Positions 1 through 64,000 of a DNA stretch of 64,000 bases are shown here, piece after piece. The notes below the pieces were generated by a model. The model made no database searches. It saw only the letters and a program-made list of their open reading frames with translations, and was not told where the DNA came from. Within the stretch, counting starts at the first letter, position 1, and each line of letters starts with the position of its first letter. The stretch covers positions 16,988,001 through 17,052,000 of the forward strand of contig NC_135760.1 in assembly GCF_052425735.1 (NCBI RefSeq), written 5' to 3'. The stretch comes from Oculina patagonica. Its lineage: Eukaryota. The position numbers and the translations under genes were made by a program.

Positions 1-599
1 AGAGCGAATGATATAGCACAAAGAAAAAACTTTAGAAATTGAACGGTCTTGTTTGTTTATTCATCATACCGTCCGAACTGATCTGTTCCTCATTTGGTAG
101 TAATTTCAACAAAACTAGAGACATCTAAAAATATCGTCGTTAACTATTAAACAACAGCAAAACACGTTTGTTTGTACTTTATTCGCAAAACTACGCAGTC
201 AAGGCACTACCACGAATATTAAGGTTGTTTTTAATACCCCTAAAAGTCCCTACTTAAATCAAGACACTCAAACAAAATAATTGCCAAATCTCAGCTGAAA
301 TTTTCCTACCCAAAAATCCAGGAATCTAAAATTTCAAACCCAAGAATCCTTTGATCATTCCTGTCACATGAAATCCCGAGTCCTTTCCCCCCCTGGGATA
401 TATGCTGCAGTATGATAAGCCATTGTTTTATGTTTGCGACACCGAACATATTTACACATTATCAGAACATTGAGTAAAATAAACGAAAGGAGATGTCTTC
501 TCATTTTTTTGGCTCTATTTCCCAACAGTGAAAAACCATTTATATGTTACAGCTCTGTCAGTTTCATTATACATATTCTTTCTAATTGTATTATATCAG

Positions 600-2204
600 G
601 GAATTATGAAAATTCACTAAGAGATGCAAAAGCAGCCACTGACTTACAACCAACTTTCCTTAAAGCAATTGAGAGAGGTAAGCTGTTGACTACGCGCATG
701 TGCAGAGTTGTTTTGCAGACCAGATAGAGTTGCTTCCTCATACTTTCTTTGTTCGGAAATTGTTAACTGGCGAAACTTAAGCGCTAAAAAACCAAGGGTT
801 TAACACTGCTTGTAATACCATTCTAAAAATCATCGTAGCTTTTAAATACATTTGGTTTTTTCCACTTTTTTAAGCCAGTAATGGTATGCTTGTGGACAAG
901 TATAAGTGAGCCCTTTGATCATCGCCTGTGTATAGACAGCTGCTTGCTCAGGGTATTTGATAACAAAATTGCATCAGTGGTGTATTTAACCAGTAAAACT
1001 GTGTAATAAAGATACAATAAAGAAGTGAAAAATGAACATCATGCAACATAAACATGTGTATAGAAGTTTTTTACTAAGTTAGGGAACACGTATTGTATTT
1101 ATTATCATAGGAGCGAGTGCCTGTATAAAGCTGAATCGTTTTGGAGAAGCCATCACATGGTGTGATAAGGGGTTAACCGTATCCTTTACAAGCAAATTAT
1201 TTCTTCTTTATCATGATTTCTATTTGCAAGCTCAATTTTCATCGCCGTTGGTTGTAACCCTAAAATTCGCTGTTGGTTAGCCATGGCCAAATGAATTAGT
1301 AAAAGAGTGCTAATTGGTAAGCTTTCCTTCCGTGCATGACTTGTTCCTTCACGGTCGTAAAACAAAATTAAAATAAAATTTATTTTTAATTCGGAATGGA
1401 CTACAGCAGCCACCTGCAAACCAGGCTTTCTGAAGGAACTTTATTTGCCGCTTTGTTGTCGAAGATTTATAGACTTCTTTGTTTACTGGCGCAAATTACA
1501 TTAAGGTGGAATTTCTGAACTAGAAAAAGATTGACAAGAACAACAAGAAGCTGTTGGAGTTAAGGATCAGGTCTGTAAAAGAACAAAGCAAGCAGCAGAA
1601 ACCAGACAGAGACAGCATAGAAAAGAAGTTAGAAGGTCACACTGTAAAAGGCAAGGTAAAGTTGTTGGAAAGTGCTGGTTTTTCGTAGTTTTAGTTTTCC
1701 ATACGTTTCTAACGGTAAGGGTGAGTTAAGGTGTCTCGATACAGTTTTTTCTAGACCAATCTTCAATTGGCCTTTTAAAAGCCTTCCCTGACTCAAATTG
1801 ATATTAAAATTACACCAGATAAAGGTTTCAGATTGAAGTTTGATTTCACGTATTTTTAAGGTAATCGATATTTCCATGGGAACGATAAACAAAAAACCGC
1901 CAAATCAGTAAAACCTGAGATTTTCTGTTGAAAATCTAATACCAGCATCTTAAACTATGACGTAGTGCAAAAAAAATATTAACGAATAAAATATTCTGTA
2001 TGTTTGATTTCGAATAAATCACAAAAAATGTTTCAAATTGTACTTTGTACATAATTATAACGATAATAAATGGACCAAGACACAAACATGACGTAGAAAA
2101 AGTAATTTCAAATAACGCCAAAATGTGTATTAAAGTTATCTTTTGGGGCCGTGATAGTTTTGTTGAGTTTCCTCAACGCGATCTCGAGAATTTGTTTTTT
2201 TTTT

Positions 2205-2247
<43 letters not shown>

Positions 2248-5200
2248 TTTTTTTTTTTTTTTTAAATATAAAAAAAAAATTTAACGGCTCGATAAATTTT
2301 CTTTAAATTTTCAACACGCATAATCAATTGTGCAAACAATTTAATTGCAAAGTTTTAGTATCATTGTTTCTCTGGAACGCTCTCAAATTTAACGATAATT
2401 TTCTACCCACTTTTATTCATATTTCTTTCCTATATATTTTCTGCTGTTTTCGAACATACCGGTTACTAAAAAGTCTCTAAAACGCAAAAGAGATAAGATA
2501 GAGGAAATAAATCCAAAATGAAATGTCATGACGCGAATGTTGAAAGCATCGACGCCAGAGAAAATGTTTGTAGAAATTTATATCATTGCAAGATTTGCCC
2601 AACTCAATATCGATGAAAGAAAAAATAACCAAGGCTGGCATCGGATTCAATCGATAAAGATTATTTTTTTATACGGTTCAAAGGGACCATTAGAAAGAGA
2701 AGACAGGACTGTCGACAATCAATCCCAAAGCTCCACCACGAGTAACAAAGAACAGAAAGGTGCCAGAAAAAATTTCTCCAGGAGAGAAAGCAGGAAATGA
2801 TGGAAATACAGAATACTCTTAATACTGCGGGCAGCAAGAATGCCGGGATGGGTATTACTATAAATGGCTTGCTGTTAAAATCAATTACGATCGATAGCGG
2901 AAACAGAATAAGAGCATGCAATTCCGTGACAGTTTGATAACTAAATTAGTTCTTGTTTGTTGAATGAAAACTTACGATTACGACAGGAAACACATACTCC
3001 AGGTGTACAACACTTTTAAAGCTTTCCAAAAATGTCGTTTTTTTTATTTGATTCGTTTATTACTTCGTTAATGTCTATTGAGCGTGTTAAATGGAGACAT
3101 GACGTTTTCAAGAAAAACCAAAAAACAAAAGTATCATGTTACGAAAGTAATATAAACAAGGGTGTCATGTTACATACGTTTACAAGAAAAACAAAGGTAT
3201 TATTTTACAGGGTATGACAAAAAAGGCAAAAGTATCCTGTAACAAACAAAAGTATCGCGTTACAAATTAAGCCATAACAGAATAAGAACGTGCCATTTCG
3301 TGACATTTTGATAATTGTCAAGAAGCACCATGAATGTGTGAATGTGGCTATTGCATTGGAACTGGTAACACTGGAACTAGTTATTGGCTTTAATTCCGCC
3401 TCTGTGCAATATGTACATAATAAAAAGCCCAATCCTCACTATGAATGGCAGATATATTTAAGCAAAACACAGCAAGAACCATGTAGCAATAACACCTAAG
3501 ATAAAAAACGGTGGAAAACATCTCTGGATTTACTGCTGAAAGACCCTTCAATTCAAATTCATCACTGGCAAACCACTGTGTCAACTCTACTTCCTAGACT
3601 CCACTTGTACTGACTGTATCAAGATTTTGGACTTATTGGACTTACTTGCATCACAAATTGTTAGTGCAAACAACTATCAGCCCTATTTAAATTTAACAAG
3701 AGTAAATCAAGATACGATATCAACTTTACTTCCTGGAAACTTGTACTTCCTTGCACTACGTGTTTTACCTCTAAATTATATTACGTTCTTGGACTTACTG
3801 GACAAAGCTTACGTTACAGATTGTACAGTGAGTACAGACAACTGTCAGCTACATTTAAACAAGAGATACATTATTTCAAGACATTATTTTTCTGCCAAAG
3901 TTGTGAAAGTTTCCTTGCTGTCTAGTACAGGTACAAAATATGTTGCTTTCCATTGTCAAAAGTCGTGATAAAAGACATCTTATTAGAATTGTTCAAACTA
4001 AATGCAAATTTGGTGATCAAAGCAGCTTATTATTTGCCTTTTATTAATTGACATTGGTTAGAGGTTAGAAACTAACCTTACCTTAGAACGCACAATTAAA
4101 AACACCGCCGGAAAACAACCGCACTGTATTTTAAAATTTTATTTACCTGACGAGCCTATTTTCCCCCTTTATAGCAAATGACTCAGTGTCTCAACTTTCG
4201 ACTTACAGCAAGGAGCCCAAAAGGGTGACCACTTTTAATGTATTCACTTTTTTCCTGGCAGATTTTATCCAATCAGAAGCCCTTCACAGCTTCTAATTGG
4301 AAAACGACTGCATGAAAGAATGCGAATTAATTAAAAGTGGTCACACATTTGGGCTCCTTGCTGTAAATCACACTTTTATCGACGATATCAATTTCGGCGT
4401 TCAGTTACTTGGATATCTAGATCTTTTGGACTCACATTCTCACTCAATAGACATTTTTGGCTTTGCCAGTGTAAATTGCCCATTTTAAATCATATGATGC
4501 TCCCCAGAGAACTTGTTTTTAACTATCTGAACACCGAGAGAATTTGTTTTGAACTGTGAAAGAAGTGATTCTCAAGAGTCACATAGTCTGAAATGGGACA
4601 ACAGACAAACGAAGCCCCAAAGGTCTATTCTCAGGTCTTTGTCTGGAATTTTTAACATACTGACTTGCTTTACTGGAACGTCCTCGCCTTAGTATGCATT
4701 GCATACCAATTATTGTTTATCGTTCTCATGGAAATATCGATTGGCCTGATGTGAATCATCAATCTCAGACCAATATCTGGTGTAAATCCCATGTGGATCC
4801 GATTCTGGGAGGACTGCTGAACGGCCACCTGAAAATGTTAGGGATAGTCCAGGAAAAACTGCATCGAGACACCTTAATTGGTGCAATTTTTAGAATATGG
4901 CTAATTAAAGGTCAAATGAACCGAAATTTCAAAATGCCATTTTAACCAACCAAACACTAAAACTAACCATTTTTTTGTAAAATAAATTATTATTTAGTAA
5001 AATAGCTTTCCGAGCCTTAAAGCGCGAATTACAGCAAAAAAATATTCGAAAGCTTCACAAAACGTTTCTTGAATTACCGCGCACTGAAATGGAAGGGACG
5101 GGGCGAGTTTGTGACGTCATAATTGGTGTTTTTGGAGACGACCGCAAACCGATTCCGCTTATATCCAGGAATGAACGCAAGTATCGGTAAATAAGTACTT

Positions 5201-6111
5201 CACGTTTGACTGTGTTATTTTACATCTCCATATTACTTCATATTTGACAGCATTGTGTGTGTTTTGGTGAACTTTTATTAATGAGCACGCTTTGTGATGC
5301 CTGTCGTGAGGAACGTGCATCTCATTAGCGTTAAATCCTGGACATATCTGACCGATTCCGCAGATCGCACTGGTTGCCAAAGTTCGAGACAAAAGAGCGA
5401 TTTCACAAACCTCGATTCTTACATGCTTATTATAATGAGAATCGTTAAATTCCAATGAGAAAGAACAATAGAGACTCCTGATTTGTTTTCATACCAGCGT
5501 GCGTACTACCTACGTCTCACGGGATATACAAATCGACAGCAAACAAAACTTGAACTTTCTTGAGCTATTTTGTAGCTTTAGCTTTTTTATTTTAAAAAAA
5601 TGCGCCGGCGTCTCAAAAAAAAAAACAACCAACAAACAATCAACTGAAAAACGGCCGAAAAGAACGAAATTAACTGCTTGAAATGTCACTTTAAACCGTT
5701 CTGTTTGGGGTTAGCCGATAACCGCATTCGTGAACGTGCTTCCTATTGGCTGTGGTCCGTACACACCATACGGCTATACTTTTACGTAATTAGTTGTCGT
5801 CTGAAGAATGACATGTTATTGAGCTACTCTCTGTAGCTGCCTCTAAAATGATTTCTCTTTTCCCTAATCAACATATTTTTATAGAATGGGTTTACGATCC
5901 TCAAACTAGAAGGCCAGGGACTCTCCTCGATCGGGCCAGGCCTTTTTCTTATCCGTCATGATTCAACCAACCAGGGTCAAAACTCTGGCGGCAGTAGCTA
6001 GTGAGATGATCAAAAGGCACAAGTTTCATTTATGCGAAAGGAGAAAAAAAACGGGAGAGGGGGGTTTTTTTTTGTTGTGTATATTTTTTTCTCTCAGTCC
6101 TTTCCCGGGCC

Positions 6112-6142
<31 letters not shown>

Positions 6143-9100
6143 GCGGGAATAAATTTTTTTAAAAAAAACCCCAAAAAACCCTTTGCACTACATTAAAGAA
6201 AGACCACGTTACCTGTCATTCAACGAAACATACCGCGGCCGAATGGGTTGCCAGCGGTCTTAACGAAACAGACGAATGTGCTTTCGAAGCTTTCTTAATC
6301 TACCAGGTTAATGCATCGCAATAAGAAAAGAGTAAACAGGAAAAGCGAAGCAGAACTTCAATATAAATATATAGAAAGGTTGTCATTATTTCCTTCTTTC
6401 AGGTCGGTGATTTGAAAAGTCCCAATGCCAAAAGATTGGGTGACAGAGCGGAAGAAGCACTTTTGTGTGGCAATCTTGGAAATGCGTTTTTAAGTCTCGG
6501 TGATTTCAGAAAAGCCATAGACTACTACGAATTGGATCTTAAAATCGCCAAAGAAGTAGGAGACAAGGCCGGCGAAGGAAGTGCTTATGGCAATCTTGGA
6601 AATGCTTTTTTAAGTCTCGGTGATTTCAGAAAAGCCATAGACTACTACGAATTGGATCTTAAAATCGCCAAAGAAGTTGGAGACAAGGCCGGCGAAGGAA
6701 AGGCCTATGGCAATCTTGGAAATGCTTTTCTAAGTCTCGGTGATTTCAGAAAAGCCATAGTCTACTACGAATTGCATCTTAAAATCGCCAAAGAAGTAGG
6801 AGACAAGGCCGGCGAAGGAAAGGCCTATGGCAATCTTGGAAATGCTTTTAGTAAGTCTCGGTGATTTCAGAAAAGCCATAGACTACTACGAATTGCATCT
6901 TAAAATCGCCAAAGAAGTAGGAGACAAGGCCGGCGAAGGAAGTGCCTATGGCAATCTTGGAATTGCTTTTTGTAAGTCTCGGTGATTTCAGAAAAGCCAT
7001 AGACTACTACGAATTGCATCTTAAAATCGCCAAAGAAGTAGGAGACAAGGCCGGCGAAGGAGGTGCCTATGGCAATCTTGGAATTGCTTTTTGTAATCTC
7101 GGTGATTTCAGAAAAGCCATAGACTACTACGAATTGCATCTTAAAATCGCCAAAGAAGTAGGAGACAAGGCCGGCGAAGGAAGTGCTTATGGCAATCTTG
7201 GAAATGCTTTTTTAAGTCTCGGTAATTTCAGAAAAGCCATAGACTACTACGAATTGGATCTTAAAATCGCCAAAGAAGTAGGAGACAAGGCCGGCGAAGG
7301 AAGTGCCTATGGCAATCTTGGAAATGCTTTTAGCAATCTCGGTGATTTCAGAAAAGCCATAGACTACTACGAATTGCATCTTAAAATCGCCAAAGAAGTA
7401 GGAGACAAGGCTGGCGAAGGAAGTGCCTATGGCAATCTTGGAAATGCTTTTTTAAGTCTCGGTGATTTCAGAAAAGCCATAGACTACTACGAATTGCATC
7501 TTAAAATCGCCAAAGAAGTAGGAGACAAGGCCGGCGAAGGAAGTGCCTATGGCAATCTTGGAAATGCTTTTAGAAATCTCGGTGATTTCAGAAAAGCCAT
7601 AGACTACTACGAATTGCATCTTAAAATCGCCAAAGAAGTAGGAGACAAGGCCGGCGAAGGGAGTGCTTATGGCAATCTTGGAAATGCTTTTTTAAGTCTC
7701 GGTGATTTCAGAAAAGCCATAGACTACTACGAATTGCATCTTAAAATCGCCAAAGAAGTAGGAGACAAGGCCGGCGAAGGAAGTGCCTATGGCAATCTTG
7801 GAAATGCTTTTTTAAGTCTCGGTGATTTCAGAAAAGCCATAGACTACTACGAATTGCATCTTAAAATCGCCAAAGAAGTAGGAGACAAGGCCGGCGAAGG
7901 AAGTGCCTATGGCAATCTTGGAAATGCTTTTAGAAATCTCGGTGATTTCAGAAAAGCCATAGACTACTACGAATTGCATCTTAAAATCGCCAAAGAAGTA
8001 GGAGACAAGGCCGGCGAAGGGAGTGCTTATGGCAATCTTGGAAATGCTTTTTTAAGTCTCGGTGATTTCAGAAAAGCCATAGACTACTACGAATTGCATC
8101 TTAAAATCGCCAAAGAAGTAGGAAACAAGGCCAGGGAGGCCGTATCCTATCACAATCTAGGTCTCAGCTTCGAATCACAAGGTTTCTTATCCAAAGCCTT
8201 AGAATATTACGACCGTGGCGTAAGATTATTCAACCATGTGAGAAGCCTTCTTCAAAGTAAAGATGAGTGGAAAATTGGCTATAGAAATGAAGTTGACAAT
8301 GCATACACTGGTTTATGGAGAGTACTGCTAAAGCAAGGCAAGATTGTTGAAGCTTTGCTTGCTGCTGAGAAAGGACGAGCCCAAGCTCTTTCTGATCTTA
8401 TGTTATCCCAATTTGGCATTAGAGAAAGTCAGTCCGTGTCACAGGAGGAAGACGAAGAGCAATATCTTCAACTGATACGCTCTATTCCATCAAGTACAGT
8501 TTTTCAGGCATTTAACAGTGCTAAGATCCATCTCTGGGTTCTTTCAAAGGAAGGACTTGTTCGTGTAAGAGCGAAAGAAATTGGCGAGGCCCATTCTCTA
8601 TTAAATGATGCCACCGCCATTTTTCAGTCGGTGATAAAAAATGCCTTTAGACAAATTGGCTTTTGCCCTGAGGAAAGATGCGAAAATCGTTCTTTGGATG
8701 CATTAAGAGAAAATCGTCACAAAGCGGATGACAATTCCGACAGGGAAAACTCTCAACCCTTCGACCTACAAGAGATTTCTTTGAGCACCTTGTACAATAT
8801 CTTGTTTCAGCCGATTGCCGATCTGGTTCAAGGTGATGAGCTAATCATTGTCCCACATGGACCACTGTGGCTAGCTCCTTATGCTGCATTGATGGATGCG
8901 GATTCCAAATACCTGTGTGACTCATTTAGAATCCGGTTGATTCCTTCACTGACAAGCTTGAAGCTGATTGCTGAATGCCCAGACGAATACCATAGTAGAA
9001 GTGATGCATTACTTGTGGGCGATCCATGGGTAGAAAAAGTTACCAACAGCAAGGGTGAAAAATTCCTGGATCCTCTTCCGTTCGCAAGAAAGGAAGTAGA

Positions 9101-9650
9101 AATGATCGGAAAGATTCTCAACGTGAAGCCTCTGATTGGAAAGAAAGCAACGAAACGCGAAGTGTTAAAAGGACTCAGTTCAGTTGCTTTAGTTCATATT
9201 GCAGCACATGGTCGCATGGAAACTGGTGAAATTGCTCTAACACCGGACTCAAAGCAAGCATCTCGAATCCCAACGAAGGAAGAAGATTACATTTTGAACA
9301 TGTCAGATGTTCTGAGTGTTAAAGTGCGAGCAAGACTGGTTGTCCTTAGTTGCTGTCACAGCGGTCGGGGCGAAATCAAGGCTGAAGGTGTGGTCGGTAT
9401 TGCACGGGCCTTTATGGGCGCTGGTGCTCGTTCTGTGTTGGTGTCACTGTGGGCAATTGATGACGAAGCTACTCTGGAGTTTATGAAAAGTTTCTACCAT
9501 CACCTTGTGGAAGGAAGAAGAGCAAGTGAGTCTCTGAACCAGGCCATGAAACATCTCAGAGAATCAGACAAATACAGCGATGTAAAATACTGGGCGCCTT
9601 TTGTACTTATTGGAGATGACGTCACTCTAGACTTTCATCGGAAGAAATGA
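600..9650 (+). CDS. Copy A, 3' part of paralogous TTC4-like TPR/TPR-array/CHAT gene (5' exons lie upstream of the window); two +1 frameshifts in the array
   Basis: join(600-677,1111-1178,1530-1655,6403-9650). The first three exons match copy B exons 8-10 in size and phase. Extra bases at ~6855 and ~6976 split the big exon into ORFs 6412-6864 and 6942-9650. Confidence 0.8.
1179..1529 (+). other. U12-type (minor spliceosome) GT-AG intron, copy A
   Basis: 5' splice site GTATCCTTTAC; branch-like TTTCTGAAC 9 nt before the end of the intron; no polypyrimidine tract; joins GLT|IDK in frame. Confidence 0.8.
1860..4746. mobile_element. Second nested TIR element inside 1730-4873
   Basis: The left end ggtaatcgatatttccatgggaacgataaacaa is the inverted repeat of ttgtttatcgttctcatggaaatatcgattggcc at ~4713-4746. 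Confidence 0.65.
3316..4712 (+). mobile_element. 3' fragment of the same Helentron family
   Basis: Colinear with ~52271-53558; ends AACGTCCTCGCCT-TA-GTATGCATTGCATAC. The copy B equivalent (~34490-43572) is split by BEL. Confidence 0.75.
6403..9650 (+). CDS. Copy A terminal coding exon: 14-unit TPR array + CHAT domain
   Basis: Acceptor ttctttcag at 6402. VHIAAHG (His 9207-9209) and VLSCCHSG (Cys 9354-9356) are present, and the exon ends DFHRKK* as in copy B. Confidence 0.9.
6469..8150 (+). repeat. Coding tandem repeat, 14 x 120 bp (40-aa TPR)
   Basis: ggcaatcttgga...gactactacgaattg...ggagacaaggccggcgaagga recurs every 120 nt (121 nt at the two frameshifts). Confidence 0.95.
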
Positions 9651-10919
9651 GTAAGTAAAATTAATTCATTTCACAATCAAGAGAAACGGTATATTTTCCA
9701 AACAACTATGCTACTTATTTTTTTTTTAAAGTCAGTCATACTGTACTGTATGTTCTTTGCTTAAATGAGGAGATTAAAACTTACACTTTTATGCCAAATA
9801 GCAACCCACCAAAATTACGTCTGCTGCCTTCCATAATTTCCAGTCCTCCACCCCATCTCATCCATTGCATGTAAAGTTGTGTGAATTTCGAGACATTCAA
9901 AGATATGAAAAAATAAACACATTTGAAACGAGCAAAAGGGATTTCTGATTAATTATAAAGTTATCTGTTTGTTTTTTCAATAATTGCTCGTTTTTTAGTA
10001 ATATGACCCATCAATTGTCTCAACAATTGTACAATGGGTTATAGCCAATTTTTAAAGTACCCCTGATTCCTGTGACTTCTCTAAAGGTCTCAATTTTACT
10101 AGATCCTTTCCCTCAAATATGGCCTTGAAAAGAAACGGGAAATTTACAACTCTTTAAATATGATTAGTATTGATTATTATTAGTTTTTTTTTCTGTTTCA
10201 GCTTCCAAAGGAATGTATGACGATGTCAACAAGCTTCCCAGTAAGCAGTAAAAGTGGACAAGACTGGCACTACATTGAAACTTGCAAGAGTAAAACTGAG
10301 TATAAAAGTGACCGTTAAGTGTTTTCAAAACCCAATTTAGTCTTTGTTGTTCTAACAGCTGTTAACGGCATTGTTGTTTTACTTTGAAGCCGTGTACACA
10401 GGCTCGGGGAGATCATTATAGCAGATTGACCTTTCTCAGACCTTTTCGGGAGGTCCTTTAACCATTTAGATAAAATGATTTAAGGCTAGCGTAGTTTAAT
10501 GATTATTTCTTGATGTGTTTTTTGCGTTATGCAACTCAACTCACGCTCGAGCTCATGTAGCCTTAACTTTGGGTTAATATATTCAATTTCAGCAAGTTAG
10601 GAAAGTAACTTCTTCAGTTTTATCATACCTGCATATTCCGTGCCTGTTTGCCACAAGACATGTCCTTGTTTCTACTATGGTTAAACAATCGACATATTAA
10701 TTAAGTATTTACACAAAACCAAGTTAGTTTAAAAAAAAACATAAAAAACTGTTTTCAAGCAGTCTAACTCAAAATTGTTTGGATGTGAATTGAAAAGACT
10801 GAATAATTAGGTTAGATTTCCAGCAAGATACAAAGCAACAGAATTGCTCTGATCTTTTGTCGTGCTGTTATCCAATTTTTTCTATAATATATCATTTTTC
10901 ATTGTGTGGATATCGTTAA

Positions 10920-11549
10920 GGGACTGACCATAAGAAAAGTGATGGGGAGGGTGGGGAAAAAAAAAATCAGGCAAAGGAAAATGCCAGTAAAAAATTCCTG
11001 CAAAGGGGAAGGCAAAAAAAAAACCGTGCAAAACGAAATTAAGCACTAATGGCAATTGATTTTAGCCATTCTTAATATTGTTTTTTAATATGGGGGGGGG
11101 GGGGGGGGGGGGGGGGGGGGTGTAGTTTTGATCTTCACATAGAAAATCCCCAGTGGTACTTATCAGTATAAATTGATAAATTTCTTGACGTGAGCAGTTT
11201 TAGATGTATTTCTAGCGATTTCAGAAGGCCCAAATATAAATATTAAAATAAAAATTGGTGGGCTCTCTCTAGCCGCCACTTCTCCAATTCCTCCAGGTCA
11301 CTCCCAGTCCCGAAACTTACATCAATGAATAACAACATTTTTTGGAATCAAAAAAGAACATTTGTCAAAAACATTGTATAAAGTAACAATGCATGGCAAT
11401 TGTCTCAAGAAATTATTTGTCTAAACTTCGAGCAGAGGGTTACACCCGAAAAAAAGATTCCCGCACAAGCAATGGGCGTAAAAAAAATTCGTGCAAGCTG
11501 AAAATCCCCCTCCCTCCCCCCCTCTTTCACTTTTCCAATGGTCCGTCCC
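10920..11549. mobile_element. PIF/Harbinger-type MITE
   Basis: TAA|GGGACTGACCAT.AGAAAAGTGA ... TCACTTTTCCAATGGTCCGTCCC|TAA. Confidence 0.75.
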
Positions 11550-13249
11550 TAATTAAGTAGAAAAAAGGGAGAATTCGGAAAAGATTTACACGAGTATGGA
11601 AGTTCAGTGTCTTAAAGATTTTTTCCAAACCGTTGTAAAATTATCTTTCACTTTTTCACATTTTTATCCGACAAAGACAATAGACCAGTTTGTCAAAAGC
11701 TTATAATTTTGACATGTAAATATTTTTTACTGAATTAGAGGACGTTTACAACGATTTTATTGCAACCCCTCGTTGCGAACTTCCAGTTTTCTCACTTTTT
11801 TCCTGGATAAGCAAAGATTGATTATGTTGATACGTACAGATGTAACCCAAACTAATTTAATGGGAATGCAATATAGCGGTAAATTGTTGTGCTGTCGCAC
11901 GTCGAATTCGTTGCTGGTAACTGTTCTTATGTCTGTTTTTACTTCTTAGTTAAGGATATTGTTTTAGTCATTAATACGAAGACAATTTTGTACCAATAAC
12001 ATAATGGCTTTAGTTCCGATTATTGCAACTCTCCAGTTCTCACTCTCTACTTTCCAGTCCTCGTAAGCAAGTCAGACCTCGTGCCTCGCGTCCAGTTCTC
12101 GTACCAGGCTAAATTCTACATCAGCAATACAGGGGGACCAGTTTTTGAGCTTGAGAGTTGCGAGATTATTTTTTTAAGCTTGTAAGGAAGATTTGTTTCA
12201 AGTAATAAATGCTAATAACGTTGGATTTTGCTTTTATTGTCTGTTCAGTTACTCAATTGTTTAAATTTGAAGTAAAATATTCTATGCATCCTCCCAGATC
12301 CAGGGGCAGTTAGTCGTGGCGAAGCAAAGTAAATCTGGCAAAAATTGGAGCGACGAAAATTTTCTTGAAACTGGGTTTACCTTGTTGCGCCCCTAGGGTG
12401 TTAAATAGATTTATACCATAACCGAGAGAATTCTCGCGCGCTGATTGGTCCAAAGTTATGGTCGATGAGAGTATAGAACATGAAAGTGACGTCAGATCAC
12501 GCCAGGCACACGCGCGGGCTAAAAGATGTGTAAGTTTGGTCTCCATGAATGAAAGCGAATTTCATCGTGTTTTGTTTGAATCAAGTACGCATTTGTTTTC
12601 GGAATTCATCATTGAACTGATCTGTCGAAAGAAAATTGACCAGGCTTTTGAATTGTTGGTCTAACTGAGAAGAACGGTGCTAGCGAACTGGCAGGGGACT
12701 GTTGATGTTTAGTCATAATTGTCCCTAATGGACACTGTAATTCTATATTTAGTTTCTTACACATCTTCTTTCGCTTCTTAACACACCAAAGCAGGATGAA
12801 TTTCTCGATCACTTCGTATAATAGATTTGTGTTTTTCATATATCTCTGTGTAAAGTCCGTGGGAAAACTTAGACATAAACATATGCAAAAACTAAAACAA
12901 TACGTAATAGAAATTCATAAATAATTACTGCAGAAATCCTATTTGACCGGAATTGACAACATAAACTAAGACCACTGTATATCGTAACGTTCATGTTTGC
13001 AATCTGTTTGAGAAATGAGTTAACTAGTAAGCAATCTACGCAGGCTAAAGAGAGACGAGCTAAAGGAATGTTATGATCACAATCCATCTAGGGTGGTGTG
13101 GGGGCATGCTCCCCCAGAAAATTTTAAAATTTCTAGGCTCTTAAATGCTATTTTCAGCGTTCTCCACCATATATTTCGTCGAAAAATAGATCTCATCAAG
13201 TGTTAAATGATGGCAGGTATTTTCAGGTATTAATAGGACCTTTCCTTCC

Positions 13250-13373
13250 ACTTTTTTTCTTTGCCTTCCCCTTTGCACGATTTTTTTTCTTGCCATTTTG
13301 GCTTGCATGAATTTTTTTGGGGTTTTTTCCCCCACCCCCCACCCCCCCATCACTTTTCTAATGGTCCATCCCT
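13250..13373. mobile_element. Right-end fragment of the same MITE family
   Basis: Ends catcacttttctaatggtccatccc|taa. Confidence 0.5.
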
Positions 13374-14639
13374 AACCAGGGGGAGGGATATAAACGGCGA
13401 GAGGAGTGTGTGGGTGGGGGGAATGGGGGGGCATTTTACGGTATAGAGGTTTCAGAAAGATACTTCCAAGGGATGGTTAGATAGACAAACCGTAAAATGG
13501 AACGATTTGAATCGTTTTTGTATCAGGCTAGGGTAAACGTTTTGGCCGCTGTCGGAATGTGCTGCAAAGATTCAATAGCCGATTCAACAAGTTAGATTAT
13601 CGGCATCTACGGAATAGTTGAAGACATTCCAAGCTTTCAGCTTTTCTTTCTTTCTTCGGTCGTAGTTTCGTGTGCACTAAGATGTCTGCACTGGATTGAA
13701 GACTATAATGTACGCAATAGAACAGTAAAAGTAAACGCGTAGAACCGGCTAACCGTTTGCAAATAGAAAACACGAGTAACATTTATCTCGCATTTTACTT
13801 CATTAGAAAACCAACAGTTACTTGTTTGTAATATACAGCGTAAAGCTAGTGCCATAGTAGGACAGTTTTCCGAGTGTCGAGCTAACACGAAAAATCTCGC
13901 GAGTAACGCCTCTACTCCAAGTAGTCGAACGCTGCAACATTTTTTGCGCAATATCGTTTACGAACTGAAGTGAATGAGAAGCAAATTCTATTGTTGTATA
14001 GCTCTTTTCCCTGCGATAGCGCTTGCATTGACTGACTAGCACATGGTCACATGACACCTAACAATGAAACTGTTTCACACCAAATGTCCATGAGCGGGTA
14101 ACATTGTGACACCTATGACGTCAGAGGGTAACTGTTACCCTCTTGTCATAGAAATACACACAGAGTGAGGCGCCGAGACTCGATGGTGACAAGGCCACTG
14201 TAGGCCAAGGAAGTCGGGCGAGACTGAAAGTTGAAGTCCTTCCTCATGGCCCCAACCCTTTTGGCTCAACTTACCCTCTTTCCCCTAATCTTATCAAAAT
14301 TGTTGTGGTTTGTTCTCTACGTTTGTTCTTTACGTAATGAGAGCGCGATCACGTCGTTTACCAATTAATGCTGTCGAATTACAATTCTTTATTGCTGTCA
14401 TTGGACACCTTTGCCGCTCGTTCATCATTTAGGTGTACTTTCACTTTTCGCTGTTTCTCTGCTGTTTGTAAAACTGATCGAATGTATTACTGACTGTATT
14501 ATTAATATTAAGGTTTTATTTTTCCCAACTTCCCCATCTGAAATTTGCTATTGATATGATTGACTATTGATTATAATGGACCTCATGTTTTTTGTTTTGT
14601 TTTGTTTTGTTTTTTTACCCTCGAATTTCAGAGAAGCTT

Positions 14640-14872
14640 GTACAGCTAATATCTCCGAGCATCTCAACAGTACACAGCACAATGGGCAAAGACCTAACCA
14701 TAACACTGGGAAACTCCATGCCCTACACTTTACGATAAGTGTGTGGATTCTTTTACGTCCCCTGCTGACCATAACACTGAAGATGCAGGAGACGGGGCCT
14801 ACGGTTTCTCATCCTTATCCGAGAAGAATACAATATCAAACCATTTGCAGATGTCATTGCAAAGGCAGCATA

Positions 14873-14913
<41 letters not shown>

Positions 14914-14965
14914 TGAGACTCGAACCCGAGACCTCCCGCACGGTACCCCGGTCGTCCGGCGCTCG
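14640..14965 (-). mobile_element. tRNA-derived SINE
   Basis: The minus strand has a B-box-like GGTTCGAGTCT followed by the body ccggaccaacactcagggtcttaaaataactgaggagaa. Boundaries are approximate. Confidence 0.55.
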
Positions 14966-15332
14966 ACCTCATGTCACCCAAGTCCGAGAAAAAATCATGC
15001 GCGTAAGGTTTAAAAACCGCCTGCCACTATGTACTGTTTTTTTATTTCTTAAAACAGAAACACCTCTTGGCTGGACTTCTGGGTTGTGTTATGAGAAATA
15101 AAATTTAAAAGTGTTACAATATGGCTTTGTATAGTATCTGCGCTGTCATAATAATACATTGAAGACAAATAGCAACATTTTTTTCTTCTCTTCAAGTACA
15201 CTTTCCATCTCTTTGAATATGGCAATCTTGTCCACTTTTTACTTTTTACGTTTTTTGGTCTAAAATCTGAAATCTGTAGATAGCCAAAGATACAAAATCA
15301 CAAAAATAAGTATAATAATAATAATAGTATAC

Positions 15333-15477
15333 CATTCTCACTCATTTATGATGTCACTCATTGTTCGGCGTGGATAAGATATGGGAAAAGATTGTGGCCA
15401 AGGCATATATCATTCTCACTCATTAATTATGCCGCTAATTGTTCGGCGGGGATAAGATATGGGATAAGATTGTGGCC
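15333..15477. repeat. Two-unit ~78-bp tandem repeat
   Basis: cattctcactcatt...ttgttcggcg.ggataagatatggga.aagattgtggcc occurs twice. Confidence 0.7.
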
Positions 15478-16500
15478 TTCGGCTGCTCACGCACATTACT
15501 GCTTCATTACAAACCCAAAAGATCTTCACATTTATAGGAAAGAATACCCACAAAATACACCTTCTCCCCAAAACTCAGAAAACCCCTCAAACCCCAACTA
15601 TTATGCGAGAGGCCCAGCCCTGCTAGTGGGGTTACTTCCCTACACCATAGCATGTATTTCGAATGTATTTTCCGGCATGCTGTGGAACTTGCGAAGCGGC
15701 AGAGACTGGATATGCAGTACAAGTCTTCTAGTTAAACAGCAACGGCAGGGTAAGTACAGCCTTAAACTTAAGAAAATAAACAACGAACCGACTTAAGCAC
15801 GTGGTTGGGCTTCGGCGACGTAGCGCGAGAGTATTAAAAAATTCGCCCGGACTTCCCGGCTTGCGTATTTCTTTCGAAATGCCCCGAACCTAAGCAATTG
15901 GATCTTTAAATACGGTGATTGTGCACGTGGTGATTAAGCATTACCTAACGCAACTATCTATAAACAGGGGGGGGGGAACGGGGTTATGTAATCCACGAAC
16001 TTCTGAATTTTTGCGTCATAATTATGAATGAGGTTAGAGAGCAAATAGGAAGGTCAGCTCCGTCTAAACACAGAAAAGTAGGAACTGAAGAAAATTACGT
16101 TACAATAGATTTCTGGAGAAACAAACAATATCTGCCGACAATCTTGTTAGGCGAAAGATGACTCGCAGATTTCGTAAATACAAGACGACTGAACGATTTT
16201 CGCTTTTTTACGCCTGATTCCTTGAGCTCATTGATATGTTTCTGCTTTGGGATATACGTCTTTATGCCAACTGTAAGGATTCCTGCTAAAAATGAATTGA
16301 AATTAAATGAACACTGCGATCTCATTCTTCATGAACATCGCGATAACTTTGTAGTTTTTACTTGTTTTCATTCTGACCTATGATTGGTTGAAACGACATT
16401 AGTTGGAATTGTTCGTGTCGTGTAATCTGATTGCTCAGTTTAGTTTGTGACCCCGGTAATAGTAGTTGCACTGTAAGTAGAAATCTCGACTTCATAATAA

Positions 16501-17039
16501 GGGCCTGTTTACAAGCAGGTAGGGTAACCCTAGTGCTAGGGTTACCCTAGCAAGAGGGTTAGAAGATAGCCCGGGTTTACAAGCAAAAATTCGCAGGTAA
16601 GGTAACCCTACTACCCGGGTCAACTTAACTTACAACTTACACCGGTTACGCTTTAGTTAACCTTGTATAATTGTGTCGTAAGAAGCTGTTATTCGAAATT
16701 ATAACCCACCCAGTAATTTTTTGCCCGCGCTCATTGGATAAAACGCATCACGTGGTACAAAATCGGACGACGGGTATCAGCGAATATACCCCGTCCGATT
16801 TGATATCCGTCGCCCGATTTTGTAGGCAAGCACAAAACAAACGAATGAAGTCACCTTATTATTCTTACTTTTAATGAAATCACAGAGTTAAAAAATCACG
16901 TAAACCAATCAATTACATTTGTTTCAACCACAAAATCACTGTAGGTTTTTCCTATAAATTTATTGTGATAAAGCGCGTTGTAGAACTTAATCGGAGGGTT
17001 ATAAAATAAATAAACCACTTCTAGCTTGCTGGTATATTG

Positions 17040-17070
<31 letters not shown>

Positions 17071-17507
17071 TCAAAATTTCACAGTTGCCCTCGAAGCTTC
17101 GCTTCTCGGCCAACTGTTTATTTTTGGTACAATCTTTCAGCCTCGGGCATTATCCTCCAATATACCAGCCGCTTGAAGGGGTTTATTTACTAAATAATTT
17201 CGTTCCAGTGCAAAGATACGACAAATTGTGAATGAAAACACGATGTTTCTTGGTCACAATTCGCTGTTTTTGTCCGTATTTTTAGACATGTTTAGCTTCT
17301 TGGAGCCAAAATAAAGTTGTCCCGGGTAGGCGAGTTATCCCTAGCAGAGCGTTTACAAGGCGCTAGGGTTACCCTGGCGCTAGGGTAACCCTAGCTGCCT
17401 TGTAAACACGTCGATGAAAAAAAGAAGAAATGTGGGAGCGCTAGGGTAAGCCTCCTGCTAGGTTAACCCCAGCACTTGGGTTACCCTACCTGCTTGTAAA
17501 CAGGCCC
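16501..17507. mobile_element. PIF/Harbinger-type MITE with long TIRs
   Basis: TAA|GGGCCTGTTTACAAGCAGGTAGGGTAACCC ... GGGTTACCCTACCTGCTTGTAAACAGGCCC|TAA, with internal repeats of (A)GGGTAACCCT. Confidence 0.85.
17005..17190. repeat. Palindromic (foldback) element nested in the MITE
   Basis: gctggtatattggaggataatgccc..ggctgaaagattgt pairs with acaatctttcagcctcgggcattatcctccaatataccagc. Confidence 0.75.
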
Positions 17508-17509
17508 TA

Positions 17510-17569
17510 AGCCTGTGTACAGCCGTCCCGCTCCGCTCAAAAAAAAGCGGGACGGCTGTACTCAGGCTA
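17510..17569. repeat. Short hairpin/MITE-like palindrome
   Basis: agcctgtgtacagccgtcccgct ... agcgggacggctgtactcaggct. Confidence 0.6.
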
Positions 17570-17779
17570 GTTTATAATCTAATTGTTAAATATGTATCAC
17601 ACTGAAAAAGATTTTTGTTTTCCGTTTTGCGCGTCAGTTTTACGCTTTTGGGGTTACGTGATGTTATTACACCACGTATTCACCCCTTCACGGTGTACTC
17701 TCATCGCGGGCTCACCGACATGGAGGGATGACTGGAAAGACCATACAGTAATCTAACATGAAGTACATATATAACCCGA

Positions 17780-17960
17780 AAGCGGAAGTGATAGCGGAAG
17801 CCAGCCAAGCCACTTTTACACTGAGTAATAGAGGTACGGAGTGTGTTGCAGTGCTTCAATCGCTTTATAACTCGTCTTATTTTCCTCATTTTCGTTTTCA
17901 GATGTTGGTCACCAAAGGCAAGCAAAGAAGAGCAGTTTATCAGTCAAAGAAAAGATACAA
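17780..17960 (+). promoter_or_regulatory. Possible promoter / 5'-UTR exons of copy B
   Basis: CGGAAGTG (ETS-like) motif, a donor at ~17833, and a candidate exon 17902-17960 bounded by ttttcAG and GTAAG. The coding-start exon is preceded by an acceptor at 20519, which implies upstream UTR exons. Confidence 0.3.
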
Positions 17961-19739
17961 GTAAGAAAAACAACACAGATAATCATGAATGTTTTGTGAC
18001 GTTAAATAGATTGGTATTTCGTTCAGGACCGTTCAGCGATGTCACGAGGGTTATGAAAACGTCTCAATTCTCGTATGTTATCGATTGTTTGTGAGTAAGT
18101 TGTGTCTAAAAGGGAGAGATTCAGCGAGCATGTCTTCGGACTAGCGCTTTGAAATTTGATTACATGGACATGTTTTTCAGAGGGGGTAAATAGGTTCGCG
18201 TCTCAACGGATTTGGCCTTAGAAAGCGTACGGATAGATTGTTGATTTTTGCGATATCTTGAGCAGATTCGCAGATTTCGAAAATACAACGGACCGCAGAT
18301 TACCTGATTGGGACAAGAATGATACGTTTATTTGATTCCAGGAGTTTGTTCAAGCCCTATGTTTCTTAGAAATGATTTTTATTCATTATTTTTGTCAGCA
18401 ATATATTTACAGAATGAAAGGTTCTGTTTTGTTTACACGCGTGTTATACGGTACATTCTTACGCGGAGCACTTTCAGTTTCGAGAAATGTAAGCACTTCC
18501 CTTTATGATGTATATTCATTGTATTTTTTTTTTCATCTTGCATAATTAATCGTTTATGCATGTGAAAGCACTTTCAGTTTCGAGAGCGTGACACATGCCC
18601 GTCCATGCGAATACGATTGTGACTCAACAAGACAACGAGGGGAAAACATAAAGTTGGCAATACAAATTCCCTCATACATTCAACTGACATGTTCTTTTAG
18701 CAAACGACACTTTTAGATGCTCTATTACTTTAAACACACACTTTCAGTAACCTAATTCATCGCCTGATTTCGTGTCATATGCGTTACAATTGATCACGAG
18801 AACAATCAACTTTCTCAGAAACAGGGGATTCCCCTTATAAATAATCCAAGTTCATTTCAAACGTTTCAAAGTGAAAGCTGTTACGCAATAAGTCTGAGTA
18901 ATCCAGCTTATGGATCTGTTCCTTCCAACATTTTGCTAGTCATTTATTCCCCACGTCCTTCAAATGATTGAGAAATATGCTCAGCAATTGTCTCAAAGAG
19001 ATTAAGGTGCCCGGAGAAAAGGTTTAGGAGCGATTTCCTTCGTTACTGGTGGCATGTATATTTTAACTTATTTGGCTTTGGTCGGCTTTGTCTCTCCGAT
19101 TCGTGTACTCTTAAAGTTCAATATTTTGGCGCCGCTTTTAGCTCCTTTTCGCTCGCATTGTATAGTTCAACATTGCTCAGTTTAATTTTAAAATATTCTT
19201 CTGATAAAGCATCAGCTGTTGAACAAAGGTTTCAGGCCTAAAGTAAGTGTCGTACTTTACAGACTTTATCAGGTAGCGGATAAATCTGAGTTCGCACGAG
19301 TCAAGTTGTACGTCAGTCCTGAAGTGTTCATAATTATTGTACACCATCGACGGAAAGTTTAGTTTCGTAACTTTGATTCCGTACAAGCCTGTACAAAAAT
19401 GTCAACCGATAGTAGTCCTTGGAAAAGATTGAATAGGTGGACTATCTGAAGTCCTTGTTTTGCTTGAACATGCACTGATAATTTTTGTTTCGAATCAACT
19501 GCTGTTAATTTGATTCAGACTTATTAACACGACGCCTTCTGTGACCCTTACACACGAAAATGTCACACAATCTTCTGACATGTATCGCCTGTGTATCGCC
19601 TCGCCAATGGTATGATAATTACCCTAGGCCTTTCTGTTTGACGAAGGTTAATACTTTTACTTATTGCATCACATTGTATGCATGTATTGTATTGCAAAAT
19701 TGTTTTGTGATTTAAGCAAAATAAAAAAAAATGAAATAC

Positions 19740-20312
19740 ACAAAAGTTGAATTTAATTGCTCTGCATGTTAAGACCCTTCATATCATCACTGACACACCA
19801 CTGTATCAACTTTGCTTCTTGGACTCCACTGTAGTTGTGTATAACCTCCAAATGACAACAATATTTTGGACTTATTGAACAAAGTTTGCATAACGAAATT
19901 CTGTAACAAACCCCTTTTTCTATTTTATAGCAAATGAGTCAGTGTCAGTCTCAACTTAAATCACACTTCAATCAACAATAATCAATTTCGGTGTAAAATT
20001 CCTTGGACATCTTTTGGACTAACATTTTCACTCACAACAACAGACCTTTAAGCTTTGTATGTAAATTGCATAGAACAAATTACATGATGCTTCCTAAAGA
20101 ACTTCCTTTTATCTATCTGAATATCGTGAATTTGTTTAAATTTGAAAGACGAAATTTTCAAGGGTAACAAAACATAGTCTGCATATCATGGGACAACAAA
20201 CAAACAAAGCTCAAAAGGTCTATTCTTAGTCCTAGGACTGGGCTTGATTCAAACTTACTGACTTACTATACTGGAAAGTCATCGCTGTAGCATGCATTGC
20301 ATGCCGTTTATT
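19740..20312 (+). mobile_element. Older, diverged Helentron 3' fragment
   Basis: Patchy similarity to ~3600-4710; terminal hairpin GCATGCA-T-TGCATGC. Confidence 0.6.
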
Positions 20313-20549
20313 TCCAATGTCTTACAAAGATCAACACGAGACCGATACACCCCATTCTTGGAAGTGAATTGGAAAATCAGATCCTTTTCATTTTACTGGC
20401 ATAAATCTCTGGTTCCCTCGCCGTTGTAGCTTTTAGTAGTGACGGTCTGTAATTATTATATGTTGTGTTTACCTGTAATGTGACCTTTACTTAACATGGA
20501 ATTTTAAATCAAACTATAGGCTGCCATTTGAATGATCAGTAATCTCACC

Positions 20550-23500
20550 ATGGCGAGGAGTCCAATCAAAGTTGCAAGTGAGAATGACGTCACACTATCT
20601 GCTGAGGAAACCCTGGATTTTGATGACGACAATTTAAAAGGTGAAATAACGCAACTGAAAAAAGATTCCTTAATTGAAAATATAATTTCTAGTTCGAAGC
20701 GTGCTACATCACGGAAAATTGTTCGAGCAATTTTCACTTGAGTGTCGAAAGTAATTTGCGTTTGCTTTGGTTTAGCTTTAATAAGCCTTGTAACTGGTTA
20801 AAAACAAACAAAAACCGAGACCAATCTTGACTCTTTCAACGCAAGTTTCTCTGCGCTTCGATCCAGCCACATTTATTTGTTTCAATTTTGATTAGTTTAC
20901 TGGGTTGTCTGTGGCCTTTGTGTTTGGCCAGTGTTTACTTTGGTTTTAGTCTTACGACACTCAATCGAAAAATCGCTCAGGCTCTTTAAAGTAAAAAATA
21001 AAATTAATAAAATGTTTCAGCAGTGCAAAGACCATGTACCAATACTAACAATAATTCATTTCTTGTTCGATTCAGCGATAGCTGAGGTTTATAAGAATCA
21101 AGGTAATGAGGAATACAGAAAAAGAGATTTTATCAACGCCATTTACTTTTATACGGAAGGAATTAAAGTGAACTGCAAAGATGACAAACTGAAGGCAGAA
21201 TTGTACAGCAACAGGGCGATTGCAAATTTCAAATTGGGTGAGAATTGTTTGTATTTTGTGAGATTTTCTGTTTACATTTATCTTATCCTTAGAGTTTTTT
21301 AAATGTAAATGCTATTGATGTAGGGACATGTAATCTAGGCCTGCGATGTTCTCTTTTGTAGGTCGAAAGGCCTGTTCCGATAGCATTGAAATCAGGGCAA
21401 ATGCTTTACAAAACTGCCTTTTGAAATATTTTGCCACTTAATGTTAAATTAAATTCGTTTTTTCTCTACCTTTAATACCAAAGTCGGCATGCGTGATTTG
21501 TTATCTCATTTCGCTTCCCTGACAATGTGAGTCATCAGCCATGGTCATAGTTCATGATTCTTAACTAAAAGAAATTCCAATTAGAATAGCACAGTGTTAT
21601 GAAAACATTAAACCAGCGATATAAAAACGTTGACCAACGTTTTTATATCGCTTTGTTCATTTTACACAACCCGAGGATCGATCGGAGCCAAAGGGATATT
21701 TAAATTAGCCAAACGGAAAGTTGGGTTTTCTCACGTTTTAAAATCTGCAGTTTACTAGTTTTTTTTGTGCTGCATCATGGATAGTCATGCAATTTTGCCA
21801 GTGCAAAAAATATTTAAAACAATAATAATTTAAATTTAGTTCATTTCTTCGACAGGAAATTTTCTTGATTCACTGAGTGATGCAAAAGTTGCCACTGGTT
21901 TACAACCTATTTTCCTCAAAGCGATTGTTAGAGGTAAGCGAATGCTATGCTACATACAACAGAATGAAACAGAATGACGTCACGGCATAGTTTTGAAGGG
22001 CGACCTCAGTAGAGGCCATTCTTTGTAACATACTCCGCGCGCAGTTTCTGAAATCGGGAAACGTGACATTCTCCAGTCAAGGGGGGCGTGATTTCGTTTA
22101 TTTCGTATTTGTTTAGCTCGATTGTTCAATTTCAGCATTGGACCTTTCTGGAATGCTTTCAGGGGTACGTTTGTTTTGATCTAAGAAGGGATTTAAGTAC
22201 CGTTCGCAGAATGGTTTAAATGAATATGTACTCTAGTTCTAAAGAAAATATGGCGCTTAAATGGCTTTCAAGGATGTTACCATTACCAGCTATGGGCGCA
22301 TCCGGAATTAATAGTGGCACCTTATTACCTAAGAGGGTGGCCGTGGTTATTCCACATTTCATCATGAGAATGAAATCATCAACTGTCCACATCATGCCAT
22401 GTGACGCAAATGACCTCCGAGAATGAGAATAAAATGGGGGAATACAAATTATATTAAAGAGTACTGTCAGGAAAGATAAAATTAAATTTATTTTCCTAGA
22501 TAAATTTGAAAATTAATCTTTATGCATCCTTGCTCCTTCTTAATTAAAGACTACTTATTCGAAGTACCATGTGTGTGTTGCTTTGGCAGAGCTCTGTTTG
22601 CTGGGACAAAACAAAACTTCCCATTTTGGGATCTTTTTGGCCACAGGTGTGGCCGTTTATTTACATAACAGTGACAGAAAGATCACATTACAAAAAAATA
22701 AAAAGCATCAACCCAGCAAAGGTGAGGGGAAAACCGCCATACCATTGCAAAAGGTAAACGAAAACAGGGAGTGGTGGGAGGGGAAAATTGTCGTCGCTTG
22801 TTTAAGACATGTAACGAAAGAGAACTCACCACGCTTGCCCCGATTCTATATAAGGACACATGAAGAATATCCCGTATGGCCGGAAGTAATCCCCAGACCG
22901 GAAGTTGGTAGATGCATACGTCGCAAGCTGCATAAAATTATTTATTTCTACAAATAAATAGCATTTTTGCCCCCGAAGGATTTTGCCGTAGCGAAGGGTT
23001 AAAATTTATCTCTTATCTCTCTTCGTTTCCATCGACCAGCGGTCGGGAAACGAAGACCCTGGCAAGATCCAATTTAAAGTACGAAACTTTACTTTTTGCC
23101 GGGATCCTTGATTTTCCCCCGTGTTAAAATGTCCTTTAACTCTTATTGAGGCCAATTTCAGCTGATCTATTACATTGTTTTCCTCAGGAGCGAGTGCCTG
23201 TGTTGAGCTAAAGCAGTTTGAAGAAGCCATCAAGTGGTGTGATAAGGGATTAGCCGTATCCTTGACAATACGCTATGGACCTTTGGCCGCACCAAAACAC
23301 TGCGAAACTCGTAGAAATATACTTCCATACATGTGTACTACGCACTTAAATACCTAATTAACGCCCACGTCGCAAGTGGACGTTAGCTGCCCAAGGGCCC
23401 GGGGACTGCCATCGCAATCACACCCCAAAGGCGCCAGAACACCTGAGTGGCCTGTCCAACTCCCGCAACCCAGCCACGTGCCTCTTTTTTCGGCTCCCGG

Positions 23501-24253
23501 GCTCCCCCCCCCTACTTTATATAGTTTCCTCTCTGTATAAATCTTTTCATGTAAGTGCATTAAAGGTTGTCGTTGAGCTCACATCAGGCCACCGAACCCG
23601 AGCACCCGTCACACTCAAGCCCAAATGGCTCAGTGGAAGAAAACTTAACACTAGGTCCCACATAAATGGCCCGGTCCTAGGGGTGGCAGAGAAGGGAACG
23701 CTGAGAAAGCTACTCCAAACTAAACAACTGGACGGAATTCGGCCCCAGCGCTCCAGCAACCATGTGAACGCCAGTAACACTACAAAACATACGCAAAACG
23801 ATAAAACGCTATACGCTTAACAAATAATCTCATGCCTACCTTAGGGTCAAAATAAAAAGCAAGAACCTCACCAGTTTTATACTTTTTTTTACGAAATCTG
23901 TAGAACTAATATCTGAAATAGGTGACATGACCTGAGCATCTTTCTGTTTTGTTTCATCAAGACTGTCTTGTATTTCCGATGACGTTTTTGATGATTTCTT
24001 TAGTGACCACCCGCTTTGCTCGTCAACCTTGCCTCAGGGCAGCTCTGCTTTCAAAATTAATGGGAGATGCCTTGAGGACGAGGTTGTTCGATTGTCACAC
24101 CATTTGTCACGGGCAGTACTCGTCTATTTTATAAATGTTATGTGTCTTAACCCAAAGAAGATTGACAAAAATAACAAGACCTTGTTAGGATTAAAAGCCA
24201 GGTCTGTCAAAGAGCTAAAGAAAGTTCCTGAAAGCCATTTTTTAAAATGCACG
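20550..24253 (+). CDS. Copy B exons 1-5: TTC4/Cns1-like three-TPR module 1
   Basis: Spliced translation ...[121 protein letters not shown] follows the TTC4/Cns1 TPR pattern (K..GN..YTEG..C.D..L...LY.NRA...KA..RGA.C..L..F.EA..WCD.GL.ID), matched from memory. Confidence 0.8.
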
Positions 24254-27200
24254 GTAAGACTAAGCTCTGATATTAAAGTACCTATGGAAGATTTTTTTTT
24301 CTTGTTCGAATCTACATTGGGTCCTGATATGAAAAGCGAAAAAAATTCCCGTAATGATCTTTCTTTACCGCGTTTTTGCCGTGAAAAAAAAAAACGTGAA
24401 ATTTTGCTTCCGGTCCCGTCAAATATCGCGCCAGGAGAAGAACTGGGTTGCTACCTGTCACCGGCAACACATTACCCTGGGTGCCCGAGGTTTTTATTGC
24501 GCGGTTTCCGATGTCGGTCATGTCGCAGCCTCCAGCTTTAATAAATTTTTTCGTGTTTAAAAAAAGGATTGGGGGTGATGATGATGATGACAAATTGTTC
24601 ATGATTTGATATTTTTTAAACCTTATTTAAACCTTTTTTCCACTGGTGTGCAGAGATTTTGCTACCAAAAACCAACGACATGCAAATCAAGCAACTTGTT
24701 GGAACTTTTTATCTTAATACAGGATGAAGACACAAAAGACGACACCAAAACAGCCAAAAAGAATGCTGTGAATGAAAGCGAGGTCACGGCATCTGTTGAT
24801 ATAGCATTGGAATTCGATGATGACAACTTAAGAGGTAAAAAATTAAAAGGTAAATAAATAAATAAAAAAACAGGAAAAATAATTGCGATAAAATGTGTAT
24901 GTCGTACAACACAACTGTGTGCGTAGTATCGCTGTACATCCAGGGTGCGAGCACGTAGGACGTGGCAAACTACCGATGACGCAAAAATATGCTGCGCCAG
25001 TGAAACTACAAAGTAAAATGTTTGAATAAGATAATTATGATCTATTATACCTTTCTTCATTTTGTTTTCGCCTGGCCAGAATGATTAAAAAGACCACAGG
25101 TAATTTGTTAAACCGGCAACCTAGAGCACAAATATGGTATACTGATAATTTTTGCTAGTTTCACGCGATATTTCAAATTTTTCTAAGTAGAAGTTGGGCA
25201 ATAAAAATAATTGTCTATTATTATTCTTTTTTCACTCTAAACATTGGAAAATAGAAATTTACAACATGCTATAAAACGGGACCATTTTCATATAAATAAA
25301 CAAATTATATTTTTATCATTAACAAATTATTATATAACAAATTATATTTTAAACATTTTGTTTTTCATTAGAAAAAGCAGAGATCTTCAAGTATAAAGGA
25401 AATCATGAGTGCAGTAAAAAGAATTTAAACAATGCCATTCACTTCTACACGGAAGGAATTAAAGTGAACTGCGAAGATGACGAACTAAATGCCAAACTTT
25501 ACAGTAACAGGGCAACAGCACATTTGCATTCGGGTAAGAGCAGTAAAAGAATTTTTTTGATTGTTGGTCGATCATTGCACCTGAGTAATATGTTTCTTTA
25601 TTTTAGAAATAATCTGCAATGTCCATGTTTTTTTGGGCCAAATTTCTTTCAACCATTGAGATGCTAAGATCACTCAAAGATACATCAAATATGTTCGGTG
25701 CAAGTGGTGAGAACAGCGAATTTATGGGTTGAGATATGCCCAGGGATGGGGAGGGGGTACTGGGGGTTTCAAGTGACGGGGATGATCGAATCAAGACCCC
25801 AGAAATCCCAAACCTCCAAAAATCCCTGGACCAAAAATTTAACTCCCGAAAAAGATCTCATGCTTAATTTCTGAGCGAATGATATAACACAAAGAAAAAA
25901 CTTTAGAAATTGAACGCTCTTGTTTGTTTATTTATCATACCGTCTGAATTAATCGGTTCCGTTTATTTGGTAGACATTTTAACAAAACTAGAGACATCCC
26001 AAAAAATCGTCTTTAACTATAAAACAACAGTAAAACACGTTTGTTTGTACTTTATTCGCAAAACTACGCAGTCAAGGCACTATCACGAATCTTAAGATTG
26101 TTTTTAATACCCCCAAAAATCCCCACTTAAATCAAGCCACTCAAACAAAATAATTGCCAAATCTCAGCTGAAACTTTTCCTACCCAAAAAAATCCAGGAA
26201 TCGAAAATTTCAAACCCAAAAATCGTTTGATCATCCCTGTCAAATGAAATCCCGAGTCCTTGCTCCCTCTGGGATATATGCAGCAGTATGATAAGCCATT
26301 GTTTTATGTTTGCGACACCGAATATATTTACACGTACATTATCAAAACATTGAGTAAAATAAACGAAAGGAGATGTCTTCTCACTTTTTTGGCTCTATTT
26401 CCCAACAGTGAAAAACCATTCATACGTTACTGCTCTGTCAGTTTCATTATACATATTCTTTCTAATTGTATTATATCAGGGAATTATGAAAATTCACTGA
26501 GAGATGCAAAAGCTGCCACTGACTTACAACCATCTTTCCTTAAAGCAATTGAGAGAGGTAAGCTGTTGACTACGCGCATGTGCAGAGTTGTTTTGGAGAC
26601 CAGATAGAGTTGCTTCCTCATATCTTGTTTGGTCAGAAATAATTAACTGGCAAAAATAAGAGCTAAAACTTAAGGGTTTAGCACGGCTTGTGTAACACGT
26701 TCCGTTTGGTCTACTAGTAGGAGACACAGAGACGGCTCTTCAGGAGTCAATCTATCGTGCTTTAATCAAGTTTCTTGCTATCGTGATCTTACACGTTCAG
26801 TAAGCTATCGAGAGTGTAAAATGTGAAAGTAATGCCAATCATATTATAATCAAATGTCACGTGAATCATATCAATGCCAATAAACAATCTATTGTGTCCA
26901 TATTGTAACATCCTTTCTCTTTTAGAAAAACAATAAAAAATACAATTTCGATTAACAAAATAACGAAACGCTAAAACATATAAGATATAATTATAAGCTC
27001 GACAATCATGCAATGTTCAATAGCACACATAGTCTTTAAAGCGTTCTGGAGGCCTTCGAACACGTGCAGGCCTCAGGCTCATTGGTGAGGGGGTTTCAGC
27101 TGGCTCTGGCGGCGGATTGGTTGCAGGAAGCGTTTCAGCTGGCTTGCTTGGCGCTGGGTTGCCTAGCGGAAACGGTTCATTGTGCTGTTGGATCATAGGT

Positions 27201-30200
27201 GGTTGCTCTTGGGTCTTTCGAAGGTGTACGCGGTTGCGACGGTACACTCCACCATCTGCTGTTTCAACTGTGTACGAGCGCTGGTCACGTTTCTCGATTA
27301 CCAGTGCTTTGCGCCACTTTTTCTCGCCTAGGCGGAGTGGTTTCATGCGCACTGTGTCACCCTTGTCGAGGGGATGGAGATCTTTGGCTGTGCGGTTGAA
27401 ATAGTGCTTCTGTTGATTTTGGCGCTCGACAAGTTTTGCTCGCTCATCAGATGGTTCGCTGGCTTGCGGTTTCAGAAGTTTGCTTGTTGCTGGTAGTAGG
27501 GTCTTTGTTCTCCGGCTCATAAGGCGCTGGGCTGGGCTGGATCCCACTCCTTGTGTAGGTGTGTTGCGATAGTCTAAGATCGCCAAGTAGGGGTCAGTAC
27601 CAGCTTCACATGCTTTGCGAAGGAGTCGCTTTGCTGTTTTTACGGCGGACTCGGCCTTTCCATTCGCTTTGCTGTTTCCTGGACTGATGGTGTTATGTTC
27701 AAATTCCCAGGTCTGAGCGAACGTGGCAAATTCTTTGCTGGAGAACTGTGGCCCATTGTCGGATACAACTGTATCTGGACATCCATATCTGGCAAAGTGG
27801 TTCTTGAGTTTCAAGACGACGGTGCTTGCCTTAGTGTCAGGTAGCTTGTCCACTTCCCAGAAGTTGCTGTAGTAGTCGACTGTCACTAGGTAACTCTTGT
27901 TTTTGAATTCGAAAAGGTCTGTTCCCACCTTTTCCCAGGGTCGTGATGGTACTTCATGTGGTAGGAGGGTTTCTTTCTGTTGACTGTTCTCAAACGTCCT
28001 ACAGGTTTCACATGCTTCGACTAGTTGCTTAATCTCTGCAGACATTCCGGGCCAGAAGATGTAGTCTCTCGCTCGTCGCAGACACGATTCGATTCCCATG
28101 TGCGAGGAGTGAATCTTGTTTTTCATCTCTTTCCGTAGAGTGGCAGGGATCACTAGCCTTTCTCCTTTAAAGATCAATCCGTCTTGGACTGTTAGCTCAT
28201 CTCTTATGCTGTAATATGGAGTCGCTTGTAACGGTAGATCGCCCTTGTCATCTGGCCATCCCTTAAGGATTAGGGACTTTACCACCAGCAGTGCTTGGTC
28301 AGTGTCTGTTTCTTGCCTGATTTCTTGTATCTTCCGGTCACTGATGGGGAGGGCCTTGACCATGTTTACTAACTCAAATTCTTTGTCGTCTTCTCGTCCT
28401 ACTTCAGGGAGGTATGCTCGGGACAACATATCAGCTATGTACATCTTCGCCCCACATTCATAGTGTACACTGATGTTGTATTTTTGAAGTCTCATCATCA
28501 TGCCTTGAAGTCGGCGAGGTGCGGATGATAGAGGCTTCTTTAGGATAGATTCTAGTGGCTTGTGGTCGCTTCTCACTGTGACTGGTCGTCCGAAGGTGTA
28601 CTGATGAAACTTTTCGAGAGAGAACACAATCGCCAACATTTCTTTTTCAATTTGGGCGTATCTCTCCTCAGTATCAGTGAGTGCACGGCTTGCATAGGCG
28701 ATTGGCTTTCCCTTTTGAAGGAGTGCAGCTCCGAGACCCTTTTGACTTGCGTCGCATTGTATCTCGAGCTCTGATTTGGGGTCGTAGTAGCTTAGGATAG
28801 GAGCCGTGGTCACAAGCCTCTTGATTTCCTCGAACGACTTCTCCTGTTCCTCAGTCCACTGCCATTCCACATCTTTTCTTGTTAGTCGCCGCAGTGGTTC
28901 CGTTACATCTGCCAATCCAGGTAAAAACTTCGCAAGATAATTGATGAATCCGTTAAGTCTTTGTATGCCTTCAACGTCTTCAGGTTTCGGCATTTCTTGA
29001 ATAGCTTTCGCTTTCTCTGGATCCATCTTCACACCGTGACTCGTTAGTATGTGACCCATGAAAGACACTTCTTTTTGCTTGAGCTTTAACTTATCTCTGT
29101 TAAGGGCAATGTTGCGCTCACGACATCTTTTCAGTAAAGCTTGGAGGTTCCTGTTGTGATCTGCGACTGCTTCTTGTTCGCTGTTTCCAACACCATATAC
29201 TAGGATGTCATCTGCGATGTTAAGAACACCGCTCAAGCCTTCTAGTGCTTGGTTTACTCGCTTCTGGAAGATTTCAGATGAGACTGACAAACCGAAGGGC
29301 AATCGGCACCAGCGGTATCTTCCAAATGGTGTTGCGAATGTCGTGAGTAGGCTTGACTCTTGATCGAGAACACAGTGCCAATATCCTGAACGCAGGTCGA
29401 CAGTGGAGAAGATTTTGGCTTGAGATAATTCCGGCAGAATTTCATCCAGTACAGGTATCTGGTATGTTTCTCTTTTCAGCGCCTCGTTCAATGGCCGTGG
29501 ATCGATACACACTCTCAGCGCACCTGATTTCTTAGTAGCGACTGCCAGACTGCTCACCCAGGGTGTTGGCTCTTCCACAGGTGCAAGGATTCCTTGTGTG
29601 ACGTATCGATTTAGTTCTGCTCTCAAGTCATCTTTTAGTGCCGTAGGAACTCGTCTCGTCGGGGTGATGACAGGTTTAACGCTATCGTCAACTTCTAAGT
29701 GGACTTCACCCGGAAAGGTTCCCAACGGACGGTCAAATACGTCTGTGTATTGCTTTATTACTTCTTCGGCTGTTATCTGTTTAATTTGTAGCTCATTTTC
29801 CTTTGAAGGAGGTGAGGCTGCGATGAAATTTTCGTCATGAACGGTGATTAGCCCCATTTGTTGAGCCGCTCTTGCGCCGATCAAAGGTGTTAGATTGCTT
29901 TCGACAACGACGAATTCTACGGAGTACTTCTTCCTTGTTTTCGGGTTACGCATGATGAGCCTTGTCGTTCCTATGGGTTTCACTTGAGATCCATTCCACA
30001 TTCGCAGAGTTTTCGTGGTCGGCTGGATTTCGTGACTTGTTGCGTGCTTCGCCGGGATGATGTTGATTGATGCTCCACAGTTAATTTGAAAGTTGACCTT
30101 TCTGTCATCGATAAGCATCTCAGCGTAAATTTCTTTAGCGTGACGAACAGCATTGACGTCAGACTCTTGAGAATCCATAGCAACTCCAGCTAGAAGCTCG

Positions 30201-33200
30201 ATGTCGCTCTCTTCTGATGACACGTCTTCTGGCTGGTCGGAGATTCCATGGACTCCGCGAGATTTGGTTTTCTTGCAAACACTTTTGAAGTGGTTTCGGC
30301 CGCCACATCCGGAGCATTTCTGTCCCCAGGCTGGACATTTCTCCTTTTTTAGTGGGTGTTCACCTCCACAGAATAGACACTTCTTGTGAGATTTGCCAGG
30401 AGGTTTCGGTGGCACATTCCGATCATTCTTCGTATCGCGTGAGGGATATTTATCCTTCTTGAAGTTTCGTCTCCAATCTCTAATTTTATGCACGCTATCG
30501 TCCCCAGAAATAGCTTTTAACTGGGTCGCTGTGGCTTCATCACTTCTACAAATATCTATACATTTATTGAGGGTCAGACTTCGCACTTGCAGAAGCTTCT
30601 TTCTCATGGTATTGTTTCTTACACCTAGAACAATACGGTCTCTTATCAGAGTGTCACGCATGCACTCGCAGAAATTGCATGACTTCACTAGATTGCGAAG
30701 GGCAGTGACATAAGCATCAATGGACTCTTGTGCTTCTTGATTTCGACTATTGAATACGTATCGTTCATAAGTTTCATTAGTTTGGCCCAGTGTAAACTCG
30801 TCAAACTTTTCTAGAACCTTGTTCAAAATCTTCTTGTCGGTTTCATTTTCGAACTGGAAGCCATTGTAAATTTTTAGTCCTTCCGTCCCGACACAATGCA
30901 GAAAGAATGCGACCTTGTAGTCTTCTGTTTGCGAGTTTAGCCCAGAAATAAGAGAATAATTCTCCCATACCTGTTTGTAGGATTTCCAAGCGTCTGCCAG
31001 ATTTCCTGACGTGGTGAGTTTTCCAGGGGGTTTAAGGCCATGCGCTGGAGAGGACATAGTAGTGTGCGTGATGGGCGCTGTCCCGGTTCCAGCTGTTGCT
31101 GTAGTTGTTGTTGAGGTTGTAGCCGTTGAAGAAGTTGTTACCATTTTCAGAATGAACTTCTACCACGCGCTGCCACCATGTAACACGTTCCGTTTGGTCT
31201 ACTAGTAGGAGACACAGAGACGGCTCTTCAGGAGTCAATCTATCGTGCTTTAATCAAGTTTCTTGCTATCGTGATCTTACACGTTCAGTAAGCTATCGAG
31301 AGTGTAAAATGTGAAAGTAATGCCAATCATATTATAATCAAATGTCACGTGAATCATATCAATGCCAATAAACAATCTATTGTGTCCATATTGTAACAGC
31401 TTGTAATACCAATTCTAAATACAATCGGCTTTTTCCTTTTTTTTAAGCCAGTAATGGTATGCTTGAGGACAAGTATTAAGTCGCTCCGTGCGTACTTCTT
31501 CGGTGAACAAACAGCGAATTTGGAAGAGTGGGAATGCGAAGTAGTTTTTCAATTTAATATGGCGAAAATACATGACGCTGTCTCATTGATTAATTTATAT
31601 TTTGTCGCAGCGATTAATCGCAGACGTGTACACACGCTGCGACAACGCTGCTATTGCTCATTTCGTCGCTGCGATGTGTCGCACGAATTCGTGCAACTCA
31701 TCGCAGCAAAAAAATTCTGTCGCAGCGACTTGTTTGTCGCAAGAATGCACCATGTCACACGAGGCGACATGTCGCCGCGACGTGTCGCTTAGTGTGTGCC
31801 GACCTTTAGTGAGCCAGTTGATGATCGCCTGTGTATAGATAGCTGCTTGCTCAGAATATTTGATAACAAAAGTGCATCAGTGGTCTAGTTAACCTGTTAA
31901 ACTGTGTAATAAAAAAAAACATAGCAATGAAAAATGAACATCATGCAACATAAACATGTGTGTAGAAGTTTTTTACTAAGTTAAAGCACACTTATTTTAC
32001 TTGTCATTATAGGAGCGAGTGCCTGTTTAAAGCTGAATCGTTTTGAAGAGGCCATCAAATGGTGTGAAAAGGGATTAGCCGTATCCTTTACAAGCAAATT
32101 TTGTTTCTCTTTCTATTTGCAAGCTCAATTTTCATCGCCGTTGGTTGCAACCCTTAAATTCGCTGTTGGTTAGCCATGGCCAAATGAATAGGTAAAAGAG
32201 TGCTAATTGGTAGTCTTTCCTTTCGTGCAAGACTTGTTCCTTCACGGTAGTAAAACAAATTAAAATAAAATTAAAAAATGGATTAAGCAGCCAACTGCAA
32301 ACCAGGCATTCTGAAGGAACTAAATCTGCCAGTTTTGCCGCTTTGTTGTCGAAGATTTAAGAATGGACTACAGCAGCCAACTGCAAACCAGGCTTTCTAA
32401 AGGAACTAAATCTGACAGTTTTGCCGCTTTGTTGTCGAAGATTAAAGAATGGACTACAGCGGCCAACTGCAAACCAGGCTTTCTAAAGGAACTAAATCTG
32501 CCAGTTTTGCCACTTTGTGGTCGAAGATTTATAGACTTCTTTGTTTACTTGCGCAAATTACATTAAGGTGGAATTTCTGAACTCGAAAAAGATTGACGAG
32601 AATAACAAGAAGCTGTTGGAGTTAAGGATCAGGTCTGTTAAAGACCAAAGCAAGCAGCAGAAACCAGAAAGAGACAGCATAGAAAAGAAGTTAGAAGGTC
32701 ACACTGTAAAAGGCAAGGTAAGGTTGTTGGAAAGTGCTGGTTTTTCGTAGTTTTAGTTTTCCATACGTTTCTAACGGTAAGGGTGAGTTAAGGTGTCTCG
32801 ATAATATTTTTTTTTTCTAGACCAATTTTCAATTGGCCTTTCAAAAGCCTTCCCTGACTCAAATTTATATTAAAATTACACCAGATAAGGGTTTTAGATT
32901 AAAATTTGATTTCACGTGTTATTAAGGTAATCGATATTTCCATGGCATCGATAAACAAAAAAACAGCCAAATCAGTAAAACCTGATTTTGCGTGAATCAG
33001 ATTTCCCATTAAAAACTATTACCAGCATCTTAAAGTATGATGTACTGCAAAAAAAATTATTAAAGAATAAAATATTCTGTATGTTTGATTTCGAATAACT
33101 CACAAAAAATGTTTCAAATTGTCCTTTTTACATAATGATAATAAGAGGACCAAGACACAAACACGATGCAGAAGAAGTAATCTCAAATAACGTCAAAATG

Positions 33201-36200
33201 TGTATTAATGTTATCTTTTGGGGCCGTGATAGTTTTGTTGAGTTTCCTCAACGCGATTTCGAGATTTTTTTTTTCTTGTGACCACTCTTTTTGTAACTTT
33301 TAGGAAATTTTCGCTTTTTAGCGCGTTTTAAAAAAATCTTTAAAACGACTCGATAGATTTTCTTTAAACTTTCAACACGCATACTCAATTGTGCAAACAA
33401 TTTAGTTGCAAAGTTTTAGTATCATTGATTCGCTGGAACGCTCTCAAATTTAACGATAAAGGAGGCCTTCGAACGGACGAAAATATTGCGTTTCAATTCA
33501 CGGTTTATTTTATCATGCTAAAATATCCAAATTAATGTGCACTTCATTGCTTCATGAGAAATACATTTTTTCTACCCACTTTTATGCATATTTCCTTCCT
33601 ATATATTTTCTGCTGTTTTCGAACATACTGGCTGCTAAGTCTCTAAAACGCGAAAGAGCTTAGATAGACGAAATAAATAAATAAAAATGTCATGACGCGA
33701 ATGTGGAAAGCATCGACGCCAGAGAAAATGTTGTAGAAATGTTATATCATTGCAAGATTTGCCCAACTCCAAATCGATGAAAGAAAAAAAAATAACCAAG
33801 GCTGGCATCGGATTTAATCGATTAAGATTCTTTTTTACGGTTCAAAGGGACCATTAAAAAGAGAAGACAGGACTGTCGACAATGAATGCCAAAGCTCCAC
33901 CACGAGTAACAAAGAACAGAAAGGTGCTGGAAAAAAATTCTTAGTTTCTCCAGGAGAAAAAGCAGAAAATGATGGAAATACAGAATACTCTAAATACTGC
34001 GGGCAGCAAGAATGTCGGTATGGGTATTTGGGTATTACTTTAACTGGTTTGCCGTTAAAATCAACTACGATCGATAGCGACAACAAAATAAGAGCATGCC
34101 ATTCCGTGACAGTTTGATAACTAAATTAGATCTTGTTTGTTGAATCAAAACTTACGTTTACGACAGGAAACAAATACTCCAGGTGTACTACACTCTAAAA
34201 ACTTTCCGAAAAAGTTGGTTTTTTATTTGATTCGTTTATTACTCCGTTTATTACTTTTCTATTTATGACTATTGAGCGTGTTAAATGGAGACATGACGTT
34301 TTTAAGAAAAAACAAAAAACAAAAGTATCATGTTACGAAAGGAGATAAACAAGGGTGTCATGTTACATACCTTTAAAAGAAAAACAAGGGTTTCATTTTA
34401 CAGTGTTTGACAAAAAAGGCAAAAGTATCGCGTTACAAATTAAGAGGTAACAGAATAAGAACGTGTCATTTCGTGACATTTTGATAATTATCAAGAAGCA
34501 CCATGAATGTGTAAATGTGGCTATTGCATTGGAACTGGTAACACTGGAGCTAGTTATTGGCCTTTATTCCGCCTCTATGCAATATGTACATAGTAAAAAG
34601 CCCAATCCTCACTATGAATGGCAGATATATTTAATCAAAACCCAGCAAAAACCATGTAGCAATAACACCTAAGATAAAAAACAGTGAAAAAGATCTCTGG
34701 ATTTACTACTGGAAGACCCTTCAATTCAAATTCATCACTGGCAAACCACTGTGTCAACTCTACTTCCAAGACTCCACTTGTACTGTATCAAGATGTTTGG
34801 ACTTATTGAACTTACTTGCATCACAAATTGTACAGATAGTGCAAACAACTATCAGCTCATTTAAATTTAACAATAGTAAATCAAGATACTAAATCAACTT
34901 TACTTCCTGGTACTTCCCTCCGTGTTTTACCTCTAAATAATATTAAGTTTTTGGACTTACTGGACAAAGCTTACGTTACAGATTGTTTAGTGAGTACAGA
35001 CAACTATCAGCTACATTTAAACAAGAGGCAATCTAGATACATTATTTCAAGACATTATTTTTCTGCCAAAGTTGAGGAAGTTTCCTTGCTGTCTAGTACA
35101 GTTACAAAATATGTTGCATTCAATTGCAAAAGTAGTGATAAAAGACATCTTATTAGAACTGTACAAATTAAATGCCAATTTGGTGATCAAAGCAGCTTAT
35201 TAGTTGCCTTTTATTAATTAACATTGGTTAGAAACTAACCTTACCTTAGAATGCACAACTAAAAACACCTCCGGAAAACAACGTACTGTATTTTTAAATT
35301 TTATTAACCTGACGAACCCATTTTCCCCCTTTGTAGCAAATGACTCAGTGTCTCAACTTTCGACTTACAGCGAGGAGCCCAAAAGGTGACCACCTTTAAT
35401 GTATTCACTTTCTTCCTTGCAGATTTTATCCAATCAGAATCCCTTCTTAGCTTCTGATTGGAAAACGACTGCATGAAAGAATGTAAATTTATAAAAAATT
35501 GTTCCAACATTTTGGCTCCTTGCTGTAAATCACACTTTAATCGACGATATCAATTTCGGCGTTTAATTACTTTTGGACTCACATTCTCACTCAATAGACT
35601 GTTACACAGCCCAAGTGCTATGTAGTGATTCAAAGTCAAATTTAACGTCAAAAACTCAGAACTTTTAATACATGATACGATCCAGGTTTCAAGATTACAC
35701 TCTAACAATCCAGGTTCAGTTCAGGCATACCAACTATAGTTCAGGTTCTCTACAAATACAAATATGAACTAGTAAACATAGGAAACGAATCGAAGTACAT
35801 GTAGGTACATTTTGCAAATAATATGACTCTTACCGACTGTTTCGTTAGGTCCAAAATGTTCAACAAGGTAAAGAAATAAAAACAACATGGCGAATCCAAG
35901 CGAGAACAACGCACATGGTTGGTCACGTGATGCAAATTCGTGACGTAATATAGGTCCGCACAACATGCACGCAATGGTAGCTACACCGGCCCCTAAATGA
36001 ACATTCTAGAAATAGTTTCATTTACACCATACTTATCAGCTAACGTTGCGAACTTAAACATCCTTATTTTAGGTAAATACACAGTTCTTTGTTCGTCAAT
36101 AAAACACAACTTTAAATGTCTTTAAGTGGTGTCCACTCGTTGTTGTCCACTCGTGATTGACAGGATGAGTATACAAAGTTTGATCCATATTAACCGCAAC

Positions 36201-39200
36201 TTTACAATGTCCAGCATACATGTCAAATGCATCATACTTGAAGGAAATGTTCCTGACAGTACAAATTGCTTAAGGACTTGACATTTCAAGGCGACACAAC
36301 TTGGTGATTGGTCGGGTAAGAGCAGTTCTCGTCACTTTGATTTCTCTTTCTCGTCGACGCTTTGCACGAGTCACAACAGTGCAACTTGTTAGCACCTTTG
36401 CAGAACGCACATATCCATCTTCACTCTCAAACACTTCCACAACTCGGGCTAATGGCCACTGACCTCTTGGGTAATTCTCATCTGCCAGAAGAACGAGTTC
36501 ACCAACCTTAAGGTTCTCTCTCGGTTCATTCCACTTCTTTCGTTCTTGGAGGGTAGGAAGATATTCCTTAATCCACCGTTTCCAGAATACACTTGCTAAG
36601 TACTGCGCTTGTCTCCACTGTCGTCTACAATGCAAATCCTCCTTCTCAAAGATTCCAGGGGGCAAACTGGCACATGGTCGCAGCTGCAACAGATGATTTG
36701 GTGTAAGGGGTTCTTCATCCATTGGGTCATCACTATTTCGTGTTAACGGCCTACTGTTTAGAATGTTAGTTGCTTCTGTTAGAACAGTCGACAACACTTC
36801 ATCGCATACCACCTGTTCTTTCAAAAGAGCCTTCAGGATTTGGCGTACAGACCTTATCATTCTCTCCCATGATCCCCCCATGTGACTTGCTGCAGGAGGG
36901 TTAAAGATCCATTCGATACCTCTTTGCGCACAAAACCCACTGATTGTTTGCTGATTCCACTCGTTAACAGCATCCTTAAGCTCCTTATCTGCTTTGGTAA
37001 AATTTGTGCCACAGTCACTGCGAATCTCTTTCGGGTATCCTCGGAGGTTAATGAATCTCCTCAGTGCATTGATCATGGAATCTGTATTCAGGCTATGTGC
37101 AACTTCCAAGTGTATAGCACGGACAGTTAAGCATGTGAATAGGCAACCCCAACGTTTAACTCGACTTCTTCCTTGCTTCACCTCTATAGGCCCAAAATAG
37201 TCCACACCAACATATGTGAAGGGAGGTTCATGTGGAGTAATTCTGTCTTCGGGCAACTTGGCCATAAACTGCTCTCCAGTGGGCGCTTTCCTTCTCTGGC
37301 AATCAAGACACTTCTTTAACACACGACGCACTGCAGAACGTCCCTTTACAACCCAGAACCTTTCCCTCAGGGACGTCAGAACGGATTCTTGACCGAGGTG
37401 GCCAACCTTAATGTGATGATACTGGATAATCAGTTCTGTGACATGGTGGTGACTGGGAAGGATAAATGGATGCTTCAAATCTTCATCTATTGGAGCACAC
37501 TCCAGTCTTCCACCAACTGACAACAACCCATTTCTCAACTTCGGATTCAACTTGAAAATCGAGGATCCCTCTTTCTTTATGACCCTCTTGATCTGTCGTT
37601 CACTTGAACCAGACGACATGTTGACGAGTGCCTTATACACATTTGGGAATGCCGACTTCTGCACCCGTCGAATTACTTCTTCTTCAGCCTTCTGAAGCTC
37701 AACGACTGTTAGGTTTCCAATTCTTACTTCTGGTTTGCCAGAAGGACAGCCATCATTAAGGGTAGCATCTTTCTTCTTACAAACTTTGCTTCGTATAAAC
37801 TGCTTGTAGCGTAACAGCCAAGCGAATGCTCTCTTCAGTTTCCACCAGGAAGAGTAGTGATGTATCAAGCTGTCAAATGGATCTTGTGCTACACTAGTAG
37901 CATAAATTCGACTTTCCTTTCTTACTTCAGCATCACTGTCCTTTAGCTCAGGTACTTCAATCACTGAAGGCCAGCAGTTTTCTTCTTTCCAGAGGAATGC
38001 AGGGCCATTCAACCACCGACTATTCCTTGTCATGTCATCAAGCCTTAACCCTTTTGATGCATCATCTGCTGGATTGTCGTCTCGGTTGACATATCTCCAG
38101 TCTGAAACGGATGATCCACTGCGAATGGCCGTGAGGCGATTTGACTCGAAGGTGTGGAACCGTTTAGAGTCATTGTTAAGGCATTTCAGCACTGTAGTAG
38201 AGTCAGTCCAATAATTCACTCGATCCACTTCAATTTCCAACTCTTCTCTGATTATTCCACTTAACTTAACAGAAATAACCGCGGCAGTTAACTCTAATCT
38301 CGGTATCGTTATTTCGTGAATGGGAGCCAATCGGGCTTTCCCCATAACAAAGCTGCAATGGATTTGGTCAAAGACATCAACAAGGCGTAAATAGGCTACT
38401 GCTCCGTACCCCACACGCGATCCATCTGAGAAAATGTGCAGCTGAACATTCTTGATTTCGCCAAAATGCTTTGGTTTGAAGCATCGGTCAACTTGGACTT
38501 CTTCCAACTTCAAAAGATCCTCCAGCCAATGAGACCACTGAACTTTGTCTTGTTCTTCTATCTCAGTATCCCAGCTCAACTTCCTCCGGCAGAGGTCTTG
38601 TAGTAAAAGTTTTCCTTTCATAACATAAGGGGCAATGAATCCTAACGGGTCAAACAACGAACTCACAAGTGAAAGGATACCACGTCTCGTCATTGGCTTT
38701 ACCTTGGCCAGAGTCTGAACTTTGGTTGACACATCCCAGACAAACTTGTCAGCTTCTATATTCCACTTCAATCCAAGGGCACATGCAGTTGGCAAGTCTT
38801 CTATGTCTAGGTTAACTACAGAACTTGCTCTCTCACACTCAGGAATCTCAACCAGTACATCTCTGTCATTGCTAAGCCACTTGGTTAACCTAAACCCTCC
38901 TTTCTTCAGTAGCTCTCGTAACTGTGTTGACAACTTTATTGCGGTTTCAGGAGAAGAAACAGATTTCATCAGGTCGTCAACGTACATGTTTCTCATCACA
39001 GTCTGAATTGTTTCAGGGTCAAACTCTTCCAGGCATGTCGACGCTGTCTTCTGTAGGCAGAAGTTGGCACCAAACAGGTGTTTCACCATGCGGTATTCTT
39101 CTGGTTCTTTCTCCAGGTCCCCATCAGGCCACCAAAGAAACCTCAACACATTGTTATCTTCGGGGTCAACATAGACTTGGTGGAACATAGCTTCTATATC

Positions 39201-42200
39201 GGCTGCAATAGCTATTGGCTCTTGCCGAAATCTAATCAACACTCCAACAAGCGGATTTGTCAAATCAGGGCCTTGCAATAATTGCTGATTCAAGGAGGTT
39301 CCACGATATTTCGCACCACAGTCAAATACAACTCTAACCTTCCCTGGCTTCAACGGGTGTGTCACAGGGTGATGTGGCAGGAACCAGACTGGTTTCTCTT
39401 TCAAATTCAGCTCTTCTGTTGGAACTTTCTGGGCATGACCTTTCATTATGTACTCTTGCATTGTGGTACGGTACTTCAGGAGTAGATCTTCATCCTTAAG
39501 GAGTCGCTTCTTTAGAAGTTGTAACCTCTGTTCCGCCACAGGTCTATTGTTTGGTAGTTCTGGGCATCCTTGTCGCCATGGCAATGCAACTTGGAAATGC
39601 TCTCCAACTCTTTGTAGGGATTCCTCCATTTTGTTCAAGGCTAACTTGTCTTCAACTGATGGTGAGACTGTTGTCCCAATCACAGAGTCTCCAAAATCTG
39701 TCTTCCAAAGCCGTTCAAGTTGCTGGTGCAGGGTATCATTGTCAATGTCACAGTCAATTAATTCTTCCTTTTCTTCCTTTAACGGAGGGAGATTTACAAC
39801 AGATCGCTGCTCTAGCCTCTCGATGGGTTCCCTGTGCTCAAAATTGCGAACACTCTCTGACCACATTGCAGTTTCGAATTTCACCCCAGTTTTGTCAATT
39901 GCCTTAGTCGAAGGATTCTCATGCAAACAACATCCGCCCAAATCCATGTCATCCGCAGATGTAACTCGGACAAAGTTCACCGAACAATGTTCATCTTCTT
40001 TGCGTTCACCCATCGGACCTATCACTGTCCACCCCAGGCTGTAACGGATAGCTATTGGCTCGTCGATTGCACCAGCTTTAAACTCTAATGGGAGGAAGAG
40101 ACTAGGCTTTTCTTTAAGACCAATCAACAACAAAACTTCTCTATTTCCAACTTCGGGAATGTCAATGCCTCGTAGGTGAGGCCAGCAAGCAAGATCTTCT
40201 TTCTTTGGAATACAACTTGGAGAGATAGGCATCTGTGCGACTGTCTTTACACTCGGTAACTCCACCACAACTGACTCATCCATAGACATTACAGTCAAGT
40301 CTACCACACGACTCTCCATCTGAGTTGAACCAGTCATTCCAGTCAGCGTAAAGTTAAGCCTTTCTCCTTCCAGCTCAAGTTTGTTAGCTAATCGTTCATG
40401 ACACAATGTCACCTCTGATCCATTATCAAGAAGGGCATATGTCTGAATAATCTCGTTGCCCTTCCCTCGAACCTTAACAGGGATAATTCCCAGACACACT
40501 CTTGTTTCTCCAGCCCCAGTAGCTGCCACAGCAATTCCATTTCCATCACCGGCCCCAGTAACGTCACCTGACCTAGCAGTCCCTTGACTTGGTTGCAAAT
40601 GTTGCTCTGCAATAGCAGCGGTTGCAAAGTTACTGTTTTGACTAGCAGTGTTTCTGTTCATACTGTTAAGGTCTCTTCGAATTCCAGCAGCGGGGCGATG
40701 CATCAGGGTATGGTGACTACCTCCACAACCAGGCCTTTGACACTTGAAATTTACTTTCGGGCACTCCTTGGCAATATGTCCCTTAACTAGACACTTATTA
40801 CACAGTCCACCACTTTGCACAATTTTCCACTTCTCTTCATAGGTGAGGCCTTTGAATTTACCACACTTCCAAACGTCATGCTGCTTTGTGCAAACTTGAC
40901 AAGGCGCGGGGGCATCCACAAATTTCGATCCTCTAGCATTCTCGTTTTGACCATCGCGAGTTGGTCCAGTTCCAGTGGCAAATGCTGACAGGCTTGGGAA
41001 GTTTCCACTTTGATTCATTTTGTTTCTTTTAGGAGGTGTCTCCTTCAAAGTTCCAGTAACCATATCTCGGCCAAACTCGTTGTCCACCAATTTAGCTCTT
41101 TCCTTGACAAATGCTACAAAGTCTTGAAACTTAGGTCTGCGGTCGGCTGCAATAATCCTCCCAGCACACTCGGTCCATCTCCCTCTTAGAAACATTGGCA
41201 ACTTCTTTGCGAGCTCTCGCAAAGTGTTCATGTGATTAAGATCAGACACAAATTCAGCACCTATGCCGCTCAAAGTTCGATCTGCGGTGTCCAAATGTCT
41301 GCTGAGCTCCAACAACGAAGGTCCATCCACACTCTTCATACAAGGCAGATTCAACAACTTCTTAACATGAGCCTCCGCAATCACATGCGGTTTTCCAAAG
41401 TTCTCCCGTAAGGTTTGTTTTGCTACTCGGTAACCATCGTTACGCAGATTTGAACAACTTTCGATAGCTTCCTTTGCCTTTCCTGTGCAGTGTTGTATGA
41501 GAAGTTGTAATCTCCTGGACTCATCCGGATTATCCCTTTCCAAATAGGTTTCAAAATTGTGCATAAAGGTGACGTACTTCAATGGATCACCATCAAACCG
41601 ATGATACTCAACCTTAGGTGAGGAAACTACCTGTCTCAAAGCCTTTACCATCTCTTAACCACTATCGAACTGCTCATTTGCTGGTTCTACTTTCACGACT
41701 GGCGGCACATAGGGTCGAGGCATCTGCCAAGAAGAGGACCAAGTTTCACTAACACGTTGTCCAACTGATGTCTGCCTGGGTTCAATTTTTGGCAAGGAAC
41801 TCCTACTTGTCACAAGGTTGGGAGGTGTACACTGTGGGTTTCGTATAATGGGTGCCGGCGCGGTCGACACATTTCCAGCCAAAGTAGTCAACGCCGGAAT
41901 AGAATCAGTTGGCTCCACAGATCCAGGACAAATTAAATCAACCTGTTCAGTCCTACGGGGTAAGGCTGCTCTCTGATTCGACAGGGTTGAAGTAACTATG
42001 GTTGTATTGTCTAAATGATCATTCACACTGACCTTTGAGCTATCTGGAATTTTACTCCTTTGTGAAGGCTCTAAATAACCCAGGAAGGATTTCTCGCGTG
42101 ATTGTTCCATGCTTTCCTCTTCATAAATCTGAAGAGAGACTGCCGCCCTTTCAGTCTCCATTTCTGCTTCTATTAGCTCCTTCTTCCTTCGAATTGCTTG

Positions 42201-45200
42201 CATTTCCTGTTCAAACTGCTGTCTAATCCCTAACTGTCGTAGATTCAATTGCGCCAGGGCCAATTTCTCCCTTTTTCTAGACACTGTAGACAATCTTGAA
42301 CTCGACGTGGAAACCCCACTTCGTCTGCTCCTTTGCGTTCCGCGAGAAAACTCACTATAGTTATCTCCTCGTTCGGGTTCTCTGTCCTTGTACCATAATC
42401 GTACGGTGAAGTCGAGATTGAGCTTTCGTTGTAGCTGTTCATCGTATGTCTTCTGTGTCTGTTCCAAAACAAGGGTGTCCATAAAAGGATCCAATAATTT
42501 CAGATAACTTTCGTGAGCGTCCACGAATTTACGCCAAGATTCATCAAATCTCGCATATTCCTTCGACACATCTTCACGACTTGCATCGCTTTCGGTAAGG
42601 TGAACAATTTCATTATAAACCTTCGTCAAATTTCCAATATGGGCGGCGCGTGATTTTTGAAGAGCGAGTTTCTTTTCGTTTAAGACGCCTTCCCTGTCTT
42701 GCATAACACTAGCTTGTCTATCCCTTGTGCTTCTCCTTTCTTCCATTCCATTTTGGTCGCTCGTACCATTAGCTGCGGTGTCGAAGAATCCATTCGCTTC
42801 CAGTGGCGATTCAGGTTGTTCGTCTGACATATTCCGTAAACACAACAAATCGTTTCGCCGTTCGCATTCCACACAATCCACCAAATTTCCAATTCCAATA
42901 ATTTCCAAGGCGAAGTAGTCGAAAACTGTTACACAGCCCAAGTGCTATGTAGTGATTCAAAGTCAAATTTAACGTCAAAAACTCAGAACTTTTAATACAT
43001 GATACGATCCAGGTTTCAAGATTACACTCTAACAATCCAGGTTCAGTTCAGGCATACCAACTATAGTTCAGGTTCTCTACAAATACAAATATGAACTAGT
43101 AAACATAGGAAACGAATCGAAGTACATGTAGGTACATTTTGCAAATAATATGACTCTTACCGACTGTTTCGTTAGGTCCAAAATGTTCAACAAGGTAAAG
43201 AAATAAAAACAACATGGCGAATCCAAGCGAGAACAACGCACATGGTTGGTCACGTGATGCAAATTCGTGACGTAATATAGGTCCGCACAACATGCACGCA
43301 ATGGTAGCTACAATAGACACTTTTGGCTTTGCCAGTGTAAATTGTCCATTTCAAATCATATGATGTCCCCAGTGAACTTGCTTTAAACTATCTGAACACC
43401 GAGAGAATTTGTTTGAATTTGAAAGAAGTGATTCTCAAGAGTCACATAGTCTGAAATGGGACAACCAAACGAAGCCCCAAAGGTCTATTCTCAGTTCTTT
43501 GTCTGTAATTTTTAACATACTGACTTGCTTTACGGGAAAGTCCTCGCCTTAGTATGCATTGCATACCAATTATTGTTTATCGTTCTCATGGAAATATCGA
43601 TTGCCTGAGTCTGGGAGGACTGCTGAACGACCATTTGAAAATGTTAGGGATAGTCCAGGAAAAACTGCATCGAGACACCTTAATTGGTGCAATTTTTAGA
43701 ATATGGCTAATTAAAGGTCAAATGAACCGAAATTTCAAAATGCCATTTTACCAACCAAACACTAAAACTAACCATTTTTTTGTAAAATAAATTATTATTT
43801 AGTAAAATAGCTTTCCGAGCCTTAAAGCGCGAATTACAGCAAAAAAAATATTCGAAAGCTTCACAACGTTTCTTGAATTACCGCGCACTGAAATGGAAGG
43901 GATGGAACGAGTTTGTGATGTCATAATTGGTGTTTTTGAAGACGACCGCAGACCGATTCCACTTATGTTCAGGATTGAACGCAAGTATCGTTAAATAAGT
44001 ACTCACGTTTGACTGTGTTATTTGACATCTCAATATTACTTCATATTTGACAGATTTTAGTGTGTTTTGGTGAACTTTTATTAATGAGGACACTTTGTGA
44101 TGCCTGCCGTTAGGAACGTGCATCTCATTAGCGTTTAATCCTGGACATATCTGATCGATTCCGCAGAGCGCACTGGTTGCCAAAGTTCGAGACAAAAGAG
44201 CGATTTCACAAACCTCGATTCTTACATGCTAATGAGAATCGTTAAATGCCAATGAGAAAGCACAATAGAGATTCCTGATTTGTTTTCATACCAGCGTGCA
44301 TACTACCTACGTCTCACGGGATACGCAAATCGACAGCAAACAAAACTTGAACTTTCTTGTGCTATTTTGGAGCTGTCTTGAAGCAAATATAATAAATGTG
44401 ATTTCCAACATCTGTTAATCTACCAGGTTAATGCATCACAATAAGAAAAGAGTAAACAGGAAAAGCGAAGCAGACCTTTAATATAAATAAATAGAAAGGT
44501 TGTCAATTGTTTTGACTGTTTATTTATCGGGGATTTGTACAAGTTCAATTTGCGTCCAGCAGTCGACGGCTTACAGTTAGAGTGTTCGTCAAATCACTGA
44601 AAAACAGTGATGAACAATTCTAGTATAAGTTCCTGAAGGTACAGCAAAACGAAACAAAACAGAACTGAGACACTTATCTCTAATTCAGAATAAATCAACG
44701 ACGGACGTAACAATAGTTCGTATAACTATACGAAACTATGCGAAACTAGACTGTGCGAAACACTAAACTACAATTTTTGAAATATGAAAAATAAATCAGT
44801 GTCGAGGCGTGGCCCTTTAGGCTGCACGGGGGCACACCACATTACCTAAGTTAAGTTCTCGCAGTTTTCTTTGTTAACAAATATTTCTTTCTTTCAGATC
44901 GGTGATTTGAAAAGTCCCAATACCAAAAGATTGGTTGACAAAGCGGAAGAAGCACTTTTGTGTGGCAATCTTGGAAAGGCTTTTCTAAGTTTCGGTGATT
45001 TCAGAAAAGCCATAGACTACTACGAATTGGATCTTAAAATCGCCAAAGAAGTAGGAGACAAGGCCGGCGAAGGAAGTGCCTATGGCAATCTTGGAAATGC
45101 TTTTCTAAGTCTCGGTGATTTCAGAAAAGCCATAGACTACTACGAATTGCATCTTAAAATCGCCAAAGAAGTAGGAGACAAGGCCGGCGAAGGACGTACC

Positions 45201-48200
45201 TATGGTAATCTTGGAATTGCTTTTAGTAATCTCGGTGATTTCAGAAAAGCCATAGACTACTACGAATTGGATCTTAAAATCGCCAAAGAAGTAGGAGACA
45301 AGGCCGGCGAAGGACGTACCTATGGTAATCTTGGAATTGCTTTTAGTAATCTCGGTGATTTCAGAAAAGCCATAGACTACTACGAATTGCATCTTAAAAT
45401 CGCCAAACAAGTAGGAGACAAGGCTGGCGAAGGCAATACCTATGGCAATCTTGGAAATGCTCTTCTAAGTCTCGGTGATTTCATAAAAGCCATAGACTAC
45501 TACGAATTGAATCTTAAAATCGCCAAAGAAGTAGGAGACAAGGCCGGCGAAGGACGTGTCTATGGCAATCTTGGAAATGCTTTTAGTAATCTCGGTGATT
45601 TCAGAAAAGCCATAGACTACTACGAATTGCATCTTAAAATCGCCAAAGAAGTAGGAGACAAGGCCGGCGAAGGACGTGCCTATGGTAATCTTGGAAATGC
45701 TTTTCTAAGTCTCGGTGATTTCAGAAAAGCCATAGACTACTACGAATTGGATCTTAAAATCGCCAAACAAGTAGGAGACAAGGCTGGCGAAGGACGTGTC
45801 TATGGCAATCTTGGAAATGCTCTTCTAAGTCTCGGTGATTTCAGAAAAGCCATAGACTACTACGAATTGCATCTTAAAATCGCCAAAGAAGTAGGAGACA
45901 AGGCCGGCGAAGGAGGTGTCTATGGCAATCTTGGAATTGCTTTTCGTAATCTCGGTGATTTCAGAAAAGCCATAGACTACTACGAATTGGATCTTAAAAT
46001 CGCCAAAGAAGTAGGAGACAAGGCCGGCGAAGGACGTGCCTATGGTAATCTTGGAAATGCTTTTAGTAATCTCAGTGATTTCAGAAAAGCCATAGACTAC
46101 TACGAATTGGATCTTAAAATCGCCAAACAAGTAGGAGACAAGGCTGGCGAAGGCAAAACCTATGGCAATCTTGGAAATGCTCTTCTAAGTCTCGGTGATT
46201 TCAGAAAAGCCATAGACTACTACGAATTGCATCTTAAAATCGCCAAAGAAGTAGGAGACAAGGCCGGCGAAGGAGGTGTCTATGGCAATCTTGGAAATGC
46301 TTTTAGTAATCTCGGTGATTTCAGAAAAGCCATAGACTACTACGAATTGCATCTTAAAATCGCCAAAGAAGTAGGAGACAAGGCCGGCGAAGGACGTGCC
46401 TATGGTAATCTTGGAAATGCTTTTCTAAGTCTCGGTGATTTCAGAAAAGCCATAGACTACTACGAATTGCGTCTTAAAATTGCCAAACAAGTAGGAGACA
46501 AGGCTGGCGAAGGCAATACCTATGGCAATCTTGGAAATGCTCTTCTAAGTCTCGGTGATTTCAGAAAAGCCATAGACTACTACGAATTGCATCTTAAAAT
46601 CGCCAAACAAGTAGGAGACAAGGCTGGCGAAGGCAATACCTATGGCAATCTTGGAAATGCTCTTCTAAGTCTCGGTGATTTCAGAAAAGCCATAGACTAC
46701 TACGAATTGCATCTTAAAATCGCCAAAGAAGTAGGAGACAAGGCCGGCGAAGCAAAGGCTTATGGCAATCTTGGAATTGCTTTTAGTAATTTCGGTGATT
46801 TCAGAAAAGCCATAGACTACTACGAATTGCATCTTAAAATCGCCAAAGAAGTAGGAGACAAGGCCGGTGAAGGAAGTGCCTATGGTAATCTAGGTTTCAG
46901 CTTCGAATCACAAGGTTTCTTATCCAAAGCCTTAGAATATTACGACCGTAGCGTAAGATTATTCAACCATGTGAGAAGCCTTCTTCAAAGTAATGATGAG
47001 TGGAAAATTGGCTATAGAAATGAAGTTGACTATGCATACACTGGTTTATGGAGAGTACTGCTAAAGCAAGGCAATATGGTTGAAGCTTTGCTTGCTGCTG
47101 AGAAAGGACGAGCCCAAGGTCTTACTGATCTTATGTTATTCCAATTTGGCATTAGAGAAAGCCAGTCCGTGTCACAGGAAGAAGACGAAGAGCAATATCT
47201 TCAACTGAAACGCTCTATTCCATCAAGTACAGTTTTTCAGGCATTTGACAGTGCTAAGATTCATCTCTGGGTTCTTTCAAAAGAAGGACCTGTTCGTGTA
47301 AGAGCGAAAGAAATTGGCGAGACCCATTCTGTATTAAATGATGCCACCGCCTTTTTTCAGTCGTTGATAAAAAATGCATTTAGAAAAATTCGCTTTTGCG
47401 CTGAGGTAAGATGCGAAAATCGTTCTTTGGATGCATTAAGAGAAAATCGTCACAAAGCGGATGACAATTCCGACAGGGAAAACTCTCAACCCTTCGACCT
47501 ACAAGAGATTTCTTTGAGCACCTTGTACAATATCTTGTTTCAGCCGATTGCCGATCTGGTTCAAGGTGATGAGCTAATCATTGTCCCACATGGACCACTG
47601 TGGCTAGCTCCTTATGCTGCATTGATGGATGCGGATTCTAAATACCTGTGTGAGTTGTTTAGAATCCGGTTGATTCCTTCGTTGACAAGCTTGAAGCTGA
47701 TTGCCGACTGCCCAGAGGACTACCATAGTAGGAGTGGTGCATTACTTGTGGGCGATCCATGGGTAGAAGAAGTTACCAACAGCAAGGGTGAAAAATTTCT
47801 GGATTCTCTTCCGTTCGCAAGAAAGGAGGTAGAAATGATCGGAAAGATTCTCAACGTGGCGCCTCTGATTGGAAAGAAAGCAACGAAACGCGAAGTGTTA
47901 AAAGGACTCAGTTCAGTTGCTTTAGTTCATATTGCAGCACATGGTCGCATGGAAACTGGTGAAATTGCTCTAACACCGGACTCACAGCAAGCATCTCGAA
48001 TCCCAACGAAGGAAGAAGATTACATTTTGAACATGTCAGATGTTCTGAGTGTTAAAGTGCAAGCGAGACTGGTTGTCCTTAGTTGCTGTCACAGCGGTCG
48101 AGGAGAGATCAAGGCTGAAGGTGTGGTCGGTATTGCACGTGCCTTTATGGGTGCTGGTGCTCGTTCTGTTCTGGTGTCACTATGGGCAATTGATGACGAA

Positions 48201-48383
48201 GCTACGCTGGAGTTTATGAGGAGTTTCTACCATCACCTTGTGGAAGGAAGTAGTGCAAGTGAGTCTCTGAACCTGGCCATGAAACATCTCAGAGAATCAG
48301 ACAAGTACAGTGATGTAAAATACTGGGCCCCTTTTGTACTTATTGGAGATGACGTCACTCTAGACTTTCATCGGAAGAAATGA
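20550..48383 (+). CDS. Copy B, complete spliced gene: 2x TTC4/Cns1-like TPR module + 16x40-aa TPR array + CHAT protease (~1507 aa; automated pipelines would probably call it 'TTC28-like')
   Basis: Phase-compatible exons: join(20550-20640,21076-21237,21856-21933,23188-23255,24161-24253,24723-24834,25372-25533,26480-26557,32013-32080,32592-32717,44898-48383) = 4524 nt, open throughout. ATG is in accATGG context with an in-frame TGA upstream (alternative ATG at 20532). All introns are GT..AG. Confidence 0.85.
20722..20978. mobile_element. Diverged copy of the ~285-bp short-TIR repeat (see 58726-59010)
   Basis: gagcaattttcacttgagtgtcgaaagtaatttgcgtttgctttgg is the reverse complement of the 58960-59010 end. 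Confidence 0.65.
23256..24160 (+). other. U12-type intron, copy B module 1
   Basis: 5' splice site GTATCCTTGAC; branch GTCTTAAC (24144-24151) followed by ccaaagaAG; joins GLA|IDK. Confidence 0.85.
24723..32717 (+). CDS. Copy B exons 6-10: TTC4/Cns1-like three-TPR module 2 (internal duplicate of module 1)
   Basis: Same core exon sizes (162, 78, 68 nt) and phases as module 1. Translation [20 protein letters not shown]...[23 protein letters not shown]...[57 protein letters not shown]. Confidence 0.8.
26691..31398 (-). mobile_element. Full-length Ty3/Gypsy LTR retrotransposon (Mag-like), in an intron of copy B
   Basis: Identical 220-bp TG..CA LTRs at 26691-26910 and 31179-31398. 5-bp TSD GCTTG (26686-26690 / 31399-31403). 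PBS TGGTGGCAGCG (tRNA-Leu-like 3' end) and PPT next to 26910. The empty site is at 808-812 in copy A. Confidence 0.97.
27017..31144 (-). CDS. Gypsy gag-pol polyprotein (1375 aa): Gag zinc knuckles, protease (D->N), RT, RNase H, integrase
   Basis: [17 protein letters not shown] knuckles; FQINCGAS; LPFGL..IADDIL; CDASQKGLG; HHCC plus [13 protein letters not shown] and KAESAVK. Domain order is PR-RT-RH-IN. Confidence 0.95.
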   Translation of the reverse strand: MVTTSSTATTSTTTTATAGTGTAPITHTTMSSPAHGLKPPGKLTTSGNLADAWKSYKQVWENYSLISGLNSQTEDYKVAFFLHCVGTEGLKIYNGFQFENETDKKILNKVLEKFDEFTLGQTNETYERYVFNSRNQEAQESIDAYVTALRNLVKSCNFCECMRDTLIRDRIVLGVRNNTMRKKLLQVRSLTLNKCIDICRSDEATATQLKAISGDDSVHKIRDWRRNFKKDKYPSRDTKNDRNVPPKPPGKSHKKCLFCGGEHPLKKEKCPAWGQKCSGCGGRNHFKSVCKKTKSRGVHGISDQPEDVSSEESDIELLAGVAMDSQESDVNAVRHAKEIYAEMLIDDRKVNFQINCGASINIIPAKHATSHEIQPTTKTLRMWNGSQVKPIGTTRLIMRNPKTRKKYSVEFVVVESNLTPLIGARAAQQMGLITVHDENFIAASPPSKENELQIKQITAEEVIKQYTDVFDRPLGTFPGEVHLEVDDSVKPVITPTRRVPTALKDDLRAELNRYVTQGILAPVEEPTPWVSSLAVATKKSGALRVCIDPRPLNEALKRETYQIPVLDEILPELSQAKIFSTVDLRSGYWHCVLDQESSLLTTFATPFGRYRWCRLPFGLSVSSEIFQKRVNQALEGLSGVLNIADDILVYGVGNSEQEAVADHNRNLQALLKRCRERNIALNRDKLKLKQKEVSFMGHILTSHGVKMDPEKAKAIQEMPKPEDVEGIQRLNGFINYLAKFLPGLADVTEPLRRLTRKDVEWQWTEEQEKSFEEIKRLVTTAPILSYYDPKSELEIQCDASQKGLGAALLQKGKPIAYASRALTDTEERYAQIEKEMLAIVFSLEKFHQYTFGRPVTVRSDHKPLESILKKPLSSAPRRLQGMMMRLQKYNISVHYECGAKMYIADMLSRAYLPEVGREDDKEFELVNMVKALPISDRKIQEIRQETDTDQALLVVKSLILKGWPDDKGDLPLQATPYYSIRDELTVQDGLIFKGERLVIPATLRKEMKNKIHSSHMGIESCLRRARDYIFWPGMSAEIKQLVEACETCRTFENSQQKETLLPHEVPSRPWEKVGTDLFEFKNKSYLVTVDYYSNFWEVDKLPDTKASTVVLKLKNHFARYGCPDTVVSDNGPQFSSKEFATFAQTWEFEHNTISPGNSKANGKAESAVKTAKRLLRKACEAGTDPYLAILDYRNTPTQGVGSSPAQRLMSRRTKTLLPATSKLLKPQASEPSDERAKLVERQNQQKHYFNRTAKDLHPLDKGDTVRMKPLRLGEKKWRKALVIEKRDQRSYTVETADGGVYRRNRVHLRKTQEQPPMIQQHNEPFPLGNPAPSKPAETLPATNPPPEPAETPSPMSLRPARVRRPPERFKDYVCY
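31481..31805. mobile_element. Copy-B-specific MITE-like insertion
   Basis: Absent at copy A ~905; rich in tgtcgc/gcgaca palindromic motifs; ends gtgtgtgccgacct. Confidence 0.5.
32081..32591 (+). other. U12-type intron, copy B module 2
   Basis: 5' splice site GTATCCTTTAC; TTTCTGAAC followed by tcgaaaaAG; joins GLA|IDE. Confidence 0.8.
32277..32530. repeat. Triplicated ~85-bp unit inside the U12 intron
   Basis: aatggac..cagc.gccaactgcaaaccaggc...ttgtcgaagatt occurs three times; copy A has a single unit (~1395-1468). Confidence 0.85.
35600..43312 (-). mobile_element. Full-length BEL/Pao LTR retrotransposon, in an intron of copy B
   Basis: Identical 386-bp LTRs at 35600-35985 and 42927-43312. 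6-bp TSD ATAGAC (35594-35599 / 43313-43318). PPT aggggccgg on the minus strand. Empty sites at ~4447 and ~53292. Confidence 0.97.
36270..42830 (-). pseudogene. BEL/Pao gag-pol, interrupted by an in-frame TAA (41655-41657) and an apparent 7-codon RT deletion
   Basis: ORFs 41655-42941 and 36270-41651 share a frame (GGT TAA GAG ATG). Motifs: triple Cys knuckle, ALLDNGS protease, NMYVDD RT, Pao RNase H (FSDGS..IPRLEL), integrase GVDYFGP/SDCGTNF/WERMIR. The start coordinate is approximate. Confidence 0.85.
44898..48383 (+). CDS. Copy B terminal coding exon: TPR array + CHAT (caspase HetF-associated with TPRs) peptidase domain
   Basis: Acceptor tttctttcag at 44897. The ORF has 16 GNLG...[11 protein letters not shown] units, then the CHAT motifs [24 protein letters not shown] (His 47940-47942), [10 protein letters not shown] (Cys 48087-48089), SLWAIDD and [10 protein letters not shown]. 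Confidence 0.95.
44964..46883 (+). repeat. Coding tandem repeat, 16 x 120 bp (40-aa TPR)
   Basis: Exact 120-nt periodicity is visible line by line. Confidence 0.95.
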
Positions 48384-49607
48384 GTATGTAAAAAATAGTT
48401 CATTTCACAATCAAGAGAAACCGTATATTTTCCAAACAACTATGCTACTTATTAATTTTCAATCCCAGCCATACTTGTATGTTCTTTTCTTAAATGAGGA
48501 GATTAAAACTTACACTTTTATGCCAAATAGCAACTCACCAAAATTACGTCTGTTGCCTTCCATAATTTCCAGTCCTCCACCCCATCTCATCCATTGCATG
48601 TAAAGTTGTGTGAATTTCGAGACATTCAAAGATATTTAAAACAAACACATTTCAAACGAGCAAAAAGGATTTCTGATTAATTATAAAGTTATCTGTTTGT
48701 TTTCTCAATAATTGCTCGTTTTTTTAGTAATATGACCCATCCTTCCTGTGACTTCTCTAAAGGTCTCAATTTTACTAGTTCCTTTCCCTCAAATATAGCC
48801 TTGAAAAGAAACGGGAAATTTACCATTCTTTAAATATGATAAGTATTGATTATTATTAGTTTTTTTTCTGTTTCAGCTTCCAAAGGAATGTATGACGATG
48901 TCAACAAGCTTCCCAGTAAGCAGTAAGAGTGGAAAAGACTGGCACTACATTGAAACCTGCAAGAGTAAAACTAAGTATAAAAGTGACCGTTAAGTGTTTT
49001 CAAAACCCGATTTTATCTTTATTGTTCTGACAGCTGTTAACGCCATTGTTGTGTTACTTTAAAGCCGTGTACACAGGTTCGGGGAGATCATTATAGCAGA
49101 TTGATCTTTCTCAGACCTTCTCGGGAGGTACTTGATTTTTCTACGACTTTAACCATTTGGATAAAATGATTTAAGGCTAGCTTAGTTTAATGATTATTTC
49201 TTGATGTATTTTTGCGTTATGCAACTCAACTCACGCTCGAGCTCATGTAGCCTTAACTTTGGGTTAATATATTCAATTTCAGCAAGTTAGGAAAGTAACT
49301 TCTTCAGTTTTATTATACATGCATATTCCGTGCCTGTTTGCCACAACACATGTCCTTGTTTCTACTATGGTAAAACAATCGACATATTAATTAAGTACTT
49401 ACAAAAGACCCAGTTAGTTAAAAAAACATGAAGAAACTGTTTTTAAGTAGTCTAACTCAAAATTGTATGGATATGAATTGAAGAGACTGCATAAAAAGGT
49501 TAGATTTCCAGCAAGATACGAAGCAACAGAATTGCTCTGATCTTTTTTCCTGCTGTTATCCATTTTTTTCTATAATATATCATTTTTCATTGTGTGGATA
49601 TCGTTAA

Positions 49608-50310
49608 GGGTCCGACCATTAGAAAAGTGATGGGGAGGGTGGGGAAAAAACAGAAAAAATCAGGCAAAGGAAAATGCCAGGAAAAAGAATTCCTGCAAAG
49701 GGGAAGGCAAAGATAAAAATCATGCAAAACGAAATTAAGCACTAATGGCAATTGATTTTAGCCATTCTTAATATTGTTTTTTAAATATAATGATAACAAA
49801 TGGTCTTTAAGAGTCTGTTCAATAAGTAGGGAGGGGTGGGGTAGGCCGGAGTAGAAAGCGGAAGGGTAATGTAGTTTTGATCTGCACATAGAAAATCCCC
49901 AGTGGTATTTATCAGTATAAATTGATAAATTTCTTGACGTGAGCAGTTTAAGATGTATTTCTAGCGATTTCAGAAGGCCCAAATATAAATATTAAAAAAA
50001 AATTGGTGGGCTCTCTCCAGCCGCCACTTCTCCAATTCCTCCAGGCCACTCCCAATACCGAAACTTACATCAATGAATAACAACATTTTTTGGAATAAAA
50101 AAAGAACATTTGTCAAAAACATGGTATAAAGTAACAATGCATGGCATTTGTCTCAAAAAATTATTTGTCTAAAAAAAATTATCTAAAAATAATTCGAGCA
50201 GAGGGTTACACCCGAAAAAAGGATTCCCGCACAAGCAATGGGCGTAAAAAAATTCGTGCAAGCTGAAAATCCCCCCCCCCCCCCCCTTCACTTTTCCAAT
50301 GGTCCGTCCC
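49608..50310. mobile_element. Orthologous Harbinger-type MITE in copy B
   Basis: Same TIRs and position as 10920-11549, so it predates the duplication. Confidence 0.7.
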
Positions 50311-51013
50311 CAATTAAGTAGAAAAAAGGGAGAATTCGGAAAAGATTTACACGAGTATGGAAGTTCAGTGTTTTAAAGATTTTTCCAAACCGTTGTAAAA
50401 TTATCTTTCACTTTATTTTTTTTCAGTTTGTCAAAGGCTTTTACTTTTGACATGTAAATATTTTTTACCGAATTAGAGGACGTTTACAACGATTTTAGTG
50501 CGATGAATCCCTCGTTACGGACTTCCAGTTTTCTTACTTTTTTCCTGGATAAGCAAAGATTGATTATGTTCATCCGTACAGATGTAACCAAAACTAATTT
50601 AATGCGAATGCAATATAGCACTAAATTGTTGTGCTGTCGCACGTCGAATTCGTTGTTGGTAACTGTTCTTATGTCTGTTTTTACTTCTGAGTTAAGGATA
50701 TTGTTTTAGTCATTAATTAGAAGAGAATTTTATACACAGTATCATAATGGCTTTAGCTCTAATTATTGTAACTTTCTACTTTCCAGTCCTCGTGAGCAAG
50801 TCCAGTCCTCTTACCAGGCTGGACTCTACATCAGCAGTACAGGGGGACCAGTTTTTGAGCTTAAGAGTTGCGAGATTATTTTTAAACTTGTAAGGAAGAT
50901 TTGTTTCAAGTAATAAATGCTAATAACGTTGGATTTTTGTAGTAAAATATTCTGTGCATCCTCCCAGATCTAGGGGCAGTTAGTCGTAAAATGGAACGAT
51001 TTGAATCGTTTTT

Positions 51014-53558
51014 AGGCGAGGACGTTAGTCTCGAGCCTTATGTTATGGAGCGATAAATCGGTTGGGTTTACAACGGGCGATGTGATGATTCGAACCGAGG
51101 GGGATTGGTAACTAAGAATATGGCTTGAGATTTGTTTTCCTCCGCCATCTTGGTTATTCGAGACTTTTTCACAGCCAGAAGCCTTGACTCGAAGTAAGAT
51201 TAGTAGCTTAAATTTTTTTTACGCTCACTTACAAACATATTGAGATATCATAGTACACAAAAACCTTATCGACACACCGAACTAAATTGTGGTTTACGAG
51301 CTGGGAGTCAGCTGGCGAGTGTTGTTTCGGCAGACCTTTGCCTTTCAAGACTGAAGTTGAACTGGAAGCATTGAAAGCAATATAAGCACGGCTAATGAAA
51401 CATCAGGATTGATATATTTGTGATCTGAACTACTGGCGATATTGTAATCTGAGCTTTAACTGAAGAGGAGAAGTGCAGAAGAATGTATTGCCACAACTGC
51501 TGAGGTGAGCTATCAAAAATTTATATCAGTTTGCTTGTACATGTACTTTATTGACTAACATAATGGACAAAGTATTTATGGAATCGAAATAACGATTTTA
51601 AAAGGCTAAATATCTGCTAGATGTTGTTAAATTTAATTTGCTGGAATTTATAGATTACTAAGCATTGAGAGAGCTTCATTCGCGATCCCTTCTGTCAACA
51701 GAACGTTTTCGTATACTACTAGGTCAGATTTCAACATTGATTTTAATAATGGTGTGCAAAGCAGCAGTAAATATAAATAAGTGATTGTAAAATATGGATA
51801 CAAACAAACTTATTTCAGGCTTTACCACTGATAACAGAACTACAATTGATCACATTTATACAAATCTAAATAAATCAAGAGTCCAAACTGGTGTTCTCAA
51901 GACACACTAAAGTGACCTTAAAGGTAGGTGGTTTAATAGCAACCAAAAAAGAGTATATACATTTTTGTAGACCATAATAACTAGTAAATGATTTAAGAAG
52001 CATAGTGTACATGTAGAAAGATGTGTTTCAGAAAAAAGAAAAATTTAAGTAGCTACTTATGTTGCAATAAATTGTTGTAGTTAATCAGTCTTAGTGTCTA
52101 AACAAATATGTATAAAACAATTATTAAATTTTTAACAATTGATTTTTTCTTTTATTATGTTTACAGAACAGAATTAAAAAACAACAGAAAACATCCAAAA
52201 TACAGTTTTCAAAGAATCCACTGACAGCTGTGTTTTGTCCTAATTGCTTCAATCTGTTTAATCTGCACTTTGTCAAGAAGCAGCGTGAATGTGTGAATGT
52301 GGCTATTGCATTGGAACTGCTTTGACTGGAACTGGTTATTGGCCTCTATTCTGCCTCTATGCAATATATAGAAAGCCCAATCCTCACTATGAATGGCAGA
52401 TATATTTAAACAAAACACAGCGAAAACCATGTAGCAATAACACCTAAGTAAAAAAAATAAACTGTGTAAAACATCTTTGGATTTGCTACTGAAAGATCCT
52501 TCAATTCAAATTCATTACTGGCAAACCACTGTATCAACTCTACTTCCTAGACTCCGCATGTACTGTTGGACTTACTTGCATCACAAATTGTACAGAAAGT
52601 GCAAACAACTTTCAGCCCCATTTAAATTTAACAAGAGTAAATCAAGATGCTATATCAACTTTACTTCCTGGAAACTTGTACTTCCTTGCACTGCGTGTTT
52701 TACCTCTAAATGATATTAAGTTTTTGGACTTACTGCACAAAATTTACATTACAGATTGTACAGTGAGTGCAGACAACTTTAAGCCACATTTAAACAAGAG
52801 GCAATCTAGATACATTATTTCAAGACATTTTATTCTTGGCAAAGTTGTGGAAGTTTCCTCGCTGTCTAGTAAAGTTACAAAATATGTTGCCTTCCATTGT
52901 GAAAAGTCGTGATAAAAGACATCTTATTAGAGTTGTACGAATTAAATCGTGTCAATTTTGTGATTAAAGCAGCTTACAATTTGCCTTTTATTAATTACAG
53001 TAACATTGGTTAGAAACTAACCTTTCCTTGGAATGCACAACTAAAAACACCACCGGAAACAAAGTACTATATTTTAAAATTTTATTTACCTGACAAACCC
53101 ATTTCCCCCCTTTTATAGCAAATGTCTCAGTGTCTCAACTTTCGACTTACAGTGAGGAGCCGAAAAGGGTGACCACTTTTAATGTACTAACAATTTTCCT
53201 TGCACGAAAGAATGTGAATTATTTAAAAGTGGTCACACAATTGGGCTCCTTGCTGTAAATCACACATCTTTTGGACTCGCATTTTCACTCAATAGACATT
53301 TTTGGCTTTGTCAGTGTAAATTGCCCATTTCAAAATCACATGATGCTCCCCAGAGAACTTGTTTTTAACTATCTGAATGCCAAGAGAATTTTTCTGAATT
53401 TGAAGAGTGATTCTCAAGAGTGATGTCACAGTCTGAAAAAGACAACAAAAAATCGAAGCCCGAAAGGTCTATTCTCAGTTCTTTGTCTGGAAGTTTTAAC
53501 ATACTGACTTGCTTTACTGGAATGTCCTCGCCTTAGTATGCATTGCATACCGGTTATT
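51014..53558 (+). mobile_element. Non-autonomous Helentron (Helitron2-type) with a decayed AP-endonuclease remnant
   Basis: Inserted in a T-run with no TSD (empty site cgtttttgtatc at 13513-13524). 5' AGGCGAGGACGTT and 3' subterminal AATGTCCTCGCCT form an inverted repeat, followed by the hairpin GTATGCA-T-TGCATAC. ~51710-51935 encodes G.DFNID...LISGFTTDNRTTIDHIYTNL...TGVLKTH*SD. Confidence 0.8.
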
Positions 53559-54923
53559 GTATCAGGCTAGGGTAAACGTTTTGGCCGCTGTCGGAATGTG
53601 CTGCAAAGATGCAATAGTCGATTTAACAAGTTAGATTATCGGCATCTACGGAATAGTTGAGGATATTCCAATCTTTCAGCTTTTCTTTCTTCGGTCGTAG
53701 TTTCGTGTGCACTAAGATGTCTGCACTGGATTGAAGACTATAATGTACGCAATAGAACAGTAGAAGTAAACGCGTGGAATCGGCTAACCGTTTGCCAATA
53801 AAAAACCAACAGTTACTTGTTTGTAATATACAGAGTAAAATTAGCGCCATAGTAGGACAGTTTTCCAAGTGTCGAGCTAACACGAAAAAACTCGCGAGTA
53901 ATGCTTCTACTCCAAATAGTCGCACACTGCAACATTTTTTGCGAAACATCGTTTACGAACTGAAGTGAATGGGAAGCAAATTCTATTGTTGTATAGCTCT
54001 TTTCCCTGCGATAGCGCTTGCATTGACTGACTAGCACATGGTCACATGACACCTAACAATAAAACTGTTTCACACCAAATGTCCATGAGCGGGTAACATT
54101 GCGGTAGAGAAAGAGTTGTGGTAATTAAAACGTTAAACTTTCGGAAGCTTTGTCGACAAGAAAACTAAATTGTCATTGGAACCTACCATTCTTCAAATGT
54201 GACTTTCAGTTAATATGATCTCAACTAAAACACGGTGCTTCAATGATGATAGATGGTTAACATTAGGTTTTTTAGTTTATTTTTTCTAGAAAAAAGCACA
54301 TTAGGAGAGAACGTAATTATACTTAGTGCTTTTTATCGCAACTTAACGGTAGATCTCAACTATGTAAGGTCTTACACGAGCAATACCACAAGCACCCACG
54401 TTTTCATTTTTAAACCGAAGTGTAGCACGTACAAGAAATAAAGAAACAATCTTTGATCAAACCAGTCAAACCTCGTGGGTACTTGAAGGAATCTTGACAG
54501 TTTTTTTTTTACCTGCAAAAACAACCGGTGGAAGCATTTTGGCGCGAACGTATCACACGAGGCAAAGAAAATTTTACATTTAATGCGTGGTTGTTCATTA
54601 GAAGCAACGTTGCATTAAATAAGACAATTTAATTTTGTTTTGTATAGTGAGACAAATAAATTAATTAAGCTCTTGGTGTCAACGAGTGTTAAGAAATTGG
54701 ATGCGGATACAATATTAATTTGAGCCTGAACGCCCACAATTTAACTAATCAGAAAGTAAATTCTGTTTTTTAAGGGAAGTTGACAATAGTTTGAATTAGA
54801 TACCACACTTGTCAGGATGTGGGGGACCTGTCAAAGTAAAAGGAAATATATAGAGTAGAGGTTTATCTTTAATAGACAAAAAGTGTTTCCCCTTTTAGGT
54901 GGGTCGACCTGTTGTCTTGGAAC

Positions 54924-55101
54924 NNNNNNNNNNNNNNNNNNNNNNNNNNNNNNNNNNNNNNNNNNNNNNNNNNNNNNNNNNNNNNNNNNNNNNNNNNNNN
55001 NNNNNNNNNNNNNNNNNNNNNNNNNNNNNNNNNNNNNNNNNNNNNNNNNNNNNNNNNNNNNNNNNNNNNNNNNNNNNNNNNNNNNNNNNNNNNNNNNNNN
55101 N
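54924..55101. other. Assembly gap (N run)
   Basis: 178 N. Confidence 1.
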
Positions 55102-57959
55102 TGTCACAGTGTTTCTATGTAAGTCATCTTGTTCTTTATTGGAATAACAGTTACCAATTCAGAATGCTTAAGCGATTTATTTTCTTTTTGGGAGGACTTT
55201 GAGTTTCTCTTAGTTTCATAATTCACTCACTAATAGCTGATTCGGTCAAGTGACCAAAAAGAACAGCACTCATTCTATTGCGTTACTGTGTTTAACCCTG
55301 TATCTCATTTCCGCTGTCATTTTAGTCAGCTTTACTCCAAAATATTTACTCCACCTACGAAATTAGCAAAAGAATAATACTCCTTTACAATCTTACTTAA
55401 CACAATAACACACTTCCGCAGACAAGTTACGACATAGAAGTCTTTTTAAGAAGCTAGACATGGTTACCAAGTGAACAATTAGAAGCCGTGGCCAGTTCTT
55501 AATTGTCCCTATTTCCCTATATTGCACTTTTATTTTTACAAGGTCCAGCTTACACGAAAAGCCTGTAAGATATTCCGATTAAAATTTCGTTAGAATCATT
55601 TTTGTGACATGATCGAAGAATATTGACGGTGTTACGGTAAACAGTCTAAACAAGTAATAATAATACTCAGGGAATTCTCTTACCTTTTTCTTAACTTTTC
55701 GCGAGTTTAATTATCGCGAATCTTTTACAGACAAAATTAACGAAAATGAAACTACAAAAGCGTCCTACGCACCAAGCGGAAACCATCCTGCCCACAAAAC
55801 ACACAGTAACAGACGAGAAACTTGTATCAACAATATCAGGAAGCGCTCGAAGGATCTATAACTGTGTTTGGATATGTAGTTTACAAATTTGAGCGTTATT
55901 AGTATAGTTAACGGAGGGCTAAACGCGCCGCAAATCTCATGTCTCGATAGGTTCCCGTGCCCGGTGTTAAAGTCAGTAAAGCTTTCTTAAAAGGAAGATA
56001 GGAAAAAAAGCCATTTTTGGAAAGAGATTTAGTAAGAACAGTGCATTTACAGAAACTCAAAACGTCAATTTATTTCTTTGTTTAACTCATAAGCAACCTT
56101 GACTTTGAGTCTTTTTTTCTTTAATTATATTTTCCTTCTTACTATTAGTTTTACTTAAGTATCACTTGAACCATGATCGTTCATTGAGTTAGGTATAGAA
56201 GGTACTTAAATGACTTGACCTTTAACGTTTTTCTTTTTTTTTTCTTGGCAAATACAGCGGTGGATTTGACACAAGTTTCACATCTTATGTTATGAAACAA
56301 TTCAACAGAGGCAGTTTGAAATTAAAAGACTTGTATAAAGTCTAATTTAGCAGCTGCTTTCTACAAAGCAAACGTAACAGCCAAAATTAAGTAAACTTGC
56401 ATAATATAACTTGAAAACGTTCTTTGTGTCTTTCGCTTGACACATCTAATACTGACACAGAGCGGAAATTTGTACGAATGAAACATTTGACTTCGGAAAT
56501 CGGAGGACTAAAAGGCATATCAGATCGGAAATTAAAATGCCACAATGGCCTTTCCTTGTCAAATATTTAAAAGGGCACAGTTCTTTGTGTAGTTTCAAGC
56601 TTTTTTCCTGCATTAAAGTCCACGACGGTTGACCATATGTTTTAGCTACTTTCGGCAAAAGGTCCGATGTTAACGAATTTTTGTTAGATAATTTTACATA
56701 TCTTTCAGCCTCACTATTGGTTATACAAGTAAGAGTCTGATACATTATTATCAACACTACCACACAAAAGATATTTTAGCTTATTTCCTTCCGATATCTA
56801 CTGTGCGGTGCGGTTTACTATGTCAGTCAAGAACGAAGCTACAGGAAACATATCTACGAAGGTACGTAGGACTTACGCTTTTTAACATGTTGTGTTTTTA
56901 AAGTTTGCATGTTCGTCTGCGTCTTCCCCATCAATATAAAGGTCGAAATTTATTGTGGAGCGCTCTAACAAAAATTTTAAACATCTGATCATGCCCGGCA
57001 AAGGTGAAAGGGAAACAACCAATTGAAGAACTCAATGTCGATAATAGTTTCATTTTGAAGAGCAGTACTCCACAAATCACGAAAATACATTAGAAAATGA
57101 GGATGACTTACAATGGCGAGGATAAAAATGGATTGCGATATGGAAAAAGTTGAAAATGCGAAGGTTTGCAAATATCAAATCCCTTGATATTTGCAAAAAA
57201 ATTCCCGTAACAAGAAAGAGCTACAAGAGTTGCTTCGTAAACTGCGTAAATTTTGTTTAAAAAGAAATCACTTTTTTTTGTATCGTAACGTAGGCCGAGG
57301 CAACATTTCAGTTTTTCACTTTTTAGATATGTGTAACGCTCGCGTATAATGCTCTTTACCAGGACCCTTCCTTTTCCTTAGCCCCATAGCTCGACCGCTG
57401 ACAATGGAACGACATGTTACTGACATGTTGCCTGTATTTACATTGAAAACTTGACGCTGGGAGAATAAAAATATAAATGGCTTAAAAAGTCAAACATGCT
57501 GATCTTTTCTCTGTAAACCTGAAACTGAACCTGGCCCTGCATGGGCGTGTATAGCTCAGGATGCGTTTTCTTGTTGTTGTTTTTTTTTCGAAAATAGGAC
57601 GACTAACCATTGCAGAGAAGTGTTGTACTTATATTTCAATTATTATAACATGTTCAGCAATGTCGCACACTCGCATGCTCTCTGGTGATTCTCACTTACG
57701 AATTAATAATATAACTTAATTCCGTATGACGATTATTTGGAATACCGGCATCAAACTTGTGGCGATGTAGATTGTTTTCTGCGACTTTTAAAAACGATGT
57801 CAGTCCCGAGCACTCACTTATTTTTACGTAATTGACTGTCAGTTTTTTCTGTTTGTTTCTTGCCATTTCTAGTAGCTCCTCGGGCAACTTTTCTCAGTCC
57901 CAACTTCCCTCTTGCATCTATAACTCGACAAACGGACCCCAATTATGGCCAACTCTTAA

Positions 57960-58356
57960 AGGGACTGTGTCACAGCTCAGTTCAGTTTATTTTATTAAGT
58001 TTTGCCAAATATTCGCTGTGAAACTTAATGTTTGCATAGAAATTACTTCCAGCCTGAGGGATCTAAAAGACGAACCCATAGATTCACTGCAACCAAATCT
58101 GTCTCCCGGGCGTTCTAATATAAGGGTTACAAGCAAACGAGATTAACATTGAAAACTTTTCAGCCAAACAATATTTCAAAAACCCATATCACAATCCGTT
58201 TCAATCTTCTCCACTTTTGACCATCCATACCTTCTTTTGTATTTGCTGTGTTACTGAAATGTTCCTTCACTGTTTAAGTGGTTATTTGTATATTTCACCC
58301 AATTTCATGGTCATTTCCCATGCCTAAATTTGGCTTAAATCCGTGACACAGTCCCT
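57960..58356. mobile_element. TTAA-target MITE (Kolobok-like)
   Basis: TTAA|AGGGACTGTGTCAC ... GTGACACAGTCCCT|TTAA. Confidence 0.8.
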
Positions 58357-58725
58357 TTAATTTCGAGAGATGATCACGGAAATATTTCAAGATGATTATA
58401 CTGTATGCTTGCTGTTACGTGCAGCCAATGGGCGAACATCGTGATCTGAATGATAGCCTTATGATCCGAGACATTTATATTACATTCAGTCAAACAAACA
58501 TCAAGACAAAGAAGACGGATGTTTTTATCGCAGACACGTTTGCGTTCAAGTCGTTAGGGCTTAGATCATCATAAGGTTTTTTAAATTCTGAGCGCTTATT
58601 TCCGTTACGTAATAGATATTTTAAATGTTCTTCTTCATACATTTACGGCTTTTAAAACAATGGCACTAGTGCGTGAAAACTTCTTAAATACTGCCTATCC
58701 AATGACTGATCACAAATAACACCTT

Positions 58726-58923
58726 TAGAGCAGTTTTCAATCAAGTGTCGTAAAACCAAAACCAAAGTAATTACTCTGGCCAATCACAAAGGACACAGAC
58801 AATTGAGTGAGCCAATCAAAACTCGAAGCAAATACATGTAGCTGGCACGAAGCGCGGGAAAACGTGCGCGAGCGAGTCACGATTGGTTTTGGTTTTACTC
58901 CTGATTGGCTGAGAAAGTGGCGC

Positions 58924-58956
<33 letters not shown>

Positions 58957-59010
58957 GCAAAACCAAAGCAAACGCAATTTACTTTCGACACTCAAGTGAA
59001 AACCGCTCTA
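58726..59010. mobile_element. ~285-bp short-TIR interspersed repeat (MITE)
   Basis: TAGAGCAGTTTTCA ... TGAAAACCGCTCTA termini with multiple CCAATCA motifs; a second copy lies at ~20722. Confidence 0.7.
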
Positions 59011-59022
59011 TCTTTGCTTTAA

Positions 59023-59350
59023 AGGAGCTATGTCAAGGATTGTAACAGATTTTTGAACAGCCAAAATTAAAATTTCTGTCGAGTAGGAAACTTAATAATA
59101 ATGGTCCATTTTTATTAACAATTCCTATTTTAGGGCACTAAAACTGTATAAAAAGTCGCGTTTGGCTGCGGATGGCTCGGATGGAAATGGGTTGCAATTT
59201 GAAAACGTTAGCCAACGTTTTCAAGTTGTTTCCACGCGCCTCAAAAAATCGATATTTATAGTAGACGTTTTATTTCTATCCCCAAATAAAGTTTGTTCAA
59301 TGTTCACAGGTAAAGTTGCCTACCACTTTAATCCCCGTGACATAGTCCCT
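59023..59350. mobile_element. TTAA-target MITE, different subfamily
   Basis: TTAA|AGGAGCTATGTCA ... TGACATAGTCCCT|TTAC. Confidence 0.6.
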
Positions 59351-59717
59351 TTACTGTCTGCAAGCATTCATCAAGGTCTCCAATTACACCAAGCGAGTGA
59401 TCTTTAAACGACGGAAATCTCTTAGTATTTGGTCCCATTTCCTTTTGAACCGCGGAACCCGTGAAAGATATCAGCAAGTTTATGGCCATTAACTGAGCGT
59501 GTCTGTAAAAAAATTATTCCATTACTTGGCGTCACCTATTTATCACTATAATCTAATCATTGCACGTGTAAAACCATTGTAATCGATTACGAATCATTAG
59601 CAGATTTCGTCAGTGATAAAGCGCGCGACTCACGAAAAGAAATTAATTGGCCTCGGAGAGATTGTATTGTTGAAAATGATCAACTCTCCATTTTACCTCC
59701 GTAAGTCCGCGTTTTAA

Positions 59718-60113
59718 AGTGACCGTGTCACGAATTTTAGCCAAACTTAGGCATAGGAAATGGCCATCAAATTCGTTTAAATATATAAAATAACCTCTTA
59801 AACAGTGAAGGAGTATTTTATTTATTAACACGCCAAATGCAAAAGAAGGTACGGGTGGCCAAAAGTGTCGAAGATTGAAACGGACTGCGATATGGGATTT
59901 TGAAATATGGTCCGGCGGAACAGTTTCCAAAGTTAATTTTGTCTGCTTGTAACTTTACTTATTATAACGCTCGGGTGACACATTTGGCTGCAATGAAGCT
60001 ATGGTTTTGTCATTTAGAATCATAGAATTAATTTCTATGCAAACATTTAGTTTCATAGCGAATATTTGACAAAATTTAATAACATAAAATTAACTTAGCC
60101 GTGACCAGTCCCT
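59718..60113. mobile_element. TTAA-target MITE, inverted relative of 57960-58356
   Basis: TTAA flanks; the internal sequence is a diverged reverse complement of 57960-58356. Confidence 0.75.
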
Positions 60114-61051
60114 TTAACTGTTGCGGGATTACAACCATTCAAACTAATTGTTCGACGTGAAATTTACACTTATTTGTACTGTTGCATGATGCGCTGGTGT
60201 GGTTTTTTAGATAAAACAGTTCAAATGGCCAACCACATGGGTATTACAGAACAATTACAGTGTATTGTCGCAGTAGTGTCATAACTGAACACGCTTTTGA
60301 TTAGGCATCACACACACGAAAAAAATATGAGATTAAACAAGTTATGATCATTTCTGAGAGAGCACTCTTGTTATCTCTTATTTTTGACCGAGTCTTACGA
60401 ATAACCCAAGAACAAGCCATTTTTATAATCAGATTACACACTAGTTTACGGATTTTGTATTAAAGTTTGGAAAAAAGGGAAAAAAAACTTAAGCACTTTA
60501 ATGCGAAGGTACAATTTCTGAATCACTGAGTACATCGGATAGCTTTCGTGTACGGCGTATGCAAACAAAGATAGTTTTAATTCACCTCTCCTTCCTCGTA
60601 AACGGAAATCTCTTAGCACCTTATCAGTTGAGGATGTGGAAGATGGAAGTCTCTTATTAGCCATTAGTATTATTGTATTACATTAACATGACTTATTACA
60701 ATCTCATAATTCGGCATAATTGACTTCCTAATGATTGTAATAATTTAACGCAAGTACACATTATAAAATTTAACGAGATTACCAAATTATTTTTAGCAGT
60801 AAGTCAAGTCAATGTTCCAGTTTTAATAATTTCAAGCTAACAATTTGGCCTCCCAGTTTATTAAAAGTCTTGCTATTTGCCGTATTCCGGGCGTATTGTA
60901 GGATTGCTTGCTGGTCTGTTTTTAAGACAAAAAGGGAATATAACAGACTAAGAAAGAGCAAGGAATAAGTGAATGCTTGCTTGATTTATCGAAAATAAAA
61001 ATTATTTCTGTGACATCCCATGTGCCGAAGCCAAAAACACGTTTGAATATG

Positions 61052-61535
61052 GAGAATAAGGGACGGACCATTATTTTTTTAGAGGGGGGGGGGAATGAAA
61101 AATATTGAAAAAAATTGTTTGCCGCAGGGCCTGGAAAGACAAAATAAATTGTTTGCAAACACGATATGTATAACAAAAAAATAGTAAGTATTTCGAAAAA
61201 AAATGTTTGCAGAGGTGCATAAACTAAAAAAAAAAATTTTGCAGAGGAAAATTTTTCATCGCCCCCCCCCCCCCCCCCTCCAAGAAAATAATGGTCCGTC
61301 CCTAACTAAACATCACATCTCCTGTACACGTTCGACGCACTTAGCTGTTCTTAGGAAGTTCAATCATAAACGATGAATGAGATACGTATTTTTAAATGGC
61401 GAACGACTGACAAGGATCGTAGATCAAAATATATATCCGACTCCCGCAAGTTTTCAAGAAAAACTATTTTACAGTTTTATTAAGAAACCTAAGTGCGTCG
61501 AACGTGTACAGAAGACGTGATGTCTAGTTATTCTC
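61052..61535. mobile_element. Long-TIR element whose left TIR is interrupted by the 61060-61302 MITE
   Basis: gagaataa[MITE]ctaaacatcacatctcctgtacacgttcgacgcacttag pairs with ctaagtgcgtcgaacgtgtacagaagacgtgatgtctagttattctc. Confidence 0.65.
61060..61302. mobile_element. Harbinger-type MITE
   Basis: TAA|GGGACGGACCATTATTTT ... AAAATAATGGTCCGTCCC|TAA. Confidence 0.8.
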
Positions 61536-61820
61536 GGTTTCCTTATTACTTTTTTAAAAATGAACTATCGGATATAACAATGATTACACTATCTATACCA
61601 CTTGAAGAAGGCGTTTGTAAACATCCCGACAAATGGCGTGCGTCATTCAACAGGTAGGCGATTATCGCATAGCCATAATTATGGCGTAGCTCACTTGCCG
61701 CTAACCTTATATAATACACGAATCCATGGATAACTCATTCACAGCGTGTTGAGTATTTTAGTCATTACAAAGACCAAATAGAGTTTCTTTTCTGTTTTCT
61801 TGCAGCTAGCCATTTTAAGA

Positions 61821-62837
61821 ATGAATGCCAAACTTCAAGTATTGTTATTTGCTCTTGTACTGCTGGCAAGTGTGATTAGTGAAGGTGATAGTTTCACCAG
61901 CGCGGGTGGACACACTGGACGTAAACGATCCAATATACAGGTATGAAATAACTAAATACTTGGATTTTACAACTGAAACGTTACGTTTGTGACTGACCGA
62001 CGAAAGAACGAACCAACCAACCAACCAACCAGCCACCGACTGACCGACCGACCAACCGAACGAACGAACGAACGAACGAACGGCCATCCGACCGACCGAA
62101 ACTGAAGCCACATGACACGTTTTTGCTACAAACGTAAAGAAAAGTAACATTTGACTTATATTTTCACGATGGTGTAAAAATAGCAGAAATTGCTATTTTC
62201 TTGCATTTTTCTTTTCATTTCTGAATTTATTTCATAAATTAACCTACAATTTAGCGTTATAATGTTATAAAGGTTTTTTATTTTTTTTTTTTACCGTATC
62301 CTTTTAACAGCCGGGCAAACAAGTGCCCAGATCCCTCTCCTGAGAGTTTCCTTGATCCCGCGATCGTCGCCATGGTGACAAACTGAAGTGTGACCAACTT
62401 TCTGATTGGGAAATTAGTTTCTTTTGTCATGTGATCATGATTGTAGCGATTTATTTCGGTTTTTATATATTTGGCTAAACTGTCGTTGAACAGAAGACTA
62501 CCTGTTGTCCGTAAAAAGCTGGAGAAATGTAATCATGTAATATTCAAAACGTATTCTGTCTTTTTTTTTATTTTTTAAGATGTCGGAGGAAAGTAATACA
62601 TTACCGCTTAGAACAAGAAATCTTCATCTGACTCAAAAGGTATATTTACAAAAATCAACTCTTGAAATATTTTTCAATGTTGTTTTTCCTTAAGATGTAT
62701 AATTCCTTGAGCAAGTTTAATCTCTCCTCTGCTCTGGTATCTTTTCTTATTGTTGATTACTTTTCTGTTCGTAGGACTCTGATGTAGTACGTGTGCGAAG
62801 GGATCAACTCTGCGAGTATGCTAAAAGGACCTGTTGA
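61821..62837 (+). CDS. Small secreted prepropeptide (60 aa), predicted amidated peptide FTSAGGHT-NH2
   Basis: join(61821-61940,62775-62837): MNAKLQVLLFALVLLASVISEGDS|FTSAGGHT|G-RKR|SNIQ-DSDVVRVRRDQLCEYAKRTC*. Strong acceptors at 61805 and 62774, donor CAG|GTATGA, and AATAAA at ~62908 and ~62942. Confidence 0.7.
61993..62102. repeat. Compound tetranucleotide microsatellite (ACCA/ACCG/AACG) in the peptide-gene intron
   Basis: aaccaaccaacc...gaccgaccgacc...aacgaacgaacg. Confidence 0.8.
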
Positions 62838-63102
62838 TGATTAATTTAACAAAAGAAGAAAATTGTGCATTTGAATTTATTGTCCAAGAAAAACGTGCTT
62901 CTACTTTAATAAATTAATTGTAAATTTGTTGAGTTTGACTAAATAAAGGAAAGAACAAAGCAAAAATTCCATTGTCAGTCATTTTCTGACATAACTTTAT
63001 GGACGTCCACACTGAAATAAGATCTTAGTTGTTATAAATAAAAAAGAAGATTATACTACACAAGCTGGAAAAATTAAAAGGCATCACAATGTTGAGCCAA
63101 GA

Positions 63103-63436
63103 TAAGCAAGGCTGACACTACGTAGAAATGAAAAAACCTTAACGGGACAACGACATGATAGAGTCCAAACTGAAAGTCAAAAATGCAAACTCTGGACAGC
63201 TGTTTCGACCTGATTGGGTCTCTTCAGCAGAGTGTATGCCGCACAGAATAGAACAACCAGCGCAAAGACAGTTGTCTAAATGTTTAAGTGCTCGTGGTAA
63301 TGACAATCCGGATGGGCTCAAATTTTTTTTTGGGGGAAAGTTATAACTTTTTTGCAAACACCCGCTTGGACTCTATCATGTCGTTTTCCCGTTATAAAGG
63401 TTTTTTCATTTCTACGTAGTGTCAGCCTTGCTTTAC
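63103..63436. repeat. ~65-bp inverted repeats flanking the hammerhead (probable Penelope-like pseudo-LTR remnant)
   Basis: aagcaaggctgacactacgtagaaatgaaaaaacctt..aacgacatgatagagtccaa pairs with ttggactctatcatgtcgtt..aaggttttttcatttctacgtagtgtcagccttgctt. Confidence 0.75.
63189..63233 (-). ncRNA. Minimal type I hammerhead ribozyme (Penelope/retrozyme-type)
   Basis: Minus strand: ACUCUG CUGAAGA GACC caauca GGUC GAAAC AGCU GUC^CAGAGU. Stem I is 6 bp, stem II is 4 bp, stem III is short and palindromic, and the core is complete. Confidence 0.8.
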
Positions 63437-64000
63437 TTGTCTCTGTCATTTTTATTTTTGGCAGATTAGAGCTGTCGCCAGCTCCTATCGTACACTAGCA
63501 GCATTTTCGTCCGCGGTCCCTTGCTTTCTATTGTCAATCACAATGTTATCCAGTGCTCTGCACGAATTGCGGCCCTATGATGCAGACAATAGGCGATTTC
63601 CGAGTAACGTTTTGCCTCTGTGTAAAAACAAGTCTACGTGTGAAACCATTCACATGAAAATGAGTTTCACCTGCACGCCCATTTTAATGCAAATCAAACT
63701 TATTATTTTATTTGAATGGTTTCGCACGATGACTCACGAGGACGCTGAAATGACTTATTTCAATAACAGCTTGTAAAAATCAATTTTATCGGCTAGCAAA
63801 GAGAATTCAGATACCAAGAGTGTTTAACGTCAAACAAAGAACATTGAGGATGTTTAAAACGATGCGCAAACTTGCCCCAGCCTATTTACAATAACTATTC
63901 ACTCCCCGCCACACAAAATACAATCCGAGATGCGTAGAAGACAACCTTGCTTTGCCTAAGCCGCGAGCAAATTATTTAAAACGAAGTTTTAGCTTTAGAA

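Follow-up and report, generated by a model that had tools for sequence, protein, structure and literature searches.

A 64,000-nucleotide stretch of the Oculina patagonica genome (the window) contains a long open reading frame for a TPR array and a CHAT domain, which is preceded by a series of small exons, and this raises the questions of whether these parts form a single gene, from where its N-terminal portion was derived and what a protein of this kind might do. The large ORF shows 100% identity to the RefSeq protein P0001 (1507 aa, "uncharacterized"), the product of LOC144646972. Exact spliced mapping of this protein on the window gave 11 exons (10 small and one large), every intron of which is GT-AG; this is the structure foreseen in the initial annotation, where ten small exons were spliced in frame onto the TPR-CHAT exon, and the junction that it had given, 32717|44898, was recovered to the nucleotide. 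The encoded protein consists of two 3-TPR modules, 17 forty-residue TPRs and a CHAT domain, in this order (Table 1). All 1507 codons are open, and all ten splice-site pairs are intact. LOC144646972 is an intact, spliced gene of cytosolic type from the scleractinian-expanded TPR-CHAT ('TTC28-like') family, and it is part of a subfamily of chimeric origin.

Table 1. Positions within the window of LOC144646972, its predicted domains and neighbouring elements
Feature	Position	Strand	Remarks
LOC144646972 coding range	20550..48383	+	1507 codons + stop; CM126637.1:17,008,532-17,036,383
LOC144646972 exons 1-5	20550-20640, 21076-21237, 21856-21933, 23188-23255, 24161-24253	+	
LOC144646972 exons 6-10	24723-24834, 25372-25533, 26480-26557, 32013-32080, 32592-32717	+	
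LOC144646972 exon 11 (large)	44898-48383	+	TPR array, helical and pseudo-protease linker, CHAT domain
Exon 1	20550..20640	+	Start codon and acidic motif LDFDDDNL; homolog of linker exon 6
TTC4-type clamp module 1	21076..24253	+	Exons 2-5, 162/78/68/93 nt; clamp residues K37 N41 N76 K106 R110
Linker exon 6	24723..24834	+	112 nt, phase 0, LEFDDDNL; positional equivalent of TTC4 exon 2
TTC4-type clamp module 2	25372..32717	+	Exons 7-10, 162/78/68/126 nt; clamp K-N-N-K-R intact
U12-type intron, module 1	23256..24160	+	5' splice site GTATCCTT; branch-site-like TCTTAAC ~11 nt from 3' splice site
U12-type intron, module 2	32081..32591	+	GTATCCTT; three copies of an 86-nt tandem repeat inside
TPR array	44940..46979	+	17 units of exactly 40 aa (120 nt)
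CHAT domain (PF12770), caspase/separase-like fold	47511..48350	+	Pfam E 3.5e-57, whole profile; model pLDDT 83.5
Predicted catalytic His1361 codon (motif AAHG)	47940..47942	+	His in 118/120 homologs
Predicted catalytic Cys1410 codon (second Cys of SCCHSG)	48087..48089	+	Cys in 119/120 homologs; aligned to PDB 8rot_B CHAT Cys
Upstream paralog, 5' part beyond window	600..9650	+	Exons 600-677, 1111-1178, 1530-1655, 6403-9650
Ty3/gypsy LTR retrotransposon, intron 8	26691..31398	-	Intact 1375-aa gag-pol ORF 27017-31144
BEL/Pao LTR retrotransposon, intron 10	35598..43224	-	ORFs of 1793 aa (36270-41651) and 428 aa (41655-42941)

Both N-terminal modules belong to the clamp-type 3-TPR domains, and sequence scores, phylogeny, exon structure and a shared U12-type intron all place them with the Hsp70/Hsp90 co-chaperone TTC4/Cns1, as had been proposed, and not with Hop or other clamp TPRs. 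Cnidarian TTC4 TPR domains scored 116–144 bits against the module, whereas the Hop TPR domains scored only 40–58 bits, and the best non-CHAT matches to it were Wheel-bearing TTC4/Cns1 proteins, with 86–116 bits as single domains. A Hop/Sti1-like identity, which the top PDB match had suggested, was rejected, as that score was summed over multiple domains and per domain the TTC4 score is about twice as high. In separate phylogenies of the N-terminal modules, constructed without the canonical TTC28 N-terminal TPRs, the TTC4 TPRs and all of the CHAT-linked modules formed one clade, as expected, with support of 100/98 (100/99 in a second tree). A tree in which the modules were forced to branch beside scleractinian TTC4 was not rejected (p-AU 0.25), but the best tree grouped all Wheel-bearing TTC4 proteins together (support 82/83), and the capture of the exons is thus left without a date. 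Among the best 150 representatives matching the clamp module there were 22 TTC4 proteins but no canonical TTC28, and the large TPR proteins checked in this match list were kinase, RPAP3-like or glycosyltransferase proteins; this speaks indirectly against a grouping of the modules with the TTC28 N-terminal TPRs.

The gene structure is also shared. Canonical TTC4 contains an exon 2 of 115 nt in Oculina and 112 nt in Nematostella, followed by exons of 162/78/68 nt; the corresponding lengths for the modules are 112/162/78/68 nt, and the phases are 0/1/1/1 in both. The 68-nt exon is followed by a U12-type intron in both modules as well as in the TTC4 genes of Oculina and Nematostella, where the canonical sequences at this position are GTATCCTT and ATATCCTT...AC, respectively; the module 1 intron is without a polypyrimidine tract. 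The five clamp residues K37/N41/N76/K106/R110, which are common to TTC4 and the modules, align with K8/N12/N43/K73/R77 of Hop, and the K-N-N-K-R pattern recurs in every module of LOC144646972 (two) and of P0002 (three). Across the family, however, the first clamp lysine is K in only 10 of the 18 sampled modules (R in four more), and as the clamp is not always kept, chaperone docking may be dispensable. The Wheel domain carries the client function of TTC4/Cns1 itself. No match to this domain (PF18972), which is present in bona fide TTC4, was detected by Pfam in either P0001:1-360 or the large exon, and hence the modules represent a TTC4-derived domain rather than a TTC4 orthologue. A separate, canonical TTC4 (P0327) is encoded on another Oculina chromosome. 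In contrast to TTC4/Cns1, LOC144646972 also lacks the TTC4 N-terminal region, and its clamp domain occurs as a tandem pair joined to a protease.

The modules are followed by the TPR array, which gave highly significant Pfam matches to TPR_12 (PF13424; 1.4e-145) and TPR_7 (PF13176; 1.2e-121). The array, initially described as 16 near-identical TPRs, comprises 17 units, of which 15 are near-identical and the two at the ends degenerate. Its description as 'hypervariable' was overstated: the units show about 92% identity at the DNA level, and the variation is confined to eight positions (6, 7, 13, 15, 16, 17, 31, and 37 of the unit), mainly at the helix-A groove.

In the CHAT domain, the HG and CC motifs are both present and the HG/SCC dyad is intact, in accordance with the initial annotation. 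His1361 and Cys1410 are aligned with the HG and C of a solved CHAT protein, 8rot_B. As a PDB sequence search with the CHAT half gave only this one weak match (E 0.0016), a fold search was needed. The AF2 model used was based upon an alignment of 67 rows (pLDDT 83.5, pTM 0.88), compared to a pLDDT of 36.7 for a single-sequence model. In Foldseek, the closest structure to the linker-plus-CHAT model was TTC28 (TM 0.72 by query, 23% identity, E 2.8e-32), followed by separases, Csx29 (Craspase), DdvA CHAT, SAVED-CHAT and CHAT proteases found with bacterial gasdermins; for the bacterial TPR-CHAT proteases and separase, the E values ranged from 1e-13 to 1e-7 at a sequence identity of 11–15%. Judging from the conserved residues, the CHAT domain of LOC144646972 is apparently an active caspase-like protease. 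With the bacterial TPR-CHAT proteases (Csx29, gasdermin-associated CHAT, SAVED-CHAT) and separase it shares the clan-CD fold, including the preceding pseudo-protease/helical region, the His/Cys dyad and a TPR region before CHAT, but it lacks their CRISPR, cyclic-nucleotide or securin partner. Vertebrate TTC28 (TPRBK) similarly has TPR arrays before its CHAT domain. However, TTC28 is a single-copy protein of ~2450–2480 aa, whereas LOC144646972 is multi-copy, encodes 1507 aa and has a TTC4-type N-terminus. It is thus not a canonical TTC28 orthologue, and only its CHAT half resembles TTC28. Relatives of this gene are labelled 'TTC28-like', and this automatic label, as was pointed out earlier, masks the chimeric architecture.

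The expansion and tandem duplication of coral TPR-CHAT proteins, whose members vary in copy number and TPR length, have been published previously (PMC12314368, PMC9145168). As in LOC144646972, these proteins end in a single CHAT domain that comes after a TPR_12/TPR_7 array, but the available text of the two papers describes them only as 'TPR + CHAT' and is silent on an N-terminal clamp, a TTC4 origin or the catalytic residues (PMC12314368, PMC9145168). A search of the literature for TTC4 in combination with CHAT yielded no relevant paper. Of the candidate undescribed system originally proposed, therefore, the fusion of a TTC4 clamp onto TPR-CHAT seems undescribed in the literature searched, whereas the TPR-CHAT expansion was already published and the gene itself is present in RefSeq. 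A homolog search gave 4022 matches, the best 120 of which were from corals or unnamed assemblies, and the CHAT domain of LOC144646972 exhibits 60–96% identity to many annotated coral members. Annotated examples of the fusion come from six genera (Oculina, Pocillopora, Stylophora, Montipora, Acropora, and Porites), which represent both scleractinian clades, and the history of retention and duplication of the modules reaches back beyond the split of these two clades. Of all gene families in reef-building corals, the TPR-CHAT genes are one of the most strongly expanded and most variable in copy number.

With regard to the origin of this fusion, we show that the TTC4 exon block for the 3-TPR dicarboxylate clamp was copied at the DNA level, together with its U12-type intron, and placed before a TTC28-type exon encoding a TPR array plus CHAT. 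A tandem duplication of the clamp block followed, which resulted in two modules in LOC144646972 and three in a neighbouring paralog, and the whole gene was later amplified via segmental duplication. The fusion also illustrates exon shuffling cleanly, as a conserved U12-type intron allows its course to be followed.

A clamp-docked TPR-CHAT protease of chimeric origin is, as a whole, the best explanation of these observations, and we regard it as somewhat more probable than its negation. The TTC4-type front end points, short of proof, to docking of the protease on heat-shock chaperones. Both clamp modules would engage Hsp70 and/or Hsp90 by the EEVD tails at the C-termini of these chaperones, and this tethering would keep the large repeat protein folded and latent; the array of 40-residue TPRs would bind a ligand or substrate, and the CHAT domain (His1361/Cys1410) would, once engaged, act as a caspase/separase-clan protease that cleaves its target or targets. 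From residue conservation and analogy we infer Hsp70/90 docking, gating by a ligand and a possible function in immunity, cell death or heat stress. A partial parallel is SGT1-HSP90, in which Hsp90 is connected by a TPR co-chaperone to a large sensor with repeats, the NLR receptor, which is thereby kept folded and latent. The likeness, a co-chaperone-type TPR unit combined with a large repeat-containing sensor, is a functional analogy only, as there the receptor is an NTPase and the co-chaperone works on it in trans, whereas in LOC144646972 the clamp is present in cis on a protease. No NACHT/NB-ARC or other NTPase domain was found among its Pfam matches, and hence the protein is not placed with the NLR/STAND proteins.

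Clamp-type TPRs are able to bind other acidic C-termini, and the TTC4-derived modules may have moved past chaperone docking, serving as extra peptide-binding TPRs (for another acidic C-terminus or an internal motif) or as an extension of the scaffold, in which case the protein would work like other coral TPR-CHAT proteins. The absence of the modules from many family members and from the RefSeq models P0008, P0010 and P0014, the variation of clamp residues in some paralogs and the missing Wheel domain are in favour of this reading. However, we consider it doubtful, as neither module of LOC144646972 and none of the three of P0002 has lost any of the five clamp residues, and the retention and duplication of the modules predate the divergence of the scleractinian clades. 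A bolder extension of clamp docking, in which occupancy of the clamps by Hsp70/Hsp90 tails gates CHAT and titration of free chaperone by proteotoxic (heat) stress, or an attack on it by a pathogen, frees the protease onto cell-death or immune substrates, appears rather improbable to us. If it were true, many genes of corals would encode caspase-like switches under the guard of chaperones, and this multigene family would connect thermal stress directly with cell death or bleaching, with array residues tuning the choice of ligand or substrate and one U12-type intron per module adding a splicing checkpoint. The clamp-bearing subfamily in any case offers a testable hypothesis of chaperone-tethered or chaperone-gated proteolysis in animals that are mainly threatened by heat stress.

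That automated annotation wrongly merged two genes, one for the N-terminal exons and the other for the TPR-CHAT exon, could be argued from the length of intron 10 (12.2 kb, with a retrotransposon inside) and from a locus on the same chromosome (L003) where the submitter annotated a module protein of 309 aa and a TPR-CHAT protein of 843 aa as separate products. We regard a false merger as extremely unlikely. The 32717|44898 join is in frame, in phase 0 and has a strong acceptor, and without its retrotransposon intron 10 corresponds to the 4.7-kb intron of the paralog. The first in-frame methionine of the large exon is at residue 1073, with none between residues 1 and 1073, and the array therefore cannot be encoded by exon 11 alone but requires the upstream exons. 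Additionally, module, TPR array and CHAT occur in a single ORF on intron-free contigs from several public run assemblies (L007, with 1254 aa, L002, L004, and L005), which look like spliced mRNAs of the fusion, and the same architecture is annotated in all six genera. It is also very unlikely that LOC144646972 is a recently inactivated copy from a fast-turnover cluster, still open but functionless owing to silencing or mis-splicing by the intronic retrotransposons. Two frameshifts already disrupt the neighbouring paralog, both retrotransposons are very young and copy number in the family turns over rapidly (PMC12314368), but the reading frame and splice sites of LOC144646972 are undamaged, its clamp and dyad residues are intact and both insertions are antisense and intronic.

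The upstream paralog is collinear with LOC144646972, introns included, at 86–94% identity, and the locus has arisen by tandem segmental duplication, in agreement with the tandem amplification described at the outset. Its 1655|6403 junction has the predicted GT donor and AG acceptor, and GTATCCTT is present at 1179, directly after exon 1111-1178. A second copy is thus present immediately upstream, as was reported, but it is not intact, since its array contains two +1 frameshifts in the form of 121-nt units at 6829 and 6950. Homopolymer errors were ruled out as their source, as the 121-nt units are chimeras of the 'SN/CN' and 'LS' repeat types with unchanged T-run lengths. None of the 120 retrieved annotated homologs was more than 94.7% identical to this paralog, which is probably a pseudogene. 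The Ty3/gypsy and BEL/Pao insertions are both absent from it. In LOC144646972, the LTRs of the Ty3/gypsy element (26691-26910 and 31179-31398) and those of the BEL/Pao element (35598-35897 and 42925-43224) are 100% identical, and because of these identical LTRs and the intact ORFs, both must have been inserted very recently. These two young intronic elements could impair the expression of LOC144646972. Further TPR-CHAT loci are located on the same chromosome at 16.89 and 20.30 Mb.

The large open reading frame at 44871-48383 matched, with 100% identity, the C-terminal portion of the RefSeq protein P0001 (uncharacterized protein LOC144646972 [Oculina patagonica], 1507 aa), whose gene lies at CM126637.1:17,008,532-17,036,383 on a chromosome of 29.98 Mb. 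By exact spliced mapping, P0001 was rebuilt residue for residue from eleven exons in the window, the introns being GT-AG throughout, and the ten small exons and the 32717|44898 junction proposed in the initial annotation are identical to those of the RefSeq model. As P0001 contains no methionine between residue 1 and residue 1073, the large exon alone cannot express the TPR array and the upstream coding exons are needed. No signal peptide-like or transmembrane-like stretch was found in P0001, and the Pfam matches included no NTPase domain.

Positions of the features of LOC144646972, its upstream paralog and related sequences (window coordinates unless another sequence is named)
Feature	Position	Strand	Details
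LOC144646972 exons 1-5	20550-20640, 21076-21237, 21856-21933, 23188-23255, 24161-24253		exact spliced mapping
LOC144646972 exons 6-10	24723-24834, 25372-25533, 26480-26557, 32013-32080, 32592-32717		exact spliced mapping
LOC144646972 exon 11 (large exon)	44898-48383		exact spliced mapping
U12-type introns	23256-24160, 32081-32591, from 1179 (upstream paralog); L009 from 6112; L006 3759-3979		L009 and L006 lie outside the window
Acidic motif L[DE]FDDDNL	20613-20636, 24808-24831		P0001 residues 22-29 and 193-200; exon 1 and linker exon 6
Ty3/gypsy LTR retrotransposon	26691-31398	-	intron 8, antisense; intact long ORFs; LTRs 100% identical
BEL/Pao LTR retrotransposon	35598-43224	-	intron 10, antisense; intact long ORFs; LTRs 100% identical
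Frameshifting units	6829-7070		upstream paralog array; 121 nt each; …AGTAAGTCTCGG / …TGTAAGTCTCGG

In a sequence search of the PDB, the first of the two N-terminal modules matched the Hsp70/Hsp90 clamp TPRs of Hop/STIP1, SPAG1, Cns1, Sti1, SGTA, RPAP3 and PP5. When 1.84 billion representatives were searched exhaustively and rescored per domain, proteins of about 390 aa matched the module as a single domain (86-116 bits, 40-48% identity), Hop-like proteins reached 40-58 bits per domain at most, and the TPR domains of cnidarian TTC4 scored 116-144 bits, with scleractinian TTC4 at the top. The Cns1/TTC4 Wheel domain was present in 17 of 39 sampled matches, and those Wheel-bearing matches whose names were checked are annotated as TTC4 (duck, pika, sea urchin and Nematostella). 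In maximum-likelihood trees, as had been expected from the initial TTC4/Cns1 assignment, the TTC4 TPRs grouped with all CHAT-linked modules in a single clade, separate from Hop, DnaJC7-like and other clamp TPRs; this clade was strongly supported in three trees (SH-aLRT 99; 100/98; 100/99). A grouping of the modules with the N-terminal TPRs of TTC28 is unlikely, since no canonical TTC28 was present among the best 150 representatives matching the module. In one tree, the modules of the six coral genera all lay on the same side of a branch (78/69), which is consistent with, but no proof of, a single capture of the TTC4 block.

The modules of LOC144646972 are encoded by exons of 112/162/78/68 nt with phases 0/1/1/1, and the intron following the 68-nt exon begins with GTATCCTT. 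The same phases are seen in canonical TTC4 from Oculina (P0327, on another chromosome; exons of 115/162/78/68 nt) and Nematostella (RefSeq P0323; 112/162/78/68 nt), where this intron begins with GTATCCTT in the former, and begins with ATATCCTT and ends with AC in the latter. The sequence RTATCCTT is the consensus of the U12-type (minor spliceosome) 5' splice site. It occurs only twice within 20000-45000, exactly at the two 68-nt module exon ends, and the upstream paralog also has it where the homologous exon ends (1179). In both of these LOC144646972 introns, an element resembling a branch site lies about 10 nt from the 3' splice site, and a polypyrimidine tract is lacking. A U12-type intron is present at this position in canonical TTC4 of both species and in every TTC4-derived module, and the gene carries one more of them per module gained. 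The common exon lengths, phases and U12-type intron thus indicate that the modules are copies of the TTC4 exon block made at the DNA level, and these same characters rule out retrocopies or convergently evolved TPRs. Five exons, one linker exon and the four exons of a module, make up the duplicated unit; exon 1 and linker exon 6 are homologous to each other, and the motif L[DE]FDDDNL is encoded by both. This conserved motif is located directly before each clamp module and might be an internal clamp partner or a binding site for another molecule. Among minor observations, the U12-type intron of module 2 contains a tandem repeat of an 86-nt unit (32270-32529, three copies, 93% matches), and an old Nematostella TTC4 model (EDO45141) mis-annotates the U12-intron exon, for which the newer RefSeq model uses an AT-AC intron.

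The C-terminal part matched the whole Pfam CHAT profile (E 3.5e-57). The intact dyad claimed initially is present: in an alignment with the solved bacterial CHAT protein 8rot_B, the AAHG and SCCHSG motifs correspond to its HG and C, and the predicted catalytic residues His1361 and Cys1410 are retained in 118/120 and 119/120 homologs, respectively. An AlphaFold model of the CHAT half, based upon a 67-row alignment, was confident (pLDDT 83.5, pTM 0.88). The solved structures nearest to it were separases, Craspase Csx29, the DdvA CHAT domain and SAVED-CHAT, followed by gingipains and caspases; its nearest reviewed protein was TTC28 (TM 0.72, 23% identity, E 2.8e-32), with separases and the CHAT proteases encoded alongside bacterial gasdermins ranking behind. 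The TTC4-type modules, together with a CHAT half whose predicted fold is nearest to TTC28, indicate that the protein is a chimera, TTC4-type at its front and TTC28-type at its back.

The TPR array, described initially as hypervariable with 16 near-identical repeats, consists of seventeen units of exactly 120 nt, of which fifteen are near-identical. Variation is restricted to unit positions 6, 7, 13, 15, 16, 17, 31 and 37. When the LG of GNLG is set at TPR positions 7-8, unit positions 6, 13, 16 and 17 become canonical positions 2, 9, 12 and 13, which in TPR structures are helix-A residues facing the concave groove. A crude estimate of dN/dS among the units was about 0.8. Because a small number of unit types is found repeatedly, block duplication accounts for much of the "variation"; the array is better described as "repeat-variable positions on a homogenised scaffold" than as "hypervariable".

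The module is joined to the TPR array and CHAT in single continuous ORFs on short contigs from public sequencing runs, including a 1254-aa fusion ORF on a 6159-nt contig (L007) and contigs from two independent runs (L004 and L005); on another contig (L002, 3425 nt), a CHAT ORF of 331 aa comes after an ORF of 559 aa. Since four exons encode each module in genomic DNA of Oculina, the species in which they were mapped, these intron-free fusion contigs are most simply explained as spliced mRNAs. Annotated proteins with module, TPRs and CHAT are found on at least five Oculina chromosomes and also in Pocillopora, Stylophora, Montipora, Acropora and Porites, so that the fusion is present in both major scleractinian clades; none was detected outside Scleractinia at E <= 1e-10. 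At a paralogous Oculina locus (L003, CM126637.1:20,304,305-20,323,636), the submitter annotation separates the module exons (a 309-aa product with exons skipped) from an 843-aa TPR-CHAT ORF. Annotators therefore disagree on this join, and family counts based upon "TPR+CHAT" will miss or mis-describe the clamp-bearing subfamily. The TTC4/CHAT fusion is hinted at by some automatic names: a CHAT protein of 1047 aa is called "Tetratricopeptide repeat protein 4 [Porites harrisoni]", and a Pocillopora model consisting of the module only is called "TTC4-like".

The clamp residues K8, N12, N43, K73 and R77 of Hop TPR1 align with K37, N41, N76, K106 and R110 of the module, and K-N-N-K-R is found in both LOC144646972 modules and all three modules of the Oculina paralog P0002. 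Four of the five positions are retained in 15-17 of 18 sampled family modules, and the first Lys is K in 10/18 and R in 4/18. Based upon these residues, the modules may bind EEVD tails.

The system was initially considered a candidate undescribed one. However, extensive tandem expansion of coral "TPR-CHAT domain-containing proteins" is published, with 6 to 362 genes per genome, variable TPR length and copy numbers differing between haplotypes (PMC12314368), and was described earlier as "TTC28-like" (PMC9145168); 56 TTC28-like genes were differentially expressed in an experiment on heat stress and probiotics (PMC10668361). Neither a co-chaperone-type clamp nor TTC4 nor catalytic residues are mentioned in the available parts of these three accounts, and a search for literature on TTC4 together with CHAT returned nothing relevant; in the literature searched, only the TTC4/clamp fusion was absent. 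The present analyses demonstrate the anatomy and evolutionary origin of LOC144646972; by analogy, its clamps would dock on chaperones, the array would bind a ligand or substrate, and CHAT would perform proteolysis. The stronger idea of a death protease gated by the titration of chaperones during heat stress is considered improbable.

The second paralog noted initially immediately upstream (600-9650, + strand) is collinear with LOC144646972, introns included, at 86-94% identity. Their homology is interrupted exactly at two LTR retrotransposons found only in LOC144646972; due to their identical LTRs and absence from the paralog, both insertions must be very recent and postdate the duplication. 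Both elements appear complete and very young. The array of the upstream paralog is shifted in frame by two 121-nt units, which resemble a chimera of "SN/CN" and "LS" repeats out of register by one base, a structure suggestive of recombination between repeats, or of gene conversion, and not of an error in sequencing. None of the annotated proteins among the retrieved homologs matched this copy at >94.7%, and it is probably a pseudogene. CM126637.1 carries two further paralogous loci, one at 16.89 Mb, where P0002 has three modules, and one at 20.30 Mb. Lastly, positions 54924-55101 of the window consist of 178 N, an assembly gap or masked stretch.

What the first reader, a model, noticed from the sequence alone, without database searches (positions are those of the whole stretch)
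44964..46883. TPR array with a repeat-variable 'code' at ligand-groove positions
Seen: the units are almost identical at DNA level, yet substitutions cluster at a few codons. In TPR numbering (Y4-G5-N6-L7-G8) these are position 2/3 (SA, RT, NT, RV, RA, GV, KT, KA), 9 (N/I/K), 11 (F/L), 12/13 (LS, SN, RN), 27 (H/D/N/R) and a linker E/Q. Synonymous differences are few. Copy A uses a different order and repertoire (SA/KA/GA; LS/SN/CN/RN). Established: positions 2, 9, 12 and 13 line the concave binding groove of TPRs, and an invariant N6 forms an Asn ladder in LGN/OGT-type TPRs. High-identity repeats with focused variable sites are typical of fungal NLR (HET-E-type) sensors and TALEs. Inference: diversifying selection plus unit shuffling generates recognition specificities.
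Basis: partly seen in the sequence, partly recalled or inferred. Interest (0 to 1): 0.8.

Follow-up and report, generated by a model that had tools for sequence, protein, structure and literature searches.

The report
Coral TPR-CHAT gene, near-identical repeats
A stony-coral gene for a caspase-like protease carries 16 almost identical 40-residue repeats that differ mainly at the positions its closest solved relative uses to grip partner proteins; this fits a variable sensor, but no partner or function has been tested.

Summary
Window 44952..46871 holds 16 in-phase 120-bp units plus a degenerate cap. They lie in the last exon (44898..48383) of Oculina patagonica LOC144646972, a member of the published coral TPR-CHAT (TTC28-like) expansion. 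A second copy (14 units, 6457..8138) carries two +1 frameshifts and is probably a pseudogene.

Units are 92.7% (B) and 96.1% (A) identical in DNA. Variation is concentrated at codons 2, 3, 9, 11, 12, 13, 27 and 33.

Synonymous variation is not negligible. piS among units (0.087) equals dS between paralogues (0.085), and overall omega is about 0.6.

At codons 2, 12, 13 and 27, non-degenerate sites are 3.3-4.8 times as heterozygous as four-fold sites (p 0.005 to 0.0005). M2a beats M1a, with omega 4-5 at sites 2, 12 and 27. Recombination among units weakens the tree-based test, and an allele-count test was not significant.

The same four positions are the most variable in Pocillopora and Orbicella arrays.

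In LGN/GPSM2, the closest solved relative (TM 0.83-0.86), published ligand contacts fall on unit positions 2, 5, 6, 9, 12 and 27.

Population polymorphism, ligand and function remain untested.

The scan noted this family three times before on other DNA of this genome.

The parts
44952..46871 (+). Copy B array: 16 in-phase 120-bp (40-codon) LGN-type TPR units. The first has an N-cap start (ALLC).
   Evidence: Mean pairwise identity is 92.7% in DNA and 87.3% in protein.
46872..46991 (+). Degenerate capping repeat of copy B
   Evidence: starts as a normal unit (GSAYGNLG), then diverges.
44898..48383 (+). Last exon of gene B (LOC144646972): pre-array linker, TPR array, linker, CHAT domain, stop codon
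   Evidence: Open frame. 100% identical to P0001. Acceptor AG at 44896-44897. A contig of run X6 is spliced from 32717 onto this exon.
47511..48350 (+). CHAT (caspase-like) protease domain of gene B. His motif VHIAAHG at 47925..47945, Cys motif LSCCHSG at 48078..48098.
   Evidence: Pfam PF12770, E 3.5e-57, full profile 3-289/289. Motif coordinates.
20532..32717 (+). Upstream exons 1-10 of gene B, encoding two Hop/STI1-like 3-TPR modules. tblastn matches (not exact exon ends): about 20532-20642, 21075-21239, 21855-21968, 23187-23261, 24161-24271, 24708-24839, 25371-25535, 26476-26559, 32012-32125, 32592-32717.
   Evidence: tblastn of P0001 residues 1-360. Donor GT at 32718. PDB homologues Hop, SGTA, RPAP3, PP5.
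6457..8138 (+). Copy A array: 14 units, 96.1% identical in DNA. Units 4 and 5 are 121 bp.
6850..6859 (+). First +1 frameshift in copy A. AGTAAGTCTC is an out-of-register hybrid of the SN-type (AGTAATCTC) and LS-type (CTAAGTCTC) codons 12-14.
6971..6980 (+). Second +1 frameshift in copy A (TGTAAGTCTC), at the same site one unit later
8139..9650 (+). Capping repeat, linker and CHAT domain of copy A. The frame is open here and the His and Cys motifs are intact (9192..9212, 9345..9365).
   Evidence: dN/dS against paralogues is 0.27-0.42.
27017..31144 (-). Ty3/Gypsy-type retrotransposon pol ORF (1375 aa) inside an intron of gene B
   Evidence: Pfam RVT_1, RNase H, integrase
36270..42941 (-). BEL/Pao-type retrotransposon ORFs (1793 and 428 aa) inside the last intron of gene B
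   Evidence: Pfam Peptidase_A17, DUF1759, DUF5641, integrase

Best explanation
Gene and architecture. The array is the ligand-binding arm of an apparently expressed, cytosolic multi-domain protein of the coral TPR-CHAT family. The protein has two Hop-like TPR modules, then 16 LGN-type 40-residue TPRs, then a CHAT caspase-like protease with its His and Cys motifs intact.

Structure (shown). The repeats are predicted to form an LGN-like superhelix whose inner groove is lined by helix A.

Binding model (inferred). In every unit the invariant G5 and N6 supply a constant ladder that binds the ligand backbone. Positions 2, 9, 12, 13 and 27 read the ligand's side chains and differ from unit to unit.

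How the arrays evolve. They change by multi-unit duplication or deletion and by exchange between units and between paralogues. This keeps the scaffold near-identical, while diversity at the contact positions is kept above the neutral level.

Function (inferred, untested). Ligand binding in the groove controls the CHAT protease. These genes would then be a diversifying family of sensor-proteases for immunity or non-self recognition, analogous to fungal NLR and TPR-CHAT sensors.
For: Gene identity and architecture.

Transcription: a contig of run X6 carries 28 letters that match the end of exon 10 exactly and run straight on into the last exon, so it is spliced 32717 to 44898. X6 is labelled RNA only as a guess.

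LGN-like fold: phmmer against the PDB gives E 1e-70. The AF2 model has pLDDT 83 and matches LGN complexes at TM 0.83-0.86, rmsd 2.4-3.0 A, 34-39% identity.

Contact mapping: LGN N203, R221, R236, K106, Y139, N100, R136 and D81 fall on unit positions 9, 27, 2, 12, 5, 6, 2 and 27. Numbering was checked on all eight residues in the alignment. The contacts come from PMC10115442 and PMC9187228. Canonical TPR groove positions are from PMC1261162.

Excess diversity: heterozygosity at 0-fold sites of codons 2, 12, 13 and 27 is 0.35-0.42, against 0.09-0.11 at 4-fold sites. This holds in three sets, with p 0.005, 0.004 and 0.0005. The codon set was chosen beforehand from other coral genera. The M2a versus M1a likelihood-ratio statistic is 18.3, 59.4 and 131.7.

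The same positions are the most variable in Pocillopora and Orbicella arrays.

Shuffling: unit number is 14-26 among intact paralogues. Identity peaks at lags of 3, 5 or 6 units. Hot sites are in linkage equilibrium, with 61 seven-site haplotypes in 102 units. Gene B is a mosaic of two paralogues.

Family context: at least 92 CHAT matches in this genome. Tandem, copy-number-variable expansions in corals are published (PMC12314368).
Against: Over the whole unit omega is 0.5-0.8.

Synonymous diversity among units (0.087-0.099) equals dS between paralogues (0.085). The near-identity could therefore simply date from one recent burst of amplification.

The tree-free allele-count test gives ratios of only 1.5-3 for codons 2, 12 and 27 in the larger sets (7-8 for codon 2 in the window set). 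Nothing survives correction for 40 codons.

The M2a test assumes a tree, and recombination among units clearly violates that.

The LS/SN alternative at codons 12-13 is a multi-nucleotide difference counted as several changes.

Positions 3 and 11 are packing positions.

No ligand, protease substrate, population sample or model coordinates were available.

Copy A is broken.
Confidence: 0.6

Rival explanations
1. Relaxed constraint plus recent amplification. The units and the seven genes arose in one recent burst. Positions 2, 12, 13 and 27 are simply the least constrained surface positions of this TPR type, so they diverge first. No selection for diversity is involved.
For: piS among units is about equal to dS between paralogues. 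Within-gene unit identity is about equal to between-gene identity. The allele-count test is not significant. The same positions are also the most variable in old, diverged arrays, as expected for unconstrained sites. Pseudogenes are common.
Against: Diversity at these sites is 3.3-4.8 times that of four-fold synonymous sites in three sets. Neutral sites should not exceed the synonymous level. Non-synonymous alleles sit at intermediate frequency and in nearly all combinations. The sites coincide with LGN ligand contacts rather than with any exposed surface. The charged convex face (18, 22, 25, 29, 32) is nearly invariant.
Confidence: 0.25
2. Housekeeping or scaffold role like canonical TTC28. 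The array is a structural or assembly platform, for example in the cell cycle or chaperone-linked. The variable residues tune superhelix geometry or self-association rather than reading diverse ligands.
For: Human TTC28/TPRBK has the same architecture and a reported role in mitosis (cited in PMC12314368 and PMC9145168). Positions 3, 11 and 24 are core positions that also vary. The N-terminal modules look like Hsp70/Hsp90 co-chaperone TPRs.
Against: Hundreds of tandem, copy-number-variable paralogues with pseudogenes are atypical for housekeeping genes (PMC12314368). The strongest variable positions are ligand-contact positions in LGN.
Confidence: 0.1
3. Assembly artefact: the array's unit order and number are a mis-assembly or collapse of a long repeat.
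For: Short-read contigs cannot span the array. No long reads were examined.
Against: Perfect 120-bp phase and an open 1162-codon frame. The array lies on a 30-Mb contig and matches the NCBI gene model exactly. Nearly all units are unique in DNA, 24 of 26, which gives an assembler anchors. Five sister genes show the same organisation.
Confidence: 0.03

Closest known systems
Coral TPR-CHAT domain-containing proteins (TTC28-like expansion; PMC12314368, PMC9145168)
   Same: Same family: TPR_12/TPR_7 repeats followed by one CHAT domain. Tandem clusters in transposon-rich regions and variable TPR length. Best hits are O. patagonica, Orbicella, Pocillopora and Stylophora 'TTC28-like' proteins.
   Different: In the passages I read, those papers describe gene number and TPR length. 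They do not describe near-identity of units or fixed hypervariable positions.
LGN/GPSM2/Pins TPR domain (PDB 3sf4, 6hc2, 3ro2, 7ep7)
   Same: 40-residue TPR period with the xNLGN motif. 34-39% identity and TM 0.83-0.86. LGN ligand contacts fall on unit positions 2, 5, 6, 9, 12 and 27 (PMC10115442, PMC9187228).
   Different: LGN has 8 diverged, deeply conserved repeats, GoLoco motifs and no CHAT domain. The coral arrays have 14-26 near-identical units.
Fungal NLR repeats with high internal conservation (HET-E/HET-D WD40; TPR and ANK NLRs; PMC4986451, PMC12222747)
   Same: At least 85% internal identity. Variable repeat number. Hypervariable, positively selected sites on the concave binding face. 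Recombination among repeats and loci.
   Different: There is no NACHT or NB-ARC domain here. Units are 40 rather than 42 residues. The effector is a C-terminal CHAT protease. Allelic repeat-number polymorphism is not shown here. The lineage is an animal.
TPR-bearing CHAT proteases of fungi and bacteria (gasdermin-activating proteases; Csx29/Craspase)
   Same: A TPR sensor arm fused to a CHAT caspase-like protease (PMC12881547). Csx29 is from my own knowledge.
   Different: No gasdermin or CRISPR partner lies in this window. Regulation and substrate are unknown.
PRDM9 zinc-finger arrays and TALE repeats (analogy only, from own knowledge)
   Same: Minisatellite-like coding arrays of near-identical units that vary at a few contact residues.
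   Different: Those read DNA with a known code. Here the ligand is presumably a peptide and no code is known.

Membership tests
TPR-CHAT DCP / TTC28-like | Multiple TPRs (PF13424/PF13176) N-terminal to a single CHAT domain (PF12770) | tested here: met
   TPR_12 E 1.4e-145, CHAT E 3.5e-57, full-length profile match.
TPR-CHAT DCP / TTC28-like | Catalytic His and Cys of the caspase-like fold present | tested here: met
   Motifs VHIAAHG and LSCCHSG are found in both copies. They were identified by motif only. They were not aligned residue by residue to a solved CHAT structure.
TPR-CHAT DCP / TTC28-like | Sequence homology to coral proteins annotated TTC28-like | tested here: met
   more than 4000 hits. 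Named hits come from Oculina, Orbicella, Pocillopora and Stylophora.
LGN-type TPR fold | 40-residue period, two 18-residue helices, superhelix like LGN | tested here: met
   helix A spans positions 37-14 and helix B spans 17-34. TM 0.83-0.86 to LGN chains.
LGN/GPSM2 orthologue | C-terminal GoLoco motifs and eight diverged TPRs | tested here: not met
   The C-terminus is a CHAT domain and the array has 16 near-identical units.
Repeat sensors with high internal conservation (fungal NLR regime) | At least 85% internal identity over at least 100 residues | tested here: met
   mean amino-acid identity is 87.3% in B and 94.0% in A, over 640 and 560 residues.
Repeat sensors with high internal conservation (fungal NLR regime) | Codons under positive or diversifying selection | tested here: inconclusive
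   For: M2a against M1a, p 1e-4 to 3e-29, and the heterozygosity test, p 0.005 to 0.0005. Against: the allele-count test is not significant, and recombination violates the tree model.
Repeat sensors with high internal conservation (fungal NLR regime) | Variable sites on the binding surface | tested here: met
   Positions 2, 9, 12 and 27 correspond to LGN ligand contacts, and 2, 9, 12 and 13 to canonical groove positions (PMC10115442, PMC9187228, PMC1261162). Positions 3 and 11 are exceptions.
Repeat sensors with high internal conservation (fungal NLR regime) | Repeat-number polymorphism among alleles | not testable with these tools
   Only short contigs were available, and one search found no match more than 96% identical to gene B. 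Paralogues range from 14 to 26 units, but that is only a proxy.
NLR / STAND | Central NACHT or NB-ARC NTPase domain | tested here: not met
   Pfam finds no NOD domain in the last-exon product or in residues 1-350 of P0001.
TALE-like recognition code | One repeat reads one unit of the target through defined variable residues | not testable with these tools
   No ligand is known.

The most novel reading that the evidence does not exclude
Coral TPR-CHAT arrays are a germline-encoded, combinatorial peptide-reading system. Each 40-residue unit would use a constant G5/N6 backbone ladder plus variable residues 2, 9, 12, 13 and 27 to read a short stretch of an extended ligand. Unit shuffling would create hyperpolymorphic specificities that switch on a caspase-like protease. 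That would be an animal counterpart of fungal repeat-based NLR recognition, used for pathogen, symbiont or allorecognition.
Probability: 0.2. Interest if true: 0.8.

Novelty: new member of a known kind. Interest (0 to 1): 0.5.

Why it matters
Corals lack adaptive immunity, yet they must tell apart pathogens, symbionts and neighbouring colonies. The TPR-CHAT family is among their largest lineage-specific expansions, and its function is unknown. These arrays are kept near-identical except at the residues that LGN-type TPRs use to hold ligands, and the same positions vary in several coral genera. That gives a concrete, testable hypothesis: the arrays are variable sensor arms. It also names the residues to mutate. 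It extends to animals an evolutionary regime so far documented mainly in fungal NLRs.

Tried and rejected
(1) Allele-count (codon-state) test. It needs no tree, but it saturates in the large sets and is not significant after correction. I kept it as evidence against.

(2) Read laying on four runs. All are short Logan contigs of 80-180 nt with heavy multi-mapping. Unit-number or order polymorphism and somatic variation could not be assessed. Only a spliced contig was useful.

(3) The idea that the GTAAGT created by copy A's insertions is a splice donor. Joining it to the in-unit TTTCAG acceptor leaves only a 20-nt intron, too short to splice. Joining it to the next unit's acceptor gives an out-of-frame product with stops. 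Rejected by reading the sequence.

(4) The primary LGN structure papers (PMC3158460, PMC3248549) are not held. I took the contact residues from two later open papers instead.

(5) Model coordinates cannot be exported. Solvent exposure of positions 2, 9, 12, 13 and 27 was therefore inferred by homology and helical periodicity, not measured.

(6) No alternative haplotig of gene B is in the assembly. The best non-self match is 96%.

(7) Two literature searches found no description of near-identical repeat units in coral or other animal TPR-CHAT genes. Absence from this library is not proof.

(8) A search with an over-long term and a find with a disallowed sign failed on syntax.
Full report
WHAT IS THERE

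The window comes from the stony coral Oculina patagonica (G000:C3:16988001-17052000).

Tandem Repeats Finder reports two 120-bp arrays. One lies at 44963..46891 (16.1 copies, 92% matches) and one at 6468..8132 (13.9 copies, 96%).

Copy B sits in an open frame of 1162 codons, 44898..48383. This frame is the last exon of LOC144646972. Protein P0001 (1507 aa) is 100% identical to it.

Pfam finds TPR_12, TPR_7 and TPR_1 repeats, followed by a full-length CHAT domain (PF12770, E 3.5e-57). The His (VHIAAHG) and Cys (LSCCHSG) motifs are present.

Ten upstream exons (20532..32717) encode two Hop/STI1-like 3-TPR modules. Two LTR retrotransposons lie in introns.

A contig of run X6 carries 28 letters that match the end of exon 10 exactly and then continue into the last exon. 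This shows splicing from 32717 to 44898, so this gene or a near-identical paralogue appears to be transcribed. X6 is labelled RNA only as a guess.

THE OBSERVATION

In register, copy B has 16 units at exact 120-bp spacing plus a degenerate cap. Copy A has 14 units.

Mean pairwise unit identity is 92.7% in DNA and 87.3% in protein for B. It is 96.1% and 94.0% for A.

Y4, N6, L7 and G8 never vary and G5 changes only synonymously.

Codons 2, 3, 9, 11, 12, 13, 27 and 33 hold 19 of the 27 non-synonymous codon-state changes.

Each has one extra base at codons 12-14. The inserted forms are out-of-register hybrids of the LS-type and SN-type codons, and they break the frame twice. No protein identical to copy A appears among the database hits. 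Copy A is therefore probably a young pseudogene. Its CHAT part is still open, with dN/dS of 0.27-0.42.

IS IT SELECTION?

Taken over the whole unit, it is not:
- There are 12 synonymous and 27 non-synonymous state changes over 25.5 S and 94.5 N sites, a ratio of about 0.6.
- piS is 0.087 and piN is 0.058.
- piS among units equals the mean dS (0.085) between the seven local paralogues in the non-repeat C-terminal region, where dN/dS is 0.41. The units are therefore no younger than the genes.
- Within-gene unit identity barely exceeds between-gene identity.

At particular codons the picture differs. I fetched five sister genes from the same cluster (C3 16.79-17.04 Mb) and twelve from a second cluster (C3 20.2-20.8 Mb). 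This gave 111 and 184 units. The same codons are hot in all three sets.

Tree-based test. I wrote a Goldman-Yang M1a/M2a implementation and ran it on FastTree trees.
- The likelihood-ratio statistics are 18.3, 59.4 and 131.7, with p from 1e-4 to 3e-29.
- About 10% of sites fall in a class with omega 4-5. Codons 2, 12 and 27 are in it, plus codon 3 in the window set.
- This test assumes a single tree, and that assumption fails here. Hot sites only 3-75 bp apart are in linkage equilibrium and show all four gametes. There are 61 seven-site haplotypes in 102 units.

Tree-free tests. I therefore added two tests that need no tree.
- Counting distinct alleles per site is conservative and saturates. 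Ratios for codons 2, 12 and 27 are 1.5-3 in the larger sets and reach 7-8 for codon 2 in the window set. Nothing survives correction.
- Comparing heterozygosity is more telling. For codons 2, 12, 13 and 27 I compared non-degenerate columns with four-fold synonymous columns. I chose this codon set beforehand from other coral genera. The values are 0.35-0.42 against 0.09-0.11, with one-sided Mann-Whitney p of 0.005, 0.004 and 0.0005. All other non-degenerate columns lie below the synonymous level.

Diversity above the synonymous level is what selection for diversity predicts, and it is not what relaxed constraint predicts. Two caveats remain. The LS/SN alternative is one multi-nucleotide polymorphism, so its columns are not independent. 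The three sets also share ancestry.

INDEPENDENT REPLICATION

I extracted units from proteins of other corals.
- Pocillopora verrucosa arrays are homogenised on a different consensus. Their top-entropy positions are 12, 2 and 27, and 13 is fifth after position 21.
- A second Pocillopora pair gives 2, 13, 12, 27.
- An unnamed coral gives 13, 2, 27, 3.
- Old, diverged Orbicella-type arrays (47% unit identity) give 2, 13, 12, 27.

WHERE THE SITES SIT

Closest solved relative. This is the LGN/GPSM2/Pins TPR domain (phmmer E 1e-70).

Model. An AlphaFold model of the array has pLDDT 83. It shows 18-residue helices: helix A spans unit positions 37-14 and helix B spans 17-34. It superposes on LGN complexes at TM 0.83-0.86 and rmsd 2.4-3.0 A.

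Geometry. Helix A faces the inner groove in LGN (PMC6525239).

Canonical TPRs. Positions 2, 5, 9, 12, 13, 33 and 34 are the hypervariable concave-face positions. Hop uses 2, 5, 6, 9, 12 and 13 to bind its ligand (PMC1261162).

LGN contacts. I used the ungapped alignment and checked the numbering on eight residues. The LGN residues that bind NuMA are N203, R221 and R236 (PMC10115442). They fall on unit positions 9, 27 and 2. The Gpsm2-Whirlin contacts (PMC9187228) map as follows:
- R221 on position 27
- R236 on position 2
- K106 on position 12
- Y139 on position 5
- N100 on position 6, bonded to the ligand main chain
- R136 on position 2
- D81 on position 27

Position 27 corresponds to the buried A27 of canonical TPRs, yet in this TPR subtype it is a ligand-contact position.

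Exceptions. By helical periodicity, positions 3 and 11 lie on the hydrophobic packing arc (A3, L7, A10, F11, L14). They are not groove residues. Position 33 lies at the outer end of helix B.

I could not export model coordinates, so exposure is inferred and not measured.

HOW THE ARRAYS CHANGE

- Unit number ranges from 14 to 26 among intact paralogues.
- Unit identity peaks at lags of 3 and 6 units in B, 3 in L035 and 5 in L033. In A, units 9-11 repeat as units 12-14, synonymous markers included. Arrays therefore grow by multi-unit duplication.
- Gene B is a mosaic. Its 5' flank and proximal C-terminal part match paralogue L032 (97.8% and 97.3%). Its distal CHAT part matches L031 (99.0%).
- B and L032 share that flank, yet their arrays differ in length (16 against 22 units) and in hot-site content after the third unit.

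CONTEXT

This genome has at least 92 scored CHAT matches out of 467 candidates.

The coral TPR-CHAT expansion is published. It comprises 276-362 genes in tandem, in non-syntenic regions rich in transposons, with variable TPR length (PMC12314368; also PMC9145168). In the passages I read, neither paper mentions unit-level near-identity or fixed hypervariable positions.

Fungal NLRs are known to have highly conserved TPR, ANK and WD repeats, with positively selected concave-face sites and repeat-number polymorphism (PMC4986451). Fungal and bacterial CHAT proteases fused to TPRs act as sensors that activate gasdermins (PMC12881547).

Earlier notes of this scan (s1-271010, s1-268514, s1-291707) describe the same family elsewhere in this genome and reach a similar reading.

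VERDICT

It even extends to position 27.

Selection for diversity at codons 2, 12, 13 and 27 is supported by two of three tests and by replication across genera. It is not proven, because recombination is pervasive and no allelic data exist.

'Code', ligand specificity, population or somatic variation and immune function remain hypotheses.

This is a new member (an animal TPR-CHAT gene without a NOD domain) of a known kind (repeat sensors with high internal conservation), within a published gene-family expansion.

Noticed in passing
window 6850..6859 and 6971..6980; also loci L043 and L044: Copy A's two +1 insertions sit at the same place in adjacent units. They look like out-of-register joins between the LS-type and SN-type versions of codons 12-14. 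The frames of paralogues L043 and L044 start with the same out-of-frame signature (MAILE.LF). In L043 this runs straight into VSLGDF. This junction may therefore be a recurrent frameshift hotspot that produces pseudogenes.
   Followed up: partly
P0001 residues 204-314 (window exons at about 25371..32125): The second N-terminal 3-TPR module aligns with Hop TPR1. It keeps all five residues of the two-carboxylate clamp as I recall them: Hop K8, N12, N43, K73 and R77 correspond to K208, N212, N247, K277 and R281. This suggests binding of the Hsp70/Hsp90 EEVD tails. The first module resembles Hop TPR2B.
   Followed up: partly
window 27017..31144 (-) and 36270..42941 (-): Two LTR retrotransposons lie inside introns of gene B: a Ty3/Gypsy type and a BEL/Pao type. 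Both have long uninterrupted pol-type frames (1375 aa; 1793 and 428 aa). The last intron is 12.2 kb as a result.
   Followed up: no
window 44552..44951 and 46872..48371 compared with L031 and L032: Gene B is a mosaic of two paralogues. Its 5' flank and proximal C-terminal region are 97-98% identical to L032. Its distal CHAT region is 99% identical to L031. This indicates recombination or gene conversion between loci.
   Followed up: partly
window 32270..32529 and 15328..15477: An 86-bp tandem repeat (3 copies) lies in the intron between exons 9 and 10 of gene B. A 78-bp repeat (1.9 copies) lies in intergenic DNA.
   Followed up: no
window 2191..2263 and 54924..55101: There is a 73-base run of T upstream of copy A's last exon, and a 178-base run of N (a gap or mask, left untouched).
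   Followed up: no
run X6, loose end at window 45449: A second spliced contig joins the exon-10 end (..KGKVGDLKS) to mid-array sequence. This matches the shortened array start of paralogue L031 (P0002), so that paralogue appears to be transcribed too.
   Followed up: no
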